The position numbers were made by a program, and so were the translations under genes. From Synechococcus sp. (lineage in GTDB: Bacteria > Cyanobacteriota > Cyanobacteriia > PCC-6307 > Cyanobiaceae): a DNA stretch of 64,000 bases. The notes under the pieces were generated by a model. That model was not told the origin of the DNA, made no database searches, and worked only from the letters and a program-made list of their open reading frames with translations. The stretch is from NCBI GenBank assembly GCA_047285535.1, contig JBJBDC010000001.1:768136-832135 (forward strand), given 5' to 3'. This document shows positions 1-64,000 of this stretch, piece by piece; position 1 is the first letter of the stretch; every line of letters starts with the position of its first letter.

Positions 1-20
1 GATGGCCAGGAGGTTGGCGC

Positions 21-1202
21 GTGACCCGTTTCATCCACACCGCCGACTGGCAGATCGGCAAGCCCTACCGCCAGATCAGCGATGAGCAGAAGCGCTTCAA
101 GCTGCAGCAGGAGCGCCTGAATGCCATCGGCCGCATACGCGATGCTGCCCGCATCCAAGCCGCTGCTTTCGTTGTGGTGGCCGGTGATCTCTTTGATTCG
201 CCGACGCCTCCGGCGACGGCGGTGCTCGAGGTGCTGGAAGCCATCGGTGAGATGGAGATTCCCGTTCTGGTGATCCCGGGCAATCACGACCATGGGGCCC
301 TGGGCACCGTGTGGCACCGCGAGGATTTCCAACGGCATCAGCGCCAGATGGCACCCAACTTTCAGTTGCTGCTAGAGCGCGAACCCGTGGAACTCGATCA
401 GGTGGTGCTGCTGCCTTGCCCGCTGCTGCGCAATCAAGACAGCAGCGATCCAACGCTCTGGCTCCGTTCCCTTGATTGGGGGGGGCTGAATGCCAGCAAG
501 CCTCGGGTCGTTCTGGCCCACGGCGGTGTGCATGGCTTTGGCGGCCGTGAGTACGGGGCAGATGACGAGGCACAGGCAGGGGCCAACAACCTGATCGATC
601 TCGATGCCCTTCCGCAGCACGAGATCGACTACATCGCCGTGGGTGATTGGCACAACCTCAAACAGGTCTCTGAGTGCGCCTGGTATCCAGGCACTCCTGA
701 GCCGGATCGCTTTGATCAGGGGGAAAACAACCAGCGCGGTCAGGTGCTCGCCGTGGACGTCAGCCGCGGCTCAGCTCCACAGGTCCAGACGATCCCCACG
801 GGCCGCATCCGTTGGCACAACATCCGCTGTCGTTTCAACAGCGATGAGGATCTCGATCGTTTTGAACGGCAGGTGGAGGAGCTCACCGCTGGGCGGGTAT
901 CGCGTGACTTGTTACGCGTTGAAGTGAGCGGCAGTCTCAGCCTCGCGGGCCATCGCCGTTACGACCAGATTGTTGGCGATCTGGAAAGCCGTCTGCTCCG
1001 GCTTCGCCTCAAGGGGGAGTGCCAACAAGCTCCGGAAGCATCGGAACTCGAGCAACTCACCGGCCGCATTGAAGACCCGTTGATCGCCCGGGTCGCCGAA
1101 CAGCTGCAGGGGCGGTTGCAACGAAACGATGACCCGGACTCCGCTCAAGCCGCCCTGGCTCGCACGGCCCTCTGCGAGCTGTTCCGCTTCACCACCCTCT
1201 GA
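21..1202 (+). CDS. SbcD/Mre11-like (YhaO-type) DNA repair exonuclease, metallophosphoesterase
   Basis: Motifs IHTADWQIG, AGDLFD, PGNHD, AHGG, GDWH, YPGTPEPDRF; 5 bp upstream of a Rad50-like ATPase. Confidence 0.9.
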   Translation: MTRFIHTADWQIGKPYRQISDEQKRFKLQQERLNAIGRIRDAARIQAAAFVVVAGDLFDSPTPPATAVLEVLEAIGEMEIPVLVIPGNHDHGALGTVWHREDFQRHQRQMAPNFQLLLEREPVELDQVVLLPCPLLRNQDSSDPTLWLRSLDWGGLNASKPRVVLAHGGVHGFGGREYGADDEAQAGANNLIDLDALPQHEIDYIAVGDWHNLKQVSECAWYPGTPEPDRFDQGENNQRGQVLAVDVSRGSAPQVQTIPTGRIRWHNIRCRFNSDEDLDRFERQVEELTAGRVSRDLLRVEVSGSLSLAGHRRYDQIVGDLESRLLRLRLKGECQQAPEASELEQLTGRIEDPLIARVAEQLQGRLQRNDDPDSAQAALARTALCELFRFTTL

Positions 1203-1207
1203 TCAGC

Positions 1208-3925
1208 ATGCGTCTTCTCAACTGCCAGCTGCAGAACGTGAGGCTCCATGGCGACCTGAGCCTGGAGTTTTCGCCGCAGATCACCCTGATCGGTGGTGCC
1301 AATGAATCCGGCAAAAGCACGCTGGTGGAGGCATTGCACCGGGCCCTGTTTCTGAAGGCCAAAGCCACAGGTGCACCGGTTGCAGCCTTGCAGTCCAGGC
1401 TGCATATCGGCCAACCCACCATCAGTGTTGGCTTTGAAGCCAAAGGCGACACCTGGTCGTTGCGCAAACGCTTCAGCGGCAGTTCAGGGCAGGTGAGCCT
1501 CTCAGCCGACTCCGGTGCTCAGTCGCTGAATGGTGAGGTCGCCGAGGAAATGCTGGCTAAATTGCTGGGCGTGAAGGAAACGCTGGGCAGCCGTCAGGCC
1601 ACAACGGTGTTGCCCACCCGCTGGGCCCATCTCTGGGTGATGCAGGGGGCGGCAGGCGACAACCTTTTGGAAGCGGGCAAAGCCCACTACGACTTTGATG
1701 CGCTGCTGGAGCAACTGGAGCAGAGCGGTGGTGCGGTGGTGCAGCAATCAAGCCATGACCAACGGGTCGCTCAGCGGGTTGAAACGGCCTTGGATGAGAA
1801 CTTCACGACGCGGGGGATCAAGAAAAACTCGCCGCTGTGGCAGCGTCAGGAGGAGCTGGAGCAGGCTGAGTTGTCCCTGGAACGGGCTTTGGCAGGTCTG
1901 CGTGATTACAACGAGGCAGGAGCCGAACTCGCCGGTATTAGCGATCAACTTGAGACGTTGCAGAACCAGGAGCTCCCTGCCCTTGAACAGCGCCGCCAGT
2001 TAATCACCGAGGGAGCTGCAGCCTTGGCCAAGTTGGATGCGGCCATCGAGCTGGGCTCCAAAGGGCTGGAACCCCTGCGCCTGCGGCACGACGGCGCCAG
2101 CAAACAGTTGGCTGATGGCGATCAGTTGGCTGGCCAGCTCCAGGCAACCCATCAGCGTCTTGCGGACCTGCGGCAGAGCCAGGAGGGTGCTGAGGCCAGG
2201 GAGCAGGCGCTGGCGCACGCCGCTGAAACGAAACGGGAGGCGCGGCTGCGGCTCAATGCCCAGAAGCAACAGCTGGATCAACGCAATCAGCTCCTGCAAC
2301 TGCTGGTGGAACGTGCACGTCTGAGTGAAAGCCATGGTCGGCTGCACAAGGAGATCGAGCAGCTGCGCGCCAGCGCCGCGCAACGCAGCGCACTGGAACA
2401 GCAACTGGCGGCCGGCCCCGTGATCGGCCGCGCTGAACTCAGCCGGCTTCGGAAGTTGCAGCAGGCCTGGCGTGATGCGGCAACGCGGCAGCAGGCCATG
2501 GCGGCGGGTGTTCGTGTTCTGCGTGCGGATCAATTGATTCGTATCAACGGTGAAGCGCTTGCCAGTGGTGAGCAGCAGCAACTCAGCTCGGTGTTCGAGT
2601 TGCAGGTTGGTGAAGGCGTGGCCCTGGAGATCACCCCAGGCGGTGGGGAAGCCCTGGGCGACCTGGATGCGCAAACCACGGCTGCAGAAGCTGCTTTTCA
2701 GTCGGCCCTTGCCGGCCTGGGTGCCAGCTCCCTGGAGAACGCGGAGCAGATCGCCGAGCAACGCAGTGGGCTGGAGCAACAACTGCTTGCTCTTGGGAGA
2801 GCTCCCCAGCAGGATGTGGCGGTGCAGGAGCAAGCGCTGCAACGCATTCAGCAGCGCCTGGACGATCTCTCCAAGCAGTTATCCGCTTTCAGATCAGTTC
2901 AACAGGAGCTCGAGCAGGAGCAGCCCTTGCCATCGTCCTTGCCAGACCTTGAGGCCTCGCAGCAAGGCGTAGCGAGGACCCTCACACACACAGCAAAAGC
3001 CCTGGCCCAGGCGGAAAAGGATCTCGACGAAGCCAGCTCGGCACTGGAGAACTTCAAGGCCAGCACACTTAAAGGCGCCAGTCAGCTGCAGGTGGCGGAA
3101 GCCGAACGTCTGGATCGCCAGAGCCGGCTGGATGCGCTGATTCAGGCCTACGGCACCCGGGAAGCACTGCAAGCTCAGGTGGAGCAACTCGCGCAGCAGC
3201 GCCGACAGGCCGAGGGAGAGCTTGGCAAGCTGCAAGCGGAACGCGCTGCCTTGGGGAGTGGCGATCAGGAGCAGGAGCTGAAGGACCTCGATGGCCAGCT
3301 TGATGCTCTACAGCTCAGGATCGAAACCCTGCTGGATCGCCGTGGCGCTGCCAAACAACGCTGCGACAGCATCAGCAATGAGGACCCCTATGGAGCTGTT
3401 GAACAGGCCAGAGTCCAACAGGAAGCCGCCGAGCGCGACTACAGGAGCCTCAAGCGCGTCACCGATGCCCATCGCCTGCTTCAGCAGCTGTTCACGGAGG
3501 CCCAGGCCGTCCTGTCCAGCCGTTACAGCGAACCCCTGGCCCAATCCATCGGAACGTTCCTGAGGCCACTCATCCCCGATGGTCCCGTGGCTCAATTGGA
3601 GTACGACCAGTCCAGGGGTTTGGGGGGTCTGCAACTGCGACGTGGAAGCGAGTTCTATGACTTCCAGCAACTCAGTGGTGGGATGAAGGAACAGCTGGCC
3701 TCAGCGTTGCGGCTATCGATGGCCGATGTGCTCAAGGGCAACCACGACGGCTGCTTGCCCCTGGTGTTCGATGACGCTTTCACCAACTCGGACCCTGAGC
3801 GGGTGCAGATCGTGAAACAGATGCTGGGGACGGCTGTGGATCGGGGTCTGCAGGTGATTCTGCTCACCTGTGATCCAGGCCAGTACAGCGGCTTCACTGA
3901 CCAGATGATTGCACTGGACAGTTGA
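1208..3925 (+). CDS. SbcC/Rad50-like (YhaN-type) coiled-coil ATPase
   Basis: Walker A GANESGKST, long coiled coil, signature QLSGG, Walker B LVFDDAF. Confidence 0.88.
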   Translation: MRLLNCQLQNVRLHGDLSLEFSPQITLIGGANESGKSTLVEALHRALFLKAKATGAPVAALQSRLHIGQPTISVGFEAKGDTWSLRKRFSGSSGQVSLSADSGAQSLNGEVAEEMLAKLLGVKETLGSRQATTVLPTRWAHLWVMQGAAGDNLLEAGKAHYDFDALLEQLEQSGGAVVQQSSHDQRVAQRVETALDENFTTRGIKKNSPLWQRQEELEQAELSLERALAGLRDYNEAGAELAGISDQLETLQNQELPALEQRRQLITEGAAALAKLDAAIELGSKGLEPLRLRHDGASKQLADGDQLAGQLQATHQRLADLRQSQEGAEAREQALAHAAETKREARLRLNAQKQQLDQRNQLLQLLVERARLSESHGRLHKEIEQLRASAAQRSALEQQLAAGPVIGRAELSRLRKLQQAWRDAATRQQAMAAGVRVLRADQLIRINGEALASGEQQQLSSVFELQVGEGVALEITPGGGEALGDLDAQTTAAEAAFQSALAGLGASSLENAEQIAEQRSGLEQQLLALGRAPQQDVAVQEQALQRIQQRLDDLSKQLSAFRSVQQELEQEQPLPSSLPDLEASQQGVARTLTHTAKALAQAEKDLDEASSALENFKASTLKGASQLQVAEAERLDRQSRLDALIQAYGTREALQAQVEQLAQQRRQAEGELGKLQAERAALGSGDQEQELKDLDGQLDALQLRIETLLDRRGAAKQRCDSISNEDPYGAVEQARVQQEAAERDYRSLKRVTDAHRLLQQLFTEAQAVLSSRYSEPLAQSIGTFLRPLIPDGPVAQLEYDQSRGLGGLQLRRGSEFYDFQQLSGGMKEQLASALRLSMADVLKGNHDGCLPLVFDDAFTNSDPERVQIVKQMLGTAVDRGLQVILLTCDPGQYSGFTDQMIALDS

Positions 3926-4107
3926 GTTCATCGGACGCTGCCAAGAAACCGTTTTCTCTGGCACCTTTCAGCATCTCGATGGTTCAAGCAGAGCTGAGCA
4001 GCGCATTGTTCGAAGGAGGAACTCATGGAAAAGCTCGGTGGAGGCCGAGCGTGGTTTCGCAGCCGGCTTGCTGCCGTCTAACAGCTTTTGCGTCTGCAGC
4101 TCCTCCT

Positions 4108-4139
4108 ACCGATCACCGATCACCGATCACCGATCACCG
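4108..4139. repeat. Heptamer tandem repeat (ACCGATC) x4.5
   Basis: accgatc accgatc accgatc accgatc accg. Confidence 0.95.
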
Positions 4140-4153
4140 GGCTGATACTGAAC

Positions 4154-4192
4154 AGCAACAGCTGGCTTAGCGTGGTCAGGCGAGAGGGCATG
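4154..4192. repeat. 39-bp direct repeat, copy 1 (copy 2 at 7355-7393)
   Basis: agcaacagctggcttagcgtggtcaggcgagagggcatg vs agcgacagctggctacaggtgatcaggcgagagggcatg, 33/39 identical. Confidence 0.9.
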
Positions 4193-4406
4193 AGCACATC
4201 AATTCCTGCTCACCTTGGCTGAACTCAGCCAATTTGCACTCCATAGCTGTTCGCTGTTCTCGGAAGTCCGATCCGATGTCGTGATGGTGTCTCAATGAAG
4301 GCGTAATCCGGTGAGTCGGGCTGCTCAAGATGGTTGAAACCAACCAGCTGCCAGCTTTTCGAGGGATTCATACGCTGTTCGTAGCCGGCGTTGTTCGAGA
4401 AAAGGC

Positions 4407-6002
4407 ATGGGTTGATTCGCATGGCGCAGTCTGATTGCCCTGGCCGTTCTGATCGGAGTATTAGCGCTTGCTCTGAAAACCGCTCGGAAGCGGCAGAAGG
4501 CCCACACGGAGCTCAGGCCATCACGGGCCCCAACGATTCCAGCAGCCAAGCCCCTGGCGCCGTCACCCACCAAGCTCGTTCCCCCCGAGCCCTTGGCACC
4601 ACCACCGGAAAAGAGCTCGTCGGTTGAGGTCTCCCGGGAACCTGCTGTCGAAGCCCACAGTTCGATCTCGCCGCAGGGAAAAATTTGCGCACTTGTTACT
4701 TACAAAACAGCCACTGGGTTTCGCTCTGAACGGGAGGTGGTGCTGTACAGCCGGGTAATGAAGCAAGGGTCCCTCCACGCCATCACCATTCGAGAGCCAG
4801 GAAATCAAATAACGAAAACCTTCGTTTCAGTGGTTTGGAGCGATTGCAGCTTCTTGATGCATCTCTGGAACGCATCCTGAGCTCCCCCACTGACATCAAG
4901 AGCTGGATTGAGATCAATCTTCCACTCAAGAGCCAGAGCCGTGTGTCAATAAAAGCCAAGCGCGCCGGCGTAGAGCAATCGGCTCAGTTGCGGAAGCGCA
5001 CCACCCCCTCCGCTGCGCCAAAACCAGCCACTGCAGCAGCTGTCAAACCGCTGCCAACGTTGTTGCCAGAGGGTGCCAAGGGCTTCGCTGTTTTTGATCT
5101 GGAAACCACTGGCCTGAACACATCAGCCTGCTCAATTGTTGAAATTGCACTGGTGTGTGTGGATCCCAGCGGCAGTATCACGGAGACCTGGGAAACATTG
5201 CTGAATCCAGGCTGCACGATTCCCAAAGCAGCCACTGGTGTGCACAACATTGCCAATCAGGATGTGGTTCAAGCCCCTGCCTTTGCCGATATTTCCGCTC
5301 TGTTAGCTGAAAAGATTGATCAGCATGTTCTGGTGGCCCATAACCTGAGCTACGACTTCCCCATTCTCGAACGCCACTTCAGGAATCATTCCGATCTGGA
5401 GTTGGATCTTGGTGATGGCATCTGCACCCTGCGTGGCTTTGGCGGCGATCCTGCGAATGCCTACAGCAAAAAACTGCAGCACCTTTGTTCATTCCACAGT
5501 GTTGAATTTGACCCTCAATTGGCGCACTCCGCCCTCGGTGATGTTCTTCACTTTGGCTCAGGCGCTGATCAAAGGGATGGCCCATCTGCAAGCCTCGACC
5601 GCAGCTGTAGCAACGAGGCGATTGCAGTCTCCTAAAGAGCCCATCAAGGTGTTCACCCGGGCCATGCTCGAGGCAAAGGAGAAATCATCCTGGAGACCAA
5701 CCAGCCTTTCTTTGGAGAGGAGAATGTGCTTCGTCAGCACCGGGCCGCGTTCAAGGCAATTGGACACACCGATTCATCGCGCATCTGCCCATGCGGAGAA
5801 CTTGGGCTTGAGGAAGTTGGAAAGGATCACCAAAAAAGCGCCCCCTGATTTTTTACTCGCAACCAGCCTCAAGCTTGAATCCACAAAAATGACGCAAGCC
5901 CGTGATCGTGGCATCCCCATTCTTTTGATTGAAAAGCTGAATCAGGTCAGGGCAGCAGAAGGTTGTCTTGAGGCCTGGCTTGCCGCTGATGACTGCGTTT
6001 GA
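4407..6002 (+). pseudogene. Disrupted TM + WYL-like + DEDDh 3'-5' exonuclease + BRCT-like protein (paralog of 25697-27292)
   Basis: ATG 4407 followed by TGA at codon 3; TM segment LIALAVLIGVLALAL; frameshifts near 4822 and 5548; FDLETTG, AHNLSYD, AHSALGD; BRCT-like tail FVSTG...KMTQARDRGIPIL. Confidence 0.8.
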
Positions 6003-6019
6003 TGGGGTCTGCAATCCAG

Positions 6020-6538
6020 TCATGCGTTGGATTGCTCCTGCTGATCAGGGCTTGCTTGGAGTTTTGGATTGGTCTCAGCCAGCAGTGCCAACAACCATTC
6101 GATCCGTTGGAGACGTTGATCGAGTTTCATTTCAAGGCTGGTGAGCCGTTCTTCGAATTTCGTTTCACTGAGACCCTTGCTCCGGCTGCTGCTCGTGGTG
6201 GCTTTAACAGGCCAGGCACCGCTTTGACAGGTCTGAACAATCACCGCCCAGGTTGGTTTTTTAGGAGCGGGTCCGATCTGGTTTTCAATCCAAGCCTGTG
6301 CCTCCGCAACCTTGCCGAAGCGCTTTTTCAGCGCCGGCTGCTCGCATTCGTCGGCCGGTAAAAGACCTGCTGCTGCAAGGGCTTTACTGCCTGTTGCCCC
6401 CGGCTCCTCTGGAGGAATGAGGTCATCCACCATTTGCCGCACATGGCCGTTCTGTTCTCCGATGGTGCGATACAGATCAGCGTCACTCTTGGCCATTCGA
6501 GCCATGAGCTCAGCGAAGCGATTGCTGAGATCTCCCAT
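6020..6538 (-). CDS. Hypothetical protein with C-terminal coiled coil
   Basis: 172-aa ORF starting 1 bp after the upstream gene; its 3' half is conserved in a second copy at 24.7-24.98 kb. Confidence 0.7.
   Translation of the reverse strand: MGDLSNRFAELMARMAKSDADLYRTIGEQNGHVRQMVDDLIPPEEPGATGSKALAAAGLLPADECEQPALKKRFGKVAEAQAWIENQIGPAPKKPTWAVIVQTCQSGAWPVKATTSSSRSKGLSETKFEERLTSLEMKLDQRLQRIEWLLALLAETNPKLQASPDQQEQSNA
6022..6060 (+). repeat. Displaced DUF4336 5'-end scar (left half of core)
   Basis: ATG CGT TGG ATT GCT CCT GCT GAT CAG GGC (MRWIAPADQG); tcctgctgatcag is identical to 33787-33799. Confidence 0.6.
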
Positions 6539-6539
6539 G

Positions 6540-7040
6540 CTATTTGGAACCGCGAAGCAGCAGTTTCATCTGCTCAATCAGTTTGTTGATCTGAAGAATC
6601 GACCAGAAACCAGGGTGCTCTTTGGCCTCTTCCAGATCATGGAGCAACTCGTCTAGAGCTTGTTGTTTGTACTCAAATCCCTCCAGTTCTTTGTGCATGT
6701 CTTGAGCGAGACGCATGGCCTCTGCCTTTTCCTCTCCAATCGCCACCAAACGCTCTTCGTAAGTTCTCAATGTGTTGATGAAGTTCAGGCGAGCTTCGCT
6801 GAACTCCCTTGATCGCCGTTTCAGCTGGCCTCGGGAGCGCATGAGCGAGGCGTGGCTATTGCGCATTGCTTTGTAATGGTGATCCGCTTGCTCCGCAGTG
6901 AGTCCGGACAAATCCTTTGGAAAATCACTGGTGGAGCGAATGCCTTTGCATTCGATCTGTGGCTGAATCGCATTGGTGCTCAATGTCGTAATGGAACGAT
7001 TGAGTTGATCAGAATTGGCTTGCTGCAGATCCCCTGCCAT
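6540..7040 (-). CDS. Hypothetical coiled-coil protein
   Basis: 166-aa helical, charged ORF; operon-like with 6020-6538. Confidence 0.7.
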   Translation of the reverse strand: MAGDLQQANSDQLNRSITTLSTNAIQPQIECKGIRSTSDFPKDLSGLTAEQADHHYKAMRNSHASLMRSRGQLKRRSREFSEARLNFINTLRTYEERLVAIGEEKAEAMRLAQDMHKELEGFEYKQQALDELLHDLEEAKEHPGFWSILQINKLIEQMKLLLRGSK

Positions 7041-7354
7041 TGCGCAATTTGTTGAACTTCAAGTCTTTTTTCTATAGAAGCCACCCCTGAATTTGCAATG
7101 CTTCTCAGCATGAACTCAGGGAACTTTGAGGAAACAGTTTTGGCAGCGGTTGTCCTCGACAGCGCAAATACCCAGACCCTGATTCAATCCGTTGGAACCT
7201 ATTGCCATAGCAAGCTACGCCGCTCACGATCCGGGCACGATCACCTCCCATTCGAGGATCGTGGCGCGATTGGTTTTTCAAGGCCCATCAATATTGAAAT
7301 CACGCCCAAAACTGATCGGTCGCATAGGGCCGTAACGTGCCACCGACTGCACAT

Positions 7355-7393
7355 AGCGACAGCTGGCTACAGGTGATCAGGCGAGAGGGCATG
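7355..7393. repeat. 39-bp direct repeat, copy 2
   Basis: See 4154-4192; minus strand reads MPSRLITCSQLSL. Confidence 0.9.
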
Positions 7394-7410
7394 GGAGGGC
7401 TCAACCCTCC

Positions 7411-7857
7411 TTACGATGCCTCTGCCCCCCGGTTTTGCGCAGCCCCCACCTGAGGGAGTGAGTCCCTCTGGGACGTTGCTGTTTGCGGCGTGATGGCGTC
7501 ACAGCGATAGGTTTCAATCACCCCACGGCGCTGGCGGAACTCGGGATGGTCCTGGTCCAACGCCCGCCACCACCAGCGACCATCGGTGTAGCTGGGCACA
7601 CCAGTGTTATTGGTGCGGGGCAGCTGCAACGTGAGGCCGCGCCAGTGAATCAGCAGCCCATCGCCAGGCACGGTGCCGGCCGTTGTATTGGGAATCGGCG
7701 CCGCCAGGGCCCCCATCGCCTCCTGCCCGAGATCAATAATTTCCAAGCTGAGAGGGTCGCCCTCGCAGATCCAGTCCGCCGCCGCCGGCAGCGGTATCGC
7801 CAGCATCCACTGAAGGGTGAGCACCAGCCCTAGCAGGGCACGACAACAGCGGTTCAT
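7411..7857 (-). CDS. Hypothetical secreted protein
   Basis: Signal peptide ending AAA-D; LPRTNNTGVPSYTDGRWWW segment. Confidence 0.7.
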   Translation of the reverse strand: MNRCCRALLGLVLTLQWMLAIPLPAAADWICEGDPLSLEIIDLGQEAMGALAAPIPNTTAGTVPGDGLLIHWRGLTLQLPRTNNTGVPSYTDGRWWWRALDQDHPEFRQRRGVIETYRCDAITPQTATSQRDSLPQVGAAQNRGAEAS

Positions 7858-7929
7858 CGGAGGTTCATCGGAACGACATCCACAGCGGACTCCAACACGC
7901 GACAGATTGTGAGTCTGATTGTTCCAGCC

Positions 7930-8163
7930 ATGCTTCCCTGCAATCCGTTCTGTCCGATCAGTGCGGCGAAGATCGCCGGCCTCAAGGCCACCGTGCTGTT
8001 ACTCATGATGCTGCTGTTCAAGTCGAAGCTGCTGCGCCTGAAGATGTCGCTGCTTGGCTCCCTGCTGGGTCTACTGATGCTGACGGGCTTTCTGATCAGC
8101 ACCGGTCTGCTCACCCTGGTGGCCGGCGGCGCGGTGGCCTACGCCGCAACGCGCAGCAAGTGA
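7930..8163 (+). CDS. Small membrane protein
   Basis: Hydrophobic ORF; start uncertain. Confidence 0.55.
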   Translation: MLPCNPFCPISAAKIAGLKATVLLLMMLLFKSKLLRLKMSLLGSLLGLLMLTGFLISTGLLTLVAGGAVAYAATRSK

Positions 8164-8227
8164 TCGAAACGCTGGAGCATCGCCGAGCCCCGAGCAGAGC
8201 CTGACCGCATCGGCCTGGGGAAACCGC

Positions 8228-8410
8228 TCAGGATTCGTTCCTGAAGATGCGCTCCAGTTCAGCGCGAAAATCCTGGCTTGAGAGCGGTGCAGAGAACCGT
8301 CGGCTGCGATTGCGGCGCAACAGCGCCGCAATCCACCAGATCTGCAGCCCGGCGCCACAGGCTCCGAACAGCAGCAGGCTGATGGTGGGCTTGTTGAACG
8401 CGATGTGCAT
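8228..8410 (-). CDS. Small single-TM hypothetical protein
   Basis: 60 aa; TM followed by FRAELERIF. Confidence 0.6.
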   Translation of the reverse strand: MHIAFNKPTISLLLFGACGAGLQIWWIAALLRRNRSRRFSAPLSSQDFRAELERIFRNES

Positions 8411-8622
8411 GGGCCGCTGCCCTCAAGGTGCCGATCAGACCTGAATCATCTCCATGAATGCTCCTGATCTGCGGCAGGAGCACAAAGACGAAAGTGGGGA
8501 TTGCATCCAGCGCGAGCTGAGAAGCTTTGTCTGGGTCCACAAAAAATATTGGGGCGCACTGCTGGAGCCTTCACCAGACTGAAGCTGATCTTGCCCCGGG
8601 GGTTTACGGTTTTGCACCTCCC

Positions 8623-9174
8623 TCAGATGGGTGGGATGGTGCCAGCGGGCGTTCCCACATCGAAAGAGGTGTTGGAACTTGCCGAAGCATTGTTCAGCAG
8701 GCGATTCAGATTGACCCCTGCCTCATAGGCGGCACGGTGCAGGTCCTGGCGTTGCTGATCGTCCAGGCCATCCCAGAAGGCATGGAGCAGATCAACCGAG
8801 GCCTTGCCCAGGCCCACGAACCCAACCAGGGCAAGGGGCACACCGAGCCAGGGGAAGACCAGCAGAACAACGCTGAGCACCAGGCTCACGACCGCACCAT
8901 GTTTGGCCGACTCCCAGACGCTGGAGGCGATCGCCTGCACCTGGGTTGGACGATCGATGGCTCCCCGCTTGCGCAGCGCTTCCGTTCGCAGGGCCGTGAG
9001 CAGGGCCTGATAGATCGCATAAACCGCCACGCCACCGAGGGTGGATTCACCGATGAACTCGCGGCCGCTCCAGGCACCGCCATTGCCGTTGAGATCAATG
9101 GAAGCCAGGCCCGCTGCTGGCGCGACTTCCCAACGGGCCTTGGGAATCCGGTAGGGATCAATCTCGCGGCTCAT
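8623..9174 (-). CDS. Hypothetical membrane protein
   Basis: 183 aa with hydrophobic hairpin VVSLVLSVVLLVFPWLGVPLALVGFVG. Confidence 0.7.
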   Translation of the reverse strand: MSREIDPYRIPKARWEVAPAAGLASIDLNGNGGAWSGREFIGESTLGGVAVYAIYQALLTALRTEALRKRGAIDRPTQVQAIASSVWESAKHGAVVSLVLSVVLLVFPWLGVPLALVGFVGLGKASVDLLHAFWDGLDDQQRQDLHRAAYEAGVNLNRLLNNASASSNTSFDVGTPAGTIPPI

Positions 9175-9430
9175 GGTTGAACAAGAGAGGGGAGATCAAT
9201 ACCAGTCTGCTTTGAATGGGCTGTCTGTCGCCAGCCTGGTGGCCAAAACGACCTCTGAACTGATGACTGAATCTGACTGATCAGCCTCACGATTGGATCT
9301 CCATTTGATCTCAGCCGCCTCCATCCACTCCAGACCCCGATCGCGCTGGGTGCTGAAACTGAGATTCCAGGTTGTTGATGATGGTTCGGCGGGCCCGAAC
9401 GCGAGGCCGCATCCAATCAATAGCCAATCG

Positions 9431-9730
9431 ATGAATCCGATCAGCAATCAGAATCTGAAACTGGATCAGATCCCCGATCCGGATGGCAACTGGACTCACT
9501 GGGTCCGCTTCGCGCACACCATCAATGGCTATGAGATTCAGGGTGGATTTGAACCCTGCGCCGATCGAGCGAATTCCGGTTCGGCAGCAACGCTCACTGA
9601 GTTGCGCTCTGCTTTGTTTTTTGAAGCCCGTCGTGATCGTCACAGTGGTGGCATCTCCACCAATGAGCAGTTGATTCGAAAACTGCTACGAGCGATTCGG
9701 CAGAAGGTGAGTGCAGGCGCATTGGATTGA
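9431..9730 (+). CDS. Hypothetical protein
   Basis: 99-aa globular-looking ORF (FAHTINGYE...LRSALFFEARR). Confidence 0.65.
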   Translation: MNPISNQNLKLDQIPDPDGNWTHWVRFAHTINGYEIQGGFEPCADRANSGSAATLTELRSALFFEARRDRHSGGISTNEQLIRKLLRAIRQKVSAGALD

Positions 9731-9777
9731 GCTCCAGGACGAAATCCACCAGACTGAAGGCTCTGAAATCTCAACAA

Positions 9778-10734
9778 ATGACGGGGAATCGAAGCCAAAC
9801 AGCGGCTGGTACTCCCCTTCCCCGCGCCGTGTTCCTCGATGCCCTCAGCCTGGGGCCGGTGGATCTCACGCCGATGCAGCAATGGTGTGATCTGCAGGCC
9901 TGGCCCTCCACCGCCCTGGATGAGCGCCTGGAGCGCCTGCTCGATGCCGAGATCGCCATCACCAACAAGATTCCGATGGATGGCGCATTGTTGCGCCAGT
10001 TGCCCAGGCTGCGCCTGATTGGCGTGGCCGCTACCGGCACCGATCAGATCGACCATGCCGCCTGCGAAGAGCTTGGCATTCGCGTACGCAACGCAGGGCG
10101 CTACAGCCGTGCGTCGGTGGTGCAGATCACCTGGGCCCTGATCCTCGAGCTCTGCTGTGCCATGAATCAGCGACGCATGGATCTGCTCGCTGGGAGCTGG
10201 CAGTGCAGCCCGATGTTTTCCGTAATCGAGCCGGAGTTCGATGAACTGGAAGGGCAGACCCTGGTGGTGCTCGGTGCCGGTGATATCGGCCGTGGGGTGC
10301 TGGCCATCGGCGAGGCCTTCGGGATGAGGTGCCTCGCCCTCACCAGCCGCAGCAGCAGCGCTGAGGTGGAGAGGGCCCTGCGCCAGGCCGATGTGCTCAG
10401 CCTCCATGCCCCGCTGACGCCGCACACCCAGAACCTGATCAATGCTCAGCGGCTGGGTTGGATGAAACCCAGCGCCCGGCTGGTGAACATGGCCCGCGGC
10501 GGCCTGGTGAATCTCGAGGATCTCTGCGCAGCCCTGCGCCACGGTCAGCTCGCTGGCGCCGCCCTCGATGTGCTGCCGGAGGAACCCCCTGGTCCTGAGC
10601 TGAAGGTGTTGCTGAACACACCCAATCTGTTGATCAGTCCCCATATGGGCTGGAGTTCTCGCCAGTCCCGCAGCCGTTTGGTGCGCACCCTGGCCGGACA
10701 CCTGCAGTCCTACGTCTCTGCAGGCAACACCTGA
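9778..10734 (+). CDS. D-2-hydroxyacid dehydrogenase (glycerate dehydrogenase-like)
   Basis: ATGTDQID, LGAGDIG, LHAPLT, NMARGG, ALDVLPEEP, SPHMGW. Confidence 0.9.
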   Translation: MTGNRSQTAAGTPLPRAVFLDALSLGPVDLTPMQQWCDLQAWPSTALDERLERLLDAEIAITNKIPMDGALLRQLPRLRLIGVAATGTDQIDHAACEELGIRVRNAGRYSRASVVQITWALILELCCAMNQRRMDLLAGSWQCSPMFSVIEPEFDELEGQTLVVLGAGDIGRGVLAIGEAFGMRCLALTSRSSSAEVERALRQADVLSLHAPLTPHTQNLINAQRLGWMKPSARLVNMARGGLVNLEDLCAALRHGQLAGAALDVLPEEPPGPELKVLLNTPNLLISPHMGWSSRQSRSRLVRTLAGHLQSYVSAGNT

Positions 10735-10757
10735 CTCAACAGCGCGAACAACTCGTC

Positions 10758-10822
10758 ATAGTCCGTGCAACTGAGGGCATCTCGCCAGACGAACAACCAT
10801 GGCCTGGTGGCCGCTGCTGCCT
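10758..10822 (+). repeat. Displaced DUF4336 5'-end scar / att-like site
   Basis: ATA GTC CGT GCA ACT GAG GGC ATC TCG CCA GAC GAA CAA CCA TGG CC- TGG TGG CCG CTG CTG CCT; tggtggccgctgctgcc is identical to 33809-33825; 27/31 identical to 29118-29148. Confidence 0.8.
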
Positions 10823-11069
10823 AGTGCAGCCCAGGATCAAGGACTCATTTCAGATGATTGCCCCTGAGCTGTGCCATTTAAAACTTACGCCACTGGTATC
10901 TGTGATGTGCAACTGAATGATTCCTCTCTTGGCGTAGCCGTCTCTCTTGATGGCTACGCATCAAGTCAAAGGAGTGTTTGCCGGGATCAATGGCAAGTCT
11001 GCGTTATGACCCACAAAACACCCCCAGAGGTCATCGATGATTCATGAGCTGAGGGCGTTCGTGAGCCCA

Positions 11070-12776
11070 TCAGTCAGACAGCGTTGGATTCGGGGTCATC
11101 GTCTTGTGCATGGTTTCAATCACCTCCTCCGCCAAAGGCTGGCTCTCTTCAGCAGGAATGAGCACTTCGAGGTAAGCCGCTCCTTGATGAGCACTGATTG
11201 CGGCCAATGCTTGCTCCAGTTCCGCAACGGTTGCAGCCCGGCCGCACCACCAACCCCTGCATCCAAGAACAGCGGGAATATCTGCGTAGCGCCAAGGGGG
11301 CAAATCGTTGTAGGCATGGCCCGTTTCACTGATCAACGCCTCTATCCCGTGCAGGCTATTGTTCAGAACGATCACCACAGGCTTGACCCCTGTGAAGCCC
11401 ATCACCCCGATCTCCTGCACCGTGAGCTGGTGGGCGCCATCACCGGTGACCAAAACGACCCGACGCTCGGGTTCAGCCAAAGCGCATCCCAGAGCGGCCG
11501 GTGTGCCCCATCCGATCGATCCCCAGAGGGTCTGACTTTCCATTGTCACGCCATCCGGTAATCGGATGGCGTTGAGTTTCAGAAGGCATGTGCCGGTATC
11601 CGACACCAAGAGGTCGTTGGGGCGAAGGAATTGCTGCAAGCGGGGGTAGAAGCTTGCTGAATCGGTGGGCTGATCTGGAGCTCCAAGAAGGGGCAGCATG
11701 GGAGCGGGCTGCACTGGTCGATGCTCTCCCCAATAGGAGAGGCGTTTCGACGCTGACTGAAAGCGTCTCGTCAGTCCTGCCAGGACATCACTGATGCTCA
11801 CACTCGTGAACACCTGATGACCGGCTTGGACCCAGTCGGCGTGCAAAGCAACGATCCGGTTGGGATCGAGTGACCCACTCCAAAGTCCTGTGTTGAGGTC
11901 CTCCAGCACCAACCCTCCAAGATCGATGAGCAGATCGGCCTCTTCCACCACGCTTTGGAGGGCAGCTGGGGTGGACCGACCACCGTTGTACATGCCAAGG
12001 AAAGCGGGGTGCTGCTCACTGAGCAGTGCCTTGTCCATGGGTGTCGTTGCATAGGCCAGGCCGGAGGCCTTGAGGAAATTCTCGAATGCATTCACCAGCC
12101 CGAAACGCTTCAGGGTGATGGTGGGGAGCACAACCGGAGATGATGCTGAGGCAATCCGTGCCTCCAGGAGATCAAGGACAGCCTCAAGTTCACCAGCAAC
12201 ACTGTCATGCTGGTCGATGACACCAAGAGGAGAGCCTTGGATGGGAGTCCCGGTGATCGGCATGAGAGCCAGATCCATCGGGAAGGTGAGGTAAGCAGGC
12301 CTGGATTCCTCCAGAGCTTTATCAATCACCCGCTCCAGTTCGATGACAGCGTTTTCAGGCGTGAGCCTGGCGCTGACACAGCTTGCAGAAGCGGAGATGG
12401 CCTCGAAGCGGTCATAGTTTCGATCGCCGAGGGTGTGATGACAGATGAGGCCTTGTCGCACGATCCGAAGACTGGGAGTGCCTACCAGATGAAACACGGG
12501 TAGACGTTCAGCCATGGCTCCCATCAGGCCATTGAGTGCACTCAGTTCGCCAACTCCATAAGTGGTGCAGACGATGGCAGCCCCTCGGCGGCGGGCATAG
12601 CCATCAGCCGCGAAAGCCGCATTCAGCTCATGAGCTGATGGCACCCAACTCAGCCTGGGATGCACCTCCACCGCATCGTTGATTGGAAAGGAATAATCGC
12701 CCGGTACACCAAACACGTGGCCAATTCCAAGATCAGCTAAGCGATCGAGGGCATAAGTCACCACAGAAGCAGTCAT
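11070..12776 (-). CDS. TPP-dependent alpha-keto acid decarboxylase (pyruvate/indolepyruvate decarboxylase family)
   Basis: FGVPGDY, AADGYAR, TTYGVGELSA, CHHTLGD, WGSIGW, GDGAHQLTVQE; alternative start at 12833. Confidence 0.92.
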   Translation of the reverse strand: MTASVVTYALDRLADLGIGHVFGVPGDYSFPINDAVEVHPRLSWVPSAHELNAAFAADGYARRRGAAIVCTTYGVGELSALNGLMGAMAERLPVFHLVGTPSLRIVRQGLICHHTLGDRNYDRFEAISASASCVSARLTPENAVIELERVIDKALEESRPAYLTFPMDLALMPITGTPIQGSPLGVIDQHDSVAGELEAVLDLLEARIASASSPVVLPTITLKRFGLVNAFENFLKASGLAYATTPMDKALLSEQHPAFLGMYNGGRSTPAALQSVVEEADLLIDLGGLVLEDLNTGLWSGSLDPNRIVALHADWVQAGHQVFTSVSISDVLAGLTRRFQSASKRLSYWGEHRPVQPAPMLPLLGAPDQPTDSASFYPRLQQFLRPNDLLVSDTGTCLLKLNAIRLPDGVTMESQTLWGSIGWGTPAALGCALAEPERRVVLVTGDGAHQLTVQEIGVMGFTGVKPVVIVLNNSLHGIEALISETGHAYNDLPPWRYADIPAVLGCRGWWCGRAATVAELEQALAAISAHQGAAYLEVLIPAEESQPLAEEVIETMHKTMTPNPTLSD

Positions 12777-13007
12777 CAAGTCGGCGTTGAGGATCACTTG
12801 GCGAGTCTGATTGTGGTCATCCCAGGGAGCCATGGGACACTCCGTGATGAGGTATTAAGAGTCACTTTTCAATGCGATGAGTTGTGGATTTTGCTTATGC
12901 ATGGGATTTGTGTTGTCTGCCCACAGACTTGCGGCGGGTTCAGCAAGAAACTGAGCACAGCTCGACTCCACTTCGGTGCAGAGTCGTGAGTAGAGAACCT
13001 GACCTGA

Positions 13008-13067
13008 GTGGCGGCACAGGGCATCCAATCGGTGGATCAGCACTGGCCCTGGCGGCCGCTGCTGCCA
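13008..13067 (+). repeat. Displaced DUF4336 5'-end scar / att-like site
   Basis: GTG GCG GCA CAG GGC ATC CAA TCG GTG GAT CAG CAC TGG CCC TGG CGG CCG CTG CTG CCA (MAAQGIQSVDQHWPWRPLLP). Confidence 0.85.
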
Positions 13068-14097
13068 GTCAGCAGTCTTTGATTGCAATGGTTTTAATGG
13101 ACATGTCTCTGAGCTATCCCTGTTCTTTGAGCAACTGGGCAGGATGGCGTGCAACTCCCAGTGGTTCAACCAAGCTTTGAATCCTGCTTCACAAATGATG
13201 GACCTAGACAACTAGCGCGTACCTCTCGAACTCTGGGACTTCTCCCCGATGACTCTTGGCGCGGTCATCACACCACCGCCGCAGCGCCATGGCGTCGTCC
13301 AAGGCGTCATCCAGGTCCTCAAAGTCCACCCCCCCATCACTTCGGTACGGTTGAGTCGAGCATGGATGGACCTGTGGATCCGGCCAAAGCCGCTGAGATG
13401 TGTCAGTTGTCGGAGCCTTGATCTGAGACAGCTGCGGCCATCCGCCGAATTGTCGGATGATCGAAGCGAATGAGGAGCACCTGCTGTGGCATCGACCAAC
13501 CGCACCTTGCTGAAGCGCCTGGCCGTGGATCTGGCTGAGCTTTGCAGTGATCCGGAGAATCTCGACTATGCCTTCGACCTGCTCAATGCCACCTATGGGA
13601 CTGAGGTGGCGCAGGCGGCACGCGACCGCCTCAAGAACGACCCGGACATCCGTCCGCTGGTGCAGGAGCGCTACTGGGGGAACTGGCCGGCACTGCCTGA
13701 GCTGGTGGCATTGCCGGCAGGATCGCTGGGCCATGTCTACGGCCTGTTCATCACATCGCAAGGACTGAGTGAACTGCCCGCTCCCGTGTTGCCCTCAGGG
13801 GTCGGAGGCGACGACGCCTACTTGCAGATGCGCATCCGCTACACCCACGATCTCTGGCATGTGATCGCCGGACTCCCCGTTAACCTCGCCGGAGAGGCGG
13901 CCGCCACCGGTCTCACCACCGAACAGCTGCGCTGGCCAGGAAGTGCACTCCTGATCGCTGCTGACCTGATCCATCGCGTCAGCACCACTGAAGCCGATGC
14001 CGAAGGAGACGTCGATGTGGGTGTGGCCATCGCCTACGGCCTCAACCTTGGGGCCCAGGCCCGCCCCCTGCTGGCCCAGCGCTGGGAGGAGGGCTGG
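13063..14097. repeat. ~1.03-kb near-identical direct repeat, copy 1 (copy 2 at 31461-32495)
   Basis: Offset 18398; I saw only one synonymous difference (ctc/cta aag). Confidence 0.95.
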
Positions 14098-14196
14098 CAG
14101 ACCCCTCTAAAAACCTGGCGGGAAGCGTTGGGGATCCGCACGCTTCTACGCCACAGCCCCTTCCCGTTGCTCACAGGTGAGATGCCGCGAAGCTGA
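13486..14196 (+). CDS. Coq4-family protein, copy A
   Basis: LPAGSLGHVY and HDLWHVIAGLPVNLAGE (HDxxH...E metal motif). Confidence 0.85.
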   Translation: MASTNRTLLKRLAVDLAELCSDPENLDYAFDLLNATYGTEVAQAARDRLKNDPDIRPLVQERYWGNWPALPELVALPAGSLGHVYGLFITSQGLSELPAPVLPSGVGGDDAYLQMRIRYTHDLWHVIAGLPVNLAGEAAATGLTTEQLRWPGSALLIAADLIHRVSTTEADAEGDVDVGVAIAYGLNLGAQARPLLAQRWEEGWQTPLKTWREALGIRTLLRHSPFPLLTGEMPRS

Positions 14197-14216
14197 CGCT
14201 GCCCAGCTCATCAGCG

Positions 14217-14774
14217 TCAGCAAGACAACGAACAGGCATGGAGCATGGTGCAGGCTGCGATGTCGGCAGGACTGCTGATCTTGAGCGGGTGGGTCACTGC
14301 GCTCACGCGCCCAAACAGCAGCGGATCACTTGGAAGCGGCAGCTGCTGGGCAAGCTCCTGCCTTAATTCAAAGGGATCTTGGCTGTAGAGCAGGCTCAGA
14401 TGCGGATCCAGCCGATAGCCAAGCTCAGCCGCTGAACGACGACGCAACTGGCTGAACCAGGGATGCAGTTTCGCCATCGCCTCGGCGTTGAAGCGCAGCA
14501 CAAGGCTCTGCGTGAACAACAGTCTCGCTTCAATGGCATTGGGCCTGAGCAGAACAGGCTGTCGACAAGCGGCAAGTTGCTCAAGTTGAGCGATGGCCTG
14601 CTCCTGACTGACGCCACGGTCTCCATCGAGATGCTCGCTGTAGAGCGTGATGTGCGGAGGCAATCTGCAAGCCACAAGCGCCTGGCTGGCCAGCGCCGAA
14701 AGTTGATCCAACACCGCCTGGGCCTCCGGAGCGGGGAGCAGCCAATAGGACACGGCTTGAGGAGACGTCATCAA
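14217..14774 (-). CDS. 2H phosphoesterase / cyclic phosphodiesterase-like protein
   Basis: Two HxT/S motifs: PHITLY and PHLSLLY. Confidence 0.8.
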   Translation of the reverse strand: MMTSPQAVSYWLLPAPEAQAVLDQLSALASQALVACRLPPHITLYSEHLDGDRGVSQEQAIAQLEQLAACRQPVLLRPNAIEARLLFTQSLVLRFNAEAMAKLHPWFSQLRRRSAAELGYRLDPHLSLLYSQDPFELRQELAQQLPLPSDPLLFGRVSAVTHPLKISSPADIAACTMLHACSLSC

Positions 14775-14810
14775 GGCAGCTGAATCGACATCATGCTGAT
14801 GTCATCTCCC

Positions 14811-15041
14811 TCAGCGGTGTGATTCTCGTCTCAAACAGTCAGGCTTGAACGCAGCATCGCTAATGGGCACCCAAGTGAGGGAATGATCAATGGCCGTCAG
14901 GCATGACTCGGCGCTCTCCAGATCATCGGCGTCAAGGGCGGCGATGGCTGCCTGGCGATCGCGGTTGGCTTGCACCAGGGCGAACTGTTCGGCCACCAGT
15001 TGGTGAACAGCCATGTCGGAGAACTCCGCCATCGCCAACAC
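14811..15041 (-). CDS. Small hypothetical protein
   Basis: 76-aa helical ORF. Confidence 0.45.
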   Translation of the reverse strand: MLAMAEFSDMAVHQLVAEQFALVQANRDRQAAIAALDADDLESAESCLTAIDHSLTWVPISDAAFKPDCLRRESHR

Positions 15042-15093
15042 GGCAAAAGTGATTCCCCTGGGTCCTTGCTGAGAGTTTTTCGATCAAGCGATT

Positions 15094-15309
15094 TTAGTGA
15101 TATTCCCCAGGGTGCTCCTGCTTCGAGACGGTCACTCGCCCCACCTTTTGGCCGGAGAAGCGCAGCAGCTCATCGCCTGAAAATTCAAAGCCCAGTCCAA
15201 AGGCGATGCGGGCCACATCATCGGCTGTGGAGGCTGCCAGCACCTGCTGCTTGAGGCTCTCCTCTTGCTGCATCTTTCGCAGGAATGCCTTGAGTTGATC
15301 GAGGGCCAC
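15094..15309 (-). CDS. Nif11-like leader peptide family protein
   Basis: QLKAFL..MQQEESLKQQVLAA...DDVARIA..GFEFSGDEL pattern. Confidence 0.85.
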   Translation of the reverse strand: MALDQLKAFLRKMQQEESLKQQVLAASTADDVARIAFGLGFEFSGDELLRFSGQKVGRVTVSKQEHPGEYH

Positions 15310-15386
15310 GGGGTGCTCGGCAGTGGGAAGATCATCGCTGATGGCAGCGGTGCGCCAGCATCAGCCCATTGATCAATGGCGCATCG

Positions 15387-15611
15387 ATGGGTCTGCAGCT
15401 GCAATCCGCTGAGTTCATCCACGAGGACGGGATCACCTATTGCATCCGCCGCGAGACCCTCGAGCAGGACTTCACCATCTACGAAAAGCGTGGTGAGGAA
15501 TGGGTTGATTGCGGCCTGGATCAGGCCGTCAAAGACGTGAACTTCGCTGAGTTCAAGCGTCTGGGCCTGTTGATCAAAAAAATCATGGATGCCGATCAGT
15601 GGCTCGCCTGA
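15387..15611 (+). CDS. Conserved small hypothetical protein
   Basis: 74-aa ORF with typical codon usage. Confidence 0.7.
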   Translation: MGLQLQSAEFIHEDGITYCIRRETLEQDFTIYEKRGEEWVDCGLDQAVKDVNFAEFKRLGLLIKKIMDADQWLA

Positions 15612-15627
15612 CGCGCCGCGCTTGAAC

Positions 15628-15867
15628 TCATTTGTGGCACTTGGCGCGAAAGCGATTCGATGGGTTGCTGGCGCCGTGTTTGGTCTTGCGGCCGCTCACC
15701 CGCTTGCGCCACAGCTTGAACGAGGAGGCCTTCATCGATTGACGCATCACCGCGATCACCTCCTGCTCAGAGAGGCCGAACTGGTAGTCGATCGCTTCAA
15801 AGCTGGTGCGGTCTTCCCAGGCCATCTCAATGATGCGATCGAGCTCTTCCGGTTCAAAGCTGCGCAT
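15628..15867 (-). CDS. TIGR03643/DUF2805 family protein
   Basis: DRIIEMAWEDRTSFEAI...FKLWRKRVSGRKTKH. Confidence 0.9.
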   Translation of the reverse strand: MRSFEPEELDRIIEMAWEDRTSFEAIDYQFGLSEQEVIAVMRQSMKASSFKLWRKRVSGRKTKHGASNPSNRFRAKCHK

Positions 15868-15871
15868 GGCT

Positions 15872-17131
15872 CTATCGGGCTGTTGCGGTCACCATCAGCC
15901 CGCTGCGCGGTGTGGGGCTCGGCAGCTGCTGCAGCGCTAGATCCTGTTCAGGGACCAGTTGCAGCTGCACCTTCTGCAGCAGGCCCACAGCCATCAGCCG
16001 GATCTCCAGTTCGGCCAATGCTTTGCCCAAACAGACGCGTTCGCCTGCTCCAAAGGGCAGCAGGGTTTGCTCAAACGAGCCATCGAGATGGCGTTGTGGG
16101 CGGAATTCGCTCAAATCCGTGCCGCTGGTGGCGGCTGTTGGCGTCAGCGCCACCTGGATCACGCTGTTTTCCGGCACCGCCACATCAGCCAGCTCAATGG
16201 CTTGCAAGCTGCGGCGGAAGAAGCCGGCCACTGGTGGTGTTTGCCGCATCACCTCCAAGACCGTGGCATCGAGCTTTTCGGATTGCGGTGATGTGGCCGC
16301 CGGCCACGGGGAAGCCATCACGTCGCTGCGGAGCCACTCCATCACCTCTGGATGCAAAAGCAAGGCGCGGAACAGGCAGCTCAGGGATGAGGCGGTGGTT
16401 TCGTAACCGGCAAACAGCAGCAGCAGCAGTTGCTCAGCCAGATCGGCATCATCGAGTGGAATGCCGGCTTCATCAAGGCCGCCGCTGATCAGATCCAGGC
16501 CGCCTTGGTTGCTCCCCTCTTTGAGCACCTCCTTGATGCGGTTCAGCAGCCGCTGGCGCGCGCCCATCGCTTTGGCAAAGGGGGTGCCAGGAATCGCCAG
16601 GGGAATCGAGAACAGGGCCTTGGTCCAGATCTCAAAATCTGCGAACAGCGCTTCCCTGCTTGCTGTATCGAGTCCCAGCACCGTGGTGGCGATCACGGCA
16701 AAGGCAAAGCGGCGCATGCGCCCGGCCAAGGGCACGGAGCCATCGGCACCGATCAGCTCATCAGCCAGCTCATCCACCAGGCCAATAATTGATGGGGTAT
16801 AGCGGGCGAGCGCTGCGCTGGAGAACAGCTGACCCACCACGCGCCGGCGGGCTTTATGGCCGGCTCCGCTGCGGTTGGCCAGGGAGCGGCTGCCCAGCAG
16901 TTTTTTGACGCTCTCAGGCCACCAGCCCTCTAACGACTCGCTTTGGCTGAACAGATCATTGATCGCCCGCTCACCGCGGATGAACACGATCGGCTGGGCC
17001 AGCAGCTTGGTGGCGAAGACATCGCCATAGGTTTCAAAGCGCCGTTGGGCAAAGCTCGGATCGCCAAAGAAATCGAGGGTTTCCTTCAGGCCGCTCACCG
17101 CACCGGTGTTGGGCAGAGGCTTGGCAGGCAT
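15872..17131 (-). CDS. Cytochrome P450
   Basis: AGYETT, EVMR, heme motif PFGAGERVCLG. Confidence 0.95.
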   Translation of the reverse strand: MPAKPLPNTGAVSGLKETLDFFGDPSFAQRRFETYGDVFATKLLAQPIVFIRGERAINDLFSQSESLEGWWPESVKKLLGSRSLANRSGAGHKARRRVVGQLFSSAALARYTPSIIGLVDELADELIGADGSVPLAGRMRRFAFAVIATTVLGLDTASREALFADFEIWTKALFSIPLAIPGTPFAKAMGARQRLLNRIKEVLKEGSNQGGLDLISGGLDEAGIPLDDADLAEQLLLLLFAGYETTASSLSCLFRALLLHPEVMEWLRSDVMASPWPAATSPQSEKLDATVLEVMRQTPPVAGFFRRSLQAIELADVAVPENSVIQVALTPTAATSGTDLSEFRPQRHLDGSFEQTLLPFGAGERVCLGKALAELEIRLMAVGLLQKVQLQLVPEQDLALQQLPSPTPRSGLMVTATAR

Positions 17132-17237
17132 GGACCCAAAGGCGCGCAGGCGATCAAGTTATCGATTCCGCTGGCCCTTCTGAGGCTGACATCAGATCCC
17201 TGGCTGGCTAGCTGTCGTGATGGAGATGGGCAGCCCC

Positions 17238-17495
17238 ATGGAATTGAAGATGCTGGTGATGGTTGTGGTGGCTCATGTTGCCAGTGCCTTTTTCAGCAAA
17301 ACCATCGCTGGGCAGAAGGCCCGCAGCAGCAAGAACTGGTTCTGGGCTGGGTTGATCTTTGGTCCGCTGGGGTTGATCGCTGCGGTGGGGTTGGCCGACC
17401 GCCATCAGATCGTGTATCTGCGGCATCTGGCTGAAACCCAGGGCTATGAGCCGCGCCATCAGTGCGGCGGCAAAGCGAAGCAAGAGTTTGAGTAA
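17238..17495 (+). CDS. Small membrane protein
   Basis: IAGQKARS..WFWAGLIFGPLGLIA; paralogous 3' remnant at 29161-29286. Confidence 0.7.
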   Translation: MELKMLVMVVVAHVASAFFSKTIAGQKARSSKNWFWAGLIFGPLGLIAAVGLADRHQIVYLRHLAETQGYEPRHQCGGKAKQEFE

Positions 17496-17709
17496 GCGAT
17501 CAAAGTTTCGGAGCGCTGATGGCTTCGGGTTGCCACAGCTGCGGCAGTGAAAACGCACGGTTGTCGATGCCGCGATTGGGCAAGACAACCTGGTCGTAGA
17601 CGATGAAACCATAAAGGACCAAGTTCAGGCAAAGCGTGGCTGAAAACCAGGTCTGCACGGGTTGTTAGCAGACCGTGCAGTCTGCTGTGATCGCCCCTGG
17701 CGCCAACGC

Positions 17710-18336
17710 CTAGGCCGATTCAGACACTCCTACGACTGCAGCAAAGGGGTCCCAATCAGCATCACAGTGCCAGTCGTATTCAGCGAAATTGGCGGCCTGC
17801 TCGGCGGCCTGGCGGCTGACCAGCTTGGCAATCACCGCCAGCGACATATCGATGCCAGCCGATACACCCGATGAGGTGAAGAACTTGCCATCTTCCACCC
17901 AGCGCGCTTGCAGTTGCCACTGCACGTTGGCGCTCTGAGAGGCCGCCCAGGCGAAGGCCAGCTTGTTGCTGGTGGCACGGACCCCATCGAGCACCCCCAC
18001 CTTGGCCAGCAGGGCGCTACCGGTGCAGACTGAGGCAACCAGTTCAGCCTGCTGCGAGCGCTCCTTCAACCAATCGAGCAGCACTGGATTATCGACTTCC
18101 CGTCTGGTGCCAATGCCGCCTGGAACCAGCAGCACGTCGATGGCAGGGGCGGTGGTGAATGAATCGTCGCTGACGCTTTTGGGGCCCTGGCGGCTGGCCA
18201 CCACGCCTCCGTTTTCGCAGATCAAGCGGATCTCGAAATGATCGGCCACCAAGCCGAACATCTCCAACGGTCCAAACACATCGAGCAGTTCAAAGCCCTC
18301 AAAGAGGACAACGCCAATGGTTCGTTTGCGCTTCAT
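17710..18336 (-). CDS. DJ-1/PfpI family protein (InhA-like), copy A
   Basis: GFELLDVFGP, VPGGIG, SVCTG, SSGVSAGID. Confidence 0.9.
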   Translation of the reverse strand: MKRKRTIGVVLFEGFELLDVFGPLEMFGLVADHFEIRLICENGGVVASRQGPKSVSDDSFTTAPAIDVLLVPGGIGTRREVDNPVLLDWLKERSQQAELVASVCTGSALLAKVGVLDGVRATSNKLAFAWAASQSANVQWQLQARWVEDGKFFTSSGVSAGIDMSLAVIAKLVSRQAAEQAANFAEYDWHCDADWDPFAAVVGVSESA

Positions 18337-18376
18337 CAGCGGGTCCTTCTTGGTGACTTTCGTTGGCAGCGCTGCC

Positions 18377-20047
18377 TCAGCCCTGAGCCGGAAGCATCAG
18401 GATTTGAGAGGCATCGAGAATCTGGTTCAGCTCGCCTGAGTTGGGTGTAGTGAGCTCCAACACCGTCGACTTGTCTCCTCGCCAGACGATGCGAGCTGAA
18501 TTGAGCTTGATCCCGGCTTGCTGGCAGCGATGGGTGAGTGATCCAAGCGCACCAGCATGGTCGTCAATTTTCACCAGAGCTGAATCATTGCCAGCCTGGC
18601 TGAAATTCATCTGGCTGATCACAGAGGAGTCATGATCGCAGATCGCCACCCGCGCTGAGCCGTACTTGTTCTCATTGATCAGGAGATTGATTATCTCAAT
18701 CGCTCTGTCCCGTTCCTCCACAGTCAAGATCAGCAGGCAGCCCTCGTCGATCGAGGAGGACTTCATATCAAGGATTGAAATCCCGGCATTGCCCATGGCC
18801 GTTGCCACAGCATCAAGAAGATCAACACCGGAGCTGCCAATCAAGATGATCTCTTGCGAGGGCTGAGTTCGCTCGCCTGTCGAGCCAATCGGCACCAGGC
18901 GGCTTGATGATGGCTGACTTGCTGCTACGGGCTTGGCCTTGATGTCGGCCACCAAGCGATCCACCTGATCAGTGCTGACATTGGGCATGGTGATCAGATG
19001 CGATACAGGACCATGGGTTGCCAATTGCCAGGTCTCGACAACGGACTGCAATGGCCGGTCAAACACCACCGTGTTGGAGTAAGGGTGCCTCCAGGCATGT
19101 TGCCCAGCTTTGTTGAGTTCGCGAACGGCGTACTCAGCGCGCTCCAGGCACTGCTGAATGAGCTGGCAAAAGCCTGATTGACCAAACTTTTTGATCGCAT
19201 ACCAGAGAAATAGTGGGGCAATCCCGTTCCGTGATCCGGTCAAGGTGGTATCCATCGAGCCGATGTATTCCACGCTCTGCGCAATCCGCGTCATGTTGTC
19301 TTTTTTGGCCAAGACAACGCCGCATGGAATCGGTGAGCCGATCATCTTGTGGCCGCTAATGGAAAGGCTGTCGACGCCATGGGCAAAGTTCCAGGCTGGT
19401 GCATCGTTGACAAACGGCAGGATCATGCCGCTAAGCGCACAATCGGCATGCAGATATTTCCTGGGAATCGCCAGATCGTGAAAGATGGCGTTGATGCCAT
19501 CGATATCATCAACAGCGCCTTTCATCGTTGTGCCGACATTGGCACAAATGATCGGCGGGCTGGTGCGATTCAGTCGCAGGCTCTCGCGCAGATCATTGAG
19601 ATCCATTGTCCCGTCAGAGTTGGAGCGGATCATGATGCTTGGCAGGTTCAAGCAACGCAGAATTTTTCCAACGGAATAATGGGTTTCTTGTGAGTAGTAG
19701 ACGATGCCATCAGGCAGGATCTCCCGGGCCAGAAATAGGCCATAGTGGTTGCCTTCTGTGCCGCCATTGGTGACGTAACCCCAGGTTTTCCCAGCAGGAG
19801 CTTGGGTGAGCTCTTCAAAGAATTTCAGGACCTCAAGCTCAAAGCGATGGGTGTTGAGGTGATAGTTGCTGGGGACGTATGGGTCGCCAATGTTGTTAAT
19901 GGGATAGGTCAGAAACCGGTACAAGGCTTCGTAATTGAAGTCCCCATTGCAGGGATAGCCAATCAGCTTGTCTTTTTCGGCAATGAGATGGGCTTCAAAT
20001 TCGTTGAGTGTTGTCTGAATCGAATCAAGACCTTGATCAAAAGTCAT
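18377..20047 (-). CDS. PLP-dependent histidine/serine-type decarboxylase with C-terminal tandem ACT-like domains
   Basis: GYP, NNIGDP, GYVTNGGTEGN, HADCAL, SISGHK, TGSRNG; extra ~170-aa tail. Confidence 0.88.
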   Translation of the reverse strand: MTFDQGLDSIQTTLNEFEAHLIAEKDKLIGYPCNGDFNYEALYRFLTYPINNIGDPYVPSNYHLNTHRFELEVLKFFEELTQAPAGKTWGYVTNGGTEGNHYGLFLAREILPDGIVYYSQETHYSVGKILRCLNLPSIMIRSNSDGTMDLNDLRESLRLNRTSPPIICANVGTTMKGAVDDIDGINAIFHDLAIPRKYLHADCALSGMILPFVNDAPAWNFAHGVDSLSISGHKMIGSPIPCGVVLAKKDNMTRIAQSVEYIGSMDTTLTGSRNGIAPLFLWYAIKKFGQSGFCQLIQQCLERAEYAVRELNKAGQHAWRHPYSNTVVFDRPLQSVVETWQLATHGPVSHLITMPNVSTDQVDRLVADIKAKPVAASQPSSSRLVPIGSTGERTQPSQEIILIGSSGVDLLDAVATAMGNAGISILDMKSSSIDEGCLLILTVEERDRAIEIINLLINENKYGSARVAICDHDSSVISQMNFSQAGNDSALVKIDDHAGALGSLTHRCQQAGIKLNSARIVWRGDKSTVLELTTPNSGELNQILDASQILMLPAQG

Positions 20048-20215
20048 GGCAATCCAGCGGATGCATTCAGGTTGTCACCGCAGCTCAAGTAGGGAATTTT
20101 GAGTCGCCTGAGCCCAGGCTGAGAGTTTGCTGTGATGCCTCAGCCCGGCTTGTTGACAGCGACGAACGCCCAGATGGCTAGTCATTCAATGCTGTCTATT
20201 CAGGGCTGACCCTCC

Positions 20216-21889
20216 TTACGACGAACAGCTGTAGTGGGAGACACCACCAGCGTTGAAGAACTCGCGCGGCTTGAGCTGGTCGTAGCGAGCGAGCTCAGCA
20301 GGAGGGGCTTGGTAGGGCGTGCTGAACACCCGCTGCAGCTCCTTGATCAAGGTGGTGTCGCCCTCTCTGGCTTGCTCATAGGCCGGGGCTACCAGCCACT
20401 CGCGCCAGGTGATCGCTGGGTTGGCGCGTTTCATCACAGCTGAGGCACCATCCAGATCGCCTTGGCTCTCCAGTAGCGCACGCCAGCGCTGCAGCCAGCT
20501 GCTCCATTTGCCATCGAGCTCATCTGTGCTGCCCTCATAGAAGCTGGCTTTGAGCGGTTCGATCGTTTCGGGGATCTCGGAGAGCTGGCGGAAAAAGATC
20601 GTGTAATCCAGCTTCGAGGTCAACATCAGCCCCAGGAGTTCCTGCAACAGCTCAGGGGCTGGGGCGCTCATCAGGCCCAGCTTGCTGGCCCACATCGCAT
20701 TGATCGCGTCTGCCATCGCATCACCAAAGCCATCACGCACGGCATCGAGCTCGGCTTCTGCTGCGGTGTTGTCAGCCAGCAGCGGCCGAAGGGCCTTCCA
20801 GAACATCTGATAGTTGGCTTCTGCCGCCGATGGTTGGTTGAAGAAACAGAAGTGCTCGCCGCCGCCAGTCCAAGGCTGGAAGCGCAGATCAAACAGTTCG
20901 CAGAACCCAAAGGGGCCGTAGTCGAGCGTGAAGCCACCGGCGGCGCAGTTGTCGCTGTTGAAGTTGCCTTGGCAGTAGCCAACCCGTATCCAGTTGGCGA
21001 CCAGAGCTGTGAGCCGGCCGCGGAACAACCGCGCCAGCTCCACCACCTGATCAGCAAACGGCAGGTTTGGATCGATCTCCCCTTGGTAGTTCCGCTCGAT
21101 CAGGTGCTCCACGATCATCCGCAGCTCGTTCATCGCCTCGGGGTGGGCATTGCTGCGGGCGCGGCGGGCAAACAACTCGAGCTGACCTACGCGCAAAAAC
21201 GATGGGGCCACGCGGGTGCTGATCGCCGCTGGGTTGTCCACCAGGATGTCGGGATCAAAGGAGCGTGAGTTCTCCGAATACCAGGGCCGCCGCACGTTCT
21301 CAGCGCGCGACATATAGAGCGTCAAAGAGCGCGAGGTGGGCACGCCCAACGCATGCATCAGCTCTTGGGCCAGAAACTCCCTAACGCTGGAGCGCAGCAC
21401 AGCGCGACCATCAGCGCCGCGGCAATAGGGGGTGGGGCCGCCACCCTTGAGTTGCATCTCCCAGCGTTTGCCGTTGAAGACGCCTTCAAAAATCGAGATC
21501 GCCCGCCCATCGCCGTAGCCATTGCCCGTACCAAAGGGACATTGCTGGATGTATTCGGTGCCGTAGATCGAGAGGGCATAGCCCGTGGCCCAGCCATAGG
21601 GCCGCATGGGGGCAGTGGCCACACGGCTATCACCACTGAAGAGGCGTTGAAACTGCTCGTCTTGGGCTAGCCCATCGCTGAGGCCCAGCTCCTTAAAAAG
21701 CTCGCTGCTGTGGGCCAGGTATTCCGGTTCAGGAATCGCCGTTGGCGTCACCGGCACGTAGTGACCGGAGTACACCTGCCTGAGCACATGATCATCTCCA
21801 TCGCTGCTGGCCTCGGGGTCGGCCCGCAGCGATTGCATCAAGGAGTAGTCGGCCTGTTGGCTGAATTCCACGAAGCTGGATGTGGTCAT
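20216..21889 (-). CDS. selO: Protein adenylyltransferase SelO (YdiU family)
   Basis: [43 protein letters not shown]-terminal SCSS. Confidence 0.92.
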
Positions 21890-21970
21890 GACACTGAGCT
21901 CTTCAAGACCATCATCAGCTTCATTGAGGAGTTCTGTGCCACTCCACCACGGTGATGGTTATCCCATGGG

Positions 21971-22315
21971 TTAGGCCGTATGTCGTTTGGGATATAAATG
22001 AGCCCAACTCTCAGCCGCCATGTTGTCCGTCACTACAAGCTGGTAGGCCTGGCTGGTCAAGATTTCTGCCACAGCTTCTGCAGGACGTTGTACTGATCGA
22101 CTTGCTGGAAGTTGTTGACTGAGGACTTGATGCATGCGCATCAAGTACCAGGCAGTGCTGTCTAAACCAGCATTGAACTTCGACCACATGTCTTGATTTC
22201 TGCGGGCATTCAGAATCATGTCTGCAGCGTTGTGAGCTTGATCAGCCGCTGTCACAAGCAAGGATTCGACAGGTTTGTGAGCTGGAGATTCAAGATGAAG
22301 AGTTTTTCTAAACAT
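21971..22315 (-). CDS. Hypothetical protein
   Basis: 114-aa ORF, lower GC than its neighbours. Confidence 0.55.
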   Translation of the reverse strand: MFRKTLHLESPAHKPVESLLVTAADQAHNAADMILNARRNQDMWSKFNAGLDSTAWYLMRMHQVLSQQLPASRSVQRPAEAVAEILTSQAYQLVVTDNMAAESWAHLYPKRHTA

Positions 22316-22462
22316 CCATGGCTCCTTCTCTCCGGATAGAACGTCCTACAAAGCCACTCTTTTGATTCGAGTTTTCCAGGTCAATTCTGATTTTCTATCC
22401 CCTATACGGGAGATGTCTAAGGGGCAAGTCAAGAAGAACCTGGCGACAGCAAAATTCTCTCA

Positions 22463-22750
22463 ATGGCTCCTGTTCTGCTTTTCATCACCGGCGTGCTCGC
22501 TGGGTTGATTGCCGGCTTCATCCTCAGCCGGATGTTTGGCCGAAGCAGAATCGGTGATGGCTCTAGTGAGATCCGGTTGTTGAAAGAACGCCTCCTGAAG
22601 GCCGATCAGGGCCTGACGCAATTCAGTCAAAAGCTGGAATCGCAAAGCTCGGAGCTCCGAGCAGCGCAACAGCAGGCCCAATCACCACGGTTCGCCACTG
22701 GTGCCAACTGGCGCGCAACGTCTCCGTTGAGCAACATACGGCGAGTCTGA
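22463..22750 (+). pseudogene. TM + coiled-coil fragment, probably a truncated RmuC-like N-terminus
   Basis: TM followed by RLLKERLLKADQGL..FSQKLESQ; the coiled coil breaks off near 22680; family recalled from memory. Confidence 0.4.
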
Positions 22751-22761
22751 CCAGGCCGCTG

Positions 22762-24000
22762 ATGCGCTCAGGATTTCTCAAAGCCCTCGGACCGGGAATT
22801 GTTCTGTCGGCGGCATCGATCGGTGGTTCCCATCTGGTCGCCTCAACCCAGGCGGGAGCTCTCTACGGATTGGGTCTGTTGGGGTTGCTGCTTCTCGCCA
22901 ACCTTTTCAAATATCCCTTTCTGTTGATCGGCAGCCGTTTCACCGCAGTAACCGGCCGCAGTCTTTTGGAGGGCTATCAGCACCAGAGCCCATGGTTTCT
23001 ACCGCTCTACCTGCTGATCACCCTCAGCACGGGAGTTGCCAACATCGCAGCTGTCAGCTCCTTGGCTGGCAGCTTGGCGACTGCGTTGGTTCCAGGCTCC
23101 CCGCAGGCTCTGGGATTACTGGCACTGTCGATCTGCCTAGTGGTGTTGCTGCTGGGGCAATACCGCAGCCTGGATCGGCTCAGTAAGGCAGTCGTGGCTC
23201 TACTGGTTTTGTGCACCCTGGTGGCAGCTGTGGCGACCTTGATCCGTGGCCCAGCCGCTGGTTTTGCCGTGATGTTCACCCCCAGCCCCTGGACCTGGGG
23301 CTCCTTGCCGTTTCTGGTTGCTCTGTTGGGGTGGATGCCATGCCCGCTGGATCTGTCCGCCTGGACATCGCTTTGGATTTATGCCCGAGAACAGGATTCA
23401 GGCCATACAAGCAGCCGCTCTGAAGTGGAGGCTGATTTCAACATCGGTTATGCCGCGACGGTGCTGATGGCGGTGTTGTTTCTGGTGCTGGGAGCGTGGG
23501 TGATGCATGGCACCGGGACGGAGTTTTCCCAGGCTGGAGCAGCCTTCTCCCAGCAGCTCATCGAGCTTTACACCGTCAGCTTGGGAGCTTGGGCCTATCT
23601 CTTGATTGCACTGGCAGCGCTGTTGACGATGTTCAGCACGGTGCTCACCTGCCTTGATGGCTACCCGCGCTCGGCGTCTGCATCGGTTCGATTGCTGCAA
23701 GGTCATCGCGGCATGGCCGTGCTGAACAACAGCAACCAGCGGCTTTGGATGCTGCTGCATTTCGCCTTGGCCTCTGCTGTCCTTCTGTGGTGGTCTGGTT
23801 CGATGGGTGCGCTGGTCACCTTGGCGATGTGGGTGTCGTTTGTGACCACACCGGTTCTGGCATGGATGAATTGGCGGGTGATGCAGAGCCGTCAAGTTGC
23901 CCCTCAAGACCGATTTGGCCCGGCCATGAGCTGTTTGGCTGCGATCAGTCTCGGCGTGCTGAGCCTGTTTGTTGTTCTTTTCGGAATCAGCATTGTTTGA
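22762..24000 (+). CDS. NRAMP-like divalent metal transporter
   Basis: LGPGI..AASIGGSHLV.STQAGA, GWMP.PLD, MFST.LT.LDGYPR; about 11 TM segments. Confidence 0.85.
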   Translation: MRSGFLKALGPGIVLSAASIGGSHLVASTQAGALYGLGLLGLLLLANLFKYPFLLIGSRFTAVTGRSLLEGYQHQSPWFLPLYLLITLSTGVANIAAVSSLAGSLATALVPGSPQALGLLALSICLVVLLLGQYRSLDRLSKAVVALLVLCTLVAAVATLIRGPAAGFAVMFTPSPWTWGSLPFLVALLGWMPCPLDLSAWTSLWIYAREQDSGHTSSRSEVEADFNIGYAATVLMAVLFLVLGAWVMHGTGTEFSQAGAAFSQQLIELYTVSLGAWAYLLIALAALLTMFSTVLTCLDGYPRSASASVRLLQGHRGMAVLNNSNQRLWMLLHFALASAVLLWWSGSMGALVTLAMWVSFVTTPVLAWMNWRVMQSRQVAPQDRFGPAMSCLAAISLGVLSLFVVLFGISIV

Positions 24001-24453
24001 GGTTCAGGAGTGCGCAGTTTTTCTTCCCAGCGCTTGTGTTCTGTGAACTGGATGGTTCTGCTTCAGTTCGCCAAACGGATATCCGGGCCACCACCTTTGC
24101 GGGAGGAAGGTGGGGTGAGGCGGCGGCCATTGATGGTGCCTATCGCCGACAGCAGTAACCAAATGAGTCGCGACAACATTGCGGCGTTGGAACCCGCCTG
24201 GGCGGCGAAGAATGGCCGGCTCCTGTCAGTTCTGTTGCAACCGCGACAGGCGGAAGGGCATGAGAACGGGAATGATCAGCACAGTTATTTTTTGACCGAT
24301 GGGATTCCTTGCTGTTGCTGGTTGCATGCTTTTGGCCACTGCCATGTCCACAGCTTTGACCAGCAAGCCTTCGAAAGCCTGAGGTTGGGAGGGGGCGAGC
24401 TTGTCGGCGGCCCCCAACAGATCAGGCCAGCTTCAAAACAAAGCGCTGAACAG

Positions 24454-24500
24454 ACCTAGGTAAAACCTAGGTTTTTTTGTACTCCTGGGTACTAAGTATT
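24454..24500. repeat. Short phased direct repeats ACCTAGGT x2 and GTACT x2
   Basis: acctaggtaaaacctaggt ... gtactcctgggtactaagtatt. Confidence 0.75.
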
Positions 24501-24559
24501 AATGCCTGATTGCTTGTCGAATGGGTGTTCGTGCGTCGCGATCCAGGCATGCCACCGAT

Positions 24560-24696
24560 GCGGCAACCGGCGTGGCCAGTGATGCTGTTTAGCGCCGGGG
24601 TGGGTGGTTTGGCCCTGGCCTGATCCATTCCTCTGCAGAATCAGTGCATTGATGGGGAGCTTGGTGGCTGGAGCTGGTGTGAATCCTGCTGATCAG
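24560..24696 (+). repeat. ~137-bp displaced copy of the DUF4336 leader and first 12 codons
   Basis: Matches 33661-33799; the start ATG is TTG at 24661. Confidence 0.95.
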
Positions 24697-25345
24697 GGCT
24701 TGCTTGGTGTTTTGCATTGGTCTCAGACAGCATTGCCAACAACCATTCGATCCGTTGGAGACGTTGATCGAGCTTCGTTTCAAGGCTGGTGAGCCGTTCT
24801 TCGAATTTCGTTTCACTGAGAGCCTTGCTCCGGCTGCAACTCGTGGTGGCTTTAACAGGCCAGGTACCGCTTTGATAGGTCTGAACAATCACCGCCCAGG
24901 TCGGTTTTTTAGGAGCGGGTCCGATTTGGCTTTCAATCCAAGCCTTTGCCTCCGCAACCTTGCCGAAGCGCTTTTCTGCGCTTGCTGCGCAGTCAGTCCG
25001 GACAAATCCTTTGGAAATCACTGGTGTAGCGAATGCCTTTGCATTCGATCTGGGGCTGGATCGCATTGGTGCTCAATGTCGTTATTGAACGATCGAGTTG
25101 ATCAGGATTGGCTTGCTGGAGATCCCCTTCCATTGCGCACTTTGTTGAACTTCAAGCCTTTTTTCTACAGAAGCCAACAGGGAATTTGCACTGCTTCTCA
25201 GCATGAACTCAGTGAACTTTGAGGAAAGAGTCTTGGCATCTTTCGTCCTATTCATCGACACTACAGGAGCCTGATTCAATCCGTTGGTATTGATTGCCAT
25301 AGCTAGTAGCTACACCGCTCGCGATCCGAGCACCACAACCTCCCA
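24697..25345 (-). pseudogene. Internally deleted copy of the coiled-coil gene pair (6020-7040) and its upstream region
   Basis: Matches ~6049-6331 joined to ~6885-7250; ~550-bp deletion. Confidence 0.9.
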
Positions 25346-25696
25346 GTTGAGATGTATCGCTGGGTTGTCAGGCACAGATCCACTACATCGGTGCTAGAGA
25401 ATCCATCGACATCCATGGTGTTATCAAGATCCCAGTGGTCTCTTGCTGCCAAGCAGGCAACTTCCCATTTCAGGATCATGGCGTGATTGTTTTGAGGGTC
25501 TATTAATGTCGGAGTCTGGTCTTCTTACACAACAAAGCCCTGATATCCAGTTGGCCAATTGCCTTTGGCGTTGCTTGATGCACGTCGACCAACACCCGCG
25601 ATCACCAGGCGCATCCACTGGAATAACCGCTGGATCGAAGCCCTGCGGCAGGACAGAGTCGATGACTGAGCTGCAGCAGTCGATGGGAGCGCTGGG

Positions 25697-27292
25697 ATGA
25701 ACAGCGCACTTGGCATCGTTGTGGCGTCGGTGGCTGCATTCACTGGTGGCATCCTCATCCACCGGTTACTTCAGCAGCAAAGACGCCAGAACAGCACTCA
25801 CACACCCACAAAAGGGCCGACTCAGCAGCAGGAAGCAGCCGCCAGGCCAGCAACCGGACTGGTGATGCCGTCGCAGCATGTGCCGCTTCCCGAAGCACCT
25901 GCCAGACCAGCAGCAGCAATGACTTCCTCGGCAGCGGTGCCGCCTGCGCCGGAGCGTGGCCCGCTGGTCGTTCGGCTGCACTACCGCAGGAGCGGAGGAG
26001 ACATCGGTGAATACAAGGGGACCATGCTGAGCCGCAGGCCCGATGACGCCGGGATGCGGCTCGTCAACCTGAGGCTGGACGGCGAGAGATTCGTGAAGCC
26101 ATTCCTGATGGAGCGCATGCTTCGCCTTGAACTGGTCGAGCACAACCGGATCATCGAAGGTGCCGAGTCCATCCAGAACGAACTGCTGCGGCGACTGGAG
26201 ATCGGTCGTCGACGCCGGAAAGCGGATCCCCGCCCGAAGACCACATCATCCTCGGCATCCACTGCATCTTCAGCTACTGCATCATCAGCTGCGGTTGCAC
26301 CTGCCCCTGAACAACAACTCAGTGAGCTGCTGCCTGAGGGCGCACGCGGCTTCGCGGTGTTTGACCTGGAAACAACCGCTCTCAGCATCCACAGCGCACG
26401 GATCGTGGAGATCGCCCTGGTGCTTGTCGATCCTGATGGTTCGGTGACGGATGAATGGGTCAGCCTGATCAATCCAGAGGAATCGATCGGTAACAGCAGC
26501 ATTCACGGAATCAGCGATGCCATGGTGCGTTCAGCCCCTGTTTTCGCAGCGCTGGCACAGACAATCGCCAACCATCTGCATGGCCGCGTGCCGGTTGCCC
26601 ACAACCTGAACAGCTACGACCTGCCGATCCTGAAACGGCATTTCGCAGAGGTGCCCGGTCTGACAATTGAGCTCGGTGACGGCATCGACACGATGCCTCA
26701 CCCTCGCCGCAAACTCAGCACCCTGTGCAGACAACACGGCATCGAGCTGAAGGATGACGATGCCCATACAGCGCTTGGCGACACCAGGGCACTAGCCGCT
26801 CTGCTGTGCAGCAAACCTGGTCATCTAAGGCCTGCAAGCGTTGCCGCATCAACCGCTGGCGCCTTCCCTCCCCTTGGAGACAGCGCAGCACTGACGCGCT
26901 CGGATTCGAACAGAGCACAGGATCAGCAGCCGCAGCCGGCACAGCCGAAAACCAGAACAGGTGAATGGGTCATCCATTCGCTGGATCTCAAGCCAGGTCT
27001 GGAATTCATGGCAACAGGGCCCAAATCAAAGGGTGTCGACACGGAAATCCGCCGGGGCGAGGCCCACGGAGAACAACTTGGTCTGCACTACAAAAAACGG
27101 AACAACATCCCTAAACGGACCCCGCCCGCTTTCCTGCTCAGCACAAGCCTCAGGCTTGCGACCTGCAAGATGCGCGAAGCCCGCGAGCAGGGTCTAGCGG
27201 TTGTGACGGTGGCTGATCTGATGCGTTGCGCATGCGGCGATTCAGTGCGTGCCCATCGCTGGTGCGCCGATGGAAGCCCAGGCGATGGCTGA
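25697..27292 (+). CDS. Membrane-anchored WYL-like + DEDDh 3'-5' exonuclease + BRCT-like protein
   Basis: N-terminal TM; Pro/Ala linker; LHYRRSGG...KPFLMERM; FDLETT, AHNLNSYD, AHTALGD; FMATG...KMREAREQGLAVV. Confidence 0.85.
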   Translation: MNSALGIVVASVAAFTGGILIHRLLQQQRRQNSTHTPTKGPTQQQEAAARPATGLVMPSQHVPLPEAPARPAAAMTSSAAVPPAPERGPLVVRLHYRRSGGDIGEYKGTMLSRRPDDAGMRLVNLRLDGERFVKPFLMERMLRLELVEHNRIIEGAESIQNELLRRLEIGRRRRKADPRPKTTSSSASTASSATASSAAVAPAPEQQLSELLPEGARGFAVFDLETTALSIHSARIVEIALVLVDPDGSVTDEWVSLINPEESIGNSSIHGISDAMVRSAPVFAALAQTIANHLHGRVPVAHNLNSYDLPILKRHFAEVPGLTIELGDGIDTMPHPRRKLSTLCRQHGIELKDDDAHTALGDTRALAALLCSKPGHLRPASVAASTAGAFPPLGDSAALTRSDSNRAQDQQPQPAQPKTRTGEWVIHSLDLKPGLEFMATGPKSKGVDTEIRRGEAHGEQLGLHYKKRNNIPKRTPPAFLLSTSLRLATCKMREAREQGLAVVTVADLMRCACGDSVRAHRWCADGSPGDG

Positions 27293-28112
27293 GAACAGCC
27301 GCAAAAAATGGATTGTGCTCGGAATACTGATCTGCCTCCCTGTGCTTCTGGCACTCTGGCCACTGACGCTGACCGCCGGGCTGATCGCCTTTGGCGTGAA
27401 AAGCCTGAGGCACCATCGCGAACTGATGCTGCAGGAAAACGTGGCGGCCTGGTTGGCCAGGCGAAAAGGTTCTTACTGCCGATACGGTAACCGCCACGGT
27501 CTGATTGAGGCGTTGACGCTGCGCGGACCCGTTAGCAGCAGGGAGCTGGTGCTGAATCTGAAACTGCTGGAAGCCGATGGGAGTGGCGCCAGCTTTACCC
27601 CCCTTGAGCTACCTCTGCCCGGCGCAGCCTTCCCTCACCAGGCCTGGGCTGTGGCCTTGAACAGACAGCTGCGTTCGCTGGACGTGGAGCTGGTTAACGA
27701 CATGGCGGTGGAACACGAGGCAATGCAAACCGCAGAGGCCTGGTTTAAGGAGCTGATCTGGACCCGTGAAGCCCTCGGCACGTTGGAGCAAATGGAGACC
27801 GACCTGCGGCAGACACTGAAACTGGCTCCCGGCAATGATCTGCTGGAACCTGGAATACCTCAGCTGAAGGAAGCAGAGCAGCGGTTGATCGGCGAACGTC
27901 AGCAGCTGACGGCAGCACTCAATGAATCCCTTAAAGTGCTGAGGCAGCTCGTGGATTTCCTGTCCGTTCCGAAGAGTGTGCGCAGCTTGCTCAACTTCGA
28001 TCCCCACCGACTGCATGATCCCGGGCGACTCAGAGAGCTGCGCCGCTCCTTCAATGACCTGGTGATGCTGAACGACGTGTTCCGAGAGCTTTCATCGCAG
28101 AAACTGATCTGA
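27285..28112 (+). CDS. Hypothetical membrane protein with coiled-coil C-terminus, coupled to the exonuclease
   Basis: ATG overlaps the exonuclease stop (ATGGCTGA); N-terminal hydrophobic hairpin. Confidence 0.75.
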   Translation: MAENSRKKWIVLGILICLPVLLALWPLTLTAGLIAFGVKSLRHHRELMLQENVAAWLARRKGSYCRYGNRHGLIEALTLRGPVSSRELVLNLKLLEADGSGASFTPLELPLPGAAFPHQAWAVALNRQLRSLDVELVNDMAVEHEAMQTAEAWFKELIWTREALGTLEQMETDLRQTLKLAPGNDLLEPGIPQLKEAEQRLIGERQQLTAALNESLKVLRQLVDFLSVPKSVRSLLNFDPHRLHDPGRLRELRRSFNDLVMLNDVFRELSSQKLI

Positions 28113-28329
28113 GCCTGAAGTGGCTCTGGGTAGAGGAGAACTCCTCCAACGTTTAAACGCTCCATCTAACAAAGCAACTTCAGGCCACGAAGCCACGTAA
28201 TTTGCCCCAGAGGAACTTTGCTAATTCAGCAGGGATTCCTCAACTTTCTCGCGGATTGCTCCCAAAAGACCTCTAATCGACTTTCAGTCGGTGGAGAGTC
28301 CTCAGCTCCAGCGATCATTGCGGATCTGT

Positions 28330-28986
28330 AAGAGGTTTGAGAGCGCTCCCAAAGGCCCAGGATGATGCGGTGTATTTCTGCGGGGTCGACCGGTTATCCC
28401 TGCACTGCTGCTGGTTCCTTGTAAGCGTTTTCTTGACCCGGATTCAGTCTTTTCCCATCCGTTGCGCTATCCACAAGAGGCATGCCGCAGAGATGGAATC
28501 GCGCCGGCTTCTGGCTTCTCCTGGCCAATGTTGGATCCATTTCATTAGGTTTTCACAGCTGGTGGCTCGACCGTTCTGATCGCTGAGCCATTGCACGCAG
28601 GATTTCACCCTTCGTGCAGCATGTTTCTCGGAATTTGCCGAGGCTTCGATTCGGTTCAGTCCTTTCCGCTGATAGACGCCCAATGAACTTCGTACTGGAC
28701 CGCCTGCGTTGCGCCTGATGTCTTTGTCGAAGTTCGCCAGTGCCTGGTCGACTGCTCTTGAGATCGCAACATCGGGATCTTCGGAGGTGGAGGTCAGCTT
28801 CAGCCACTTCTGATCGCCCGATCCGTGAGCTCGGGTGTTGAAGGAGAGGTCGATCAGGTCTTCCCCTGACGGCCTGGTTTTTCGTCGTAACGAGAGGCCG
28901 TATCGATCAGAGTGAATGGGACGGAGATACTTGGAGAGTCACTTCAGCCTTGCGTTGTTACGGCGTTGCCCAGTCGTCTCTGTCAT
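28330..28986 (-). pseudogene. Decayed tyrosine recombinase/integrase N-terminal part, catalytic domain missing
   Basis: ATG 28986, TGA at codon 16, then ~165 open codons (GLSLRRKTRPSGEDLIDLSF...LMKWIQHWPGEARSRRDSISAACLLW), then a frameshift to ...AYKEP..*PVDPAEIHRII; resembles arm-binding plus core-binding regions of cyanobacterial integrases. Confidence 0.55.
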
Positions 28987-29101
28987 CTAGGAACAACGCT
29001 GTACATCCGCCAATTTTTTCCCTGAATTGTCCCTAAAACCACTTGCACAAGGTTTTGCCCACATGCACAAAAAGAGTCCATGGACACAGCTGATTTGAGT
29101 G

Positions 29102-29161
29102 ATGGCAGGCAATCTGAGTGAAACTGAGGGCATCTCCCGAGACGATCAGGGCTGGCCCTGG
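29102..29161 (+). repeat. Displaced DUF4336 5'-end scar / att-like site next to the integrase
   Basis: ATG GCA GGC AAT CTG AGT GAA ACT GAG GGC ATC TCC CGA GAC GAT CAG GGC TGG CCC TGG (MAGNLSETEGISRDDQGWPW). Confidence 0.8.
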
Positions 29162-29286
29162 CTGATCGACATCAAATCGTCTACCTCAGTCACCTAGCGG
29201 AAAGCCAGGGCTATGTCCGGCGCCGAAGCTGCGGTGGCAAAGATGCCCAAGACAACTCACAGAAGCAAAGCGGAGACGATCACTGA
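29161..29286 (+). pseudogene. 3' remnant of a small membrane protein (paralog of 17238-17495)
   Basis: ADRHQIVYLSHLAESQGY..CGGK vs ADRHQIVYLRHLAETQGY..CGGK. Confidence 0.8.
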
Positions 29287-29298
29287 GGCATAGAGGGA

Positions 29299-29880
29299 TC
29301 AACCATCAACCAGACCGTGCAATTTGGCGAAAGTCGCAACCTGATCTGCCAGCTCGGGGCTGACCCATTGGGCAATCACCGCCAAGGACATGTCGATCCC
29401 TGCCGAGACTCCCGTCGAGCTGAAGAATTTTCCATCTTCCACCCAACGCGCTTGTTTCTCCCACTGCACCAAGGAGCTCTGGAACGTCACCCAATCGAAG
29501 GCCATCTTGTTGGTGGTGGCACGTACCCCATCCAGCACAGCGGCTTTGGCAAGTAGGGCACTGCCGGTGCAGACGGAGGTCACGAGAGTGGCGCGCTGCG
29601 ACTGATCCCTCAACCAATCCAACAGCAGCTGATTGCCAACCTCCTGCCGTGTGCCTGGTCCGCCCGGAACCAGCAGCAGCTCGAAGCCAAGAACATCACG
29701 GAAGGAACAATCCGTGATGTTCTTGGGCCCCTGGCGGCTGGCGATCACGCCGCCAGGCTCACAGACCAGGCGGATGTCGAAATGGTCTGCTGCCATTCCA
29801 TACATTTCCAGTGGACCAAGGACATCAAGAAGTTCAAAACCTTCAAAGCGAAGAACTCCGATGCTTCGTTTGTTGGACAT
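29299..29880 (-). CDS. DJ-1/PfpI family protein, copy B (C-terminally shortened)
   Basis: Same motifs as 17710-18336; lacks EYDWH..DPFA. Confidence 0.85.
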   Translation of the reverse strand: MSNKRSIGVLRFEGFELLDVLGPLEMYGMAADHFDIRLVCEPGGVIASRQGPKNITDCSFRDVLGFELLLVPGGPGTRQEVGNQLLLDWLRDQSQRATLVTSVCTGSALLAKAAVLDGVRATTNKMAFDWVTFQSSLVQWEKQARWVEDGKFFSSTGVSAGIDMSLAVIAQWVSPELADQVATFAKLHGLVDG

Positions 29881-29954
29881 TGGCTAGTCCTCACGAGTGG
29901 ATGACGCCTTACAGCTGGTGCAAGCGGCCGTTGCCAAGGCTGCTGGCCTGGAGA

Positions 29955-30665
29955 TCAGAGCCGAGTACCGCTGCGGTTAGCACTGGCGGGTTCGCTGATC
30001 GGCACTCCTGGCCTCCAATGCTGCACAGAGAACGTTTGATTTGGGGCCGGGATGCCGCTTGCTGGTGGCTTGATCTGACTGCGCCAGCCGCTGGTCCACT
30101 TGATCATCACGCTGCCATTGTCCCGGAGCGACCAGGAGCCATCAGCCACTTGATCGATGTTGTTGAAAGCCATTCCCGAGGAGGTGAGCACCGCGAGATA
30201 AGGGGGTTTCTCGGGCTGGCTTGGCTGCAGTTTGTACGCTCCCACCCAAGCCGAGATCGGACGAGTGAGTTGCACCGCCTTGCCGTGATTACTGGGGCCT
30301 CCATTCAGTGAGGCACCAGGTTTCCACGACCACTGGACCAGACCGGCCGGGCCGAGTTGAATCGTGTCGGTCCAACCGTCTCGATAGGTCGAGCGGATGC
30401 CGTTACCCCAGGCCTGCCAGCTGCCGGTCTCCAACAGCTGATTACGCGTCATGCGTTGCGGCTCTCCAAGATCGGGATGACGTTTGCCGATCACTGTGAG
30501 CGAAGAGCCATCGGCTCGCAGGATCAGATTGAACGGCACATTGTCATTGTCGGTAAGCACCCAGGTACCCAGCATGCGTTTGGCATCGGGCTGAGGAAAA
30601 CCAGCCCCGAGAAGTGCGCCACACAGCAAGAGTGCAGCAGGGGCTTTTACCCAGAAGAGGCCCAT
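29955..30665 (-). CDS. Hypothetical secreted protein
   Basis: Signal peptide; two GxW-type beta-rich repeats. Confidence 0.7.
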   Translation of the reverse strand: MGLFWVKAPAALLLCGALLGAGFPQPDAKRMLGTWVLTDNDNVPFNLILRADGSSLTVIGKRHPDLGEPQRMTRNQLLETGSWQAWGNGIRSTYRDGWTDTIQLGPAGLVQWSWKPGASLNGGPSNHGKAVQLTRPISAWVGAYKLQPSQPEKPPYLAVLTSSGMAFNNIDQVADGSWSLRDNGSVMIKWTSGWRSQIKPPASGIPAPNQTFSVQHWRPGVPISEPASANRSGTRL

Positions 30666-30888
30666 GTCAGTTCGGTTGATTCCCTTGGTTTAGCAGCAGT
30701 GCACACAAGCCACCGCAGGCTCAGGAAACACAGGCAAGTGGGTGGTTCTACTCAAGTGCTTCAAATGGTTATCAACAGCACGATCAGACTTGAACAGCGA
30801 AGAGCACATTGAGAGTGCTGGGGCATCAATCGGTGATCATCACCATGTTGACGCCGGCCTTGAAAACAGACACCGAAATGCTGCTGTT

Positions 30889-31320
30889 ATGGACTCGCTG
30901 ACTGCTTTTGCTGCCATTGGATTGACAGCTGTGGCTTGGGATGGCTCGCTCACTCCAGCGGGGGGACGGGCCTTCCGCCATGCGCTCGATTACCGCGAGC
31001 CCTACTGCAACATGCGTGAGCAATCCATGGTTGATCTCATCGATTGCCTCCTGACACGTCGCCGTGAAATCGGTAACAACGCGCTCATGCTTGAAGCGGC
31101 TCAGGCGCTGAACAGCAGCCAATCACTCACCGCTTACGCCATGGCATCAGAGTTGATGCGATCTGACGGACCTTACGAGCCCGAGGAACGCCAACATCTG
31201 GATCATCTGGCTCTGGTTCTCTCGATTGCCAAACCGGAATCCGATCGTATCGATTCGGTGTTTGATGTCTTGCACAATCAACTGAAGCTCTGGTCTGAGC
31301 TGCAAACACAACCAGCCTGA
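30889..31320 (+). CDS. TerB-family (tellurite resistance-like) protein
   Basis: AVAWDG...AYAMASELMRSDG.YEPEER..LDHLA..LSI. Confidence 0.8.
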   Translation: MDSLTAFAAIGLTAVAWDGSLTPAGGRAFRHALDYREPYCNMREQSMVDLIDCLLTRRREIGNNALMLEAAQALNSSQSLTAYAMASELMRSDGPYEPEERQHLDHLALVLSIAKPESDRIDSVFDVLHNQLKLWSELQTQPA

Positions 31321-31408
31321 AGATCCTGAATCTTCAGGACGATGACGTCAACGACAGCGCCTTGATTAAGGGTGCAAGAGGTGATATCGGCGGAACTGAA
31401 GATCAAGC

Positions 31409-31465
31409 ATGGGTGCAGATAGCGATCCAGCTGATCAACGCTGGGCCTGGTGACCTCTGATGCCA
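31409..31465 (+). repeat. Displaced DUF4336 5'-end scar / att-like site
   Basis: ATG GGT GCA GAT AGC GAT CCA GCT GAT CAA CGC TGG GCC TGG TGA CCT CTG ATG CCA (MGADSDPADQRWAW*PLMP). Confidence 0.85.
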
Positions 31466-32495
31466 GTCAGCAGTCTTTGATTGCAATGGTTTTAATGGAC
31501 ATGTCTCTGAGCTATCCCTGTTCTTTGAGCAACTGGGCAGGATGGCGTGCAACTCCCAGTGGTTCAACCAAGCTTTGAATCCTGCTTCACAAATGATGGA
31601 CCTAGACAACTAGCGCGTACCTCTCGAACTCTGGGACTTCTCCCCGATGACTCTTGGCGCGGTCATCACACCACCGCCGCAGCGCCATGGCGTCGTCCAA
31701 GGCGTCATCCAGGTCCTCAAAGTCCACCCCCCCATCACTTCGGTACGGTTGAGTCGAGCATGGATGGACCTGTGGATCCGGCCAAAGCCGCTGAGATGTG
31801 TCAGTTGTCGGAGCCTTGATCTGAGACAGCTGCGGCCATCCGCCGAATTGTCGGATGATCGAAGCGAATGAGGAGCACCTGCTGTGGCATCGACCAACCG
31901 CACCTTGCTGAAGCGCCTGGCCGTGGATCTGGCTGAGCTTTGCAGTGATCCGGAGAATCTCGACTATGCCTTCGACCTGCTCAATGCCACCTATGGGACT
32001 GAGGTGGCGCAGGCGGCACGCGACCGCCTAAAGAACGACCCGGACATCCGTCCGCTGGTGCAGGAGCGCTACTGGGGGAACTGGCCGGCACTGCCTGAGC
32101 TGGTGGCATTGCCGGCAGGATCGCTGGGCCATGTCTACGGCCTGTTCATCACATCGCAAGGACTGAGTGAACTGCCCGCTCCCGTGTTGCCCTCAGGGGT
32201 CGGAGGCGACGACGCCTACTTGCAGATGCGCATCCGCTACACCCACGATCTCTGGCATGTGATCGCCGGACTCCCCGTTAACCTCGCCGGAGAGGCGGCC
32301 GCCACCGGTCTCACCACCGAACAGCTGCGCTGGCCAGGAAGTGCACTCCTGATCGCTGCTGACCTGATCCATCGCGTCAGCACCACTGAAGCCGATGCCG
32401 AAGGAGACGTCGATGTGGGTGTGGCCATCGCCTACGGCCTCAACCTTGGGGCCCAGGCCCGCCCCCTGCTGGCCCAGCGCTGGGAGGAGGGCTGG
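31461..32495. repeat. ~1.03-kb near-identical direct repeat, copy 2
   Basis: See 13063-14097. Confidence 0.95.
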
Positions 32496-32594
32496 GAAAC
32501 CCCTCTCGATGGGTGGCGCAAGAGGCTCGGCATCTACTCGCTGCTGCAGACCACCCCGTTTCCGCGGCTGCACGGGGAGGCGGCAGACGGTTGA
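31884..32594 (+). CDS. Coq4-family protein, copy B
   Basis: Identical to copy A up to ...EEGW; last ~32 residues diverged. Confidence 0.85.
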   Translation: MASTNRTLLKRLAVDLAELCSDPENLDYAFDLLNATYGTEVAQAARDRLKNDPDIRPLVQERYWGNWPALPELVALPAGSLGHVYGLFITSQGLSELPAPVLPSGVGGDDAYLQMRIRYTHDLWHVIAGLPVNLAGEAAATGLTTEQLRWPGSALLIAADLIHRVSTTEADAEGDVDVGVAIAYGLNLGAQARPLLAQRWEEGWETPLDGWRKRLGIYSLLQTTPFPRLHGEAADG

Positions 32595-32623
32595 TGTTGT
32601 AGTGACCATTGCCGACTTGAAGA

Positions 32624-32656
32624 GATCAGTGATGGCCTTGGTTTCCGCTGCTGCTT
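32624..32656 (+). repeat. Displaced DUF4336 5'-end scar / att-like site
   Basis: GAT CAG TGA TGG CCT TGG TTT CCG CTG CTG CTT (DQ*WPWFPLLL). Confidence 0.8.
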
Positions 32657-32870
32657 CTAGCAAGCGACAAACTGATTATGGGGTTGAAAGCTGGTCACTA
32701 AGTTCCCGAGAGTTGTGTGTGCAAGTGGACGTGATCAAAGGCAACTCGGGACAATGTGAAGGCCATACTCAAAAACGAAGCAGTGAAAACCTATTCGCGA
32801 AAGATGTATAAACGAGCCTCTTGCGTGGTCTTGTGTATGACGACTGCTTGATCATGTTCGTAGTCTGTGA

Positions 32871-33251
32871 CTACATCCTGGGCAAGCAAAAATCAACAGT
32901 TAGTACGCCGTTCATGCCGCCTTCGATGAGTGGAATCATTACTGGGGATAAATCAAGATGAGGTTTTGACGTGTCATATGAAATGCGACAACTTTTGTTT
33001 TCAAAGACAATAAACAAACAGTGATTGTAACCCCTGGCCAAAAATGTCGCATCAGACGAAATACCGAAGGTATCTACAATTTCCTGCGGGAAGTTAAACG
33101 TTTCCAAGGGGCCGGCGTGGGCTAATTCAACCCCTGGGATTCTGGTTTTGAATGACTTAACCTGCTTGTCCACATCTGTAATTGCAATTGGACTCACGTC
33201 TTTCTTGATTTTCCAAAGGCCAATGTGAATAATTTTGGATGATGACATCAT
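32871..33251 (-). CDS. Dabb-family stress-responsive alpha/beta barrel protein
   Basis: IIHIGLWKIK...IPGV...GYNHCLFIVFE....Y...PH...VDF. Confidence 0.75.
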   Translation of the reverse strand: MMSSSKIIHIGLWKIKKDVSPIAITDVDKQVKSFKTRIPGVELAHAGPLETFNFPQEIVDTFGISSDATFLARGYNHCLFIVFENKSCRISYDTSKPHLDLSPVMIPLIEGGMNGVLTVDFCLPRM

Positions 33252-33763
33252 CGAATCATTTTTTCTGTTCTGCGTTGACATTCCTCTGGCTTCCCGTGGA
33301 TGATGCCTCTGGGACAAAGAGGCTGTTCTTGCAACCCTATGTGCTCTTTGAATGCCAGGGTGCCGTTTTAAAGACCATTAGTACCTGACCTCAGTTAGGT
33401 CTTCTGCCTTGAGTGGCTGCTGCTGACAGTCTGGATTCTCTAATTGCGGGGGTTGAGTGAAGCGAACCCTAAATCCCCCCCTTTTTCTTCAGCTTGGCTT
33501 GATTCTGTGAAAGTGAACCTTTTGAAGCGACTGACTTGTTTGTGACGCAATTGCTTTCTTGGGTGGAGTAAGCGTTGGCGATCGTTTATGGAAGGTGTGC
33601 CCCAGCGTTGAGCCTTCACTTCAGCCTGGCGTTGGTGGCGTTTGTTCTGTTGGTGAGTTAGCGGCAACCGGCGTGGCGTGTGGTGCTGTTTTTTGCGCCG
33701 GAGTGGGTGGTTTGACCCTGGCCTGATCCATTCCTCTGCAGAATCACTGCATTGACGGGGAGC

Positions 33764-34957
33764 ATGGTGGCTGGAGCTGGTGTGAATCCTGCTGATCAGC
33801 GTTGGGGTTGGTGGCCGCTGCTGCCGCTCTATCCCTATGGAAGGCGTGCCACCCACTTTGAAGAGCTCATCCCGGGCCAGGTATGGAGCTTTGAACAGCT
33901 CCAGGGCGTCTATTACGTGGCTGTGCCGATTCGGCTCACCGTGGTGAAGGTGCCCGGCGGCTTGATGCTGGTCAACCCACTGCCACCAACACAGGAATTA
34001 TGTGCCGGCTTAGCGGACCTTGAAGCTCAGCACGGATCGGTCTGCACGATTGTGTTGCCGACAGCGTCAGGTCTGGAACATAAGTTTCCGCTGGGGCCAC
34101 TGGCTCGTGCTTTCCCTGAAGCCGAGATCTGGGTCTGCCCTGGCCAGTGGAGTTTCCCCGTGCAGCTGCCCCTGAACTGGCTCGGAGTACCGGCAGCACG
34201 CACCAAAGTTTTGCTCACGGATGGGGTGCCCCATCCCGAGATGTGCCAATGGATCTCCCTTGGCCCTCTTGATCTCGGCGTGGGTCGTTTCCAGGAAATC
34301 AGCTGCCTGCATCGACCCAGTGGCGCCTTGCTGATCACCGATGCCCTGGTTGGCATTCACGCCCAACCCCCAGCCATTTTTGATCGCGATCCCACGCCGT
34401 TGTTGTTTCACGCTCGCAACCGTGGCGATCAACCCCTGATGGATTCAACCGAGGCACGGCGGCGAGGATGGGCCCGTCTGGTGCTGTTCGCCTCCTATCT
34501 GCGGCCCTACAAATTGCGTGTACCAGGCCTCGCCGAGTTGTTGCGCCATGCATTCCGGCCGGGATTACGAACAGGGAAAGCCCACTTCGGGCTTTATCCA
34601 TTCGATTGGCAAGACGGCTGGCACGATGATGCCATGAACCTGATGGGTGAAGAAGAAGCCAAATTACAAGTGGCTCCTGTTCTGGAACGACTGGTATTGC
34701 CGAGAGCACAACGGGCCCTCATCGCCTGGCTGGAACAACTGGAATCATGTTCTGATCTTGCCTGGCTGATCCCTGCCCACTACAGCGCACCTCTGCCATT
34801 CACGGCATTGCAGGCATCCGCTTTGCAAACGGACTTGCGACACAAGGCCTGGGCAACAAACGAAGGCAACTGGACCTTTCTTGCCAATATTGATCAACGT
34901 CTTTTAGAACTTGGATTTGTACCAGACGATCCTCTTAAAAAGAAATATTCAAATTGA
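33764..34957 (+). CDS. DUF4336 domain protein (metallo-beta-lactamase-like fold)
   Basis: WWPLLPLYPYGRR, VPIRLTVVK, TASGLEHK, IPAHY. Confidence 0.85.
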   Translation: MVAGAGVNPADQRWGWWPLLPLYPYGRRATHFEELIPGQVWSFEQLQGVYYVAVPIRLTVVKVPGGLMLVNPLPPTQELCAGLADLEAQHGSVCTIVLPTASGLEHKFPLGPLARAFPEAEIWVCPGQWSFPVQLPLNWLGVPAARTKVLLTDGVPHPEMCQWISLGPLDLGVGRFQEISCLHRPSGALLITDALVGIHAQPPAIFDRDPTPLLFHARNRGDQPLMDSTEARRRGWARLVLFASYLRPYKLRVPGLAELLRHAFRPGLRTGKAHFGLYPFDWQDGWHDDAMNLMGEEEAKLQVAPVLERLVLPRAQRALIAWLEQLESCSDLAWLIPAHYSAPLPFTALQASALQTDLRHKAWATNEGNWTFLANIDQRLLELGFVPDDPLKKKYSN

Positions 34958-35035
34958 GAAGGCAAAGACTGAAATTGATCAAGTTCGCATCAACTAGCCT
35001 AGAAAATCATGCCTTGATTGCAAAGCAAAGGACAA

Positions 35036-35389
35036 TCAAAGCTTGAGGTCTTCATCCGGGTTCACGGCCATTTCATCATCGGCGAACAGGGCTTCTTCCA
35101 ATTCCTTCCGTTGTTCCATCTGACGAAGGAAATATCCAGTCATCATTGCGGAGGCAAGCATATTGGCCAGGTTGTCACGATTAGCCGTGACCTTCACCTC
35201 AAACTGCTCACCGGGGAGCATTCCCAGAAGTCCCTGAACGTTATGGCGAATGATGTCTTGAATATCATTGCTGGCCGAGCGAGCCACACGCTGGAGCACG
35301 TCTGGAGATTGATCCTGGAGATATTGGATCAAGCTGTTAACGGGCTGGCCGTCCGGGCTTTCCGTGGTTAGGAACTCTGGATTAAACAC
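35036..35389 (-). CDS. DUF760 domain protein
   Basis: NVQGLLGMLP.EQF...LASAMMTGYFLRQMEQR. Confidence 0.9.
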   Translation of the reverse strand: MFNPEFLTTESPDGQPVNSLIQYLQDQSPDVLQRVARSASNDIQDIIRHNVQGLLGMLPGEQFEVKVTANRDNLANMLASAMMTGYFLRQMEQRKELEEALFADDEMAVNPDEDLKL

Positions 35390-35404
35390 CCTGCCAACCA
35401 TTCG

Positions 35405-36019
35405 TCAGTCACTGGACCTTATCGCAGCTGCGTTCTGCGACACCATTGAATCGTGGTGTGAGAACCGAATCGGACCGAACCGCTTGGGTGGCCAATAGCG
35501 CCAAACAGCTGTTCCAACAAGGCTTTGTTCAGGCAGAGCCCCCCAGATATGAGAGTCGAGACTGGCGTTACGGTTATCACCTAGCACCCAAAGCTGACCT
35601 TGCGGCACGACGATCGGCCCTTGGTCGTAATCAATGCCCTCAGCGACCCAGTCCTCTTGCACAAGATCGTGGTTGCGCAGCAATCGGCCGCCTTGCACTT
35701 CAATCCTGTCTCCCGGTTGTCCCACCACCCGTTTGATCAACGCCGCATTCGGGTCATAACCGGCCTCGATCAGCTGCGGCGGGACTTGGAACACCACAAT
35801 CTGATCCAGACCGATGGGCTTGTGCAGCTGGCGATTGAGTTTTGGCGTCACCTTCTCCACCAGGATCCGATCTTGCAGCTGCAGGGTGGGCAACATCGAA
35901 CCCGATGGGATCCAACGGGGTTCAATCACCTGCCAACGCAGCAACAGGGCCAACAGCACCCACACCACAAGGCCTCGCCAACTGTTGCGCTTGGGTTCTG
36001 TGTTGGGAGTGTTGGCCAT
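35405..36019 (-). CDS. lepB: Signal peptidase I
   Basis: IPSGSMLPTL, IKRVVG.PGD, GDNRNASLDSH. Confidence 0.95.
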   Translation of the reverse strand: MANTPNTEPKRNSWRGLVVWVLLALLLRWQVIEPRWIPSGSMLPTLQLQDRILVEKVTPKLNRQLHKPIGLDQIVVFQVPPQLIEAGYDPNAALIKRVVGQPGDRIEVQGGRLLRNHDLVQEDWVAEGIDYDQGPIVVPQGQLWVLGDNRNASLDSHIWGALPEQSLVGTAVWRYWPPKRFGPIRFSHHDSMVSQNAAAIRSSD

Positions 36020-36066
36020 AGCAGGTGATGCGTTAACCGAGGATCGCATCAGCCATCGTCTCTTCC

Positions 36067-37842
36067 CTGACGCAAGCACTCGCCAACCTGCACGCTGCTG
36101 TCCTGCTGCTTCAGACCCTGCAGCAACAGGGGCTGAGGCATGTGGTGCTATGTCCTGGCAGTCGATCCGGCCCGTTCGCCCTTGCCGCCGCTGGCTTGAA
36201 CAAAGCCGGGCTTTTCAAGCTCACCACAGTGATCGATGAACGATCTGCCGGGTTTCGAGCGCTCGGTCAATCCACCGCTTCTGGCGTTGCGACGGCTGTG
36301 ATCACCACCTCCGGCACGGCAGTGGCCAACCTGCTGCCCGCCGCCGTGGAAGCGGATCGCTCCGGCCAGCCCTTACTGCTGATCAGTGCGGATCGACCCC
36401 TGCGGCTCAAGAACAGGGGAGCCAATCAAACCGTGAATCAGGAAGACTTTTTAAGCCCGGTGTGCCGATGGTGTGGCACAGGACCGCTGGATGGCCTCTC
36501 AGGAGGGATGGATCACGAGCTGCAAGCTCTGGCCCTCACCGCCTGGCGACAGCTTCATGATCTGCCGGGTCCAGTCCATCTCAATTGTCCATTGGAAGAG
36601 CCACTGCTTCCTGATCTGGATCAACAGCTCTTGTTTTGGAAGCAATGGAAGGGCAAAGAGCCGGTTCTCGAACAAGCGAAGTGCAATCACGCGTGCTGGA
36701 CTCCCACAGATCAGGCGCCAGCCCTGGATCCCGACCAACCGGGAGTGATTATTGCAGGCCCCTGGCGAGGTCTGAACACCGATCTCCAGCCCTATCAGGA
36801 CGCCTTGATCGCCTGGCAGCAGCGCAGTGGATGGCCGGTTCTCGCCGATCCGATCGCAGCCGTTCCCAGCGCCCTGAACGGCGTGATTCGTCACTGGGAC
36901 CTGCTGCTTCCCAGAGGTTTGAGCAACCTGCCGCCATCCGCCCAGGTGTTGCGGCTTGGCTCGATGCCAGCCAGTCGTCGCCTCGAAGCCTGGCTGGCCA
37001 GCCGAGAGGGACCACAGCTGTTGATCACCGAGAGAGATCCACGCCCTCTGGATCCTCTCGGTATGGCCGAGCAATGGAGTGGTGGCTTGGCCCTGTGGTG
37101 GCAGCAGATCAGCCCAGGACTCCAGGCTATCTCCGTGAGGCAGCCTGATGGAGCCACAGGAGGTCGCCAATCAGCCCTCCAGGCCTGGTCAGCTGCTGAT
37201 GCTGATCTGCAGCAACGCCTTGCTGATCTGTTGCCGCCTCGGGGAGCCGTCTCGGAACCAGCACTGATGTTCGCCCTGACGCAGCTCATTTCAGATGAGA
37301 TTCCCGTGATGCTGGCTGCCAGCAGCCCGGTGCGCGATTGGCAAGCTTTTGCAGCAGGGAGTACCGGTCACCGCCGCTGTTACAGCTTTCGAGGTGCATC
37401 CGGCATTGATGGCACCCTCTCCCTGGCCTTGGGCCTGGCAGCCGAACTGGGCCCAACGCTGTTGATCACAGGAGATCTGGCGCTGTTGCATGACAGCAAC
37501 GGTTGGCTCCAGGCCGCCGCTGCAACTCTGCCCTTGTTCGTGCTGTTGATCGACAACGCCGGCGGCGGCATTTTTGAACAACTACCGATCGAGACATCCG
37601 ACAGGGATGCTTTTGACAACCTGTTTGCGATGCCTCAACGGGTGGATCATCTCGCCCTTGCTGCAGCCCATTCCATTCCTGTTCGTCAGCTCGCGTGCCT
37701 GGAGGATCTACCAGCAGCTCTGGAATGGGGCTGGGGGAGTTCAGGACCAGCACTTCTGAGGGTGTGCACCGACCGCCGCAGGGATGCAGAGCTTCGCCTT
37801 GCTTTGCGCGAGGCAGTACAACAGAAGATCAGCCATCCCTGA
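36067..37842 (+). CDS. menD: SEPHCHC synthase
   Basis: [41 protein letters not shown]; frame open upstream of GTG 36142, start uncertain. Confidence 0.92.
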
Positions 37843-37847
37843 TCGTT

Positions 37848-38723
37848 ATGCCTGAGCCGGTCATACGACAGGTGCTTCCAGGATCCAGTGGGGTGAACTG
37901 GAAGCCCTGGGGCCACTACCAAGATGTCCTGCTGGATCGGTGTGATGACGGTATCGCCCGTTTGGCGATCAATCGACCGAGCAAGCGCAATGCCTTCAGG
38001 CCCCGAACGGTTTCAGAACTTTGCGATGCCTTCGCACGCATCCGTGATGACAGCGCGATCGGTGTGGTGCTGCTCACCGGCGTCGGTCCCGCTGAAGATG
38101 GTGGTTACGCCTTTTGTGCAGGCGGCGATCAAAGTGTTCGTGGGGATGGTGGTTATCTCGATGAAACAGGTCTGGCTCGGCTGAATGTGCTGGACCTTCA
38201 GCGATTGATCCGCAGCCTCCCCAAGGTGGTGATCGCCTTGGTGGCGGGTTACGCCATTGGCGGTGGACAGGTGCTGCACCTGCTGTGCGACCTGAGCCTG
38301 GCAGCGGAGAACGCCAGATTCGGACAGACGGGACCTCGGGTCGGCAGCTTTGACGGCGGCTTTGGAGCGGGGTATCTGGCTCGAGTGGTGGGTCAACGCA
38401 AAGCCAAGGAGATCTGGTTCCTGTGTCGTCAATACGGAGCAGAGGACGCTTTGACGATGGGTCTTGTGAATGCCGTGGTTCCCCTGGATGACTTGGAAGC
38501 TGAAGGGGTCCGCTGGGCCAGGGAGGTGTTGCAGCACAGCCCAACGGCGATTCGCTGCCTCAAAGCAGCCTTCAATGCAGAAACAGACGGCTTGGCTGGC
38601 ATCCAGGAATTGGCCGGACAGGCCACCCACCTGTTTTATCGGACGGAGGAGGGTCAGGAGGGGCGTAATGCCTTTCTGGAGAAACGAAATCCTGACTTTT
38701 CCGATTCCCCTTGGCTTCCATAG
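37848..38723 (+). CDS. menB: 1,4-dihydroxy-2-naphthoyl-CoA synthase
   Basis: [31 protein letters not shown]. Confidence 0.97.
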
Positions 38724-38768
38724 CCGCTGTTGACGCTAAAAATAATTATTGAGTGTTTCGATGAATCC

Positions 38769-39398
38769 ATGGTGGCTCTGCGTTCAGCGCTGTTTGCAGC
38801 ATCGCTGCATCTCCTAGGCGCAGGCGCAGGTATGAGCTCTGAGCAGAATGTTCAAACGGATCAACAAGCACGAAAGTCGGATCCGATCCCGCCCCTGGCG
38901 GTCCCCCTGAGTGATGCAGCATCGCTGGCGCGAGTTCCTGATGATGTGATGAATCGCAAGGGACTACAGCTCGTGCTTGACCGCAAACATCGACAGCTGC
39001 TGGTGCTGAGAGATGGCTTGATGACGCAGCGGTTTCCAGCGGCGGTTGGCACTACAGGGTGGGAGACCCCGGCTGGTCGCTTCAGAGTGTTTGAGAAGGT
39101 CAAGGAGCCGGTCTGGACCCATCCTGTGAGTGGTGATCTTGTTGATGCTGAAAGCGACAAAAATCCACTGGGATCGCGCTGGATTGGCTTCCACCGTGAT
39201 TGCAAGGGACGGTCAGGCTGGGATGGTGAGCAATACCTCGATATCGATGGCTGCACCGTTGCAGGCTTTCATGGCACGCCTTATCGCTGGACGGTCGGAC
39301 GGGCCGTCTCCCATGGCTGCGTCCGTCTCTATGAAGAGAATGTTCAACAGGTGTTCGATCTCGTCAGGGTTGGCACTCAGGTGACCGTGCTGCCATGA
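38769..39398 (+). CDS. L,D-transpeptidase (YkuD family)
   Basis: NPLGSRWIGF, GFHGT, SHGCVRL. Confidence 0.9.
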   Translation: MVALRSALFAASLHLLGAGAGMSSEQNVQTDQQARKSDPIPPLAVPLSDAASLARVPDDVMNRKGLQLVLDRKHRQLLVLRDGLMTQRFPAAVGTTGWETPAGRFRVFEKVKEPVWTHPVSGDLVDAESDKNPLGSRWIGFHRDCKGRSGWDGEQYLDIDGCTVAGFHGTPYRWTVGRAVSHGCVRLYEENVQQVFDLVRVGTQVTVLP

Positions 39399-39456
39399 AA
39401 GGGATCGCAAGGCACGAATGCGTTTAAAGTCTCGCGGCTGAAAGGTTTGATCGTCC

Positions 39457-41010
39457 ATGCGCGTGCTGTTTGCCGCCGCCGAATGCGCCCCCATGGTGAA
39501 AGTCGGTGGGATGGGTGATGTGGTTGGATCCCTCCCCCCCGCACTGAAAGCCCTGGGCCACGACGTGCGGTTGATCATGCCTGGCTACGGGAAGCTCTGG
39601 TCGCGATTGGAGATTCCCACAGAGCCCATGTGGCGGGGCCAGACGATGGGAACCGATTTTGCGGTGTTCGAAACCCGTCACCCCACCAATGGCATCACCA
39701 TCTATCTGGTGGGTCATCCCGTGTTTGATCCTGAACGGATCTATGGCGGTGAAGACGAGGATTGGCGCTTCACGTTTTTTGCCAGTGCCGCCGCAGAATT
39801 CTCCTGGAATGTCTGGAAACCGAATGTGCTGCATTGCCACGACTGGCACACGGGAATGATGCCGGTGTGGATGCATCAGGACCCAGAAATCAGCACCGTG
39901 TTCACGATCCACAACCTCAAATACCAAGGCCCATGGCGTTGGAAATTGGATCGCATGACCTGGTGCCCCTGGTACATGCAGGGAGATCACACGATGGCGG
40001 CTGCCTTGCTCTATGCCGATCGAGTGAATGCGGTCTCGCCCACCTACGCCAGTGAGATCCGCACCTCTGAATACGGAGAAAAGCTAGAAGGATTGCTTAA
40101 TTACATCTCTGGAAAATTGCGTGGGATCCTGAATGGGATTGATCTGGAGGCCTGGAATCCCGCCACCGATCGTGCGTTGCCCGCCACCTTCAGTGCGGAT
40201 GATTTCTCTGGTCGCGCCCGCAACAAGGAGGTCCTGCAGGAACGCATGGGCCTCGAAGTCAGGTCTGATGCCTATCTGCTGGGCATGGTGAGCCGTCTGG
40301 TGGATCAAAAAGGAGTTGATCTGTTGCTTCAAGTTGCAGATCGTCTGCTGGCGTACACCGATACCCAGATCGTTGTGCTTGGAACAGGGGATCGCGGCTT
40401 GGAGTCTGGTCTCTGGCAGATCGCTTCACGCTATCCGGGACGTGTCTCCGTCTTTCTGACCTACGACGATGACCTGTCAAGGCTGATTTATGCCGGCAGT
40501 GATGCCTTCTTGATGCCCAGTCGATTTGAGCCCTGTGGCATCAGCCAGTTGCTGGCCATGCGCTATGGATGCGTGCCCGTGGTGAGGAAGGTGGGTGGAC
40601 TTGTGGATACGGTTCCACCGCATGATCCTGCTCATCAGACTGGAACCGGTTTCTGCTTCGATCGGTTCGATCCTGTGGATTTCTACACAGCTCTGGTGCG
40701 CTCCTGGGAAGCGTTCCGCCATCAAGACAGTTGGCGTGAACTCCAGAAGCGAGGCATGCAGCAGGACTACAGCTGGGCTCGTTCAGCTCTGGAATATGAC
40801 CGGATGTACCGGGAGGTGTGTGGCATCAAAGAACCAGGCCCTGATGCAGCTGCCGTCGAGCAATTTTCACAGGGCCAGGAGGCAGATCCCTCACTGCGTT
40901 CAGGACAACTGGAAACTCCAATGAACTTGCCGGACAACACCATGGATCTGCCTAAGGGACAAGGATCGCGCAACCCCCTAGCCAGACTGTTTGGCGGCCA
41001 GCGGCTCTGA
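39457..41010 (+). CDS. glgA: Glycogen synthase
   Basis: [22 protein letters not shown]. Confidence 0.97.
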
Positions 41011-41028
41011 TGCTGACAACAATCACGC

Positions 41029-41856
41029 ATGCAGGATTCCTCCACAGGGAAGCAATCTGACTCTGAACAGGAAAGCTTCCTACCGTCTCCGTACAACAGC
41101 CCATGGAAAGCACTCAGCCAAGACCTGAGGGCTGTCAGTGCTGATCTTCGTCTTCGGACTCAAGAAATCTGGCGTCGTAATTATGAGGGCAATCTTTCTG
41201 TTCCAGCGTTTTGGCCCAGGACTTTTGCACCCCTGTTTTGGCCTGTCCTGCTGATATTGGCCACTGCCTTGTTGATCGTGGGCGGGCTTCAACTGTGCAC
41301 TGCACTGTCCTACAGCAAGGCACCCTCTCCACCAGAGGTCGAAAGGGTGCAAACCACTGCATTACCCAAAGCATTACCCAAAGCAAAGCCCCTACCAAGC
41401 ACAGGCGACATCGACTCCATCGTCAAGACTGAGGCTGCCATCACTTCCCCCGTCAAAAACGAAGCAGACGATCTGGACGTCTCTGTGAAATCATCGGCCC
41501 CGATAGAGTCAGTTCTCGAGAAAACTTCGTTGAATCCAGATCCCAAACCAATGCGGTTTGATCCACTGTTGAGGTTTCTTGCTGATGATAGAAACGCAGA
41601 AAGTACTGATGGGTCAGCGTTGATTGTTTCAGCCCAACCTGAACCAGAACGCAATGCAGTGACTTTGACAATCAATGCTGCTCAATGGATCCAACTCTCT
41701 AAAGACGAACGCCATCAACTTGCCGATGGATGGTGGGAGAGGCTCGAAGAGCAAGGTTACGGAGATCTACGCCTGATCAATGCGGAACAAGACCTGTTGG
41801 CTCGACCGGCAAGAATCGGCGGAGGCATGATTGTTCTGAATCCAAACAGCATGTAA
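41029..41856 (+). CDS. Conserved hypothetical membrane protein
   Basis: TM; C-terminal LLARPARIGGGMI. Confidence 0.75.
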   Translation: MQDSSTGKQSDSEQESFLPSPYNSPWKALSQDLRAVSADLRLRTQEIWRRNYEGNLSVPAFWPRTFAPLFWPVLLILATALLIVGGLQLCTALSYSKAPSPPEVERVQTTALPKALPKAKPLPSTGDIDSIVKTEAAITSPVKNEADDLDVSVKSSAPIESVLEKTSLNPDPKPMRFDPLLRFLADDRNAESTDGSALIVSAQPEPERNAVTLTINAAQWIQLSKDERHQLADGWWERLEEQGYGDLRLINAEQDLLARPARIGGGMIVLNPNSM

Positions 41857-42855
41857 AGCAGCAAAGAATCAAAAAACGGGGTCAATCAACACCAATACGT
41901 TCAGCTGTACCTGATGAAAAGCATGGATAGAAGATCAAACAACGGTAAGCAAGCAACACAACCCATGACGTCAAAAGGAGCGCGAAACACTCAACACAAA
42001 ATCCTGCGAATGGTTCCTGTGAAACAAATCATATCCACCAGCAAATAGACATGAGGCCGCAAACGATCAAAATGCAAAACATATTGAGTCTCTCAAGATA
42101 GAACAATCAGTCATCGAGCAAGACAGACTTGGCGGTGAATTTCAGCTGATAAAGCCGTTGATCCGCAGCGGCGAAAATCTACGAATACCTCAAGATGCTC
42201 CGAAAAAACAACGAAGGCATGAGAAGCAAGACTTCAATCTGATTGAGGCAAAGGCCTATCAACCTACGGATGAAAGACAATCAACGAACACTCTCGACGC
42301 CGTGACCTCAAACAAACAGACCATAAATTGCAAGATCAAAAAGAACCTGACCTGAGAGGATTGCACATCTGCAGGTCATGGCGAATTGATCGAGTGCGTG
42401 AAGGTTCTATAGAATACGTATGACCGGATCAGGGCATTCTTCAAACTCAAACCAATACGGCTATCACGACAACAAAACAAGCAGATTTTGAATTCCTGCA
42501 TAACCCTGCAGATCGTGCTGCATTCCAAAGATGAAAAATTTCAGGAAGAGACTGGAAACAGATAACGTCTAGAAGTTTCGGTCTTTGCATAAAAGATGTC
42601 AAAGCCCCTCAACCCCTCGCGGGCTTCTAAATCGCGAGAGGTTGATCGATTGTGGGACCGTTGACCCCGTCCAAGAGTCACCCGACTATCTTCCCGGCAA
42701 GCCTCGTCACCGTTCGTGAGAAAAGCTCTCAATAGCTGTAATGAATGAACGTGCCTCATGAAAAAAGGCAATCCGTCTCTTCTTCATTGGCTTGATCTCA
42801 AGCCGGAAGGGCATCTGAAAGCTGAAGCCGATGGCCATGGTTTGGCTCAAGCCAT

Positions 42856-42926
42856 AAAAAAAGAAGGCGAGGAAGCCTTCTTTGGGGGTGTGAGGAGCCA
42901 AACCTTGTGAGGAGTTGGCTGTCTCT
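42856..42926 (-). ncRNA. Yfr1/Yfr10-like sRNA
   Basis: Minus strand AGCCAACTCCTCACAAGGTTTGGCTCCTCACACCCCC followed by terminator AAGAAGGC-TTCCTC-GCCTTCTTTTTTT; carries the Yfr1-type CUCCUCACAC motif; 5' end approximate. Confidence 0.7.
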
Positions 42927-42945
42927 ATCTTCATGACGCTGTTCC

Positions 42946-42965
42946 GATCAGTCAAGTAACTGATC
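42946..42965. promoter_or_regulatory. Inverted repeat between the divergent sRNAs, candidate operator
   Basis: GATCAGT-caagta-ACTGATC. Confidence 0.5.
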
Positions 42966-43005
42966 CGCTGAGACTTGCCAAGAGCCATTCATGAGCCATG
43001 ATTAA

Positions 43006-43095
43006 GGGGTGAGGAGGGCTTCTTCTCGGAGTGGAAACAAGGCAACACGCCCAAAGAGAAGCCGAGAAACCCTGCCTTTGGCGGGGTTTTCTTTT
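43006..43095 (+). ncRNA. yfr2: Yfr2-family sRNA
   Basis: 5' GGGGTGAGGAG; stem GGCTTCT/AGAAGCC with loop GGAAACAAGGCAAC; terminator AAACCCTGCC-TTT-GGCGGGGTTTTCTTTT; -10-like CATGAT just upstream. Confidence 0.85.
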
Positions 43096-43376
43096 GGTTA
43101 CGCCTAAAAAGGCAAATCCTCAAGAGGCTCCCGCGCATTCACCTCAAAACCAATTCGACGCTGCAGCGATGAGCAATAGGCAAAGACATCACTAAGGCAT
43201 TGACGCTCGAAGTGAACAGACGAGGTCCGGATAGAATGACGGCATGACAAGCGGCACAGGTACGACGACAGCTCCAGACGGCCACTCTCAGAAGCTAGAT
43301 ATCCACCTTGCATCATCGGTCACGTCAATGAAAGGAAGAAGTTTGCTGTTCCTCGGCGATCAGAAGAGGGGCAATA

Positions 43377-44747
43377 ATGCTTGATCTGGCTAATCTTGTT
43401 TCTATCTGGGGCCCACCCCAGCGAGGGGATGGAACCCAGCCAAACCTCCAACAACCCTTGGGGCCTGTCTGCACGGATAGCCGCTTGTTGACTCCAGGAG
43501 CCTTTTTCCTGCCCTTACGAGGTGAGCATTTTGATGGCCACTCTTTCCTTGAATCTGCTGTTCAGCAAGGCATCCAGGCTGCAGTTGTGGCCAAAGACAG
43601 CAAAGCACCTGTACCGCACACATTGGTGCATTGGGTTGTAGACGATACCCTCGACGCTTACCAACAGATTGCCCGTTTAGTTCGTCGCAATCTGAACTGC
43701 CATGTTGTGGCTGTCACCGGATCAGCAGGTAAGACGACAACGAGAGAACTGATTCGTGCCGCACTGGCACCGCTTGGAGCCATTCAAGCCAGCATCGGTA
43801 ACAACAACAATGACATTGGCGTACCACTCACATTGCTCGGTGTAGAGGAGCATCACGCCGCAGTGATCGTGGAAATGGGAATGCGAGGACCAGGTGAAAT
43901 TAAACGTTTATCGCTTTGTGCCGAACCACAGATTGCTGTAATTACGAATATCGGCACAGCTCATATCGGCCGTTTGGGGAGTCGCGAGGCGATTGCAGCT
44001 GCCAAATGTGAGATCACTGCTGGGCTCTCAGCTGATGGCCTTGTGGTCATACCAGCTGGGGATCCTCTTTTAGAAGCAGCTTTGGCTCGATCATGGAGCG
44101 GTGCCATTCGGCGTGTAGCGCTATCAGACGATCCAAATCAAACCGGTGTAGACATTGATGATGTTGGATCTTATGACCCCGATTCTGGACAGCTCAACCA
44201 AGCAGATCGTTCATTTTGTTGTCCGCTTGAAGGTCGACACAATGCACGCAATTTCATGCTGGCACTTGCAGTGGCAGAAAGCCTGGGAGTCACACCCGAG
44301 AAGCTTGAACATCTCGAGGTAGAAGTACCAGGAGGACGAAATCGCAAGCTGCAAATCGGCAGATTGTCGATTCTTGATGAGACGTATAACGCCTCCCCAG
44401 AAGCTGTGATTGCAGCCTTGGATTTACTCGCCTCTCAGCCAGGGAGACGTTTTGCTGTACTCGGCACCATGCTGGAGTTAGGTCAAGACAGTGTTCAGCT
44501 GCATAAAGCTGTCGTTGACCATGCCACAGGTCTGGACATTGATGGGCTCGTAGTAGTCGCGACTGGAGACGAAGCGAAAATAATGATGGAAGCTGGCTCA
44601 ACACTCGCCAGGTTTAGGCTTGTGGACAAGCCAGAACTAGCCGCTGAACCGCTGCGGGAATGGCTCAAACCTGACGACACTGTCCTTTTGAAGGCAAGTC
44701 GGGGAATTGAACTGGAACGTTTAATCCCATTTCTACCGCGGTTGTAA
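43377..44747 (+). CDS. murF: UDP-MurNAc-tripeptide--D-Ala-D-Ala ligase
   Basis: TGSAGKTTT, DETYNASP, LGTMLELG, LLKASRG. Confidence 0.96.
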   Translation: MLDLANLVSIWGPPQRGDGTQPNLQQPLGPVCTDSRLLTPGAFFLPLRGEHFDGHSFLESAVQQGIQAAVVAKDSKAPVPHTLVHWVVDDTLDAYQQIARLVRRNLNCHVVAVTGSAGKTTTRELIRAALAPLGAIQASIGNNNNDIGVPLTLLGVEEHHAAVIVEMGMRGPGEIKRLSLCAEPQIAVITNIGTAHIGRLGSREAIAAAKCEITAGLSADGLVVIPAGDPLLEAALARSWSGAIRRVALSDDPNQTGVDIDDVGSYDPDSGQLNQADRSFCCPLEGRHNARNFMLALAVAESLGVTPEKLEHLEVEVPGGRNRKLQIGRLSILDETYNASPEAVIAALDLLASQPGRRFAVLGTMLELGQDSVQLHKAVVDHATGLDIDGLVVVATGDEAKIMMEAGSTLARFRLVDKPELAAEPLREWLKPDDTVLLKASRGIELERLIPFLPRL

Positions 44748-44748
44748 A

Positions 44749-44943
44749 TCAAGCCGCAGTCTTTACAACAACATGATCTTCACAGCGGATGAGATCAATG
44801 GCGTGGGGGTGATCGTGGATGTAGCGAATGTTTTCCATGGCTAAAACCCTTGCTTCATAAGCATCAGCTGCATAGAAGCACTCTTCCAAGCGATGACTAG
44901 TCGCATCGCGATAACTGACGGTATAGCGCTTTAAATCCGGCAT
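44749..44943 (-). CDS. Conserved small cyanobacterial hypothetical protein
   Basis: YTVSYRD...EECFYAADAYEARVLAME..YIHDHPHAID. Confidence 0.75.
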   Translation of the reverse strand: MPDLKRYTVSYRDATSHRLEECFYAADAYEARVLAMENIRYIHDHPHAIDLIRCEDHVVVKTAA

Positions 44944-45085
44944 GGAATGAGAGAGCTGTAGCTCAAAGTTCACGCATGAAAGACCTAAAGCCAAGACCAA
45001 TGTGTGAAAAAAGTGTGTTAATTCAAAACTTCAACACATCACACTGAATTTCAGCTGGAAGATTTCTTGCTTGAGATGAATTGAA

Positions 45086-46429
45086 TTATCGATTCCATCC
45101 GTCTTTCATCTGTTGACGAGCACGTCCAATGGCAAGGGCACCATCTGGAACAGCTTTGGTGATCGTCGAACCGGCTCCGATGGTCACATTCTTTCCGATC
45201 ACCACTGGTGCAACCAAGACGGAATTAGCACCTGTTTTGCTGTTGTCACCAATCACAGTGCGATGTTTACTCGTGCCATCAAAATTAGCGGTGATAGTGC
45301 CAGCCCCTACGTTGACGTTCGAACCCAAATCTGCATCTCCGATGTAACTGAGATGATTGACCTTGCTACCAGCAGCAATCACACTCTTCTTGACCTCTAC
45401 GAAATTTCCAATCCTGCAACTATTGCCGACATCCGCTTGAGGACGCAAATGGGCAAACGGACCCACGGCAACATTGTCACCAATACGTGCATTGCAAATC
45501 ACAGAATACAAAACGGTGACATCATGGCCAAGCTCTGCGTTATCCAGATAACTACCAGGACCTAATCGACAATTATCGCCAACGTGACATGTACCACGAA
45601 GATGGGTTTGTGGTTCGATCACCACGTCGCGCCCAAAACTACAATTTTCGCTAAGTGTACAACTGTCAGGATCCACGAATGTCACACCTTCATCCATCCA
45701 GTACTCACGCAACCTCTGTTGTAAAACGCACTCGCACTGGGCAAGTTGCCTGCGGTTGTTAATTCCGTTCACCTCATCTGGATCACTGACCTCCATCTGC
45801 GTAGCAACATCTAGAAGTTGGACAGTGTCAGTCAGATAAAGCTCACCTTGATCATTATCAGTGGTCAGCTGAGGCAAAACCTGAGCCAATTTCTCCCAAT
45901 TAAAACAATAAATACCAGCGTTAGTAAGATTATTTAAGCGTTGTTCTTCACTGCAATCACGATGTTCAACGATGCCGGTAACCCGGCCACCGGCATCAGT
46001 GAATACACGGCCATATCCCGTTGGATCATCAAGTCGCGCGGTCAGCAAGGTCACATCGGCATGGCTAGTGCGATGGTGACGAACCAAGGCATCAATCGTT
46101 TCTGCCCGCAACAAAGGAACATCACCGTTCAGGACAAGCAACTCTCCTTGAAATCCCTGGAGAGGATCGAGAAGTTGCTGTACAGCGTGACCTGTTCCGT
46201 TTTGAGGTTGTTGTAAGACAAATTCAAGCCCGGAAATGGAGCTGAGCTGCTGTTCCACCCGCTCCGCTTGATGGCCGACAATGAGCAGACGGCGCTCTGG
46301 GCCGAGATGACGGGCACTAGCAAGCACGCGTTCCACCAGGGTCGCACCCGCTAAAGGCTGCAAAACTTTTGGAAGGGAGCTCTTCATGCGGGTGCCTTTC
46401 CCAGCAGCTAGAACCGCAACAGCGAGCAT
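45086..46429 (-). CDS. glmU: Bifunctional GlmU
   Basis: [18 protein letters not shown], hexapeptide repeats. Confidence 0.97.
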
Positions 46430-47179
46430 GCGAAGTGTGCAAGTCGGCAGAAATCTACCGGGAGATGCTCCTTATGGGTACTCAAATGGCTGCTGTCTCT
46501 TAAAACCACTGACATGGAAATCAGTTGTTTGTTATTGAAAGCTCTTACATAGTGCATGCGGAGCTTGCAGACACTGAATCAGCAGCTGAAACATTGAACG
46601 ATGCCTTCCACCACGACTGACAACAAAACAGGCAGCAGCGACAACACACTCCCAGACGCACGACACGTAGACCAACAAACAAGTTAAGTAGCAACCATGA
46701 TTATTTGCAGCTACTAAAATCATCAGACACTTTAGGGTGATATATCCTTCGTCGGATTGAAGCCAGCCAAAGCCATCCTGAGTGCCATTGGCTTTGAGCC
46801 CACCTGGCTCCTTATAGCGCACCTCAGTGTTCAGATCATTGAATACCGAACAAGCACCAGAAGAAGGTCCATGAAGCAATGGTGTTCACAAAATAACGAG
46901 CAGAATCTTGCGAATCACGAACGACCTCAATCAAACCCAATAGCTCCTTGCCTTTAATCATTAATCCGGATAAGCAGCATCAATGTCAGCGAATCAGTTG
47001 CAATAAAATCAAACCGATGGATATCAATAATTCAAATACAATTCAAACAATGAGCGACTAAATCTTATAGATCAATTCCAGCAGGGATCTAACAATGATC
47101 AAGCTCACGAAAAACCACACTGATCAAAAAGTCATACCCATGGGTCCCAAACCATAGGCCCAGTCCATGGGGATTAAGG

Positions 47180-48112
47180 CTATCGAACCAACTTCCACTT
47201 TCTCTGCCAAGCGCTTGTACTCGGTCGATTCGAAAGGGCCTGTTCCTTTTCACGTCGTTTGAAGATCAAAACCGAATCGTCCCTCCCCGTGGGATCCCTG
47301 TAAGGCACACCAGCAAGAGTCTCCAAATGCTCTTGTTCCATCACACTTAAAGTTCGCCAACCAGGACCTGTCTCTGGCAAGGAGTGGACCGGCTCAGGAC
47401 AACAGGCCATGGTCCCTGAGCTCCAAGCCTTTCCCACTCCTGGGATCGGAAGCAATGAGCGCAACTCAAGACCCGCGTGACACAAGCTGTTGCGAACCGC
47501 TGCCGCACGGCAATAGGTCAGTAATCGTCCACCTGGCACGAGAAAATCAGCCAAGTGATGCAGAAACTGTTCAGTCCAGAGCTGAGGGCATTTTCCTGGT
47601 GAAAATGCATCCAAAAAGATCAAATCAAACTGCAGATCTGATTGCAGTGTTCGAATCTGTTGGCGTGCATCACCCCAGAGCATCTGGAACGATCGTCGAT
47701 GCTGCGGAGCTTGCCAACATCCATGGTTCAAAATGTCCGTGAGCGCACTCAAGACATCATCTGGCCAAAGCGACTTGAATCCCGGCTCTGCGAGAGCCAG
47801 CTTGAGAGGGCGATGATCGAGTTCCAGCCCCCAGCATTCAAGCGCTGGTCCCGGAGCGAAGGGGAGAGCAACCAGCATTGCAGCGGTGTTGTATCCCAAG
47901 CCAAAGCAAACATCAAGAACACGAACCCGTTGGCTCGGAGCAAAGCGTTCAAGTTGGGCCGGTAAGACGAACTTGCTGTTGGCTTCATGGAGAGCACCCG
48001 CAGAACTGTGGAAGCGTTCCTGAAAACGATTGCTGTAAAGACTGAAACTGCCGTCCTCTGTGAGATGTGGACTCAGCCCTCCGGTTTCAATGGCGTAGTC
48101 GCTCAAGGTCAT
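47180..48112 (-). CDS. MnmC/MnmD-like SAM-dependent methyltransferase
   Basis: [34 protein letters not shown]. Confidence 0.88.
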
Positions 48113-49406
48113 CCCAGAATGTTGGATAGCTCACGGCCGCTGCTTCACTACGCGCCAGTGTTGAATCACCATCGGCCATCAAGCTTGCAACAGCAAGACT
48201 CATCGCAACACGATGATCTGTTTCGCTATCCAATTCCGTTCCTTTCAACGATTGACCACCTCGGATCGTGAGGCCATCTGGATGTTCCTCAATGTCGGCA
48301 CCCATCGCTTTGAGCTGACGTGCCATGACGGCAAGTCGATCCGTCTCTTTCACACGAAGTTCTGCAGCACCACTGATACGACTTTCTCCATCACAAAAAC
48401 AAGCCGCCACACACAGAATCGGCACTTCATCAATGAGGCGGGGCATAATCTCCGCTCCAAATTGAAAAGGTTTCAATGGACCATGGGTCACCTCTAAATC
48501 TCCAACAGGTTCGCCCGCCACATCACGACGATTCAATACATGGATTGAAGCGCCCATCATGTCCAGCACCTCAAGAATCCCCGTACGGGTGGGATTTAAT
48601 CCCACATTTTCAACGGTGATCTTGGCTTCTGGAACGAGGGCACCAGCTACAAGCCAAAAAGCCGCCGAACTGATGTCACCAGGTACAACAACATGTTGTC
48701 CGGTCAATGTCGCGCCAGGGCGAACCATGATGTGACGTCCCATCTCACCTCCGACTTCGAGGTCTGCACCAAAGGCTCTGAGCATCCGCTCGCTGTGATC
48801 ACGGGACGGTGCAGGTTCAATCACGCTGGTGCTGCCCTCTGCGGTGAGAGCTGCCAGCAAAATAGCCGATTTCACCTGGGCACTGGCCACAGGAGTACCA
48901 ACTACAGCGCCCTTGAGCTTTTGGCCCTGCACAGCGATCGGAGCCAAATTGCCATGATCCCTGCCGCGGACTTCGGCTCCCAGTACCGATAAAGGCTGCC
49001 CAACCCTTTTCATAGGCCGACGGCGCAATGAAGCATCTCCAGTCAGTACAAAATGACGCCCTTCACGGCCGGCCAATAGGCCAAGCATCAGCCTCATTGT
49101 GGTTCCAGAGTTGCCGCAATCCAGTAGGTCGTCGGGCTCCTGCAGGCCATCCAGCCCCACTCCTTTTACGGTCACAAGTCCATCCGTCGTGATGGGCGAA
49201 ATCGTTGTACCCATCAAGCGCAGACAAGCTGCCGTACTGATTGGATCTTCTGCAGGCAAAAGTCCTTCAATGGTGGTCGTACCTTCCGCGATCGCACCGA
49301 ACAGCAAAGCTCGATGAGAAATTGATTTATCTCCTGGAACGCGTACTCGGCCACTCAAACTGCCACCTACCTTCAGATCCCTGGGAGAGCCATTTGATCC
49401 GGACAC
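48087..49406 (-). CDS. aroA: EPSP synthase
   Basis: [35 protein letters not shown]. Confidence 0.97.
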
Positions 49407-50623
49407 CGTTGAACAGCCGCTTTTGGATAAAAACGATCCTATTGGCTGGCTCTTCAAATTCTCTTCTCGAGAGCTGAGATGTCAGCAAGGCCATATTGAA
49501 GCCACAGGCACAACAAGAGATTCGAGAGAGGTGAGAAAAAGCAACACGTAACTGAAACCAAATCCTTGAGGTAATCGCAAAAAGATGAGCCCTTCAGCAA
49601 AATCCGAGGCAGCGACAACCCTTACACATTGAAAACAGAAACCAATACATTCCCACAAGAAAACACGAAAAGCCAAACAGACATTAAAAGGACAATCAAG
49701 GCAAACCCAAAACAACAATGAGCCAATGATCAACCAAGAACAACCCAACATTGAAAGCGAATAGAGAACACGACAGAAAAAGCAATATCAAAAACCAACG
49801 TACTCATAAGAAAGCAAAAAGCTCTAGAGAGATTGGACAAAATATTACTAGTCAATCCCATTGACAGCGTTGAATCCCAAAGCGCAAAAGGCATAAATTC
49901 CAGCCTGATTCTGTGTTCAAAACCAGAATCCTCAGACGCTCTGCGCAATTAGAGCGAAGAATCATCTCCATTAGCAAATCAATCTTTAATCGCGCTACTA
50001 TCAAAAGGAAAGACAACATAAAAGCGGCAGTGGCAATGACATGAACTGCGAGTGATCACCCTGGAAAGCATGAAACAAGCTTGCCCCCTGAACCATCGCC
50101 TAGAGCCATCAAACCCTGCAGCACTGGCCAAGACAAGACCATTAGAAAAACTCCCGAGCAACAGCTTCAGTCAAAGGGAAGAAAACAAAAATTGATTAAG
50201 TCAGCGAAAAAATTGCTATAAAGCGTGAGCGCCTCGCGGGTTTAACCAAGCATCATTCAATAATGAATCATCAAGGGAAAGGGCTTATTGAATCTATCAA
50301 TACAAAGCCAAGAGGCTGGGATCATTGTCATGCATGAATTAACTGCGTCCACACCGACAATGGCCACCTCTCCACTTTGAACATTTTGATTTTTTACAAC
50401 CTTTTTTCTTACTGAATTGGCTTTTGACAGCCAAACGCTTGGTGGCTTTATCAATGCCTAGGATTTCCTTCGCATTTTGAAGACGTGTCATATGATGAAT
50501 CTCAAGATTCAATCTCATTATACAGGGTCAAAAGTGCAATGGTTCAAAGACAATTCCCTTGGACGCATTAGCAAAAAAAATCAATAATCTCGATGTGCCA
50601 TATGATTCAAGAAAGTGTCTGAA

Positions 50624-51199
50624 ATGATCGCTCCCAGTCCCGCACCAGGAATTTCAAAAGGCGTTTTGCTTGGCCCCCATGGCAGAGCGCTAGCAGAATC
50701 GAAGAACGTTGATCTGCTTACCGCTCTTCAAGAACACATCACCATAGAAAGATAGGCCTCCGTCAATGATCTAGCCATGTCGATCTGGTGTGGAGAGCAA
50801 GAGCTTGCAGGTTTTTGCCAATTTTTTGATTCTGAAGCGAAGAGCTTCAAAGTCACGTCGTTAACCTTACTCAGTATTTAATAGCAAGAGATCAGTCGAA
50901 TGCGCTGCGGTGACTCAATGCTCCTCGACACGCATCGAACGATTTAGCCTCGTTACTCGAGATAGCATTTCAGATCGAAGCTGACACTACATCTTTCATT
51001 GAAAGCTCTATAGGCAATGGCGGAAAGAAACAGTGATATGAGAACGATCGTTTTCCTGGACCCATTGGTTAAAGCTCAAATCGAATCAGAAGATCAGTTG
51101 GCTACCTTATTAGGTCACGTTAGCTTTGCAAAAGGGGACCCAGCGGCTCTGCCTGACATTGATAACGCATTACGAACAGGTCAGGCTCAAAGAGGCTGA
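50624..51199 (+). pseudogene. ftn: Ferritin pseudogene
   Basis: [18 protein letters not shown] (TAG at 50753) ..MSIW..EQELAGF.QFF; frameshifts; C-terminal [23 protein letters not shown]. Confidence 0.88.
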
Positions 51200-51457
51200 A
51201 CGTCGTGCCGCTCGCTTGCTTTGCTCATAAAGCAAACTTGAACCGATAGTTAAACGCCTCAAATTTAAAAAGATTGCTGATTGATGTAATGCCATCAATC
51301 TTTCGTGAACTCCCAGAAGATCTTTGCTCAATCTTTCGCGGAGTTTTGGATTAATGGAATTGAGGATTCGTTCAAATGCTTTACCTTGATAATTGGAAAG
51401 ATGTTCAATTTCCTTGCTCAAGGCCAAAACTAAGCAATCGCTTGAATGTTGGTTCAT
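51170..51457 (-). CDS. Hypothetical protein downstream of the Crp-type regulator
   Basis: 95-aa ORF starting 5 bp after the regulator stop. Confidence 0.6.
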
Positions 51458-51462
51458 GACAT

Positions 51463-52056
51463 CTAAAAGCCTAATGGACTTGATTCAATCAATCTTGGAG
51501 AGAGTTTCATTGATGCTTCACCTGAACTCGTCACGAGCAGATCGCCGTTACGAAGCTTGGAAATTAGGCGTGTAGACGTGACCCTTGTAGAGCCAATGAG
51601 TTCTCCAATACGATCATGAGTGAGGCGGAATGGCAAATTGCACCATTCGCCATATCGTTTGCCCAACCTGTTAACGAGAAGGCTGAGCAAAGCATGCAGA
51701 CGCTGTTCCGCCTGACCCAAATGCCGAATTCTTAAAAGTTGCAAGGTCCATTCATTCACAGAGTCATACCCGTTGGGAGATGGCTCCAAGGATTTGGTTT
51801 CGATCCTCAAAGGGGTCATGGCCTCAACGCAGATGCCATCGCTGCAAAGGCAATCAGTTCTTAGCTGATCTCCGGTTTGCAAAAAAGCAAGTGTCATACC
51901 TTCTGTTTCCTCACATGGGCAATAAACCCTGGCAATTCCTTCGAGCACATTCAATTTCATGCACTCGCTACGTCCGTGTGTATCAACAAGAACAGTCTGG
52001 CCGGTTGGGATCTGAATCGATGACGTCGGGTCATCTGGCAGGAAGCGGAAGCTCAC
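51463..52056 (-). CDS. Crp/Fnr-family transcriptional regulator
   Basis: C-terminal HTH LTHDRIGELIGSTRVTSTRLI; Cys-containing sensor region (CPCEETEG). Confidence 0.92.
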   Translation of the reverse strand: MSFRFLPDDPTSSIQIPTGQTVLVDTHGRSECMKLNVLEGIARVYCPCEETEGMTLAFLQTGDQLRTDCLCSDGICVEAMTPLRIETKSLEPSPNGYDSVNEWTLQLLRIRHLGQAEQRLHALLSLLVNRLGKRYGEWCNLPFRLTHDRIGELIGSTRVTSTRLISKLRNGDLLVTSSGEASMKLSPRLIESSPLGF

Positions 52057-52070
52057 GGAAAGTCTTAATC

Positions 52071-52133
52071 GCTAATGAGAATTGATAGCAACATACACAG
52101 AACCAGGGCTTTATGCAATCGATTCTCAATAGC
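52071..52133. promoter_or_regulatory. Two Fur-box-like sites in inverted orientation
   Basis: GCTAATGAGAATTGATAGCAA (52071-52091) vs reverse complement of 52113-52133, GCTATTGAGAATCGATTGCAT. Confidence 0.65.
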
Positions 52134-52521
52134 GTTATCTTGTTGATTCTGGTAAGTGCTGATTCGCATGCACTTGAAAGCAGCCAAATCGGAACCCACT
52201 GCTCAAGCAAAGGCAGTCAGAGACTGCTTTGAGCCATGAATTCGAAAACATTTGAGTTTGTTCTGTGTTATCGACTCAAAAGATATGCAGGCTTGAACAG
52301 TCATAGTTTCAACATCCAGACAATGGATGAAAAGCCTGAACAAACGAGAAGGAACAAAGAGAGCAGATCAATCCGTATCAAATGATATGCGTCTGCATAC
52401 CAATTGACAGGCAAGTCTGTATATGAATCCACAGGTGTTGTCTTCTTTTGAGCGGAGAAGATTTTGCCTGGAGCTTAAGATTCGCTCGACGCATTTTGCG
52501 TCTTCTTGTGTGAGGTTTAAT

Positions 52522-54135
52522 TTGAAACTATTTCGCAAACTGCTGGTGGCCCCAGCGGCTCTGGGTCTTCTGGCCCCTATGGCTGCAAACGCCACTGAGC
52601 TGAACATCAACGGTGTGTCTGACTACACCGCCACTGGTGAGCAAGTCACCAGCATCACTCAGTTTTCTGATGTGTACCCCACGGATTGGGCCTATCAGGC
52701 ACTGAGCAACCTGATCGAGCGCTACGGCTGCGTCGCTGGATACCCCAACGGCACCTACCGCGGCAACAGGGCGATGACCCGCTTTGAAGCGGCGGCTCTG
52801 TTGAACGCCTGTCTCGATCGCGTCACCGAAGTGACCGACGAACTCAAGCGCTTGATGAAAGAGTTCGAGAAGGAACTCGCCATCCTCAAGGGCCGTGTGG
52901 ACGGACTGGAAGCCCGTGTTGGTGAACTGGAAGCCACTCAGTTCTCCACCACCACCAAGCTCACCGGTAAGGCTGAGTTCACAATTGGTGCCACCTCCTA
53001 CGGTGGTGACAAAACAAACAAATTGTTTGACCCTAAAACTGGGGAGTACTTAGGTGATGACGGCACAGTTTTCTCCTATCGCACCACCCTCAATCTAAAC
53101 ACCAGTTTTACGGGTAAGGATTTACTCTATACGCGCTTAAGAACGGGTAACTTCAACGACAACACATTCTCAGGCAAAGGTTACACCAAAAGCCAGAGTC
53201 AAATTGAAGCTTCGAAGAGTAGTGCTAATAGTCTGAAAGTCGACAAGCTTTGGTATCAATTCCCTCTCGGAAGTGACTTCCAGGTATTTGTCGGTCCCCT
53301 CATCGAAAACTATTACATGCTGGCTGCCACTCCAGGCGTGTATAAGCATGTGCTTAAACAGTTCAAGCTCGGTGGCTATTACGGAGCCTACGGCGCCAGT
53401 ACATCACCAGGTGCTGGTATCAACTGGATCAGCAATAGAAATTCTAATTTCAGTGATCCCAAGTTCAAAGTCAGCGTCAACTATGTGGCCAAGAACGGCA
53501 TGAAGAGTGATGCCCGTAATGGTGGTATTGGTGCAGACGGTTCAAAAGGTAAGTTCCTGAGCCAAATCGCCTACGGAACTCCGGCATGGCAAGTGTCAGC
53601 AGCTTATGCCTATTCTCAGAAGGGCATGACTGTAGGTGGTGGTGGTACTCCACTTGGCAAAGCCACCGGTGACTTTGCTGATGCCAATCAGTTCAATCTG
53701 AATGCGTACTATCAGCCCCTGGATTCAGGATGGATCCCAAGCATCAGCGTTGGCTGGAGTCTCACAAGTTTCAATCTGGAAAAAGGTGCTGCCAATGGCA
53801 CTCGTAATCAAGCCCAAGGTTGGCTTGTGGGCCTGAACTGGAAAGATGCCTTCATGCGTGGCAATCGTCTAGGATTTGCTGCTGGTCAACCACAGTTTGT
53901 CACTGGAGTTAAGGGTCAGGGCAAAAACGGCCAGAAGTATGCAGATGATGGCAACTATGCTTTCGAACTGTATTACGACTTCCAAGTCACCGATAACATT
54001 ACATTGACCCCAGCCCTCTTTTACTTGAGTCGTCCCTTCGGCGAAAGAACTGGAGATAGCGGAAAGTATGGTGGTAAGGGTGCTGACACCTTCAACACCT
54101 TCGGTGGTCTATTGCTGACGACATTTAAGTTCTAA
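52522..54135 (+). CDS. Outer-membrane porin with SLH domain (Som/iron-uptake porin family)
   Basis: TTG start MKLFRKLLVAPAALG; FSDVYPTDWAYQAL; QFSTTTKL; terminal FKF. Confidence 0.95.
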   Translation: MKLFRKLLVAPAALGLLAPMAANATELNINGVSDYTATGEQVTSITQFSDVYPTDWAYQALSNLIERYGCVAGYPNGTYRGNRAMTRFEAAALLNACLDRVTEVTDELKRLMKEFEKELAILKGRVDGLEARVGELEATQFSTTTKLTGKAEFTIGATSYGGDKTNKLFDPKTGEYLGDDGTVFSYRTTLNLNTSFTGKDLLYTRLRTGNFNDNTFSGKGYTKSQSQIEASKSSANSLKVDKLWYQFPLGSDFQVFVGPLIENYYMLAATPGVYKHVLKQFKLGGYYGAYGASTSPGAGINWISNRNSNFSDPKFKVSVNYVAKNGMKSDARNGGIGADGSKGKFLSQIAYGTPAWQVSAAYAYSQKGMTVGGGGTPLGKATGDFADANQFNLNAYYQPLDSGWIPSISVGWSLTSFNLEKGAANGTRNQAQGWLVGLNWKDAFMRGNRLGFAAGQPQFVTGVKGQGKNGQKYADDGNYAFELYYDFQVTDNITLTPALFYLSRPFGERTGDSGKYGGKGADTFNTFGGLLLTTFKF

Positions 54136-54164
54136 ACACTTAATCGCCACTTGATTGAATCGAA

Positions 54165-54193
54165 GGAGGGTAACACTACCCTCCATTTTTTTT
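54165..54193 (+). terminator. Intrinsic terminator of the porin
   Basis: GGAGGGTA-acac-TACCCTCC followed by a T run. Confidence 0.85.
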
Positions 54194-54198
54194 GCCAA

Positions 54199-54223
54199 GG
54201 AAAAGGGGGTCATCAGACCCCCT
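54199..54223 (-). terminator. Probable terminator of the small convergent gene
   Basis: AGGGGGTC-atca-GACCCCCT preceded by an A run. Confidence 0.65.
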
Positions 54224-54250
54224 CCGTTGATTCGTATAAGGCAATTTGAA

Positions 54251-54490
54251 TTACCAACAATTTTCTCCTTCACCAATAGGAATACAAATATTCTTCTCTT
54301 TAGCTTTTTCAGCTGCTGCTTTTGCTTCTTTGTCTTTCTTTGCCTCTTCATCAAGGTCTTGGTCTGTCGTCCATTCCTGCAGGCCGCCAGATGTGTCTTG
54401 ATCAGCCAGGGCGGTATCGACAAGAGCAATTTGCCCAGTCAATGCTGCAGAACTAGCAAGGAAAAGAGAAAGAGCCGTAGACTTTTTCAT
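54251..54490 (-). CDS. Small secreted hypothetical protein
   Basis: Signal peptide ending ALA-D; acidic stretch; C-terminal CIPIGEGENCW. Confidence 0.8.
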   Translation of the reverse strand: MKKSTALSLFLASSAALTGQIALVDTALADQDTSGGLQEWTTDQDLDEEAKKDKEAKAAAEKAKEKNICIPIGEGENCW

Positions 54491-54578
54491 GACGTGTAAT
54501 GATATGGCTTATTATAAATAATTCAATGCTTACGCGAGAAACTTTTGATACGCACCCAGCGACCTATTTGATACATAC

Positions 54579-55241
54579 TCAGCTGCCTAAGCGCCTAAGG
54601 AAATTTGTATAAGCCAGAAAAATCATATCCAGTTCCTCACTGCGCCCTTGCTTTGCCAGAATCCCACGTGCACCACTCTCTAGCTGAAACAAGCAAGTCC
54701 GGTCATGTTCATTTTGCACATAACTCTCAATCCACCCAACACAAACGATTCGTGATCCTGATTTAACCGGACATACCCGATGCAGCGCTGTACTAGGATA
54801 AATAATAATTTCTCCCTGTTTAAGTTTAAAACTATAAGTTTCAGAGATGCTATCGATCTCCAGTTCACCACCTATATAGTTTTGATCATCAGTTAAGGAC
54901 AGAGTAAAAGACAAGTCACTCCTACCACTGCTCATATAAGCATTGTCAACATGGCTTTCATATCCACCTCCTTTATCTGTTTTACTGATTAAGAATCGAT
55001 GCAGTTTTCTAGGGAGACAATAGCCTTTAATGGCAGGCATAGTCCACATCGATTGCTCTACCAGCGCATGCAGATCCTCTCGTAACTGACAATCCATTTT
55101 CATTTGTAAATTGCGTTTCCCAGCCTTTGCATGGCTTCCCGCTGTATGAGCACCATCCTCCCATTGCCCTTCATGGCTAATTCTTAGAAGTAACTTTTCA
55201 CAGGTTTCAGAGTCAAGCAATTGCAAGTGCAAGTGGTTCAT
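54579..55241 (-). CDS. PKHD-type Fe(II)/2OG dioxygenase (PiuC/YbiX-like)
   Basis: WEDG..TAG..A..KRNLQ, HVDNA, RSDLSFTL, GGEL, YPST.LHRV, R...GWIES. Confidence 0.92.
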   Translation of the reverse strand: MNHLHLQLLDSETCEKLLLRISHEGQWEDGAHTAGSHAKAGKRNLQMKMDCQLREDLHALVEQSMWTMPAIKGYCLPRKLHRFLISKTDKGGGYESHVDNAYMSSGRSDLSFTLSLTDDQNYIGGELEIDSISETYSFKLKQGEIIIYPSTALHRVCPVKSGSRIVCVGWIESYVQNEHDRTCLFQLESGARGILAKQGRSEELDMIFLAYTNFLRRLGS

Positions 55242-55342
55242 AATCTCTTCCTATTTCACTTGGTTAGTCAAGGCTGTCATGTGACAAATGATCCGTCGCC
55301 GGTTGCGTTTGCTTCTATAGTAAAAGAGATTGCTTCATCAAG

Positions 55343-56347
55343 ATGACACGCCCTGTAGTTCTCACATATCTTCTTCCACTTGTTTTTTTTACACCAGCAT
55401 TTGCTGCCGAAGAAGTGCGTGTTTATTCAGGTCGTCATTACAATACTGATCGCCAAGTCTACAAGAAATTTTCAGAACAAACCGGCATCAAAGTTCGCTT
55501 AATTGAAGCATCAGGGATTTCCTTGGTTCAACGTTTAAAAAGTGAGGGAGCGAATACAAAAGCAGATGTCATCGTATTGGTCGATGCAGCACGCATTAAT
55601 AATGCGGCAAATGCAGGGCTCTTTGGCCAAATCAATTCATCTCAATTAACCAAAGATGTTCCTTCTCGCTATAGGGATCCAAAGCAAAGATGGTTTGGAT
55701 TAACGCGTCGTGTGCGAGCAATTATTGTCAATCCCTCGCTCGTGTCGCCTTCATCCGTCAACTCCTATTCAAAATTAGCAAGTCCTGCCTTAAAGGGTAA
55801 ACTTTGCCTAAGAAAGCGAAAAAATGTCTACAACCAATCACTAGTCGCTGATCAATTAGCTTTAAACGGAACCTCTAAAGTCAAATCATGGTTAAAAGGA
55901 GTGACCAATAATGTAACTCAGCCTTATTTCAGTGGTGATATTGCCTTGATTCGTGCTGTAGCTCAAGGGAAGTGTGGCGTTGGAGTGGTAAATCATTACT
56001 ATTTAGCACGCATGAGAGCCGGCGTGAATGGAAAGAAAGATCAGCAATTTGCAAATAAGGTCAAAATCGTAATGCCTAAACCAGCTCACGTAAATATTAG
56101 TGCTGCGGCTGTTTCACGCTATTCTAAAAACAAAAAAAATGCTGTCAAATTAATAGAATTTCTTGCGTCTCCTAAAGGAAGTGCAGGTCTTGCAAGTCCG
56201 ACTTACGAATTTCCTTTACAAGGAGTGGGTGGTTCGACCTATCTTAAAGGCATGACAAAATTCACGCCTGATCGCGTGACAGTATCAGATTTGAGCCGCT
56301 ACAACAAAGAGGCCATCCAACTCATGACCGCGGCTGGCTGGAAATAA
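55343..56347 (+). CDS. idiA: Fe(III) ABC transporter substrate-binding protein (IdiA/FutA family)
   Basis: VYSGRHYNTD, WFGLTRRVR, YNQSL, NHYY, HVNIS. Confidence 0.92.
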   Translation: MTRPVVLTYLLPLVFFTPAFAAEEVRVYSGRHYNTDRQVYKKFSEQTGIKVRLIEASGISLVQRLKSEGANTKADVIVLVDAARINNAANAGLFGQINSSQLTKDVPSRYRDPKQRWFGLTRRVRAIIVNPSLVSPSSVNSYSKLASPALKGKLCLRKRKNVYNQSLVADQLALNGTSKVKSWLKGVTNNVTQPYFSGDIALIRAVAQGKCGVGVVNHYYLARMRAGVNGKKDQQFANKVKIVMPKPAHVNISAAAVSRYSKNKKNAVKLIEFLASPKGSAGLASPTYEFPLQGVGGSTYLKGMTKFTPDRVTVSDLSRYNKEAIQLMTAAGWK

Positions 56348-57881
56348 GTGTATCCAATATGTATCCAAACAACACTGGATCCGGATCTGAATGATCGAGA
56401 TCGGATAGGCCAAGTTCCTTCATCCTAGTCGATACTTTCTGTTCTAATTCCGCTGGCCTACGAAGTGGTTCACCCCATTCGTGATTCTTTTCAGGTCCTA
56501 TTTTGGTTGTGGCATCAATGGCCATTCTGCCGCCAAGGCCAAGTTGCTCACTGGCGAAATCAAGGGTATCAAAAGGCGTATTTTCCAACACGAATAGATC
56601 CCTTTGTGGATCTACTTGTGCTGCGATCGCCCAAACGACCTGACGAGGATCACGCACATTAATATGTGAATCCACCACGACTACAAACTTGGTGTAAGTG
56701 AATTGAGGCAATGCGCTCCAGAAAGCCATAGCAGCTCTCTTGGCTTGCCCCGGATAAGCTTTATCAATCGATATTACTGCTAATTTATAACTCAAGGCTT
56801 CCATGGGAAGGAAAAAATCTTTAATTTCTGGAATCTGTTGACGAAGAATTGGCGTATAAATTCGGTTCAGAGCAATTGCCAACATTGCTTCTTCTTTTGG
56901 TGGCCGACCACTGAACGTGGTGAGGAAAATGGGTGACCGCCTCTGGGTCATGCAGTGGAAACGAACCAATGGGGACTCTTCTATTCCTCCGTAAAAACCC
57001 ATGTGATCGCCAAAAGGGCCATCTAAGCTCACCTCACCGGGCGTAATGGTTCCTTCCAAGACAACCTCACTGCTGCTTGGTACTTGCAAATCAATGGTTT
57101 TACAGGGCGTTAGGCGGACTCCTTCTCCCCCATAAATTCCTGCAAACAGCCATTCGCTCAGTTGTACAGGAATGGGTGTGGCTGCCGCCATGACCAACAA
57201 CGGATGGACGCCAATCGCCACAGCAACGTCTAGTTTTTGGCCCAAGGCCGCTGCTTTACGTAGGTGACGTGCTCCGCCGCGCACACTCAACCAATGCACT
57301 GTCATCGTGTTGACGGATTGGCGTTGAAGCCGGTAGACCCCCACATTCGGGACACCGGTTTCAGGGTCTTTTGTAATCACAAGTCCCAGGGTGATCACAC
57401 CACCTGCATCACCGGGCCAAGGTCTGATCAAGGGGATGTGATCAAGATTGACTTCCTCTCCAACAAAAACCTGCTGACGGCATGGAGGCATTAAATCCCG
57501 ATCAGGACGGGCCTTCACGAGGTCCCAAAACACCCTGGCGAACTGTTTGGATTCCTTGAAGCCCTTTGGAGGCCTGGGTTGCTGAAGGATGGCCAGTCGT
57601 GATCCAAGCTCCTCGAGCTGTTCAGCCCGTTCCAGACCCATGCTCCAAACAACACGCTCGACGGTTCCGAGCGTGTTAACGGCTACAGGCATGGTTGAGC
57701 CGATCACATTCTCAAAGAGAAGCGCTGGCCCCCCAGCGGCAAGCACGCGATCAGCAATCGCCGCTAGCTCCAGATCTGGATCAACCGGTGCCTGAATTCG
57801 ACGAAGCTGACCGCGCTCGTCGAGCAACTTGATGAAGGCACGCAAATCTCTCGTTCCAAGGCCGGATCCGAACAAAGCCAT
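56322..57881 (-). CDS. ubiD: UbiD-family decarboxylase
   Basis: GPALLFEN, NVGVYRLQ, DGPFGDHMGFY, DTLDFAS..GLGGRMAIDAT. Confidence 0.93.
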   Translation of the reverse strand: MALFGSGLGTRDLRAFIKLLDERGQLRRIQAPVDPDLELAAIADRVLAAGGPALLFENVIGSTMPVAVNTLGTVERVVWSMGLERAEQLEELGSRLAILQQPRPPKGFKESKQFARVFWDLVKARPDRDLMPPCRQQVFVGEEVNLDHIPLIRPWPGDAGGVITLGLVITKDPETGVPNVGVYRLQRQSVNTMTVHWLSVRGGARHLRKAAALGQKLDVAVAIGVHPLLVMAAATPIPVQLSEWLFAGIYGGEGVRLTPCKTIDLQVPSSSEVVLEGTITPGEVSLDGPFGDHMGFYGGIEESPLVRFHCMTQRRSPIFLTTFSGRPPKEEAMLAIALNRIYTPILRQQIPEIKDFFLPMEALSYKLAVISIDKAYPGQAKRAAMAFWSALPQFTYTKFVVVVDSHINVRDPRQVVWAIAAQVDPQRDLFVLENTPFDTLDFASEQLGLGGRMAIDATTKIGPEKNHEWGEPLRRPAELEQKVSTRMKELGLSDLDHSDPDPVLFGYILDTLISSQPRS

Positions 57882-57945
57882 GGAGATGACGGGTAAGCGG
57901 GTAGCGATGTGGTTACTGTGACGCACGCTGATCGAGATCGTGGCC

Positions 57946-58686
57946 ATGCAGGTGTCCTATTTCCACGTGGCTGCTGAGGTGCCAGACACCATCGAGGGTC
58001 CAGAGGCTCCAGACGCTGCTGTAGTGATTGATGTGCTTCGTGCCACGACCACCATCGCCTGGGCTTTACACAACGGAGCAGAGGCGGTGCAAACGTTTGC
58101 TGATCTCGACGAACTACAGGTTTGCGCACAGTCCTGGCCAGACGCAAAACGCTTATTGGTGGGCGAACGCGGTGGCCGCAAGCTTGAAGGCTTCGATCTT
58201 GGTAACTCACCTGTTTCTGTTGTCCCAGAAACCGTTCAAGGGAAAAGACTGTTCATGAGCACCACAAACGGCACTCGTTCCTTACAAAGGGTTCGTGATG
58301 TGTCCTGTGTGCTGACAATGGCCCTACCTAATCGACAGGCAGTGGGTCAACAACTGATCCACGATCAACCCGATCGAGTCTGGATGGTGGGAAGCGGTTG
58401 GGAGGGCACCTATTCCTTGGAAGATTCCTTGGCAGCTGGGGCACTGGCCGAATCTCTCGTCGCCTCGGGAGCTTCTGTAGCCAACGATGAAATGCAGGCG
58501 GCACTCGCATTATGGGCTCACTGGAAAAACAGTCCTGAAGCCTGTCTGCGAGTTGCTTCTCACGGAAAGCGATTGATTCGTTTGGGGAATCATGACGCCG
58601 ATTTTCAATGCTGTGCTGGGCTGGACCAACTCGCGGTGGTTCCCATGCAAGCGGAACCAGGCGTTTTACGTGCCACATCGATCTAG
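57946..58686 (+). CDS. comB: 2-phosphosulfolactate phosphatase family protein
   Basis: [25 protein letters not shown]. Confidence 0.92.
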
Positions 58687-58734
58687 CCGTCGGCCTGTAA
58701 GGCCAATACCATTTGCCAACTGAATGAAACGTAC

Positions 58735-59556
58735 GTGAGTGACTTTTTGGCTGCGGCCCTGCAACTCACCAGCACAACGGACCCTGAAAGCAATTTTGCA
58801 GCTGCTGAAGAACAAATCGATTTGGCGGCTCGACGAGGAGCTGAGCTCATTGCTTTGCCGGAGAACTTCGCCTTTATGGGGGACGACGCTCAGCGTTTCC
58901 AGATCGCTCCAGGATTGTCCGAACAGTCTTCGCGTTTTCTGATCACGATGGCTCGCCGCTACCAGGTGGTGATCCTGGGTGGAGGTTTTCCCGTGCCAGT
59001 GGGTGATGGTCAACATCATTTTCAACGGTCACAGCTGGTAGGGCGAGATGGTCAAATTTTGGCGAGTTACGACAAAATCCATCTCTTCGATGTGGACCTC
59101 CCCGACGGCAGCTCGTATCGGGAGTCTGCCAGCTTCAGTCCTGGTAGCAGCTCGCCTCCTGTTGTTGATGTGCCTGGACTGTGTCGCGTAGGGCTGTCCA
59201 TTTGCTACGACGTGCGCTTCCCTGAGCTGTATCGCCATCTCGTTGGAGCCGGAGCTGAATTGTTAATGATTCCCGCCGCCTTCACGGCCTTTACAGGTAA
59301 AGACCATTGGCAAGTTCTGCTCCAATCAAGAGCCATCGAAAACACGGCTTATGTGTTGGCTCCTGCCCAGACAGGTGTGCATTACCAACGAAGACAAAGC
59401 CATGGTCATTCCATGATTGTTGACCCTTGGGGAACTGTGTTGTCAGATGCAGGGGTTGCTCCAGGAGCGGCAGTGGCCCCGATTGACCCGAGCCATCTTC
59501 AACGTATTCGTGCGCAAATGCCGAGCCTGCAGCACCGCAGACCTGCATTGTTCTGA
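58735..59556 (+). CDS. Carbon-nitrogen hydrolase (Nit1/deaminated glutathione amidase-like)
   Basis: LPENF, YDKIHLFDV, ICYDVRFPELY. Confidence 0.92.
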   Translation: MSDFLAAALQLTSTTDPESNFAAAEEQIDLAARRGAELIALPENFAFMGDDAQRFQIAPGLSEQSSRFLITMARRYQVVILGGGFPVPVGDGQHHFQRSQLVGRDGQILASYDKIHLFDVDLPDGSSYRESASFSPGSSSPPVVDVPGLCRVGLSICYDVRFPELYRHLVGAGAELLMIPAAFTAFTGKDHWQVLLQSRAIENTAYVLAPAQTGVHYQRRQSHGHSMIVDPWGTVLSDAGVAPGAAVAPIDPSHLQRIRAQMPSLQHRRPALF

Positions 59557-59561
59557 AGGTG

Positions 59562-60656
59562 ATGGCTTTGCTGCCCTTCCGCTACAGCGGACTCTTCCTT
59601 GCGGCTGTTCTACAGGCTTCAACCCTGATGATCAGCTTGCCTGCAAAGGCTGCTAGCGCGCTTGCGGCGTGGAAACTCAATGCCTCTGGTGAGCTTCTGC
59701 TTCGAACCTCTGCAGGTGCAAGACTGCAAGCCTTCTTCGACGCAGGGGATCGGCAGCGAGGTCCGCGGGTGTGGATCGATTTTCCCGGAGAGCTCAGTCG
59801 CCCCAGAAGCCTTCCAGGTTCTGGTCCCGTGCGAGAAATCCGTCTGGGAAAGCCCAACAGAGGTTCCACCCGTTTGGTGGTGGAGTTTCAGCCAGGGGTC
59901 ACTCTGGATCCTGGTCAATTGAAATTGGTCGGCACCGCGGCAAATCGCTGGAAGCTCAGTTTTAAGGGGCTTCCCACCTCTGGATTGCGAGCGATCGGTG
60001 AAGGCAATCTCATCCGCTCTTCCCCTGGTTCCTGGGCAGGTGGCGTGCGAATCAAACCCAGCCGCACACCAGTTAATGCATCAGGATTACCCAATGTCAC
60101 CAGAGGAAAATATCGCGTTGTCATCGATCCAGGCCATGGAGGTCCAGACCCTGGAGCTGTAGGGATCCGAGGAATCCGTGAGAGTGAAATTGTTCTTGAT
60201 GTCTCGCTGCAGGTGGCTCGGTTGCTTCAAGCCAAGGGCGTTCAGGTCACCATGACACGAACGGCTGAAGTTGATGTGGATCTGCCGCCCAGGGTTGCGA
60301 TTGCCAATCGATCTGGTGCCACTGCCTTTGTCAGCATTCACGCCAACGCGATCAGCATGTCCAGACCCGATGTGAATGGCATTGAGACCTTTTTCTATTC
60401 CGATCGTCGTTCAGCACGATTGGCAGCTCATCTCCAGCAGCAAATGCTTAATGTGTCGCCCGGCAGTCCGAATCGTGGAGTTAAACGTGGTCGTTTCTTT
60501 GTGATCAGACGCACCACAATGCCAGCGGCGCTGGTGGAGATGGGTTTTGTGACAGGGAACATCGATTCATCGCGTCTGGCAACCTCATCTCATCGGAGGC
60601 GTCTCGCTCTGGCGATTGCCACCGGCATTCTCAATTATCTACAAGGTGTGCGTTGA
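59562..60656 (+). CDS. amiC: N-acetylmuramoyl-L-alanine amidase
   Basis: DPGHGGPDPG, SIHANA, LVEMGF; AMIN-like N-terminus. Confidence 0.92.
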   Translation: MALLPFRYSGLFLAAVLQASTLMISLPAKAASALAAWKLNASGELLLRTSAGARLQAFFDAGDRQRGPRVWIDFPGELSRPRSLPGSGPVREIRLGKPNRGSTRLVVEFQPGVTLDPGQLKLVGTAANRWKLSFKGLPTSGLRAIGEGNLIRSSPGSWAGGVRIKPSRTPVNASGLPNVTRGKYRVVIDPGHGGPDPGAVGIRGIRESEIVLDVSLQVARLLQAKGVQVTMTRTAEVDVDLPPRVAIANRSGATAFVSIHANAISMSRPDVNGIETFFYSDRRSARLAAHLQQQMLNVSPGSPNRGVKRGRFFVIRRTTMPAALVEMGFVTGNIDSSRLATSSHRRRLALAIATGILNYLQGVR

Positions 60657-61459
60657 CCATTCGTCTCGGTTTGTTCGACAGCGGCATTGGCGGCCTGACG
60701 GTGCTGCGCAGAGTGCTCGAGCGTCATGGTGTGGTCCCAGTCACTTATTTGGGCGACACCGCTCGCGTGCCTTACGGGAGTCGTTCTCCTTCTGAGATTC
60801 GCTCGATTGCGGCTGAAGTTGTGGCTTGGTTGCGAACCCAGCGTGTCTCCACCGTTGTGATGGCGTGCAATACAACCAATGCTCTTGCAAGGGACGTAAC
60901 AGAAGGTCAGGCAGGCGTTCCTGTCGTTGGGCTGATCGGTGCTGCCGCTGCCATGGTCAAGGAATCAAGAGTGGGCGTTCTCGCGACTCCTGCAACGGTG
61001 GCATCCGGCGCCTATCGCGAAAGCATCGAAGCTTTACGCCCAGGAACGCTTGTGGTTCAGCAGGCCTGTCCAGACTTTGTTCCCCTGATCGAAGCAGGCG
61101 ATCTCCACTCGAATGAGCTTCGTCAAGCTGCTATTGGCTATTTGCAGCCGTTACTTGAAGCATCGGTGGATTCCGTGGTGCTCGGCTGCACGCATTACCC
61201 GCTCCTGGTGCCGCTCCTTGCCAACTTGTTGCCGACTCACATGCGTCTGATTGATCCTGCTGTTGCGGTCGCGAGTCAACTGGATGCCTTTCTCGGCCAA
61301 CCCTTGGCAGGAGGCCTGAATCAGCCGGTGTCACTGGAAGCGACCCGTCTTTGCGTGACGGAAGACCCCGATGGATTTGCGGAGCGGGCCACCGCTTGGC
61401 TCGGCCAGAGACCCTGCGTTGACCTTGTGGATCTGCAGCAACAGGTCTGCGTTTCCTAG
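60653..61459 (+). CDS. murI: Glutamate racemase
   Basis: FDSGIGGLTV, ACNT, LGCTHYP. Confidence 0.97.
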   Translation: MTIRLGLFDSGIGGLTVLRRVLERHGVVPVTYLGDTARVPYGSRSPSEIRSIAAEVVAWLRTQRVSTVVMACNTTNALARDVTEGQAGVPVVGLIGAAAAMVKESRVGVLATPATVASGAYRESIEALRPGTLVVQQACPDFVPLIEAGDLHSNELRQAAIGYLQPLLEASVDSVVLGCTHYPLLVPLLANLLPTHMRLIDPAVAVASQLDAFLGQPLAGGLNQPVSLEATRLCVTEDPDGFAERATAWLGQRPCVDLVDLQQQVCVS

Positions 61460-61481
61460 GATCTGGTTACCGAGAGGATTC

Positions 61482-62453
61482 ATGGCCACCGTCACCGAGT
61501 TGCTGCAGCCGGTCGAGGCGGATCTTGAGATCCTGCTCAGTGATCTACGCAGCCTGATAGGAGCCGGCCATCCGATTCTTCAGGCCGCAGCTGAACATCT
61601 TTTCAGTGCTGGAGGCAAGCGCCTGCGGCCTGGAATCGTCCTGCTGATTTCCAGAGCCCTATCAGCAGATGGCGAGCTGAGTTCACGCCATCGACGCTTG
61701 GCTGAGATCACTGAGATGATCCATACCGCCTCCTTAGTTCACGACGATGTTGTCGACGAAGCCTCAACCCGACGTGGTGTTGAAACCGTCCACAGCCGAT
61801 TCAATTACAGAGTTGCCGTTCTGGCCGGTGATTTTCTGTTTGCTCAAGCGAGCTGGCACCTTGCCAATCTAGACAATTTAGACGTTGTTAAATTGCTGAG
61901 CCGCGTGATCATGGATCTCGCAGATGGTGAAGTCAAGCAGGGCTTATTCCGATTTGACACTGGTCAAACGTTTGAAACTTATTTCGAAAAAAGTTATTGC
62001 AAGACGGCATCATTAATCGCCAATAGTGCAAAAGCAGCTGGAGTACTCAGTGACTTACCTGAGCGTCAACTTGAGTCGCTCTATCACTACGGCCGTCAGC
62101 TCGGTCTTGCCTTTCAAATTGTGGATGACATTCTTGATTTCACTGGTAACGACAAGCAGCTCGGAAAACCAGCAGCTAGTGATCTTTCCAGTGGTTATCT
62201 CACTGCACCTGCCCTTTACGCCCTTGAAGAGAAGCCTTCTCTGACTGGTTTGATTGAACGTGAATTCAATGAAGATGGTGATCTTGAAGATGCTTTGGCT
62301 TTGGTGCGTGAATCTGAGGCCATTCCGCGTACAAGGGACTTAGCGAAAACCTTCGCACGAGAAGCTCGAGAATCCTTGACTTGGTTACCAGATTCGCCTT
62401 CGCGTAGCGCTCTGCTTGCACTCCCTAATTTTGTACTTGGTCGACTGAATTGA
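61482..62453 (+). CDS. sds: Solanesyl diphosphate synthase
   Basis: GGKRLRP, HDDVVD, QIVDDILD. Confidence 0.95.
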   Translation: MATVTELLQPVEADLEILLSDLRSLIGAGHPILQAAAEHLFSAGGKRLRPGIVLLISRALSADGELSSRHRRLAEITEMIHTASLVHDDVVDEASTRRGVETVHSRFNYRVAVLAGDFLFAQASWHLANLDNLDVVKLLSRVIMDLADGEVKQGLFRFDTGQTFETYFEKSYCKTASLIANSAKAAGVLSDLPERQLESLYHYGRQLGLAFQIVDDILDFTGNDKQLGKPAASDLSSGYLTAPALYALEEKPSLTGLIEREFNEDGDLEDALALVRESEAIPRTRDLAKTFAREARESLTWLPDSPSRSALLALPNFVLGRLN

Positions 62454-63126
62454 GGCTTCGTCTCAATTGCTTCTCTCCCTCACTTAAGGTTTTGATTGTA
62501 ATCAGACGGGAGTGATAGAAATCCTCAGCTTCATTGGCGTCATTGATCAGTTGCCAAACCAAACAGCCTGCCTCCAAAGCCGACTGACATCCAGCCCTCG
62601 AATCCTCAAAAGCCCAGCATTCACTTGCCGGAATACCTAATCGTTTTGTCGCCAATAAAAAGGGATCTGGAGCAGGTTTACCCGCACGCAAATCGGAATC
62701 GTCACCAAGTACTCGCTTTTGGATCAAGTCCAGCCAAGGATGGCCGGATGTCTTGTGAAGCAAGGAACCTTCGTTACTGCTACTGACCAGCACCATGGGG
62801 AGTTGTTGTTTAGCGCAAAATCTGATGAGATTCTCAGCCCCAGGCATCGCTAAAGCTGTCGCAACTAAACGTTTAGCGATGGGCTCCCTGGCATTCAGTA
62901 GTTGCTGAGCTGTTACAGGCTGCTCCAACCAAGAGCAAACCAAGTTCGCGTTGTCTTCGCGGCGACGGCCTTTGAGCTGGTTCAGTTGTTCGCTCGATAA
63001 GGATCCGTCAAAGCGCTTTGCTACTGCCTTCCAAGCCTCTGCCTGCAATGGCTCGGTATCAAGAAGTAGGCCATCAAGATCAAACAGGCATGCTTTGGGT
63101 GCTGACAGGGATCGGGGCTTGCTCAT
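62425..63126 (-). CDS. HAD-superfamily phosphatase
   Basis: FDLDGLLLDTE, GKPAPDPF, FEDS. Confidence 0.9.
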   Translation of the reverse strand: MSKPRSLSAPKACLFDLDGLLLDTEPLQAEAWKAVAKRFDGSLSSEQLNQLKGRRREDNANLVCSWLEQPVTAQQLLNAREPIAKRLVATALAMPGAENLIRFCAKQQLPMVLVSSSNEGSLLHKTSGHPWLDLIQKRVLGDDSDLRAGKPAPDPFLLATKRLGIPASECWAFEDSRAGCQSALEAGCLVWQLINDANEAEDFYHSRLITIKTLSEGEKQLRRSLNSVDQVQN

Positions 63127-63226
63127 CATCTCCTTGTCACTCTTCTGTGGATTCTGACAACGTGACTAGTCCGGATGTTGAAACCATCGATAGTCTTGTG
63201 CTGACAGTGCATTTGAGCTGCAGGTG

Positions 63227-64000
63227 ATGAGTGAGGATTCCACGATTGAGAGCGTGCTCCAGGAACAGCGTGTCTTCGATCCCCCAGCAGATCTCGCCAA
63301 AGCGGCGCGGATCTCGGGTATGGAGTCCTATCGCGAGCTCGCTGAGGCTGCCAAATCTGATCCCGATGCATTCTGGGGCGAAGCGGCACGGCGTGAACTG
63401 CATTGGTTTGAACCGTTCCACACCGTTCTCGACTGGAACAACCCACCCTTTGCCCGTTGGTTTGAGGGAGGGATCACCAATCTTTCCTTTAATTGTCTTG
63501 ATCGACATTTGCATGGACCAAAAGCGAACAAGACAGCTCTGATCTGGGAGGGTGAACCTGGTGATGTTCGTCAATTCACTTACAAAGAACTGCATGCTGA
63601 GGTCTGCCGTGCAGCCAATGGCCTCAAGGCCATGGGGATCGGCAAGGGCGATCTAGTCGCCCTCTATATGCCGATGATTCCTGAGGCCGCGATTGCGATG
63701 CTGGCCTGTGCTCGCATTGGTGCTCCTCACTCTGTTGTATTTGGTGGGTTCTCAGCAGAAGCCCTTCGTGATCGCTTAATTGATGGTGAAGTGAAAGCCG
63801 TCATCACGGCAGATGGCGGTTTTCGCAAAGACAAGCCTGTAGCACTGAAGCCCGCCGTCAATGCGGCGCTAGCCGATGGGGCTTGTCCAACGGTGAAATC
63901 CGTGCTCGTCGTGAAACGCACCGACCAGCCTGTGGACATGGTGAATGGACGCGATCAGTGGTGGCACGACCTGGTAGACGGCCAATCTGCTGATTGCGCC
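63227..64000 (+). CDS. acs: Acetyl-CoA synthetase, 5' part (runs off the window; absent from the ORF track)
   Basis: [56 protein letters not shown]. Confidence 0.95.

Follow-up and report, generated by a model that had tools for sequence, protein, structure and literature searches.

The DUF4336 locus and its displaced gene starts

How did a mosaic of small gene cassettes come to lie upstream of the DUF4336 gene of marine Synechococcus, interspersed with partial copies of the start of that very gene? A preliminary description had proposed that the 5' coding end of DUF4336 receives serial insertions, which each supply a new promoter and N-terminus and leave the former ones behind as scars. Comparison with other strains supports this proposal. 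The reading as a whole, in which integrative elements insert at the DUF4336 start, bring a new 5' end each time and accrete in tandem, is likely to be correct. The first ~20 codons of the gene probably constitute the chromosomal attachment site of this element family in marine Synechococcus. A previously unannotated integrase would have its landing site at the start of a conserved gene, and repeated landings would create a variable island of small gene cassettes with one displaced copy of the gene start per landing. In the following, the window denotes the whole stretch of 64,000 nucleotides analysed, and L numbers denote loci of the comparison.

3926..33660, no strand: variable island, bounded by the end of sbcC and the live DUF4336 leader
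33661..33793, + strand: type-A promoter and leader of the live gene, 92% identical to 24560-24696
33764..34957, + strand: DUF4336 gene, the functional target (Pfam PF14234, E 3.7e-113), starting with MVAGAGVNPADQRWGWWPLLP
33794..33826, + strand: putative live attachment core of the attB/attR type, containing GTGGC-CGCTGCT-GCCGC

DUF4336 has 1189 homologues at E<=1e-30. It is followed by DUF760, lepB and menD in 78-80 of the 80 loci in the synteny comparison. Upstream, the other 80 loci lack the genes of the window within 10 kb of DUF4336, apart from cassettes common to L002, L003 and L007. The type-A leader also precedes DUF4336 in L003, L007, L010, L019, L020 and others. The exact 32-mer core occurs once in the window, at 33794. 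Ungapped + strand copies match it at 26 of 32 positions (13035) and 25 of 32 (31433 and 32624); the next-best match on either strand of the 64-kb window reaches 20 of 32.

12978..13163, + strand: scar with leader MAAQGIQSVDQ, core 13035-13067 (26/32, 41.4 bits) and P' arm 13069-13163 (nhmmer E 4.7e-20)
31409..31561, + strand: scar with leader MGADSDPADQ, core 31433-31465 (25/32, 32.0 bits) and P' arm 31467-31561 (E 4.7e-20)
32624..32749, + strand: scar with core 32624-32656 (25/32, 30.1 bits) and P' arm 32662-32749 (nhmmer E 1.2e-10)
10758..10916, + strand: old decayed scar with a type-B leader remnant, a core with a 1-nt deletion and a decayed arm
29102..29161, + strand: displaced type-B leader (MAGNLSETEGISRDDQ) with the initial 18 nt of the core, then truncated
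24560..24709, + strand: displaced type-A promoter and leader with the initial 19 nt of the core (at 24691), truncated and without arm
6022..6061, + strand: partial core (initial 19 nt, at 6043) within a segmental duplication (6036-6341 = 24684-24988, 94%)
33404..33447, + strand: decayed scar with the right part of the core and the initial ~20 nt of the arm, from local alignment to L021:105

Despite its deletion, the copy at 10791 retains an exact right half over 17 nt. The fragment at 33404-33447 has a local alignment score of 41, compared with a maximum of 28 among 300 random windows. The best scores at 14209 and 25431 (19 and 22) lie below the 95th percentile of the same null (24), and both sites are noise; nine of the 11 core sites listed in the preliminary description therefore stand. 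The copy at 6043 is real, and as part of the segmental duplication it does not represent an independent insertion scar.

Cassettes between the scars

11070..12833, - strand: TPP-dependent decarboxylase (Pfam TPP_enzyme N, M and C domains), gene of a 2.2-kb cassette between scars 10791 and 13035
13486..14196, + strand: Coq4-A, within a tract of near-identity to the Coq4-B cassette that covers the initial 1046 nt past core position 28
31884..32594, + strand: Coq4-B (Pfam PF05019), gene of a 1.19-kb cassette bounded by cores 31433 and 32624

The decarboxylase and Coq4-B cassettes lie between the cores as described at the outset, and both recur elsewhere. L002 encodes an 89% identical TPP decarboxylase protein, also with a core behind it, and carries the Coq4-B cassette between two cores (6054 to 7241), where the junction seen at 32624 again follows Coq4. 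The Nramp cassette of the window, at 22690-24103, has a homologue in L003 (474-1886, 91% identity), and there an entire core with its arm comes after the cassette; in the window this place is taken by the truncated fragment at 24560..24709, of which 24560-24696 duplicates 33661-33799 at 92% identity.

The 1-kb duplication (13035-14108 = 31433-32506) differs at 10 of 1074 nt. Seven mismatches fall in core positions 6-28 and only three past position 28, with near-identity beginning at core position 29, while the 60 nt upstream of the two cores are unrelated (19/60 identical).

Distribution of cores across Synechococcus

A 33-nt core profile was used to scan the window and 32 other Synechococcus loci. 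At a threshold of at least 20 bits, 28 extra cores were found, all on the + strand and all upstream of DUF4336, a region that supplied 234,243 + strand positions. The controls, comprising the + strand downstream and the - strand of both regions, amount to 913,072 positions and contained none, their maximum being 7.5 bits. Chance is therefore excluded. Of the 24 other loci whose upstream sequence extends to 3 kb or more, 16 carry at least one extra core or arm; the loci are not independent, as one segment is 97% identical between L017 and L021, and L029 has three arms that are near-duplicates of one another. Up to five sites lie within 10 kb (L029), and the window holds seven or more scars. The median inter-site interval is 2.65 kb, with 30 of 34 intervals at or below 5 kb. 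Furthermore, homology between strains tends to break at the core, as had been predicted: 39 of 1024 HSP ends fall within -35..+10, compared with a random mean of 5.1 and a maximum of 14.

Scars and gene copies differ at the right border of the core. Positions 30-34 read GCCAC in 17 of 28 scars, completing GTGGC-N7-GCCAC, and in 0 of 33 gene copies, 29 of which have GCCGC or GCCGT.

Arms beside the core

A conserved arm of ~95 nt (P'), containing two pairs of direct repeats, follows every intact core copy. An nhmmer search gave 30 arm matches at E<1e-4, without exception upstream and on the + strand. The 11-mer TGTGCAACTGG, with one mismatch allowed, has seven matches in the window against 1.92 expected, five of them in arms; a count of seven was attained by 0 of 100 shuffles. 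One match, at 10906, lies in the decayed arm of scar 10791, which nhmmer itself recovers weakly (E 0.88), and another, at 29039 on the - strand, lies in the following feature.

28987..29101, no strand: putative P arm of a decayed element, with inverted arm repeats (29039-29086), from a minus-strand nhmmer match to arm-model positions 48-92

This match is weak alone (E 0.025) and recurs in L030, L023, L049 and L063. Such inverted repeats are found only where an integrase or its remnants adjoin.

The repeats could be regulatory modules for the cassette genes, i.e., a reused promoter, leader peptide or structured leader RNA. Each intact scar does keep a promoter-bearing leader, and Coq4-A and Coq4-B lie downstream of scars on the same strand. 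Nevertheless, many cassette genes are on the opposite strand, and the displaced leaders at 31433, 32624 and 10791 carry stop codons or frameshifts. RNAalifold found 0 conserved base pairs in 19 arms, and no Rfam family was found at the scar sites. This explanation is extremely improbable, and the repeats are better read as recombination scars.

The putative integrase and the complete element

Intact integrases beside such cores, which the preliminary description had suggested looking for, were found in L030 and L023. In both, a 407-aa ORF (83% identity between the two) lies directly upstream of DUF4336, ends ~150 nt from the core and adjoins a plasmid-type replication gene. The complete element of L030 spans ~8.8 kb. 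Besides the 407-aa protein and variable cargo, the element encodes a small HTH protein and a DUF3854/CyRepA1-like replication protein, whose match to NCBIfam CyRepA1 (E 1.7e-34) does not reach the curated cut-off. Conjugation genes did not turn up here. No excisionase was identified, the small HTH protein being a candidate only.

The 407-aa protein has no Pfam or NCBIfam match. Its AlphaFold model (mean pLDDT 78.7) consists of an N-terminal three-strand-plus-helix domain followed by core-binding and catalytic domains. The Foldseek PDB matches listed at E<=0.01 are all tyrosine recombinases, including lambda Int (1z1b_A, E 4.1e-5), XerA, XerH, IntI, Cre and Tn1549 Int, with low TM-scores of 0.34-0.40. 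R241, K272, R357, H358 and Y390 are invariant in 23 sequences. As read from the alignment, two usual histidines are missing: Arg replaces the first His of H-x-x-R, and no His/Trp precedes the Tyr. Two of 18 distant relatives show sub-threshold PF00589 matches (E 7.9e-6 and 3.3e-3). The predicted structure makes it probable that the protein is a tyrosine recombinase built, like lambda integrase, from three domains. Its position and predicted fold suggest that it may catalyse the integration events.

28331..28986, - strand: pseudogene of the 407-aa integrase, residues 1-222, frameshifted and truncated (tblastn with L030:8651-9874, E 9e-98; 81% identity over residues 1-182, 73% over 174-222)

The pseudogene adjoins the fragment at 29102. 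Window 28371-29161 is 85% identical to L030:9249-10048, the homology stopping within the core; the cut at 29161 affects the core itself, and the fragment at 29144 corresponds to the integrase-proximal junction of L030. Overall, the intact gene is rare (2/33 Synechococcus loci), with three remnants (window, L049 and, as a P arm alone, L063). Cassettes had been described as mostly integrase-less. Outside L030, L023, L049 and the window, tblastn found no integrase or replication-gene remnants in the arrays; the island of the window is not integrase-free.

One alternative is that all scars derive from full-length elements with an integrase that decayed where they stood, through internal deletion, with small cassettes never moving independently and no mobilisation in trans. 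A decay series can be laid out from the intact element of L030 over the truncated integrase of the window to L029, where only 487 nt, with a P-arm remnant, separate a type-A core from the live type-B leader. The review PMC5704250 describes precisely such decay as the route to cis-mobilizable elements. Against this stand the arrays without integrase or replication-gene remnants, as well as the native-type (A) leaders without P-arm repeats in many scars and live genes, including all four L003 sites, which are not expected from a decaying type-B element. In addition, the array position of one and the same DUF1214/DUF1254 cassette varies between genomes: it is nearest the gene in L011 and L021, but takes second place in L013 and fourth place in L005. 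Decay in place is therefore conceivable as the sole process, although rather doubtful. Native-type leaders without P-arm repeats are not produced by simple lambda-style attP x attB events, and the cassettes bearing them may have moved independently.

N-terminal types and the point of exchange

The N-termini of DUF4336 vary across strains, as the serial-integration reading anticipated, and fall into discrete types that match the fragments in the window. The displaced leader MGADSDPADQ (31409) is the living N-terminus of P0069, and the leader region of scar 12978..13163 resembles those of L029. Typing covered 116 classifiable proteins among 120 homologues listed, in which leader types A and B assort freely, each occurring with both gene-body types (12, 29, 26 and 12). 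In the same set the leader is linked to the W-x-x-W codons, type A with WGFW in 34/41 and type B with WPWW in 37/38. Chimeras exist (type A with WPWW in 5/41), and exchanges have therefore also taken place to the left of the proposed crossover point.

These chimeras, together with the 1046-nt near-identical tract inside older, diverged Coq4 paralogues, mean that homologous exchange does take place at the locus, and the island contains segmental duplications. It could be argued that homologous recombination, unequal crossing-over and gene conversion at a replacement-type island border suffice, with no site-specific recombinase and the 407-aa gene as unrelated cargo. This leaves unaccounted for the ~95-nt non-coding arm beside 30 scars across species on a fixed side and in fixed orientation, the GCCGC to GCCAC switch exactly at the border, and the fact that three independent genomes have a recombinase-fold gene at the junction together with the inverted repeats. 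Homologous exchange as the whole explanation is accordingly very unlikely, and site-specific integration is preferred.

Integration had been placed at codon ~11. The exchange point most likely lies instead in the 14-nt block coding for W-P-L-L-P (core positions 19-32, about codons 17-21), and the D-Q-x-W part would be conserved because each incoming 5' end has to encode it. The left and right cores of L030 differ at three positions inside the proposed 7-nt spacer; either this element no longer moves and its cores have drifted apart, or the overlap occupies another part of the 14-nt block.

Proposed mechanism

A tycheposon-like element family would integrate by tyrosine recombination at the W-P-L-L-P codons. 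The attachment site of the element would comprise the P arm, a private DUF4336 promoter and leader, the core and the ~95-nt P' arm. A crossover in the 14-nt block would splice the element into the gene, whose body would then be read from the element-borne promoter and N-terminus, while the former promoter and N-terminus, joined to the P' arm, would be displaced upstream as a dead scar. Repeated gene-proximal events, followed by loss of the integrase and replication genes, would pile up cassettes of 0.35-5 kb by tandem accretion. Integrase-less cassettes with native-type leaders may have been mobilised in trans in circular form, the circle arising between two direct cores.

Relation to known systems

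Precedents exist in SXT/R391 at prfC, in the accretion of cis-mobilizable elements and in tycheposons at tRNAs. Tycheposons were described in Prochlorococcus (Hackl et al., bioRxiv 10.1101/2020.12.28.424599), with similar insertions at tRNA-Phe in Synechococcus (PMC8995045). Tycheposons and the DUF4336 elements both occur in marine picocyanobacteria and combine cargo with a small replication module and a tyrosine-recombinase module. They also share repeated integration at one site at the proximal island edge, with older material pushed inward and partial target copies scattered through the island. Tycheposons insert in the 3' part of a tRNA or tmRNA gene, seven of which serve as targets, whereas the DUF4336 elements use the 5' coding end of a protein gene, for which the element must supply promoter and N-terminus. 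The DUF4336 scars, unlike tycheposon remains as described there, keep a conserved arm with direct repeats. Tycheposons were found by integrase screens, while the present recombinase has no Pfam match.

SXT/R391 elements integrate site-specifically at the 5' end of prfC, a conserved protein gene, using a tyrosine recombinase (PMC2791158), and 5'-end targeting with replacement already has a precedent there. They differ in their size of ~100 kb, in their gammaproteobacterial hosts and in a conventional integrase that Pfam recognises; they are also conjugative, and no counterpart of their conjugation genes was seen at DUF4336. Work by Hochhut and Waldor in 1999 and by Burrus and Waldor in 2004 reportedly found that SXT/R391 supplies a replacement 5' end and forms tandem arrays. 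We know of no long arrays of small integrase-less cassettes at prfC.

Cis-mobilizable elements of the ICESt1 family form arrays of att-flanked units without integration genes (PMC5704250), and the DUF4336 arrays likewise consist of att-flanked units that lost these genes. ICESt1-type arrays reach two or three units and occupy the 3' ends of genes or tRNAs; the arrays described here are longer, lie at a 5' end and have a different leader per unit.

Integrons resemble the DUF4336 arrays in their one-directional arrays of small cassettes, with one recombination site per cassette and insertion confined to a single point at one end, and in that individual cassettes seldom require a tyrosine recombinase in cis. 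In contrast, no IntI gene is fixed beside the DUF4336 insertion point, the sites are not attC-type hairpins and lie inside a coding region, and the cassettes carry genes on both strands, often several. Lambda lastly differs in its excisionase, for which the DUF4336 elements have no identified counterpart. As in a lambda-type attP, a short core lies between two arms with repeated arm-type motifs, and as in lambda integrase, an N-terminal domain precedes the core-binding and catalytic domains in the 407-aa model.

Setting of the DUF4336 gene and core copies in the window

The DUF4336 gene is separated from sbcC by a long run of unrelated genes. Pfam searches place the following features in the window:

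21-1202, sbcD
1208-3925, sbcC
between sbcC and DUF4336, run of unrelated genes of about 30 kb
33764-34957, + strand, DUF4336 (E 3.7e-113)
downstream of DUF4336, DUF760, lepB, menD and glgA, in that order

The nearest DUF4336 homologues all belong to Synechococcus/Parasynechococcus, the best showing 94% identity. Neither a tRNA nor a tmRNA is present in the window, Pfam scans of ORFs across it turned up no integrase, and no conjugation-related Pfam families were detected in the window or in the cassettes scanned. According to Pfam scans, the ORFs upstream of DUF4336 in the loci examined are mostly ordinary cargo, such as a sulfatase, DUF1214/DUF1254 proteins, giant proteins with SwmB-like repeats, RTX proteins, oxidoreductases, and sigma/anti-sigma pairs.

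The proposed attachment site, the core, is a 33-nt stretch inside the start of DUF4336. Copies of it upstream, together with a displaced leader, are referred to as scars. The gene's 32-mer has a single exact occurrence in the window, and the following degenerate copies were recognised:

13035, gene's strand, ungapped core copy (26/32)
31433, gene's strand, ungapped core copy (25/32)
32624, gene's strand, ungapped core copy (25/32)
10791, core copy with a 1-nt deletion
29144, 24691 and 6043, core copies reduced to the first 18-19 nt
33404-33447, decayed right part of the core and start of the arm (score 41, maximum of 28 in 300 random windows)

The next-best match to the 32-mer on both strands of the 64 kb reaches 20/32. 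Nine of the 11 core-like sites listed in the preliminary description stand; those at 14209 and 25431 score within the null of 300 random windows and were rejected as core remnants. Site 6043 is not independent, since it lies inside a segmental duplication (6036-6341 = 24684-24988, 94%). Self-comparison of the window also matches 24560-24696 with 33661-33799 at 92%, corresponding to the promoter and first 12 codons of the live gene, and 13035-14108 with 31433-32506. Seven of the 10 mismatches in the latter duplication fall in core positions 6-28 and three in the next 1046 nt, and the 60 nt to its left are unrelated between the copies.

Cores upstream of DUF4336 in other genomes

A single search of species-representative genomes, using a DUF4336 alignment as query, returned 80 DUF4336 loci (L002, L003 and so on) with at most 10 kb on each side, 33 of Synechococcus type and 47 of Prochlorococcus type. 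A 33-nt weight matrix made from the gene copies only was applied to 32 Synechococcus loci and the window; L032 was left out, having no complete core. The preliminary description had proposed serial cassette integration at the DUF4336 5' end; the expectations tied to this proposal, namely cores enriched upstream of the gene, strain-to-strain breakpoints at the cores, and variable upstream neighbours, are borne out. The matrix finds 28 extra cores at 20 bits or more, every one upstream on the gene's strand (234,243 positions), against none downstream on this strand (339,898 positions) and none on the opposite strand (234,243 + 339,931 positions), with a maximum of 7.5 bits over all these controls. 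Upstream sequence of 3 kb or more is available for 24 loci, of which 16 contain at least one extra core or arm. Spacings between successive sites (n = 34) have a median of 2.65 kb (range 487-18,398 nt), and 30 of the 34 are at 5 kb or less. The 28 extra copies are not all independent events, because L017 and L021 have a 97% identical segment in common and three L029 arms are near-duplicates.

Between-strain homology breaks at the cores: of 1024 HSP ends counted on full loci, 39 fall in the interval -35..+10 around the core, whereas 500 random trials average 5.1 and never exceed 14. Upstream content differs among strains, while DUF760, lepB, and menD are retained downstream of DUF4336 in 78-80 of the 80 loci. 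DUF4336 itself was rejected as the recombinase, being a conserved family in this constant gene context, with no recombinase signature found in it. Among the 80 loci, the window's upstream genes recur only as cassettes shared with three of them:

L002, decarboxylase, Coq4, and the whole stretch 29139-33418
L003, Nramp
L007, P450

Forty of the 47 Prochlorococcus-type loci were scannable, each with its own core, and only L049 (MIT 0707) has an extra one; the element system is thus essentially a Synechococcus one. Element traces next to DUF4336 were observed in deep-branching Prochlorococcus, at L049:3841-10025 (Prochlorococcus sp. MIT 0707) and L063:303-336. In these lineages they include integrase remnants, inverted P-arm repeats, and one additional core (26/33) followed by a weakly matching arm; the element family has thus crossed the genus border. 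In Prochlorococcus loci such as L056:10004 and L057:10004, the W-P-W-W-P codons are TGGCCATGGTGGCCA, which makes the core match its own reverse complement at 22-24/33. The palindrome is a product of codon choice and was rejected as a second site.

The P' arm

All gene copies continue from ...GCC with G or T into coding sequence. In most scars ...GCC is followed by A and leads into a conserved non-coding segment some 95 nt long, the P' arm. The arm contains TTGTCCCTG twice in direct orientation, spaced by approximately one helical turn, and a TGTGCAAC-like motif twice, spaced by approximately two. An arm profile gives 30 matches at E<1e-4, all on the + strand, upstream of DUF4336, and in Synechococcus loci. 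Among them are, in the window:

13069, + strand, arm-profile match
31467, + strand, arm-profile match
32662, + strand, arm-profile match

With one mismatch allowed, an 11-mer arm motif occurs seven times in the window against 1.92 expected; five of the seven lie within arms, and none of 100 shuffles reached this count. The 9-mer TTGTCCCTG alone, counted in the window only, is not significantly enriched (27 vs 18.6 expected, with 10 of 100 shuffles reaching 27). A 5-bp inverted repeat around 7 nt, GTGGC-CGCTGCT-GCCAC, is found in 17 of 28 scars with the arm included, and GCCAC in none of the 33 gene copies. An RNA element was considered for the conserved arm. RNAalifold detected no conserved pairs in 19 arms, which argues against it, and at gathering thresholds Rfam identified nothing in the window but Cyano-1 at 43003; the RNA explanation was rejected.

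Exchange of the DUF4336 N-terminus

In the 120 DUF4336 homologues listed, the first 8-20 residues form discrete types ahead of an invariant W-x-x-W-P-L-L-P-L-Y-P-Y-G. The N-termini thus vary among strains, as had been supposed, and their types match the displaced fragments in the window:

29102 and 10758, type ...LSATEGIS...
31409, N-terminus as in the homologue P0069
13008, N-terminus similar to the homologues P0073 and P0095
24661 and the live gene, type ...VAGAGVNPADQ

Leader A (approximately VAGAGVNPADQ) and leader B (approximately LSATEGIS) are each combined with both body types (12, 29, 26, and 12; 116 of the 120 listed homologues classified). The linkage between leader and W-x-x-W codons is retained in 34 of 41 type A and 37 of 38 type B sequences, which places most exchanges to the right of these codons, in a shared 14-nt block. 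The boundary of the near-identical Coq4 tract, at core position 29, agrees with exchange in this block. The chimeric leaders indicate that ordinary homologous exchange also operates at the DUF4336 start. One TGTGCAAC-like motif copy is included in the coding sequence of the type-B leader. Two minus-strand ORFs of the window, 24641-25066 and 6020-6538, are paralogues (88% identical over 97 aa) without a family match. Both run into a displaced DUF4336 leader, so that the final ~20 codons of each are the leader and partial core read in reverse complement.

An element with a candidate integrase

The intact candidate integrase sought beside the cores is a 407-aa ORF, near the core in L030 and L023, with a predicted recombinase fold. 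In L030 (Synechococcus sp. MIT S1220), 8.8 kb separates the scar (1206) from the gene (10031). The relevant features are:

L030:1206-10031, element with the candidate recombinase, a 909-aa CyRepA1-like DUF3854 protein, an HTH protein, a helicase, and a GerE regulator
L030:8651-9874, - strand, 407-aa ORF, start about 150 nt from the core
window 28331-28986, - strand, frameshifted and truncated pseudogene of the 407-aa protein (tblastn, residues 1-222, E 9e-98)
window, between this pseudogene and the leader fragment at 29102, P arm of 115 nt

The DUF3854 protein matches NCBIfam CyRepA1, a cyanobacterial plasmid replication family, at E 1.7e-34, below the curated cut-off. L023 encodes the same 407-aa ORF (83% identical), adjoining the same DUF3854 and HTH genes. 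The L023 contig (CAXQPR010000123.1) is titled a Salipiger bermudensis MAG and is probably mis-binned, because it carries Synechococcus DUF4336, DUF760, and lepB with a Synechococcus integrase element. The intact gene is present in two of the 33 Synechococcus loci. By tblastn, remnants of the protein were detected in L049, and none in most core/arm arrays.

Window 28371-29161 is 85% identical to L030:9249-10048, and the homology ends 18 nt into the core. In the P arm, the stretch to the left of the leader, the arm motifs are present in inverted orientation. On the minus strand, the arm profile gives weak matches (E 0.025-0.13) in exactly the window, L030, L023, L049, and L063, which are the loci with the integrase, its remnants, or a matching leader. 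The two L030 cores differ at three positions within the proposed spacer.

Two genes for DEDDh (DnaQ-like) exonucleases, at 4835-5635 (+) and 25697-27292 (+), are paralogues in the window (47% identical, 166 aa). The former is found at the island's far left. The latter, immediately to the left of the integrase pseudogene, could belong to the replication machinery of the decayed element.

The predicted 407-residue recombinase

Neither the L030 nor the L023 copy matches Pfam at E<=1, PF00589 included. The protein has no NCBIfam match, gives only chance matches (E>1) to the PDB by sequence and by profile, and is not found in phage and plasmid collections by tblastn. Of 18 distant relatives, only two match PF00589, both below its threshold. 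A word-indexed search yielded a family of 38 members, all named 'hypothetical protein' where a name is given; the organism labels, where present, are Synechococcus, one being only 'bacterium', and the strains represented include KORDI-52 and MIT S9509. A profile search of 1.84 billion representative proteins matched 39 clusters at E<=0.001.

In the AlphaFold model (pLDDT 78.7), a three-strand-plus-helix domain at the N-terminus (residues ~10-95) is followed by a helical domain and then a C-terminal one. All PDB matches listed by Foldseek at E<=0.01 are tyrosine recombinases, with TM-scores of just 0.34-0.40, and the top match is full-length lambda integrase (E 4.1e-5, probability 1.00). On this model, the protein is predicted to share its catalytic-domain fold with lambda Int, Cre, and Xer. 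The catalytic residues of tyrosine recombinases are R..K..H-x-x-R..H/W..Y. In 23 sequences, R241 (in TGAR), K272, R357, H358, and Y390 are invariant and correctly ordered, and are read as the putative catalytic set, assigned by eye. In the same reading, an arginine apparently replaces the first histidine of H-x-x-R, and the His/Trp before the tyrosine is absent.

Comparison with known systems

Tycheposons are described as having seven tRNA/tmRNA integration sites (bioRxiv 10.1101/2020.12.28.424599), and the Synechococcus cases resembling them are described at tRNA-Phe (PMC8995045). The DUF4336 system has their module structure and island-building logic in common, with recombinase, replication module, and cargo in one element (L030:1206-10031). 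However, tycheposons target tRNA/tmRNA genes and are flanked by partial tRNA copies, whereas the repeats here are pieces of DUF4336. Integrase-less units of accretion arrays are known as cis-mobilizable elements (PMC5704250). The 28 cores and 30 arms in one orientation next to the target gene end resemble these, as does the lack of an integrase remnant in most of the DUF4336 arrays.

Integrons are defined by an adjacent intI and by attC sites that are imperfect hairpins. In contrast, no recombinase adjoins the live site in the window and most loci, and the 19 arms lack conserved pairs; an integron was rejected. ICEs of the SXT/R391 type possess conjugation genes and target prfC; here the window and the scanned cassettes yielded no conjugation-related families, and the target is DUF4336. 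Known features of these systems come together in the DUF4336 system, whose site is new and whose recombinase family had gone unrecognised. Among the papers listed, those on DUF4336 concern unrelated topics, and none on Synechococcus genomic islands, tyrosine recombinases, and attachment sites concerns a DUF4336 site.

Proposed mechanism

The simplest account of these sequence patterns is a lambda-style integrative element with an attachment site overlapping the DUF4336 start. The element would restore DUF4336 using its own promoter and leader, newcomers at the gene-proximal site would push older elements away, and integration and replication genes would subsequently be lost by deletion. One and the same cassette can hold different ranks in different arrays, as that of DUF1214/DUF1254 does: its rank is 1 in L011 and L021, 2 in L013, and 4 in L005. 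Many scars have native-type leaders without P-arm repeats, from which we infer that circles formed between two direct cores also move in trans; this is the weakest step of the account. Points that tell against the account or qualify it are the rarity of the intact integrase gene (two of 33 Synechococcus loci), the three spacer differences between the two L030 cores, the apparent loss of two canonical histidines from the recombinase, and the homologous exchange evident from chimeric leaders.

A wider reading, tentative and with its parts taken jointly somewhat short of probable, sees in the DUF4336 start an open-ocean platform for gene capture, akin to an integron. A rare recombinase, of a family that standard integrase models miss, would ride a small plasmid-like element and act in trans on any direct core pair, so that cassettes of 0.35-5 kb circularise. 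After moving among lineages of Synechococcus and of deep-branching Prochlorococcus, these would insert again at the gene, each equipped with no more than a P' arm and a borrowed gene start. Every event would rewrite the N-terminus of the target protein, and the putative integrase-binding repeat would encode the type-B leader peptide.

Significance

In marine picocyanobacteria, genomic islands hold most niche-defining genes. Giant cell-surface proteins with SwmB-like repeats are part of the cargo of this island, together with sulfatases, metal transporters, and redox enzymes. The tycheposon, the known island engine, was discovered via recognisable integrases next to tRNAs. The present system points to an engine of this kind at a protein gene, with a recombinase missed by Pfam, NCBIfam, and PDB sequence searches, which suggests that integrase-based screens undercount such hotspots. 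A testable site, arm, and enzyme are now defined for a Synechococcus island. DUF4336 also offers a natural case of a conserved protein with its first ~20 residues and promoter repeatedly exchanged, and the short site and small enzyme could become an integration tool for these hard-to-engineer picocyanobacteria.

Other observations on the window and cassettes

The Cyano-1 sRNA (RF01701) at 43003-43067 (+), the sole Rfam family above its gathering score, was detected with 56.4 bits (E 3.7e-7). The region ~41000-57000 has a low G+C content (0.43-0.51 vs 0.55-0.62 in the flanks) and encodes an OprB-type porin, a Crp-family regulator, a 2OG-Fe(II) oxygenase, and a solute-binding protein. These genes lie among core genes (murF-like, glmU-like, and aroA), and the region is possibly a further island or a recent acquisition.

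A 39-nt direct repeat (4154-4192 and 7355-7393, 85% identical) brackets 3.2 kb in which the DEDDh exonuclease gene 4835-5635 is located, as is the duplicated segment 6036-7256; the repeats could bound a further inserted unit, or could have arisen by chance. A 40-nt imperfect palindrome (85%) is located at 29687-29726, within the DJ-1/PfpI gene region. The 467-aa cassette protein at L029:899-2302 (-) combines an N-terminal ubiquitin-family domain (PF00240, E 8.6e-20) with a SwmB-type repeat and DUF4114, a fusion that is unusual for a cyanobacterium.

Follow-up and report, generated by a model that had tools for sequence, protein, structure and literature searches.

Apparent integrase-driven stacking of cassettes at the start of a DUF4336-family gene in marine Synechococcus

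DNA appears to be inserted repeatedly at the start of a DUF4336-family gene by an unannotated integrase that resides on a small mobile element, and the apparent outcome is a stack of swappable cassettes together with strain-specific DUF4336 beginnings. The window analysed here, a stretch of 64,000 nucleotides from a 3.03-Mb genome, is a marine Synechococcus-type island upstream of that gene. An earlier note had proposed from the sequence of the window that displaced DUF4336 5' ends delimit an array of captured cassettes; this hotspot is real and extends beyond what was then described. Our best reading, to which we give a probability of about 0.72, is a tycheposon-like accretion at a protein-coding site, with integrase-less cassettes moved piggyback by a visiting integrase. 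That insertion at the site is integrase-driven we regard as very probable, whereas the claim that the piggyback route is the main source of the integrase-less cassettes stands only a little above even odds. Comparison at the sequence level shows the target, the arms, the fixed integrase position, the horizontal spread of both elements and integrase-less cassettes, and boundaries at the core. Because the genomes compared are related, the counts below are not independent.

Results

The target gene and its displaced 5' ends

The current gene start and the displaced starts in the window are as follows (ranks are those of a core PWM, E values those of a core-plus-arm model).

33764..34957, plus strand: target gene, DUF4336 family (PF14234, E 3.7e-113)
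33661..33825, plus strand: current DUF4336 5' end and core, VAGAGVNPA type, without P arm (sequence match); presumed free target (attB)
6013..6048, plus strand: probable truncated displaced 5' end in an element-type start context, cut after core position 6; not firm (left-half PWM, 12-mer)
10760..10915, plus strand: decayed attL with element-type (…ATEGIS…) 5' end, 1-nt-deleted core and decayed P' arm (E 1.5e-6; 88-91% to intact element-type 5' ends)
13008..13158, plus strand: attL, displaced VAAQGIQSV-type 5' end, full core, intact P' arm (rank 2, E 4.2e-22)
24560..24696, plus strand: displaced 5' end of VAGAGVNPA type plus its upstream region, core truncated beyond position 6 (92% identity to 33661-33799 over 139 bp)
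29102..29161, plus strand: element-supplied 5' end (MAGNLSETEGISRD-DQ), core broken at position 18 (comparison with G018 site -3840)
31409..31556, plus strand: attL, MGADSDPA-type 5' end, core, intact P' arm (rank 3, E 2.7e-20)
32624..32749, plus strand: attL, partly decayed (rank 4, E 1.3e-12)
33404..33515, plus strand: decayed attL, right core half and worn arm (E 2.1e-5, right-half rank 53)

The core of the gene lies at 33794-33825, as first reported, and full copies occur at 13035 (6 mismatches), 31433 (7) and 32624 (7), the sole matches with at most 7 mismatches on either strand of the genome. A PWM trained solely on intact-gene cores of 15 other genomes places 33794 and these three copies among its top five sites, all on the plus strand; the fifth, at genome position 753342, is also on the plus strand, 14.8 kb left of the window. 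Eight of the ten displaced sites named earlier are supported, six of them firmly and two (6043 and 33404) as decayed sites, and two are not. At 10791 the right 16 nt of the core are exact and the left half carries the deletion. The site at 29144 is certain, cut by a deletion at a short shared stretch; comparison with the G018 site indicates that about 270 bp were removed, including the next P' arm. Among the proposed left halves, 24691 is a certain displaced 5' end and 6043 a probable but truncated one: it has left-half rank 13 in the genome and a genome-unique 12-mer common to element-type starts, 23 nt upstream of a shared 13-mer, and it overlaps the end of a minus-strand ORF (6020-6538). 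Among the right halves, 33404 is a site that has lost its left half. The remaining candidates, 14209 (rank about 10,900) and 25431 (about 9,400), lie at background and were discarded. Translations of the displaced starts match those given before; the start codon at 10758 is ATA, and 32624 has in-frame stops upstream.

Insertion had been placed at about codon 11, which is not borne out: the exchange falls at codons 18-21, at the right end of the core. The PF14234 match covers residues 41-354 of the ORF from 33752, the domain starting downstream of the swapped part. DUF4336 N-termini are variable (8 types among 39 intact genes) and upstream neighbours differ between strains, where invariance would have counted against the hotspot; 16 of 26 gene pairs with bodies at least 88% identical differ in N-terminus type. 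All intact carriers have an element-type start with an open DUF4336 frame. Each insertion would also swap the promoter, and a promoter scan of 33450-33830 found no sigma-70 consensus. Upstream of the gene the array-free genomes G042, G045 and G047 differ, and no ancestral left neighbour emerged from them. No tRNA gene occurs in the window or in 14 loci scanned.

Attachment sites consist of a core and arms

The displaced 5' ends are attL scars, in which an old gene start and the core are followed by a conserved, non-coding arm of about 90 bp, built of direct repeats, that the earlier note did not describe. Core and arm align without gaps over 42 sites. At core position 33, 43 of 48 displaced sites, which were picked by a model trained on intact genes, have A, and 15 of 16 intact genes have G. 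A 14-bp identity block (33812-33825 in the current core) contains 4-5-bp inverted repeats around 7 bp, and two repeat types are found in both P and P' arms. This identity core with dyad and shared arm repeats corresponds to the layout of a lambda-type att system, where a dyad surrounds an overlap of 6-8 bp and arm repeats lie in P and P'. A serine-integrase reading was dropped, given the odd dyad centre (7 bp) and the tyrosine-type linked enzyme. The window retains one P arm.

28987..29101, plus strand: P arm of an element end, flanked by the integrase start on one side and the new start of DUF4336 on the other; it contains TRTCCCT-type direct repeats and, twice in inverted orientation, the arm 11-mer (arm-model match on the minus strand; aligned with 9 intact elements; 88% to the G014 proximal end)

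The P-arm motif is missing from 92 of 97 displaced sites and complete in only 1, and all intact genes with a full P arm (n=11) adjoin an intact or remnant integrase. Element-type starts without a P arm also exist (6 intact genes, about 14 displaced), so integrase deletion also yields integrase-less units.

A linked tyrosine recombinase

The likely enzyme, found by clustering ORFs, is a 407-aa tyrosine recombinase without Pfam or PHROG match. Intact integrases beside the cores, which the earlier note had suggested looking for, were sought in 401 genomes; they start exactly 157 bp from the core and read into the element in all nine genomes that hold an intact copy. In metagenomes (16 loci) the gene adjoins DUF4336 in 6/6 loci reaching that far; scans of viral contigs found no relative. 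Hosts with large arrays, G000 included, mostly lack an intact integrase. Remnants occur in G093, G136, G378 and the window, where the remnant had gone unmentioned.

28331..28986, minus strand: pseudogene remnant of the 407-aa tyrosine recombinase, with internal stop, frameshift and missing C-terminal part (82% aa identity to the intact G014 protein over residues 1-182, 71% over residues 174-222)

Canonical tyrosine recombinases share the catalytic set R-K-H-R-H/W-Y. Among 22 aligned proteins, R241, R357 and Y390 are invariant and K272 nearly so; the positions where His is usual hold R354 and T381 and are thus non-canonical. A fold search returned lambda Int, XerA/D and Cre as top matches, with only one match reaching E 0.001 (TM 0.24) and a structure model whose catalytic C-terminus has pLDDT below 50. 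Among Atlas neighbours, XisAC domains occur in 11-83% of members. The protein is best explained, judging from its sequence, as a tyrosine-type integrase of an XisA/C-related picocyanobacterial group.

Within the arrays, Pfam searches found no recombinase (PF00589 in 46 genomes, PF00239 in 5), and a PF00589 match 20 kb from the G002 site belongs to a different family. The integrase is unrelated to five other integrases compared and does not align with the genome's protein that we take to be IntI-like. A profile of it does match a core-genome Phage_integrase protein (E 5e-6 over 230 columns); a single-sequence profile comparison of the two was not significant, whereas the deeper profile was. This related recombinase is present in nearly all genomes, nothing ties it to the DUF4336 att sites, and it was dropped as the main enzyme once the linked integrase was found.

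Arrays are confined to the DUF4336 locus and their cassettes travel

The core-plus-arm model matches in 36 of 46 genomes of the genus, and in 21 single-contig genomes 81 of 82 matches coincide with DUF4336 or are found no more than 67 kb upstream of it; the largest arrays hold up to 14 sites over 67 kb. Equally good matches across the genome on both strands, which would have counted against the hotspot, are not seen. Strain-to-strain breakpoints coincide with cores: 60 of 266 alignment ends lie within 60 bp of a crossover in both genomes, against a random single-genome rate of 0.038. The guessed cassette size of about 1-5 kb agrees with a median of 3.8 kb (67 of 96 at or below 5 kb), within a range of 1-19 kb for these multi-gene units, and the expectation that most lack an integrase is likewise upheld (103 of 113). 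Each cassette is a bounded unit, and the order of the units differs among strains; G024 has inverted sites, which suggest attL x attL events. An age gradient is weak (rho -0.22; the proximal site is better than the distal one in 19 of 23 arrays) and absent in the window. Cargo of the window comprises the following.

11070..12833, minus strand: TPP-dependent decarboxylase-family gene (Pfam TPP_enzyme N/M/C)
13063..14108, plus strand: copy A of a 1-kb duplication, P' arm and most of Coq4 (99% to 31461-32506)
13486..14196, plus strand: Coq4-family gene A (Pfam Coq4)
15247..18328, no strand assigned: module with P450 and DJ-1/PfpI (Pfam; 87% to G015 and G011 arrays)
22690..24106, plus strand: Nramp module (Pfam; 91% identity to G019 array)
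29162..31464, no strand assigned: cassette that carries DJ-1/PfpI plus two unknown genes and closes with the MGADSDPA-type 5' end (array matches: 94% to G018, 89% to G016 and G044, 87% to G046)
31884..32594, plus strand: Coq4-family gene B (Pfam)
32871..33317, minus strand: Dabb-like stress protein, at Pfam threshold (E 2.8e-5)

As first proposed, the decarboxylase cassette sits between 10791 and 13035 (such modules are 80-88% identical in other arrays), and the Coq4-B cassette is bounded by 31433 and 32624, the whole 1.19-kb unit recurring in G046 (82%). The reported duplication also holds: 13035-14108 equals 31433-32506 at 99%, with the last left-side mismatch at core position 28, identity from position 29, and a right end within the Coq4 gene. 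Translations show that the C-terminus of Coq4 gene A is chimeric relative to gene B.

One integrase carrier, shared by G050 and G294, is a 6-kb satellite-like element with terS (PHROG E 1.9e-12), a 986-aa ORF in which inspection by eye shows motifs like those of primases and helicases, and a helix-turn-helix-like 69-aa ORF, the latter two without library match. The carriers in G014, G154 and G044 differ in gene content, and the element of the window is a remnant. G050 and G294 belong to different genera, yet their elements are 99.8% identical, and identity right of the core falls to 84, then 72 (per 100 nt). An integrase-less cassette in G002 and G043 behaves alike (92-96, falling to 84, then 74 past the core). 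Integrase-less cassettes recur whole in hosts whose DUF4336 genes are about 70% identical, and 14 of 25 whole-cassette pairs exceed host DUF4336 identity by at least 10 points. A 13.1-kb cassette without integrase, which occupies the proximal position in G016, follows immediately on the intact element in G050, at 95.7% identity versus 68.9% for the hosts' DUF4336. Neither an excised circle nor a free attP turned up when viral and metagenome contigs were scanned by exact pattern, and no terminal repeats occur in 19 contigs. Four sequencing runs, three of them flagged as possible sources and one not, cover the whole length of the G050 element at about 99%; their contigs break at cores, and one contig in one run gives a weak join across an empty site (22-letter side, likeness 90). 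The four runs hold no circle joint, but assemblies break at the repeated core, which leaves them neutral on excision.

Discussion

How could an array without its own integrase grow? We suggest that a tyrosine integrase targets codons 18-21 of the DUF4336 gene for an element that carries integrase, P arm and replacement gene start at one end and a P' arm at the other. Integration would fuse the old start to P' (attL) and restore the gene with the element's start (attR). The main reason for array growth would then be that the element only visits: at times it may excise with a more distant attL, taking one or more intervening integrase-less cassettes to a new host, where after integration it would later leave at the nearest attL, so that the gene keeps both the cassette and its own 5' end. 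The array would be eroded and reshuffled by deletions where short stretches are shared and by recombination of homologous cargo, 29144, 24691 and the Coq4 duplication being likely examples. We put forward only tentatively, below even odds, the fullest form of this proposal: a cross-genus pool of integrase-less, att-bounded cassettes, shuttled precisely by a visiting phage satellite through a recombinase with a non-canonical active site, and resetting promoter and N-terminus at each swap.

The earlier note had each cassette integrate serially on its own, which is one possible route and not the sole one. Classical tandem accretion alone, in which every cassette arrived with an integrase and then lost it and the P arm by deletion, is the model for tRNA islands (bioRxiv 10.1101/2020.12.28.424599) and would account for the integrase remnants in the window, G093, G136 and G378 and for element-type starts without a P arm. 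Most displaced starts, however, are not of element type and lack a P arm, an intact integrase is never found in a non-proximal cassette, and hosts about 70% identical share whole integrase-less cassettes that have both ends in common and are 85-96% identical, which calls for transfer after integrase loss; as a sole route it is disfavoured, and we consider it unlikely. Cassettes might instead leave as small circles, like integron-type satellites, by attL x attL or attL x target recombination, and insert again with the help of an integrase acting in trans, either that of a co-resident element or the conserved core-genome recombinase. Unit-bounded cassettes in varying order, well-conserved P' arms, a related recombinase in nearly all genomes and the inverted G024 sites would fit, but circles of this kind would be missing the P arm, which every integrase-adjacent end retains, none was seen in the contigs and runs scanned, and the core recombinase is unconnected to the att sites, leaving this reading improbable too.

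Homologous recombination through the DUF4336 body or the roughly 110-bp att homology could also drive the array, the integrase having merely seeded the first repeats. The 1-kb duplication ends within Coq4 homology, many junctions are short-homology deletions, and RecA-type transfer of tandem fragments has been reported in another system (PMC13651849). Against this, discordant pairs show no donor carry-over into the DUF4336 body, and neither the place of the junction nor the A/G switch at core position 33 varies. Recombination among internal att homologies probably contributes; homologous recombination as the driving force we think very improbable.

In integrons, ordered cargo units, each bounded by a site, enter at a single proximal point and pass from one species to another; their sites are attC hairpins, and a resident IntI integrase lies beside attI. 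The DUF4336 arrays resemble them in their ordered, promoter-independent-looking units bounded by recombination sites, in the single proximal site and in the passage of units between species. They differ in that most have no resident integrase (PF00589 gave no match inside the arrays of 46 genomes), in what reads as a double-stranded lambda-type core with arms within a coding gene in place of attC hairpins, and in multi-gene units of 1-19 kb.

The closest likeness is to tycheposons, including the PICI-like ones of Prochlorococcus, which also have an inward-facing site-specific tyrosine integrase at one end that is related to a core-gene integrase, a replication gene with terS (here, in the G050 element, terS and a primase-helicase-like ORF), partial target copies across the island and, as proposed for the DUF4336 element, a transient life that leaves cargo behind (bioRxiv 10.1101/2020.12.28.424599). 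Tycheposons are further marked by a replication module with hallmark genes (primase/helicase, xis, terS or capsid), by excised circles and by presence in capsids or vesicles. The targets named for them are seven tRNA/tmRNA genes, with island-associated tRNA/tmRNA integration in 474/501, and imprecise excision is proposed for their leftover cargo, whereas here insertion is into the coding sequence of a protein gene, DUF4336, near its 5' end, and the units are precise and att-bounded; the main-text parts of that preprint mention non-tRNA integrases without naming their targets. Tycheposon-like insertions at tRNA-Phe in marine Synechococcus, the same host group, likewise show iterative integration at one site and a target remnant beside a tyrosine recombinase, but differ, as far as the sections on them go, in the tRNA target, the distal-end recombinase and the absence of N-terminus replacement (PMC8995045).

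Elements at dusA and SXT at prfC also enter the 5' end of a protein gene, bringing a new promoter and an altered N-terminus, with one tandem case reported (PMC8409611), and the intact DUF4336 carriers supply an in-frame replacement start of the same kind. Those elements are conjugatively mobilised, belong to Gammaproteobacteria and each carry their own integrase, and the passages covered describe no long integrase-less arrays or pool of alternative N-termini (PMC8409611). Phage-ICE tandems share site-specific accretion and joint excision by one member's integrase, a precedent for piggyback transfer, although both partners are large and autonomous and transfer is by conjugation (PMC13651849). 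The literature searched gave no description of a DUF4336-targeted cassette system, which is best read as a variant of a known, tycheposon-like kind of element.

Most picocyanobacterial island DNA lies outside recognisable elements, and the DUF4336 arrays bear on its route of arrival. In the tycheposon preprint, capture of flanking DNA appears as no more than a hypothesis (bioRxiv 10.1101/2020.12.28.424599); with one enzyme and defined 110-160-bp arms it becomes testable. Every step leaves a readable scar, so that dozens of genomes can be charted for their cargo units, the order of these units and the donors they came from. Among island hotspots this is a major one free of tRNA; a recombinase family that neither Pfam nor PHROGs detects is now named, and the native integration site and its integrase may find use in engineering marine Synechococcus. 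If true, the shuttle reading would amount to an integron-like system without a resident integrase.

Displaced gene starts mark a long island

The window (G000:C1:768136-832135) belongs to a closed genome, G000, of 3.03 Mb. Right of 33.7 kb the window carries housekeeping genes and left of it mixed cargo, which runs on past the window's left edge; no tRNA lies in the 64-kb window. The earlier note had read this cargo as cassettes inserted serially at a core motif in the 5′ end of the DUF4336 gene, each supplying a new start and leaving the old one displaced. We scanned the genome with a position weight matrix trained solely on intact DUF4336 genes from 15 other genomes, and the top five ranks fell to the native site, 13035, 31433, 32624 and an extra site at genome position 753342; besides the native core, the three full copies in the window are the sole matches in the genome with at most 7 mismatches. 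Site-by-site ranks and a model of the core plus its adjoining arm also back the proposed copies at 10791, 24691 and 29144 and, more weakly, those at 33404 and 6043, whereas by rank 14209 and 25431 are background and leave the set. An additional displaced 5′ end (G000:C1:753262-753363) and a decayed arm (G000:C1:745386-745479) lie left of the window; the island reaches at least 57 kb from DUF4336.

Sites and other repeats (window positions unless marked genome)
33794-33825: native core, in the DUF4336 gene
6036-7256 and 24684-25351: paralogous module, 86-94% identical, both copies starting at a truncated core, the latter with a 540-bp internal deletion
4062-4192, 7355-7522 and genome 766600-766845: second repeat family (75-85%) in the island's left part, unrelated to the DUF4336 core
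42544-43100: 557 bp, with a 98% identical counterpart at genome 1638546-1639102 and partial copies in three further places; possibly a small mobile or repeated element
52487-53009: 5′ part of an SLH/OprB porin gene, matching no fewer than eight other genome positions at 93-98% identity, probably through gene conversion among porin genes

The same organization is found throughout the genus. When 41 genomes were searched at the protein level, the DUF4336 gene came up together with short upstream, same-strand matches to its first ~20 residues, and in the regions fetched from them 48 displaced cores stop at core position 32 and run on into a conserved non-coding stretch of ~90 bp (the P′ arm) at fixed distance; core position 33 is A in 43/48 displaced sites versus G in 15/16 intact genes. 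The core+arm model, built from 42 sites in 14 genomes, matches in 36 of 46 genus genomes (22/32 among those outside its training set). In the 21 single-contig genomes with matches, three of 82 matches are the gene itself, 78 lie at most 67 kb upstream and one lies elsewhere. A family sample gave matches in 22/151 genomes and 5/36 genera, several weak ones being possibly the gene itself. The one match away from the DUF4336 locus among those 82, an attL at G015:C1:2270108-2270214 (locus L109), is similar to a site in G011.

The target motif was found in 11 of the 12 distant cyanobacterial loci examined and sits upstream of the DUF4336 Pfam domain; it is an old protein constraint. DUF4336 N-termini do vary between strains, the type (assigned by eye) differing in 16/26 close pairs. 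Types are scattered over the gene-body tree, with at least 8 changes for the element type and 6 for the VAGAG type; all labels taken jointly need 16 changes versus 20.3 in shuffles, which makes them more clustered than shuffled.

A probable integrase beside the gene

The Phage_integrase domain had no match inside any array of the 46 genomes. Clustering of 506 ORFs picked out a 407-aa protein whose gene adjoins DUF4336 on its upstream side in G014 and G050. It has no Pfam or PHROG match; XisA/C or integrase domains occur in a minority to a majority of members among its Atlas neighbours, Phage_integrase matches weakly in 7/18 distant homologues, and the family can be aligned to the core-genome recombinase (E 5e-6). 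Its predicted fold (mean pLDDT 72.6, pTM 0.45, C-terminus weak) retrieves lambda Int, Xer and Cre, with one match at E < 0.001. R241, R357 and Y390 are invariant in the family, and R354 and T381 occupy positions where the canonical tyrosine recombinase catalytic set has His.

The integrase sought beside such cores is there: an intact copy starts 157 bp from the intact gene's core, facing away, in 9/9 genomes, out of 401 family genomes with nine carriers. Named homologues are from Synechococcus and the DUF4336 clusters are cyanobacterial, which makes the host a presumed marine Synechococcus-type cyanobacterium. Among 16 metagenome loci, six extend far enough upstream, and all six, with two near-identical pairs, have DUF4336 there; one more genome contig agrees, and two named records were omitted from the tally as probable duplicates. 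The window retains a broken copy (28986-28331, 82% identical, 158 bp from the 29144 core), the only one in its genome.

Distant relatives of the integrase, at 24-27% identity (L149, L150, L151 and L152), share the non-canonical motif and have no tRNA nearby; two of them adjoin response-regulator-like genes, and these two may target other protein genes. The window genome also encodes a 339-aa tyrosine recombinase (G000:C1:1937715-1938305), presumably resembling an integron integrase.

The interval separating the integrase from the DUF4336 gene is a P arm, in which both repeat types of the P′ arm occur again, as a direct TRTCCCT-type pair and an inverted TGTGCAACTGG-type pair. Identity covers a block of 14 bp (core 19-32; codons 18-21 of DUF4336), within which short inverted repeats enclose 7 bp. 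Such an arrangement has the layout of a lambda-type attP. All intact integrase carriers have one kind of DUF4336 start (MAGDLSATEGIS-like). The element in G050 is 5,985 bp long.

Gene order of the G050 element
P′ arm
986-aa ORF, primase/helicase-like by motifs seen by eye
terS (E 1.9e-12)
small HTH-like ORF (69 aa), a putative excisionase
unknown ORF
integrase

Movement of elements and cassettes

The element is 99.8% identical between G050 and G294, which belong to different genera; right of the core, identity drops to 84 and then ~72 per 100 nt. Most cassettes, as had been supposed, lack an integrase: of 113 core-to-core units (leaving out G024 owing to its inversion), 103 have none, 4 a remnant and 6, all next to DUF4336, an intact copy. 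Whole-length counterparts in another genome exist for 32/113 units, and of the 25 pairs that could be scored, 14 show a cassette identity at least 10 points above that of the hosts' DUF4336 bodies. Cassettes of the window recur elsewhere too, for instance 29139-31436 in G018 (94%) and 29139-33418 in G046 (87%). Strain-to-strain breakpoints coincide with the cores in part, 60 of 266 alignment ends having a crossover no more than 60 bp away in each of the two genomes, against a single-genome random rate of 0.038, with pairs non-independent and some ends set by region limits.

Type I restriction-modification genes with a 1162-aa helicase/RNase H-like gene lie left of the window at G000:C1:755856-766715 (L002:7721-18580), and in G154 and G044 a similar helicase directly follows the intact integrase. 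Three genes, for a methyltransferase, a flavoprotein and a type III polyketide synthase (G000:C1:738138-741101; L001:10003-12966), recur in the upstream regions of seven or more other genomes.

Discussion

How might cassettes without an integrase move? Insertion by the integrase accounts for the scar, the arm and the new DUF4336 start. The P-arm motif is absent from 92/97 displaced starts, which therefore look target-type rather than like stripped element ends, and without it integrase-less cassettes have no means of making a complete attP by themselves. If attR, the restored gene end, recombined with a distal attL, excision would take such cassettes along; once integrated in a new host, the element could later excise through the nearest attL and strand a cassette, with its own start, on the gene. 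G050 has the order 13-kb cassette, attL, element, gene, and in G016 the same cassette sits directly on the gene; these are the two states that such piggybacking would predict, direction aside. We observed no excised circle, and the decay-with-distance gradient is weak.

Arrays are also altered by loss of the integrase with its P arm, by deletions at short homologies and by recombination between cargo. In the G024 array, two of the sites at -19390, -16378 and -8003 are inverted and the arms of -19390 and -16378 are identical, which suggests that att sites here took part in an inversion or an inverted duplication. The P′ arms at G002 -2613, G004 -2691 and G008 -17211 are joined to one common sequence from outside DUF4336, the mark of an old event, either insertion at a secondary site or deletion.

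Literature searches, weighted towards open access and run under a gene name for which others may be in use, found no description of the DUF4336 site, and by titles and abstract openings the three papers naming DUF4336 are unrelated. The non-tRNA integrases of the tycheposon preprint (bioRxiv 10.1101/2020.12.28.424599) might include the 407-aa family. The DUF4336 system may or may not belong to the tycheposons; its target is not a tRNA. The DUF4336 array is real and mechanistically well marked, and its way of working joins the island accretion of tycheposons to end restoration of the dusA/prfC type.

Follow-up and report, generated by a model that had tools for sequence, protein, structure and literature searches.

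A decayed lambda-like integrase with arm-type repeats at the probable end of an integrative element targeting DUF4336 in Synechococcus

Introduction

In phage lambda, the gene for the multi-domain tyrosine recombinase Int adjoins its own attachment site, where short repeated words flank a core; the lambda record lists four Int binding stretches around this core. Attachment sites can also organize whole series of elements. In streptococcal ICEs, integrative elements and CIMEs accrete into tandem att-flanked modules, some of which carry no integrase and could be moved by a related one.

Two further systems come closer to the locus described here. As set out in excerpts of the published account, dusA islands have a dedicated integrase family, a single site at the 5′ end of a conserved protein-coding gene and variable cargo (Farrugia et al. 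2015, PMC4482086). Excerpts of two reports describe tycheposons as small cargo-carrying integrative elements of Prochlorococcus and Synechococcus, which are marine picocyanobacteria (Hackl et al., bioRxiv 10.1101/2020.12.28.424599; Grebert et al. 2022, PMC8995045). Successive insertions of tycheposons at one site push older elements into an island, leaving partial att copies and fragmented integrases, and in Synechococcus the tyrosine recombinase lies at the distal end; in these same excerpts attachment is described in tRNA and tmRNA genes only (10.1101/2020.12.28.424599; PMC8995045).

Here we analyze a 64,000-nt stretch of a Synechococcus sp. genome (contig JBJBDC010000001.1, positions 768,136 to 832,135; hereafter the window), for which an initial annotation had proposed a decayed integrase with arm-type repeats beside a core site at 28330..29161. 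We find a device of a known kind, that of lambda, the dusA islands and the tycheposons, in which both the integrase family and the target are new; the target is the start of the gene for DUF4336.

Results

On the minus strand of the window, 28331..28986 is an integrase pseudogene that corresponds to residues 1-222 of a 407-aa tyrosine recombinase family, as delineated by tblastn and DNA alignment. With the intact 407-aa homolog of genome G014 as the query, residues 1-182 align with 28986-28450 at 82% identity and residues 174-222 align in another frame with 28477-28331 at 71% identity; nothing in the window matches the residues past 222. Homology to the intact G014 gene at the DNA level stops near 28335, and by both methods the catalytic domain (residues 223-407) is deleted. 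Reading from the ATG at 28984-28986, a premature TGA occupies codon 16 (28939..28941), which is CGA in the G014 gene, after which 164 codons stay open to a stop at 28444-28446. The DNA alignment also places a 9-nt in-frame deletion at ~28607/28608 and a 1-nt deletion that shifts the frame at approximately 28473..28474. With a stop at codon 16, a frameshift and an end at residue 222, the window copy does not encode a complete enzyme. This agrees with the initial annotation, which had described a frame open for ~165 codons that then shifts and ends without catalytic motifs, and which had placed the ATG, the TGA, the repeats, the replacement start and the start of the core (see below) correctly throughout.

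A profile search with the integrase family in the same genome (G000) returned these two fragments only. The open frame in the window belongs to no family in Pfam or NCBIfam, and of the 8 matches to PF00589 in G000, 4 of them above the cut-off, none lies inside the window. A 353-aa minus-strand ORF at 9640-10701, considered as a second integrase on account of where it lies, has no similarity to the family and represents the opposite strand of a 2-hydroxyacid dehydrogenase gene (9727-10734). ARAGORN found no tRNA or tmRNA gene in the window.

In public records the family is listed merely as 'hypothetical protein'; one intact homolog is the Synechococcus sp. KORDI-52 protein with the NCBI name KR52_11040. 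The intact 407-aa protein matches no Pfam family and, by phmmer, no PDB sequence. The sole PDB match of a profile built from the close family, a sirtuin at E 1, was rejected as chance, and hhalign of the family profile with the single sequence of lambda Int gave a probability of 0.14, with no detectable sequence similarity. By these searches the 407-aa family is new, as it has so far no name in Pfam, NCBIfam or PDB sequence searches. A search of viral contigs found no relative of it.

An AlphaFold model of the intact G014 homolog (pLDDT 83) had lambda Int, XerH, XerA and Cre as its best Foldseek matches. VIA-align superposed it on lambda Int 75-356 (1z19_B) with Z 11.3 and rmsd 4.0 over 248 residues, and matches 1-44 were tyrosine recombinases or protelomerases throughout. 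The model thereby displays the predicted two-domain fold of core-binding and catalytic domains. The N-terminal region (residues 1-100, pLDDT 75) is modeled as a helix, three strands and a helix. Modeled alone, this domain has no clear fold match: its best Z, 5.5, is to unrelated proteins, and the arm-binding domain of the HPI integrase ranks 18th with Z 4.6. In the VIA-align search with the G014 homolog, the arm domain of a P4-like integrase reached Z 4.5.

The candidate catalytic residues are retained across the family. Across 25 sequences, with identities as low as 22%, R241, K272, R357 and Y390 never vary. A broadened family profile reaches XerD (1a0p) at E 3.3e-5, pairing TGaRg with TGLRV, sKrgr with GKGNK, RsLRHa with HVLRHA and ektYsd with TQIYTH; the XerD residues in TGLR, GKGNK, HVLRH and IYTH are those we take to be catalytic. 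Both classic His positions are replaced, with R354 and S/T380-381 where XerD has H. PF00589 is detected below threshold in 8 of 21 distant relatives (best score 26.2 bits, against a cut-off of 27.1). Together, the modeled fold and the retained R-K-R-Y set support assignment of the window protein family to the tyrosine recombinases, of a lambda-like type, as its earlier identification as an integrase had supposed; a non-recombinase family was not what these comparisons returned.

We then located the family relative to its putative target. The intact DUF4336 gene of the window lies at 33752..34957 on the plus strand (Pfam PF14234, E 3.7e-113), with a core at 33794-33825 (codons DQRWGWWPLLP) and, 5′ of the core, a flank of a class that we call N (33661-33793). 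DUF4336 is present in 33/33 high-quality genomes. Intact integrase homologs lie divergently and just upstream of it in all four genomes that carry one, and the same arrangement holds at 6/6 of the metagenome loci with enough upstream DNA to be judged (11 were fetched), making 10 intact copies judged in all. The proposal that intact homologs would sit divergently upstream of DUF4336 is thus borne out, and the association is with this gene throughout rather than with tRNA genes. Titles and opening lines of abstracts in the literature on DUF4336 mention nothing concerning cyanobacterial islands, and the DUF4336 5′ end is a new target for such an integrase.

The core contains an invariant 14-nt block, TGGCCGCTGCTGCC, which spans the codons W-P-L-L-P; across 66 sites, conservation is 89% or higher at core positions 19-32. 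Between the pseudogene and its core lies the integrase-side arm, or P arm (28987..29143, plus strand), which is conserved in 5/5 loci. It carries two A repeats, TTTCCCTGAA (29017-29026) and TGTCCCTAAA (29028-29037), whose words TCCCTGA (29019-29025) and TCCCTAA (29030-29036) are phased by 11 nt. These are followed by two B repeats, TGCACAA at 29044-29050 and 29064-29070, or in their longer form TTGCACAA (29043-29050) and ATGCACAA (29063-29070), phased by 20 nt. In an alignment of the integrase-side arms, both A (TCCCTRA) and both B (TGCACAA) repeats are in register in 5/5 cases, and this conservation from locus to locus sets them apart from chance matches. Downstream, a replacement ATG at 29102-29104 begins 14 codons of a DUF4336 N-terminus (MAGNLSETEGISRD), so that the integrase-side arm provides a start and, in the reading frame of the core, about 14 codons.

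The core beside the pseudogene is itself a remnant. The copy at 29144..29161 (GATCAGGGCTGGCCCTGG, plus strand) stops after 18 nt and is without TGGCCGCTGCTGCC and the far-side arm. From 29159, sequence paralogous to 17392-17475 is fused to it, making the joint a deletion scar and not a clean recombination joint. A core does start at 29144, as had been proposed, but it is truncated and not complete.

A complete attachment site, with flank, core and arm, measures about 260 nt. Its far-side arm contains an A pair and a reverse-complement B pair about 40-90 nt beyond the core. Both far-side motifs occur at fixed offsets after 38/47 internal cores, compared with 12/5000 random positions. Reassigning two cores (G008 3258 and G017 8481) from gene-proximal to internal gives a corrected total of 40/49 internal cores in 20 arrays; cores with more than 7 mismatches to the consensus, such as the gene-proximal ones of G016, G048 and G053, were left out of the arm and array counts. 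An Rfam search of 4000-35000 found no family at gathering score, and the conserved arm shows no sign of a known RNA. Judging from their sequence and spacing, the A and B repeats are likely accessory (arm-type) binding sites for the integrase, in line with the initial reading of the repeats beside the core; the words recur on the far side of cores as well.

It is highly improbable that the protein is instead a DNA-binding regulator of DUF4336 with the repeats as its operators. Such a regulator would fit a gene divergent from DUF4336, intergenic repeats, the lack of a Pfam or NCBIfam match and the replacement of both classic His residues, but it would not be expected to have core-binding and catalytic domains modeled like those of lambda Int, or invariant R, K, R and Y. 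The gene is also found in just 4 of 45 other genomes while DUF4336 is in 33/33 of the high-quality ones, it lies inside an insertion relative to G016 (below), and the repeats are found again behind each displaced core, at distances of kilobases.

Within the window, core or flank copies occur on the same strand at seven positions (10789, 13035, 24691, 29144, 31433, 32624 and 33794), with different cargo between them. The first copy, at 10765..10820 (repeat family D13), comprises a second integrase-type 5′ end (ATEGISPDEQPWP) and a core with a 1-nt deletion. It has no integrase and lies directly 3′ of the 2-hydroxyacid dehydrogenase gene. Its first 31 nt (10765-10795) match 29118-29148 at 27/31 positions, exactly as first noted, and a repeat search gave 80% over 40 nt; no match of at least 24/31 arose in 10 block-shuffled windows. 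What had been read as a second end from a related element is a second 5′ end of the same type, extending over 10765-10804 and without an integrase.

The remaining copies are of several kinds. At 13035..13160 a core (13035-13066) is followed by a far-side arm with degenerate A/B repeats, and here begins a Coq4-family module with a duplicate at 31433, whose first 1074 nt share 99% identity with 13035-14108, while the two 32-nt cores differ at 7 positions. This second copy likewise has a core and a far-side arm (31433..31558). The N-class 5′ flank copy at 24560..24700 (repeat families D6 and D10) is 92% identical to 33661-33799 and is truncated about 10 nt into the core. At 32624..32750, a degenerate core with 6 mismatches to the consensus precedes a degenerate far-side arm. 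All are on the plus strand. In another large internal duplication of the window, 6036-7256 matches 24684-25351.

Similar arrays are widespread in the genus. The core pattern has 1-12 matches in 39 of 46 genomes, at least two core copies are present in 27/46, and a reversed-pattern control gave no match in any of the 46. Support for insertion comes from a pair of genomes with an empty and an occupied site. In G016 a module is followed by a core and the gene; in G050, where this module recurs (96% identity over 13.3 kb), a 6-kb integrase element stands between it and the gene. The left junction in G050 retains the left half of the G016 core, and the right junction has the element's version. More generally, in 6/6 pairs of modules that share 93% identity or more across 300 nt past the core, the last mismatch falls between -18 and +28 relative to the core and never beyond. 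One module is found in three species at 96-98% identity, and this identity stops at the core, with DUF4336 only about 71% identical. A free circular form, in which the integrase arm, core and far-side arm would be joined without DUF4336, was seen in none of the 11 metagenome loci.

These comparisons bear on whether a mobile element is involved at all. In our estimation the probability is negligible that the cores arose by chance matching or are remnants of local duplication of the DUF4336 5′ end. Local duplication certainly occurs in the window (13035-14108/31433-32506 and 6036-7256/24684-25351), but the idea is already contradicted by the reversed-pattern control, with no match in 46 genomes against 1-12 real ones in 39, and by the cross-species module, nearly identical up to the core and flanked by a divergent DUF4336; it would also leave the different cargo between copies to be explained.

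The role of this integrase in building the arrays is less clear-cut. Most modules, here and in relatives, have no integrase; 16/20 arrays examined hold no remnant of this family, and an intact copy is present in just 4/45 other genomes, against at least two cores in 27/46. Two other conserved classes (N and R), which have no A and B repeats, account for most of the internal left flanks. The initial designation as the recombinase of the array is therefore supported only in part. From the same figures one could argue that the integrase moved its own element only, and that the array was built by a different recombinase, 8 PF00589 matches (4 over the cut-off) lying elsewhere in G000, or, once foreign DNA had been taken up, by homologous recombination in which the conserved flank-core-arm repeats of roughly 260 nt paired with one another. 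Several N-class flanks in one array are indeed incompatible with simple successive insertion of integrase-type elements. We nevertheless hold this to be unlikely: the far-side arms of integrase-less modules have the same A/B words and spacing as the arm beside the integrase (40/49), module identity starts at or just left of the core in 6/6 pairs and never to its right, and the other PF00589 genes of G000 all lie outside the window.

Discussion

Our preferred reading is that 28331-29161 is most probably the decayed right end of an integrative element whose lambda-like integrase targets the DUF4336 5′ end. The proposal of an element end with an integrase aimed at this gene is thus supported, though the cognate enzyme is dead in this genome. 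Under this model the integrase would recombine a site carried by the element with the single-copy DUF4336 gene at its 5′ end, with strand exchange within or beside the invariant 14-nt block. DUF4336 would remain whole because an ATG, ~14 replacement codons and probably a promoter come with the element, and the displaced old 5′ end would be left at the far end of the element. Repeated insertion at the one site would move older modules outward and so produce a same-strand array of cores. Catalysis by this family, binding of the repeats by the integrase and the order in which modules were inserted are all parts of this reconstruction. As the integrase is dead and the genome has no second copy, the array can no longer change unless some other enzyme works on it.

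The likeness to lambda extends from the predicted multi-domain recombinase fold (Z 11.3 to lambda Int 75-356) to an integrase gene adjoining its own attachment site, short repeated words flanking the core and a site of about 260 nt. Unlike lambda, the DUF4336 element has an integrase without detectable sequence similarity to lambda Int and with the classic His replaced, its target lies inside a protein-coding gene, and no excisionase has been identified for it. As in the dusA islands, insertion occurs at the 5′ end of a conserved gene, which the element restores, and the comparison of G050 with G016 supports insertion. The two differ in target, in the marine Synechococcus hosts and in the long same-strand arrays, mostly integrase-less; their integrases are compared here by description only. 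Successive insertions, partial att copies and integrase fragments are shared with tycheposons. Relative to the excerpts on those elements, however, the DUF4336 site lies in a protein-coding gene, there is no tRNA gene in the window, and the integrase is one that Pfam does not see and for which the search of viral contigs found no relative.

Other parallels concern the arrays. Like streptococcal CIMEs, they are tandem series of att-flanked modules, some integrase-less, but unlike in the streptococcal ICEs no conjugation genes were seen. Integrons share a recombinase gene divergent from the insertion point and a same-orientation array of small, mostly integrase-less modules (1.4-5 kb at DUF4336) with their own sites. 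In contrast to the folded attC of integrons, DUF4336 modules have a long site of double-strand type (flank, core and arm repeats), their integrase belongs to a mobile module and is missing from most arrays, and each module rebuilds the 5′ end of the host gene. In fold, IntI4 (2a3v) is no closer to the family than other recombinases are (Z 9.7).

The integron parallel raises a further possibility, which we advance tentatively and do not favor: the arrays may be stacks of primary integrase-less cassettes, and not graveyards of decayed integrase elements, with a rare integrase module inserting and excising them in trans. Each cassette, of 1.4-13 kb, would then carry a complete ~260-nt site made up of a flank with promoter and DUF4336 start codon, the core and an A/B arm. 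If true, marine Synechococcus would have in these stacks a platform for gene capture that resembles an integron but uses double-stranded, lambda-type sites, and the DUF4336 5′ end would be rewritten at every capture.

Marine Synechococcus genomes differ mainly in their islands, the filling of which is only partly understood; excerpts of the literature on this topic describe tRNA-linked tycheposons (10.1101/2020.12.28.424599; PMC8995045). Our analysis names a family so far recorded as hypothetical and proposes a likely mechanism for it. The concrete core and arm sites are directly testable and could be used as a native integration system where strains are difficult to engineer. For the genus, the DUF4336 locus represents an island hotspot of a second kind, situated within a protein-coding gene and occupied in 27/46 genomes, whose modules are shared between species at 96-98% identity where the flanking core gene is only about 71% identical.

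A decayed integrase belongs to a divergent recombinase family

The initial annotation had read a decayed integrase on the minus strand at one end of an element, and re-reading both strands bore out its frame: translation opens at ATG 28984-28986, meets an in-frame TGA at 28939-28941, and the open stretch, put at about 165 codons, runs for 164 before a stop at 28444-28446. This frame has no match in Pfam or NCBIfam. A six-frame search of relatives gave an 85% identical match in genome G014 alone, within an intact 407-aa ORF. In tblastn against the window, residues 1-182 of the G014 protein match 28986-28450 (82% identity) and residues 174-222 match 28477-28331 in a second frame (71% identity), with no match past residue 222, so that the claimed frameshift and the end before the catalytic motifs both hold. 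Aligned to the G014 DNA, the minus-strand pseudogene has CGA changed to TGA at codon 16, has lost 9 nt in frame near 28607/28608 and 1 nt near 28473/28474, and ceases to be homologous to the intact gene near 28335. The tblastn coverage and these lesions together indicate that the window holds the N-terminal 55% of the gene, with at least four lesions. By its sequence, the pseudogene is without the entire catalytic domain and the enzyme is dead in the window's genome, G000. Neither a close-family nor a broadened profile found a second copy in the whole of this genome; other PF00589 genes exist there, none within the window.

Full-length intact copies were found in four of the 46 genomes of the genus searched (G014, G044, G050 and G061; 4/45 other than G000), while G000 gave fragments, and G024 and G043 weak partial matches elsewhere in the genome. 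The family is small, with 38 proteins in a collection of 5.8 billion sequences, the few named ones called 'hypothetical protein', and 39 cluster representatives at E 0.001 or better among 1.84 billion. No relatives were found in viral contigs.

The intact protein has no Pfam match at E up to 1 and, alone or as a close-family profile, no PDB sequence match. Its AlphaFold model, built from 19 sequences (mean pLDDT 83), has lambda Int, XerH, XerA, Cre, IntI4 and the Tn1549 integrase as best Foldseek matches. VIA-align superposes the model on lambda Int 75-356 with Z 11.3 and an rmsd of 4.0 over 248 residues, and its matches 1-44 are tyrosine recombinases or protelomerases without exception. Modelled on its own, the N-terminal domain (pLDDT 75) had no decisive fold match. 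Across an alignment of 25 sequences reaching down to 22% identity, R164, G239, R241, K272, L356, R357 and Y390 are invariant. The profile of this alignment matches both domains of XerD (1a0p, E 3.3e-5), pairing TGaRg with TGLRV, sKrgr with GKGNK, RsLRHa with HVLRHA and ektYsd with TQIYTH, the XerD motifs in which catalytic Arg, Lys, His-x-x-Arg and Tyr lie. At the two His positions of XerD, the family has Arg354 and Ser/Thr380-381. Sub-threshold PF00589 matches occur in 8 of 21 distant relatives. Both the modelled fold and these motifs argue that the family is one of divergent tyrosine recombinases.

Two distant relatives (22-28% identical; 363 aa in G024:C1:1469202-1472666 and 395 aa in G043:C1:1079191-1082607) lie far from DUF4336 within their own genomes; after the former comes another short, integrase-like ORF, which matches PF00589 at E 4.3e-5.

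Intact integrases adjoin DUF4336, and conserved repeats lie on both sides of the core

We examined whether intact homologs sit divergently just upstream of DUF4336 genes, and they do so in all four genomes, with about 110-120 nt between the integrase start and the DUF4336 gene upstream; Pfam confirmed the identity of this gene in G014. Among 11 metagenome loci fetched, all six whose sequence extends 224 nt or more upstream of the integrase have DUF4336 there (two of the metagenome loci counted, L075 and L076, look like one sequence assembled twice). DUF4336 is a single-copy gene in 33/33 high-quality genomes of the genus, and the window's own intact copy lies at 33752-34957 (+). There are no tRNA genes in the window.

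The repeats reported between the integrase and the core, a 32-nt stretch of the DUF4336 5′ end, all hold on re-reading both strands: direct A repeats TTTCCCTGAA (29017-29026) and TGTCCCTAAA (29028-29037), direct B repeats TGCACAA (29044-29050 and 29064-29070), and a plus-strand replacement start ATG at 29102-29104. The 157 nt from integrase start to core can be aligned in 5/5 loci, where the A pair (TCCCTRA, at 11-nt spacing), the B pair (T/A-TGCACAA, at 20-nt spacing) and an ATG with about 14 codons (M-A-G-D/N-L-S-x-T-E-G-I-S-x-x) are all in register, the codons reading into the core. On the far side of internal cores, ~92 nt are conserved, and their consensus contains GTCCCTGAGTTGTCCCTGG, TTTTGTGCAAC and GTG-G-GCAAC in order, that is, the same A pair and a reverse-complement B pair at spacings equal to those of the integrase side. 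Both far-side motifs stand at the expected offsets in 38 of 47 internal cores versus 12 of 5000 random positions, or 40 of 49 with two further internal cores first sorted as gene-proximal by a loose test. Because they are conserved in all five integrase-side arms and recur after internal cores, the repeats are real and conserved, and at the sequence level they flank the site on both sides. Arm-type sites likewise flank the core on both sides in lambda, and the DUF4336 device probably works like lambda Int with its arm sites; the integrase is predicted to bind the A and B repeats.

Core copies form arrays, and a module has moved between species

The DUF4336 codons D-Q-x-W-P-W-W-P-L-L-P recur at several plus-strand sites in the window: core copies at 10789 (with a 1-nt deletion), 13035 and 31433, a degenerate copy at 32624, and the core of the live gene at 33794. 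A truncated core at 24691 keeps its first ~10 nt after a copy of the DUF4336 gene's upstream flank. The 27/31 match noted between 10765-10795 and 29118-29148 is exact, and none of at least 24/31 occurs in 10 block-shuffled windows. The core placed at 29144 (+) does begin there but halts after 18 nt at a damaged junction, 29161/29162, running on into a paralog of 17392-17475; this joint reads as a deletion scar. Three integrase-less modules (29162-33793) separate the dead integrase from the DUF4336 gene.

By pattern search, 39 of 46 genomes carry the core, and 27 have at least two copies (maximum 12, in G016), nearly all on the strand of the DUF4336 copy and within tens of kilobases; a reversed-pattern control gave 0 matches everywhere. 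Over 66 sites in 20 arrays, conservation is 89% or higher at positions 19-32 (TGGCCGCTGCTGCC), and positions 1-18 covary with the left flank. The largest array seen (G016:C1:1517717-1584861) spans 67 kb, with its 12 cores all on one strand, and lacks an integrase of the family. In G024:C1:1308848-1328269, the cores at 1308848 (+) and 1311829 (-) are opposed with identical far-side arms and a third, at 1320204, is inverted too, which looks like inversion between cores within this array.

A 13.3-kb module is common to G016 and G050 (96% identity), and its end coincides with the core. The DUF4336 gene follows directly in G016, while in G050 a 6-kb element with the intact integrase lies between module and gene. 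In G050, the left half of the core is that of G016 (GACCAGTACTGGGGTTTC) at the left junction and that of the element (GACCAACGCTGGCCTTGG) at the right one; TGGCCGCTGCTGCC is common to both. Since the two DUF4336 genes are only about 71% identical, the module has moved between species. Both ends of this module recur in G048 (96-98% identity), there with a difference of 11 kb inside it and another left neighbour. Six module pairs match at 93% identity or more over the 300 nt past the core, and in each of them the last mismatch falls within -18 to +28 of the core and never past it; one of the six, 13035-14108 and 31433-32506 in the window, is 99% identical with 32-nt cores that differ at 7 positions.

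Most modules lack an integrase

The decayed gene had also been proposed as the recombinase of the array. It stands as a DUF4336-targeting element end within one, but 16 of 20 arrays examined have no integrase remnant (tblastn, E 0.001) and most modules are integrase-less. Most internal left flanks belong to two other conserved classes, N (ending ...GGTGTGAATCCTGCT) and R (ending ...GCAGCATCCAATCTGAG), which each supply a start codon and are without A and B words. Several N-class flanks within a single array cannot come from stacking integrase-type elements alone. Because of this, and because the integrase is rare, these modules would have moved in trans or been swapped by homologous recombination: either an N or R flank is its module's own site, acted on in trans, or modules are exchanged across a conserved repeat of ~260 nt.

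Cargo and duplications

Integrase-bearing elements measure 2.9 kb in G014, 6 kb in G050 and about 29 kb in G044. The last (G044:C16, about 551200-580600) encodes DUF3854 with an AAA domain, a Z1 domain, DUF4420 PD-(D/E)XK, Vsr, DUF6339 and an SF1 helicase that has an RNase_H-like domain, a cargo of defence-like and replication-like genes. Window modules encode a 2-hydroxyacid dehydrogenase, a TPP enzyme, Coq4-family proteins (twice), P450, DJ-1/PfpI (twice), a PLP decarboxylase, SelO, an Nramp-type transporter, RNase_T-domain proteins (twice) and a Dabb-domain protein.

The Coq4-family module is duplicated over 1074 nt (13035-14108 and 31433-32506), stopping 88 nt short of the stop of the Coq4-like ORF. 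A second duplication (6036-7256 and 24684-25351, 86-94% identical) adjoins two RNase_T-domain exonuclease-like genes (ORFs 4835-5635 and 25697-27292), its right-hand copy beginning exactly at the end of a truncated N-class flank and core (24691). The DJ-1/PfpI paralogs (17713-18336 and 29302-29880; 73% DNA identity) lie in separate modules, and module 29212-31554 is 89% identical to one in G044. A small ORF of 99-145 aa with the motif WxRFAHTINGYE...FFEARRDRHSGGISTNE, which has no Pfam family, lies next to the G014 integrase (locus L002, 2711-3010, -) and in the window at 9293-9730 (+), by the integrase-less 10765 end. G+C of 0.43-0.51 at about 41000-57000, against about 0.55-0.62 elsewhere, points to a possible further island, unrelated to this one, on the right of the conserved menD-menB-glgA block.

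A DUF4336 hotspot across the genus

Recombinase family, DUF4336 adjacency and conserved arm repeats support the initial annotation's reading of 28330-29161 as the decayed integrase end of an element targeting the DUF4336 5′ end. Islands that target dusA likewise insert into a conserved protein-coding gene at its 5′ end and restore that end (PMC4482086). Tycheposons resemble the DUF4336 elements in host group, small size, successive insertions, partial att copies and integrase fragments; in the portions consulted of bioRxiv 10.1101/2020.12.28.424599 and PMC8995045, attachment is described at tRNA and tmRNA sites only. Papers retrieved on DUF4336 are unrelated to these islands, and no other retrieved paper describes this site, judged by title. 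The more interesting result extends beyond these coordinates: an unnamed tyrosine recombinase family and, as part of the same result, a genus-wide hotspot at DUF4336 made up mostly of integrase-less modules whose sites are kept intact.
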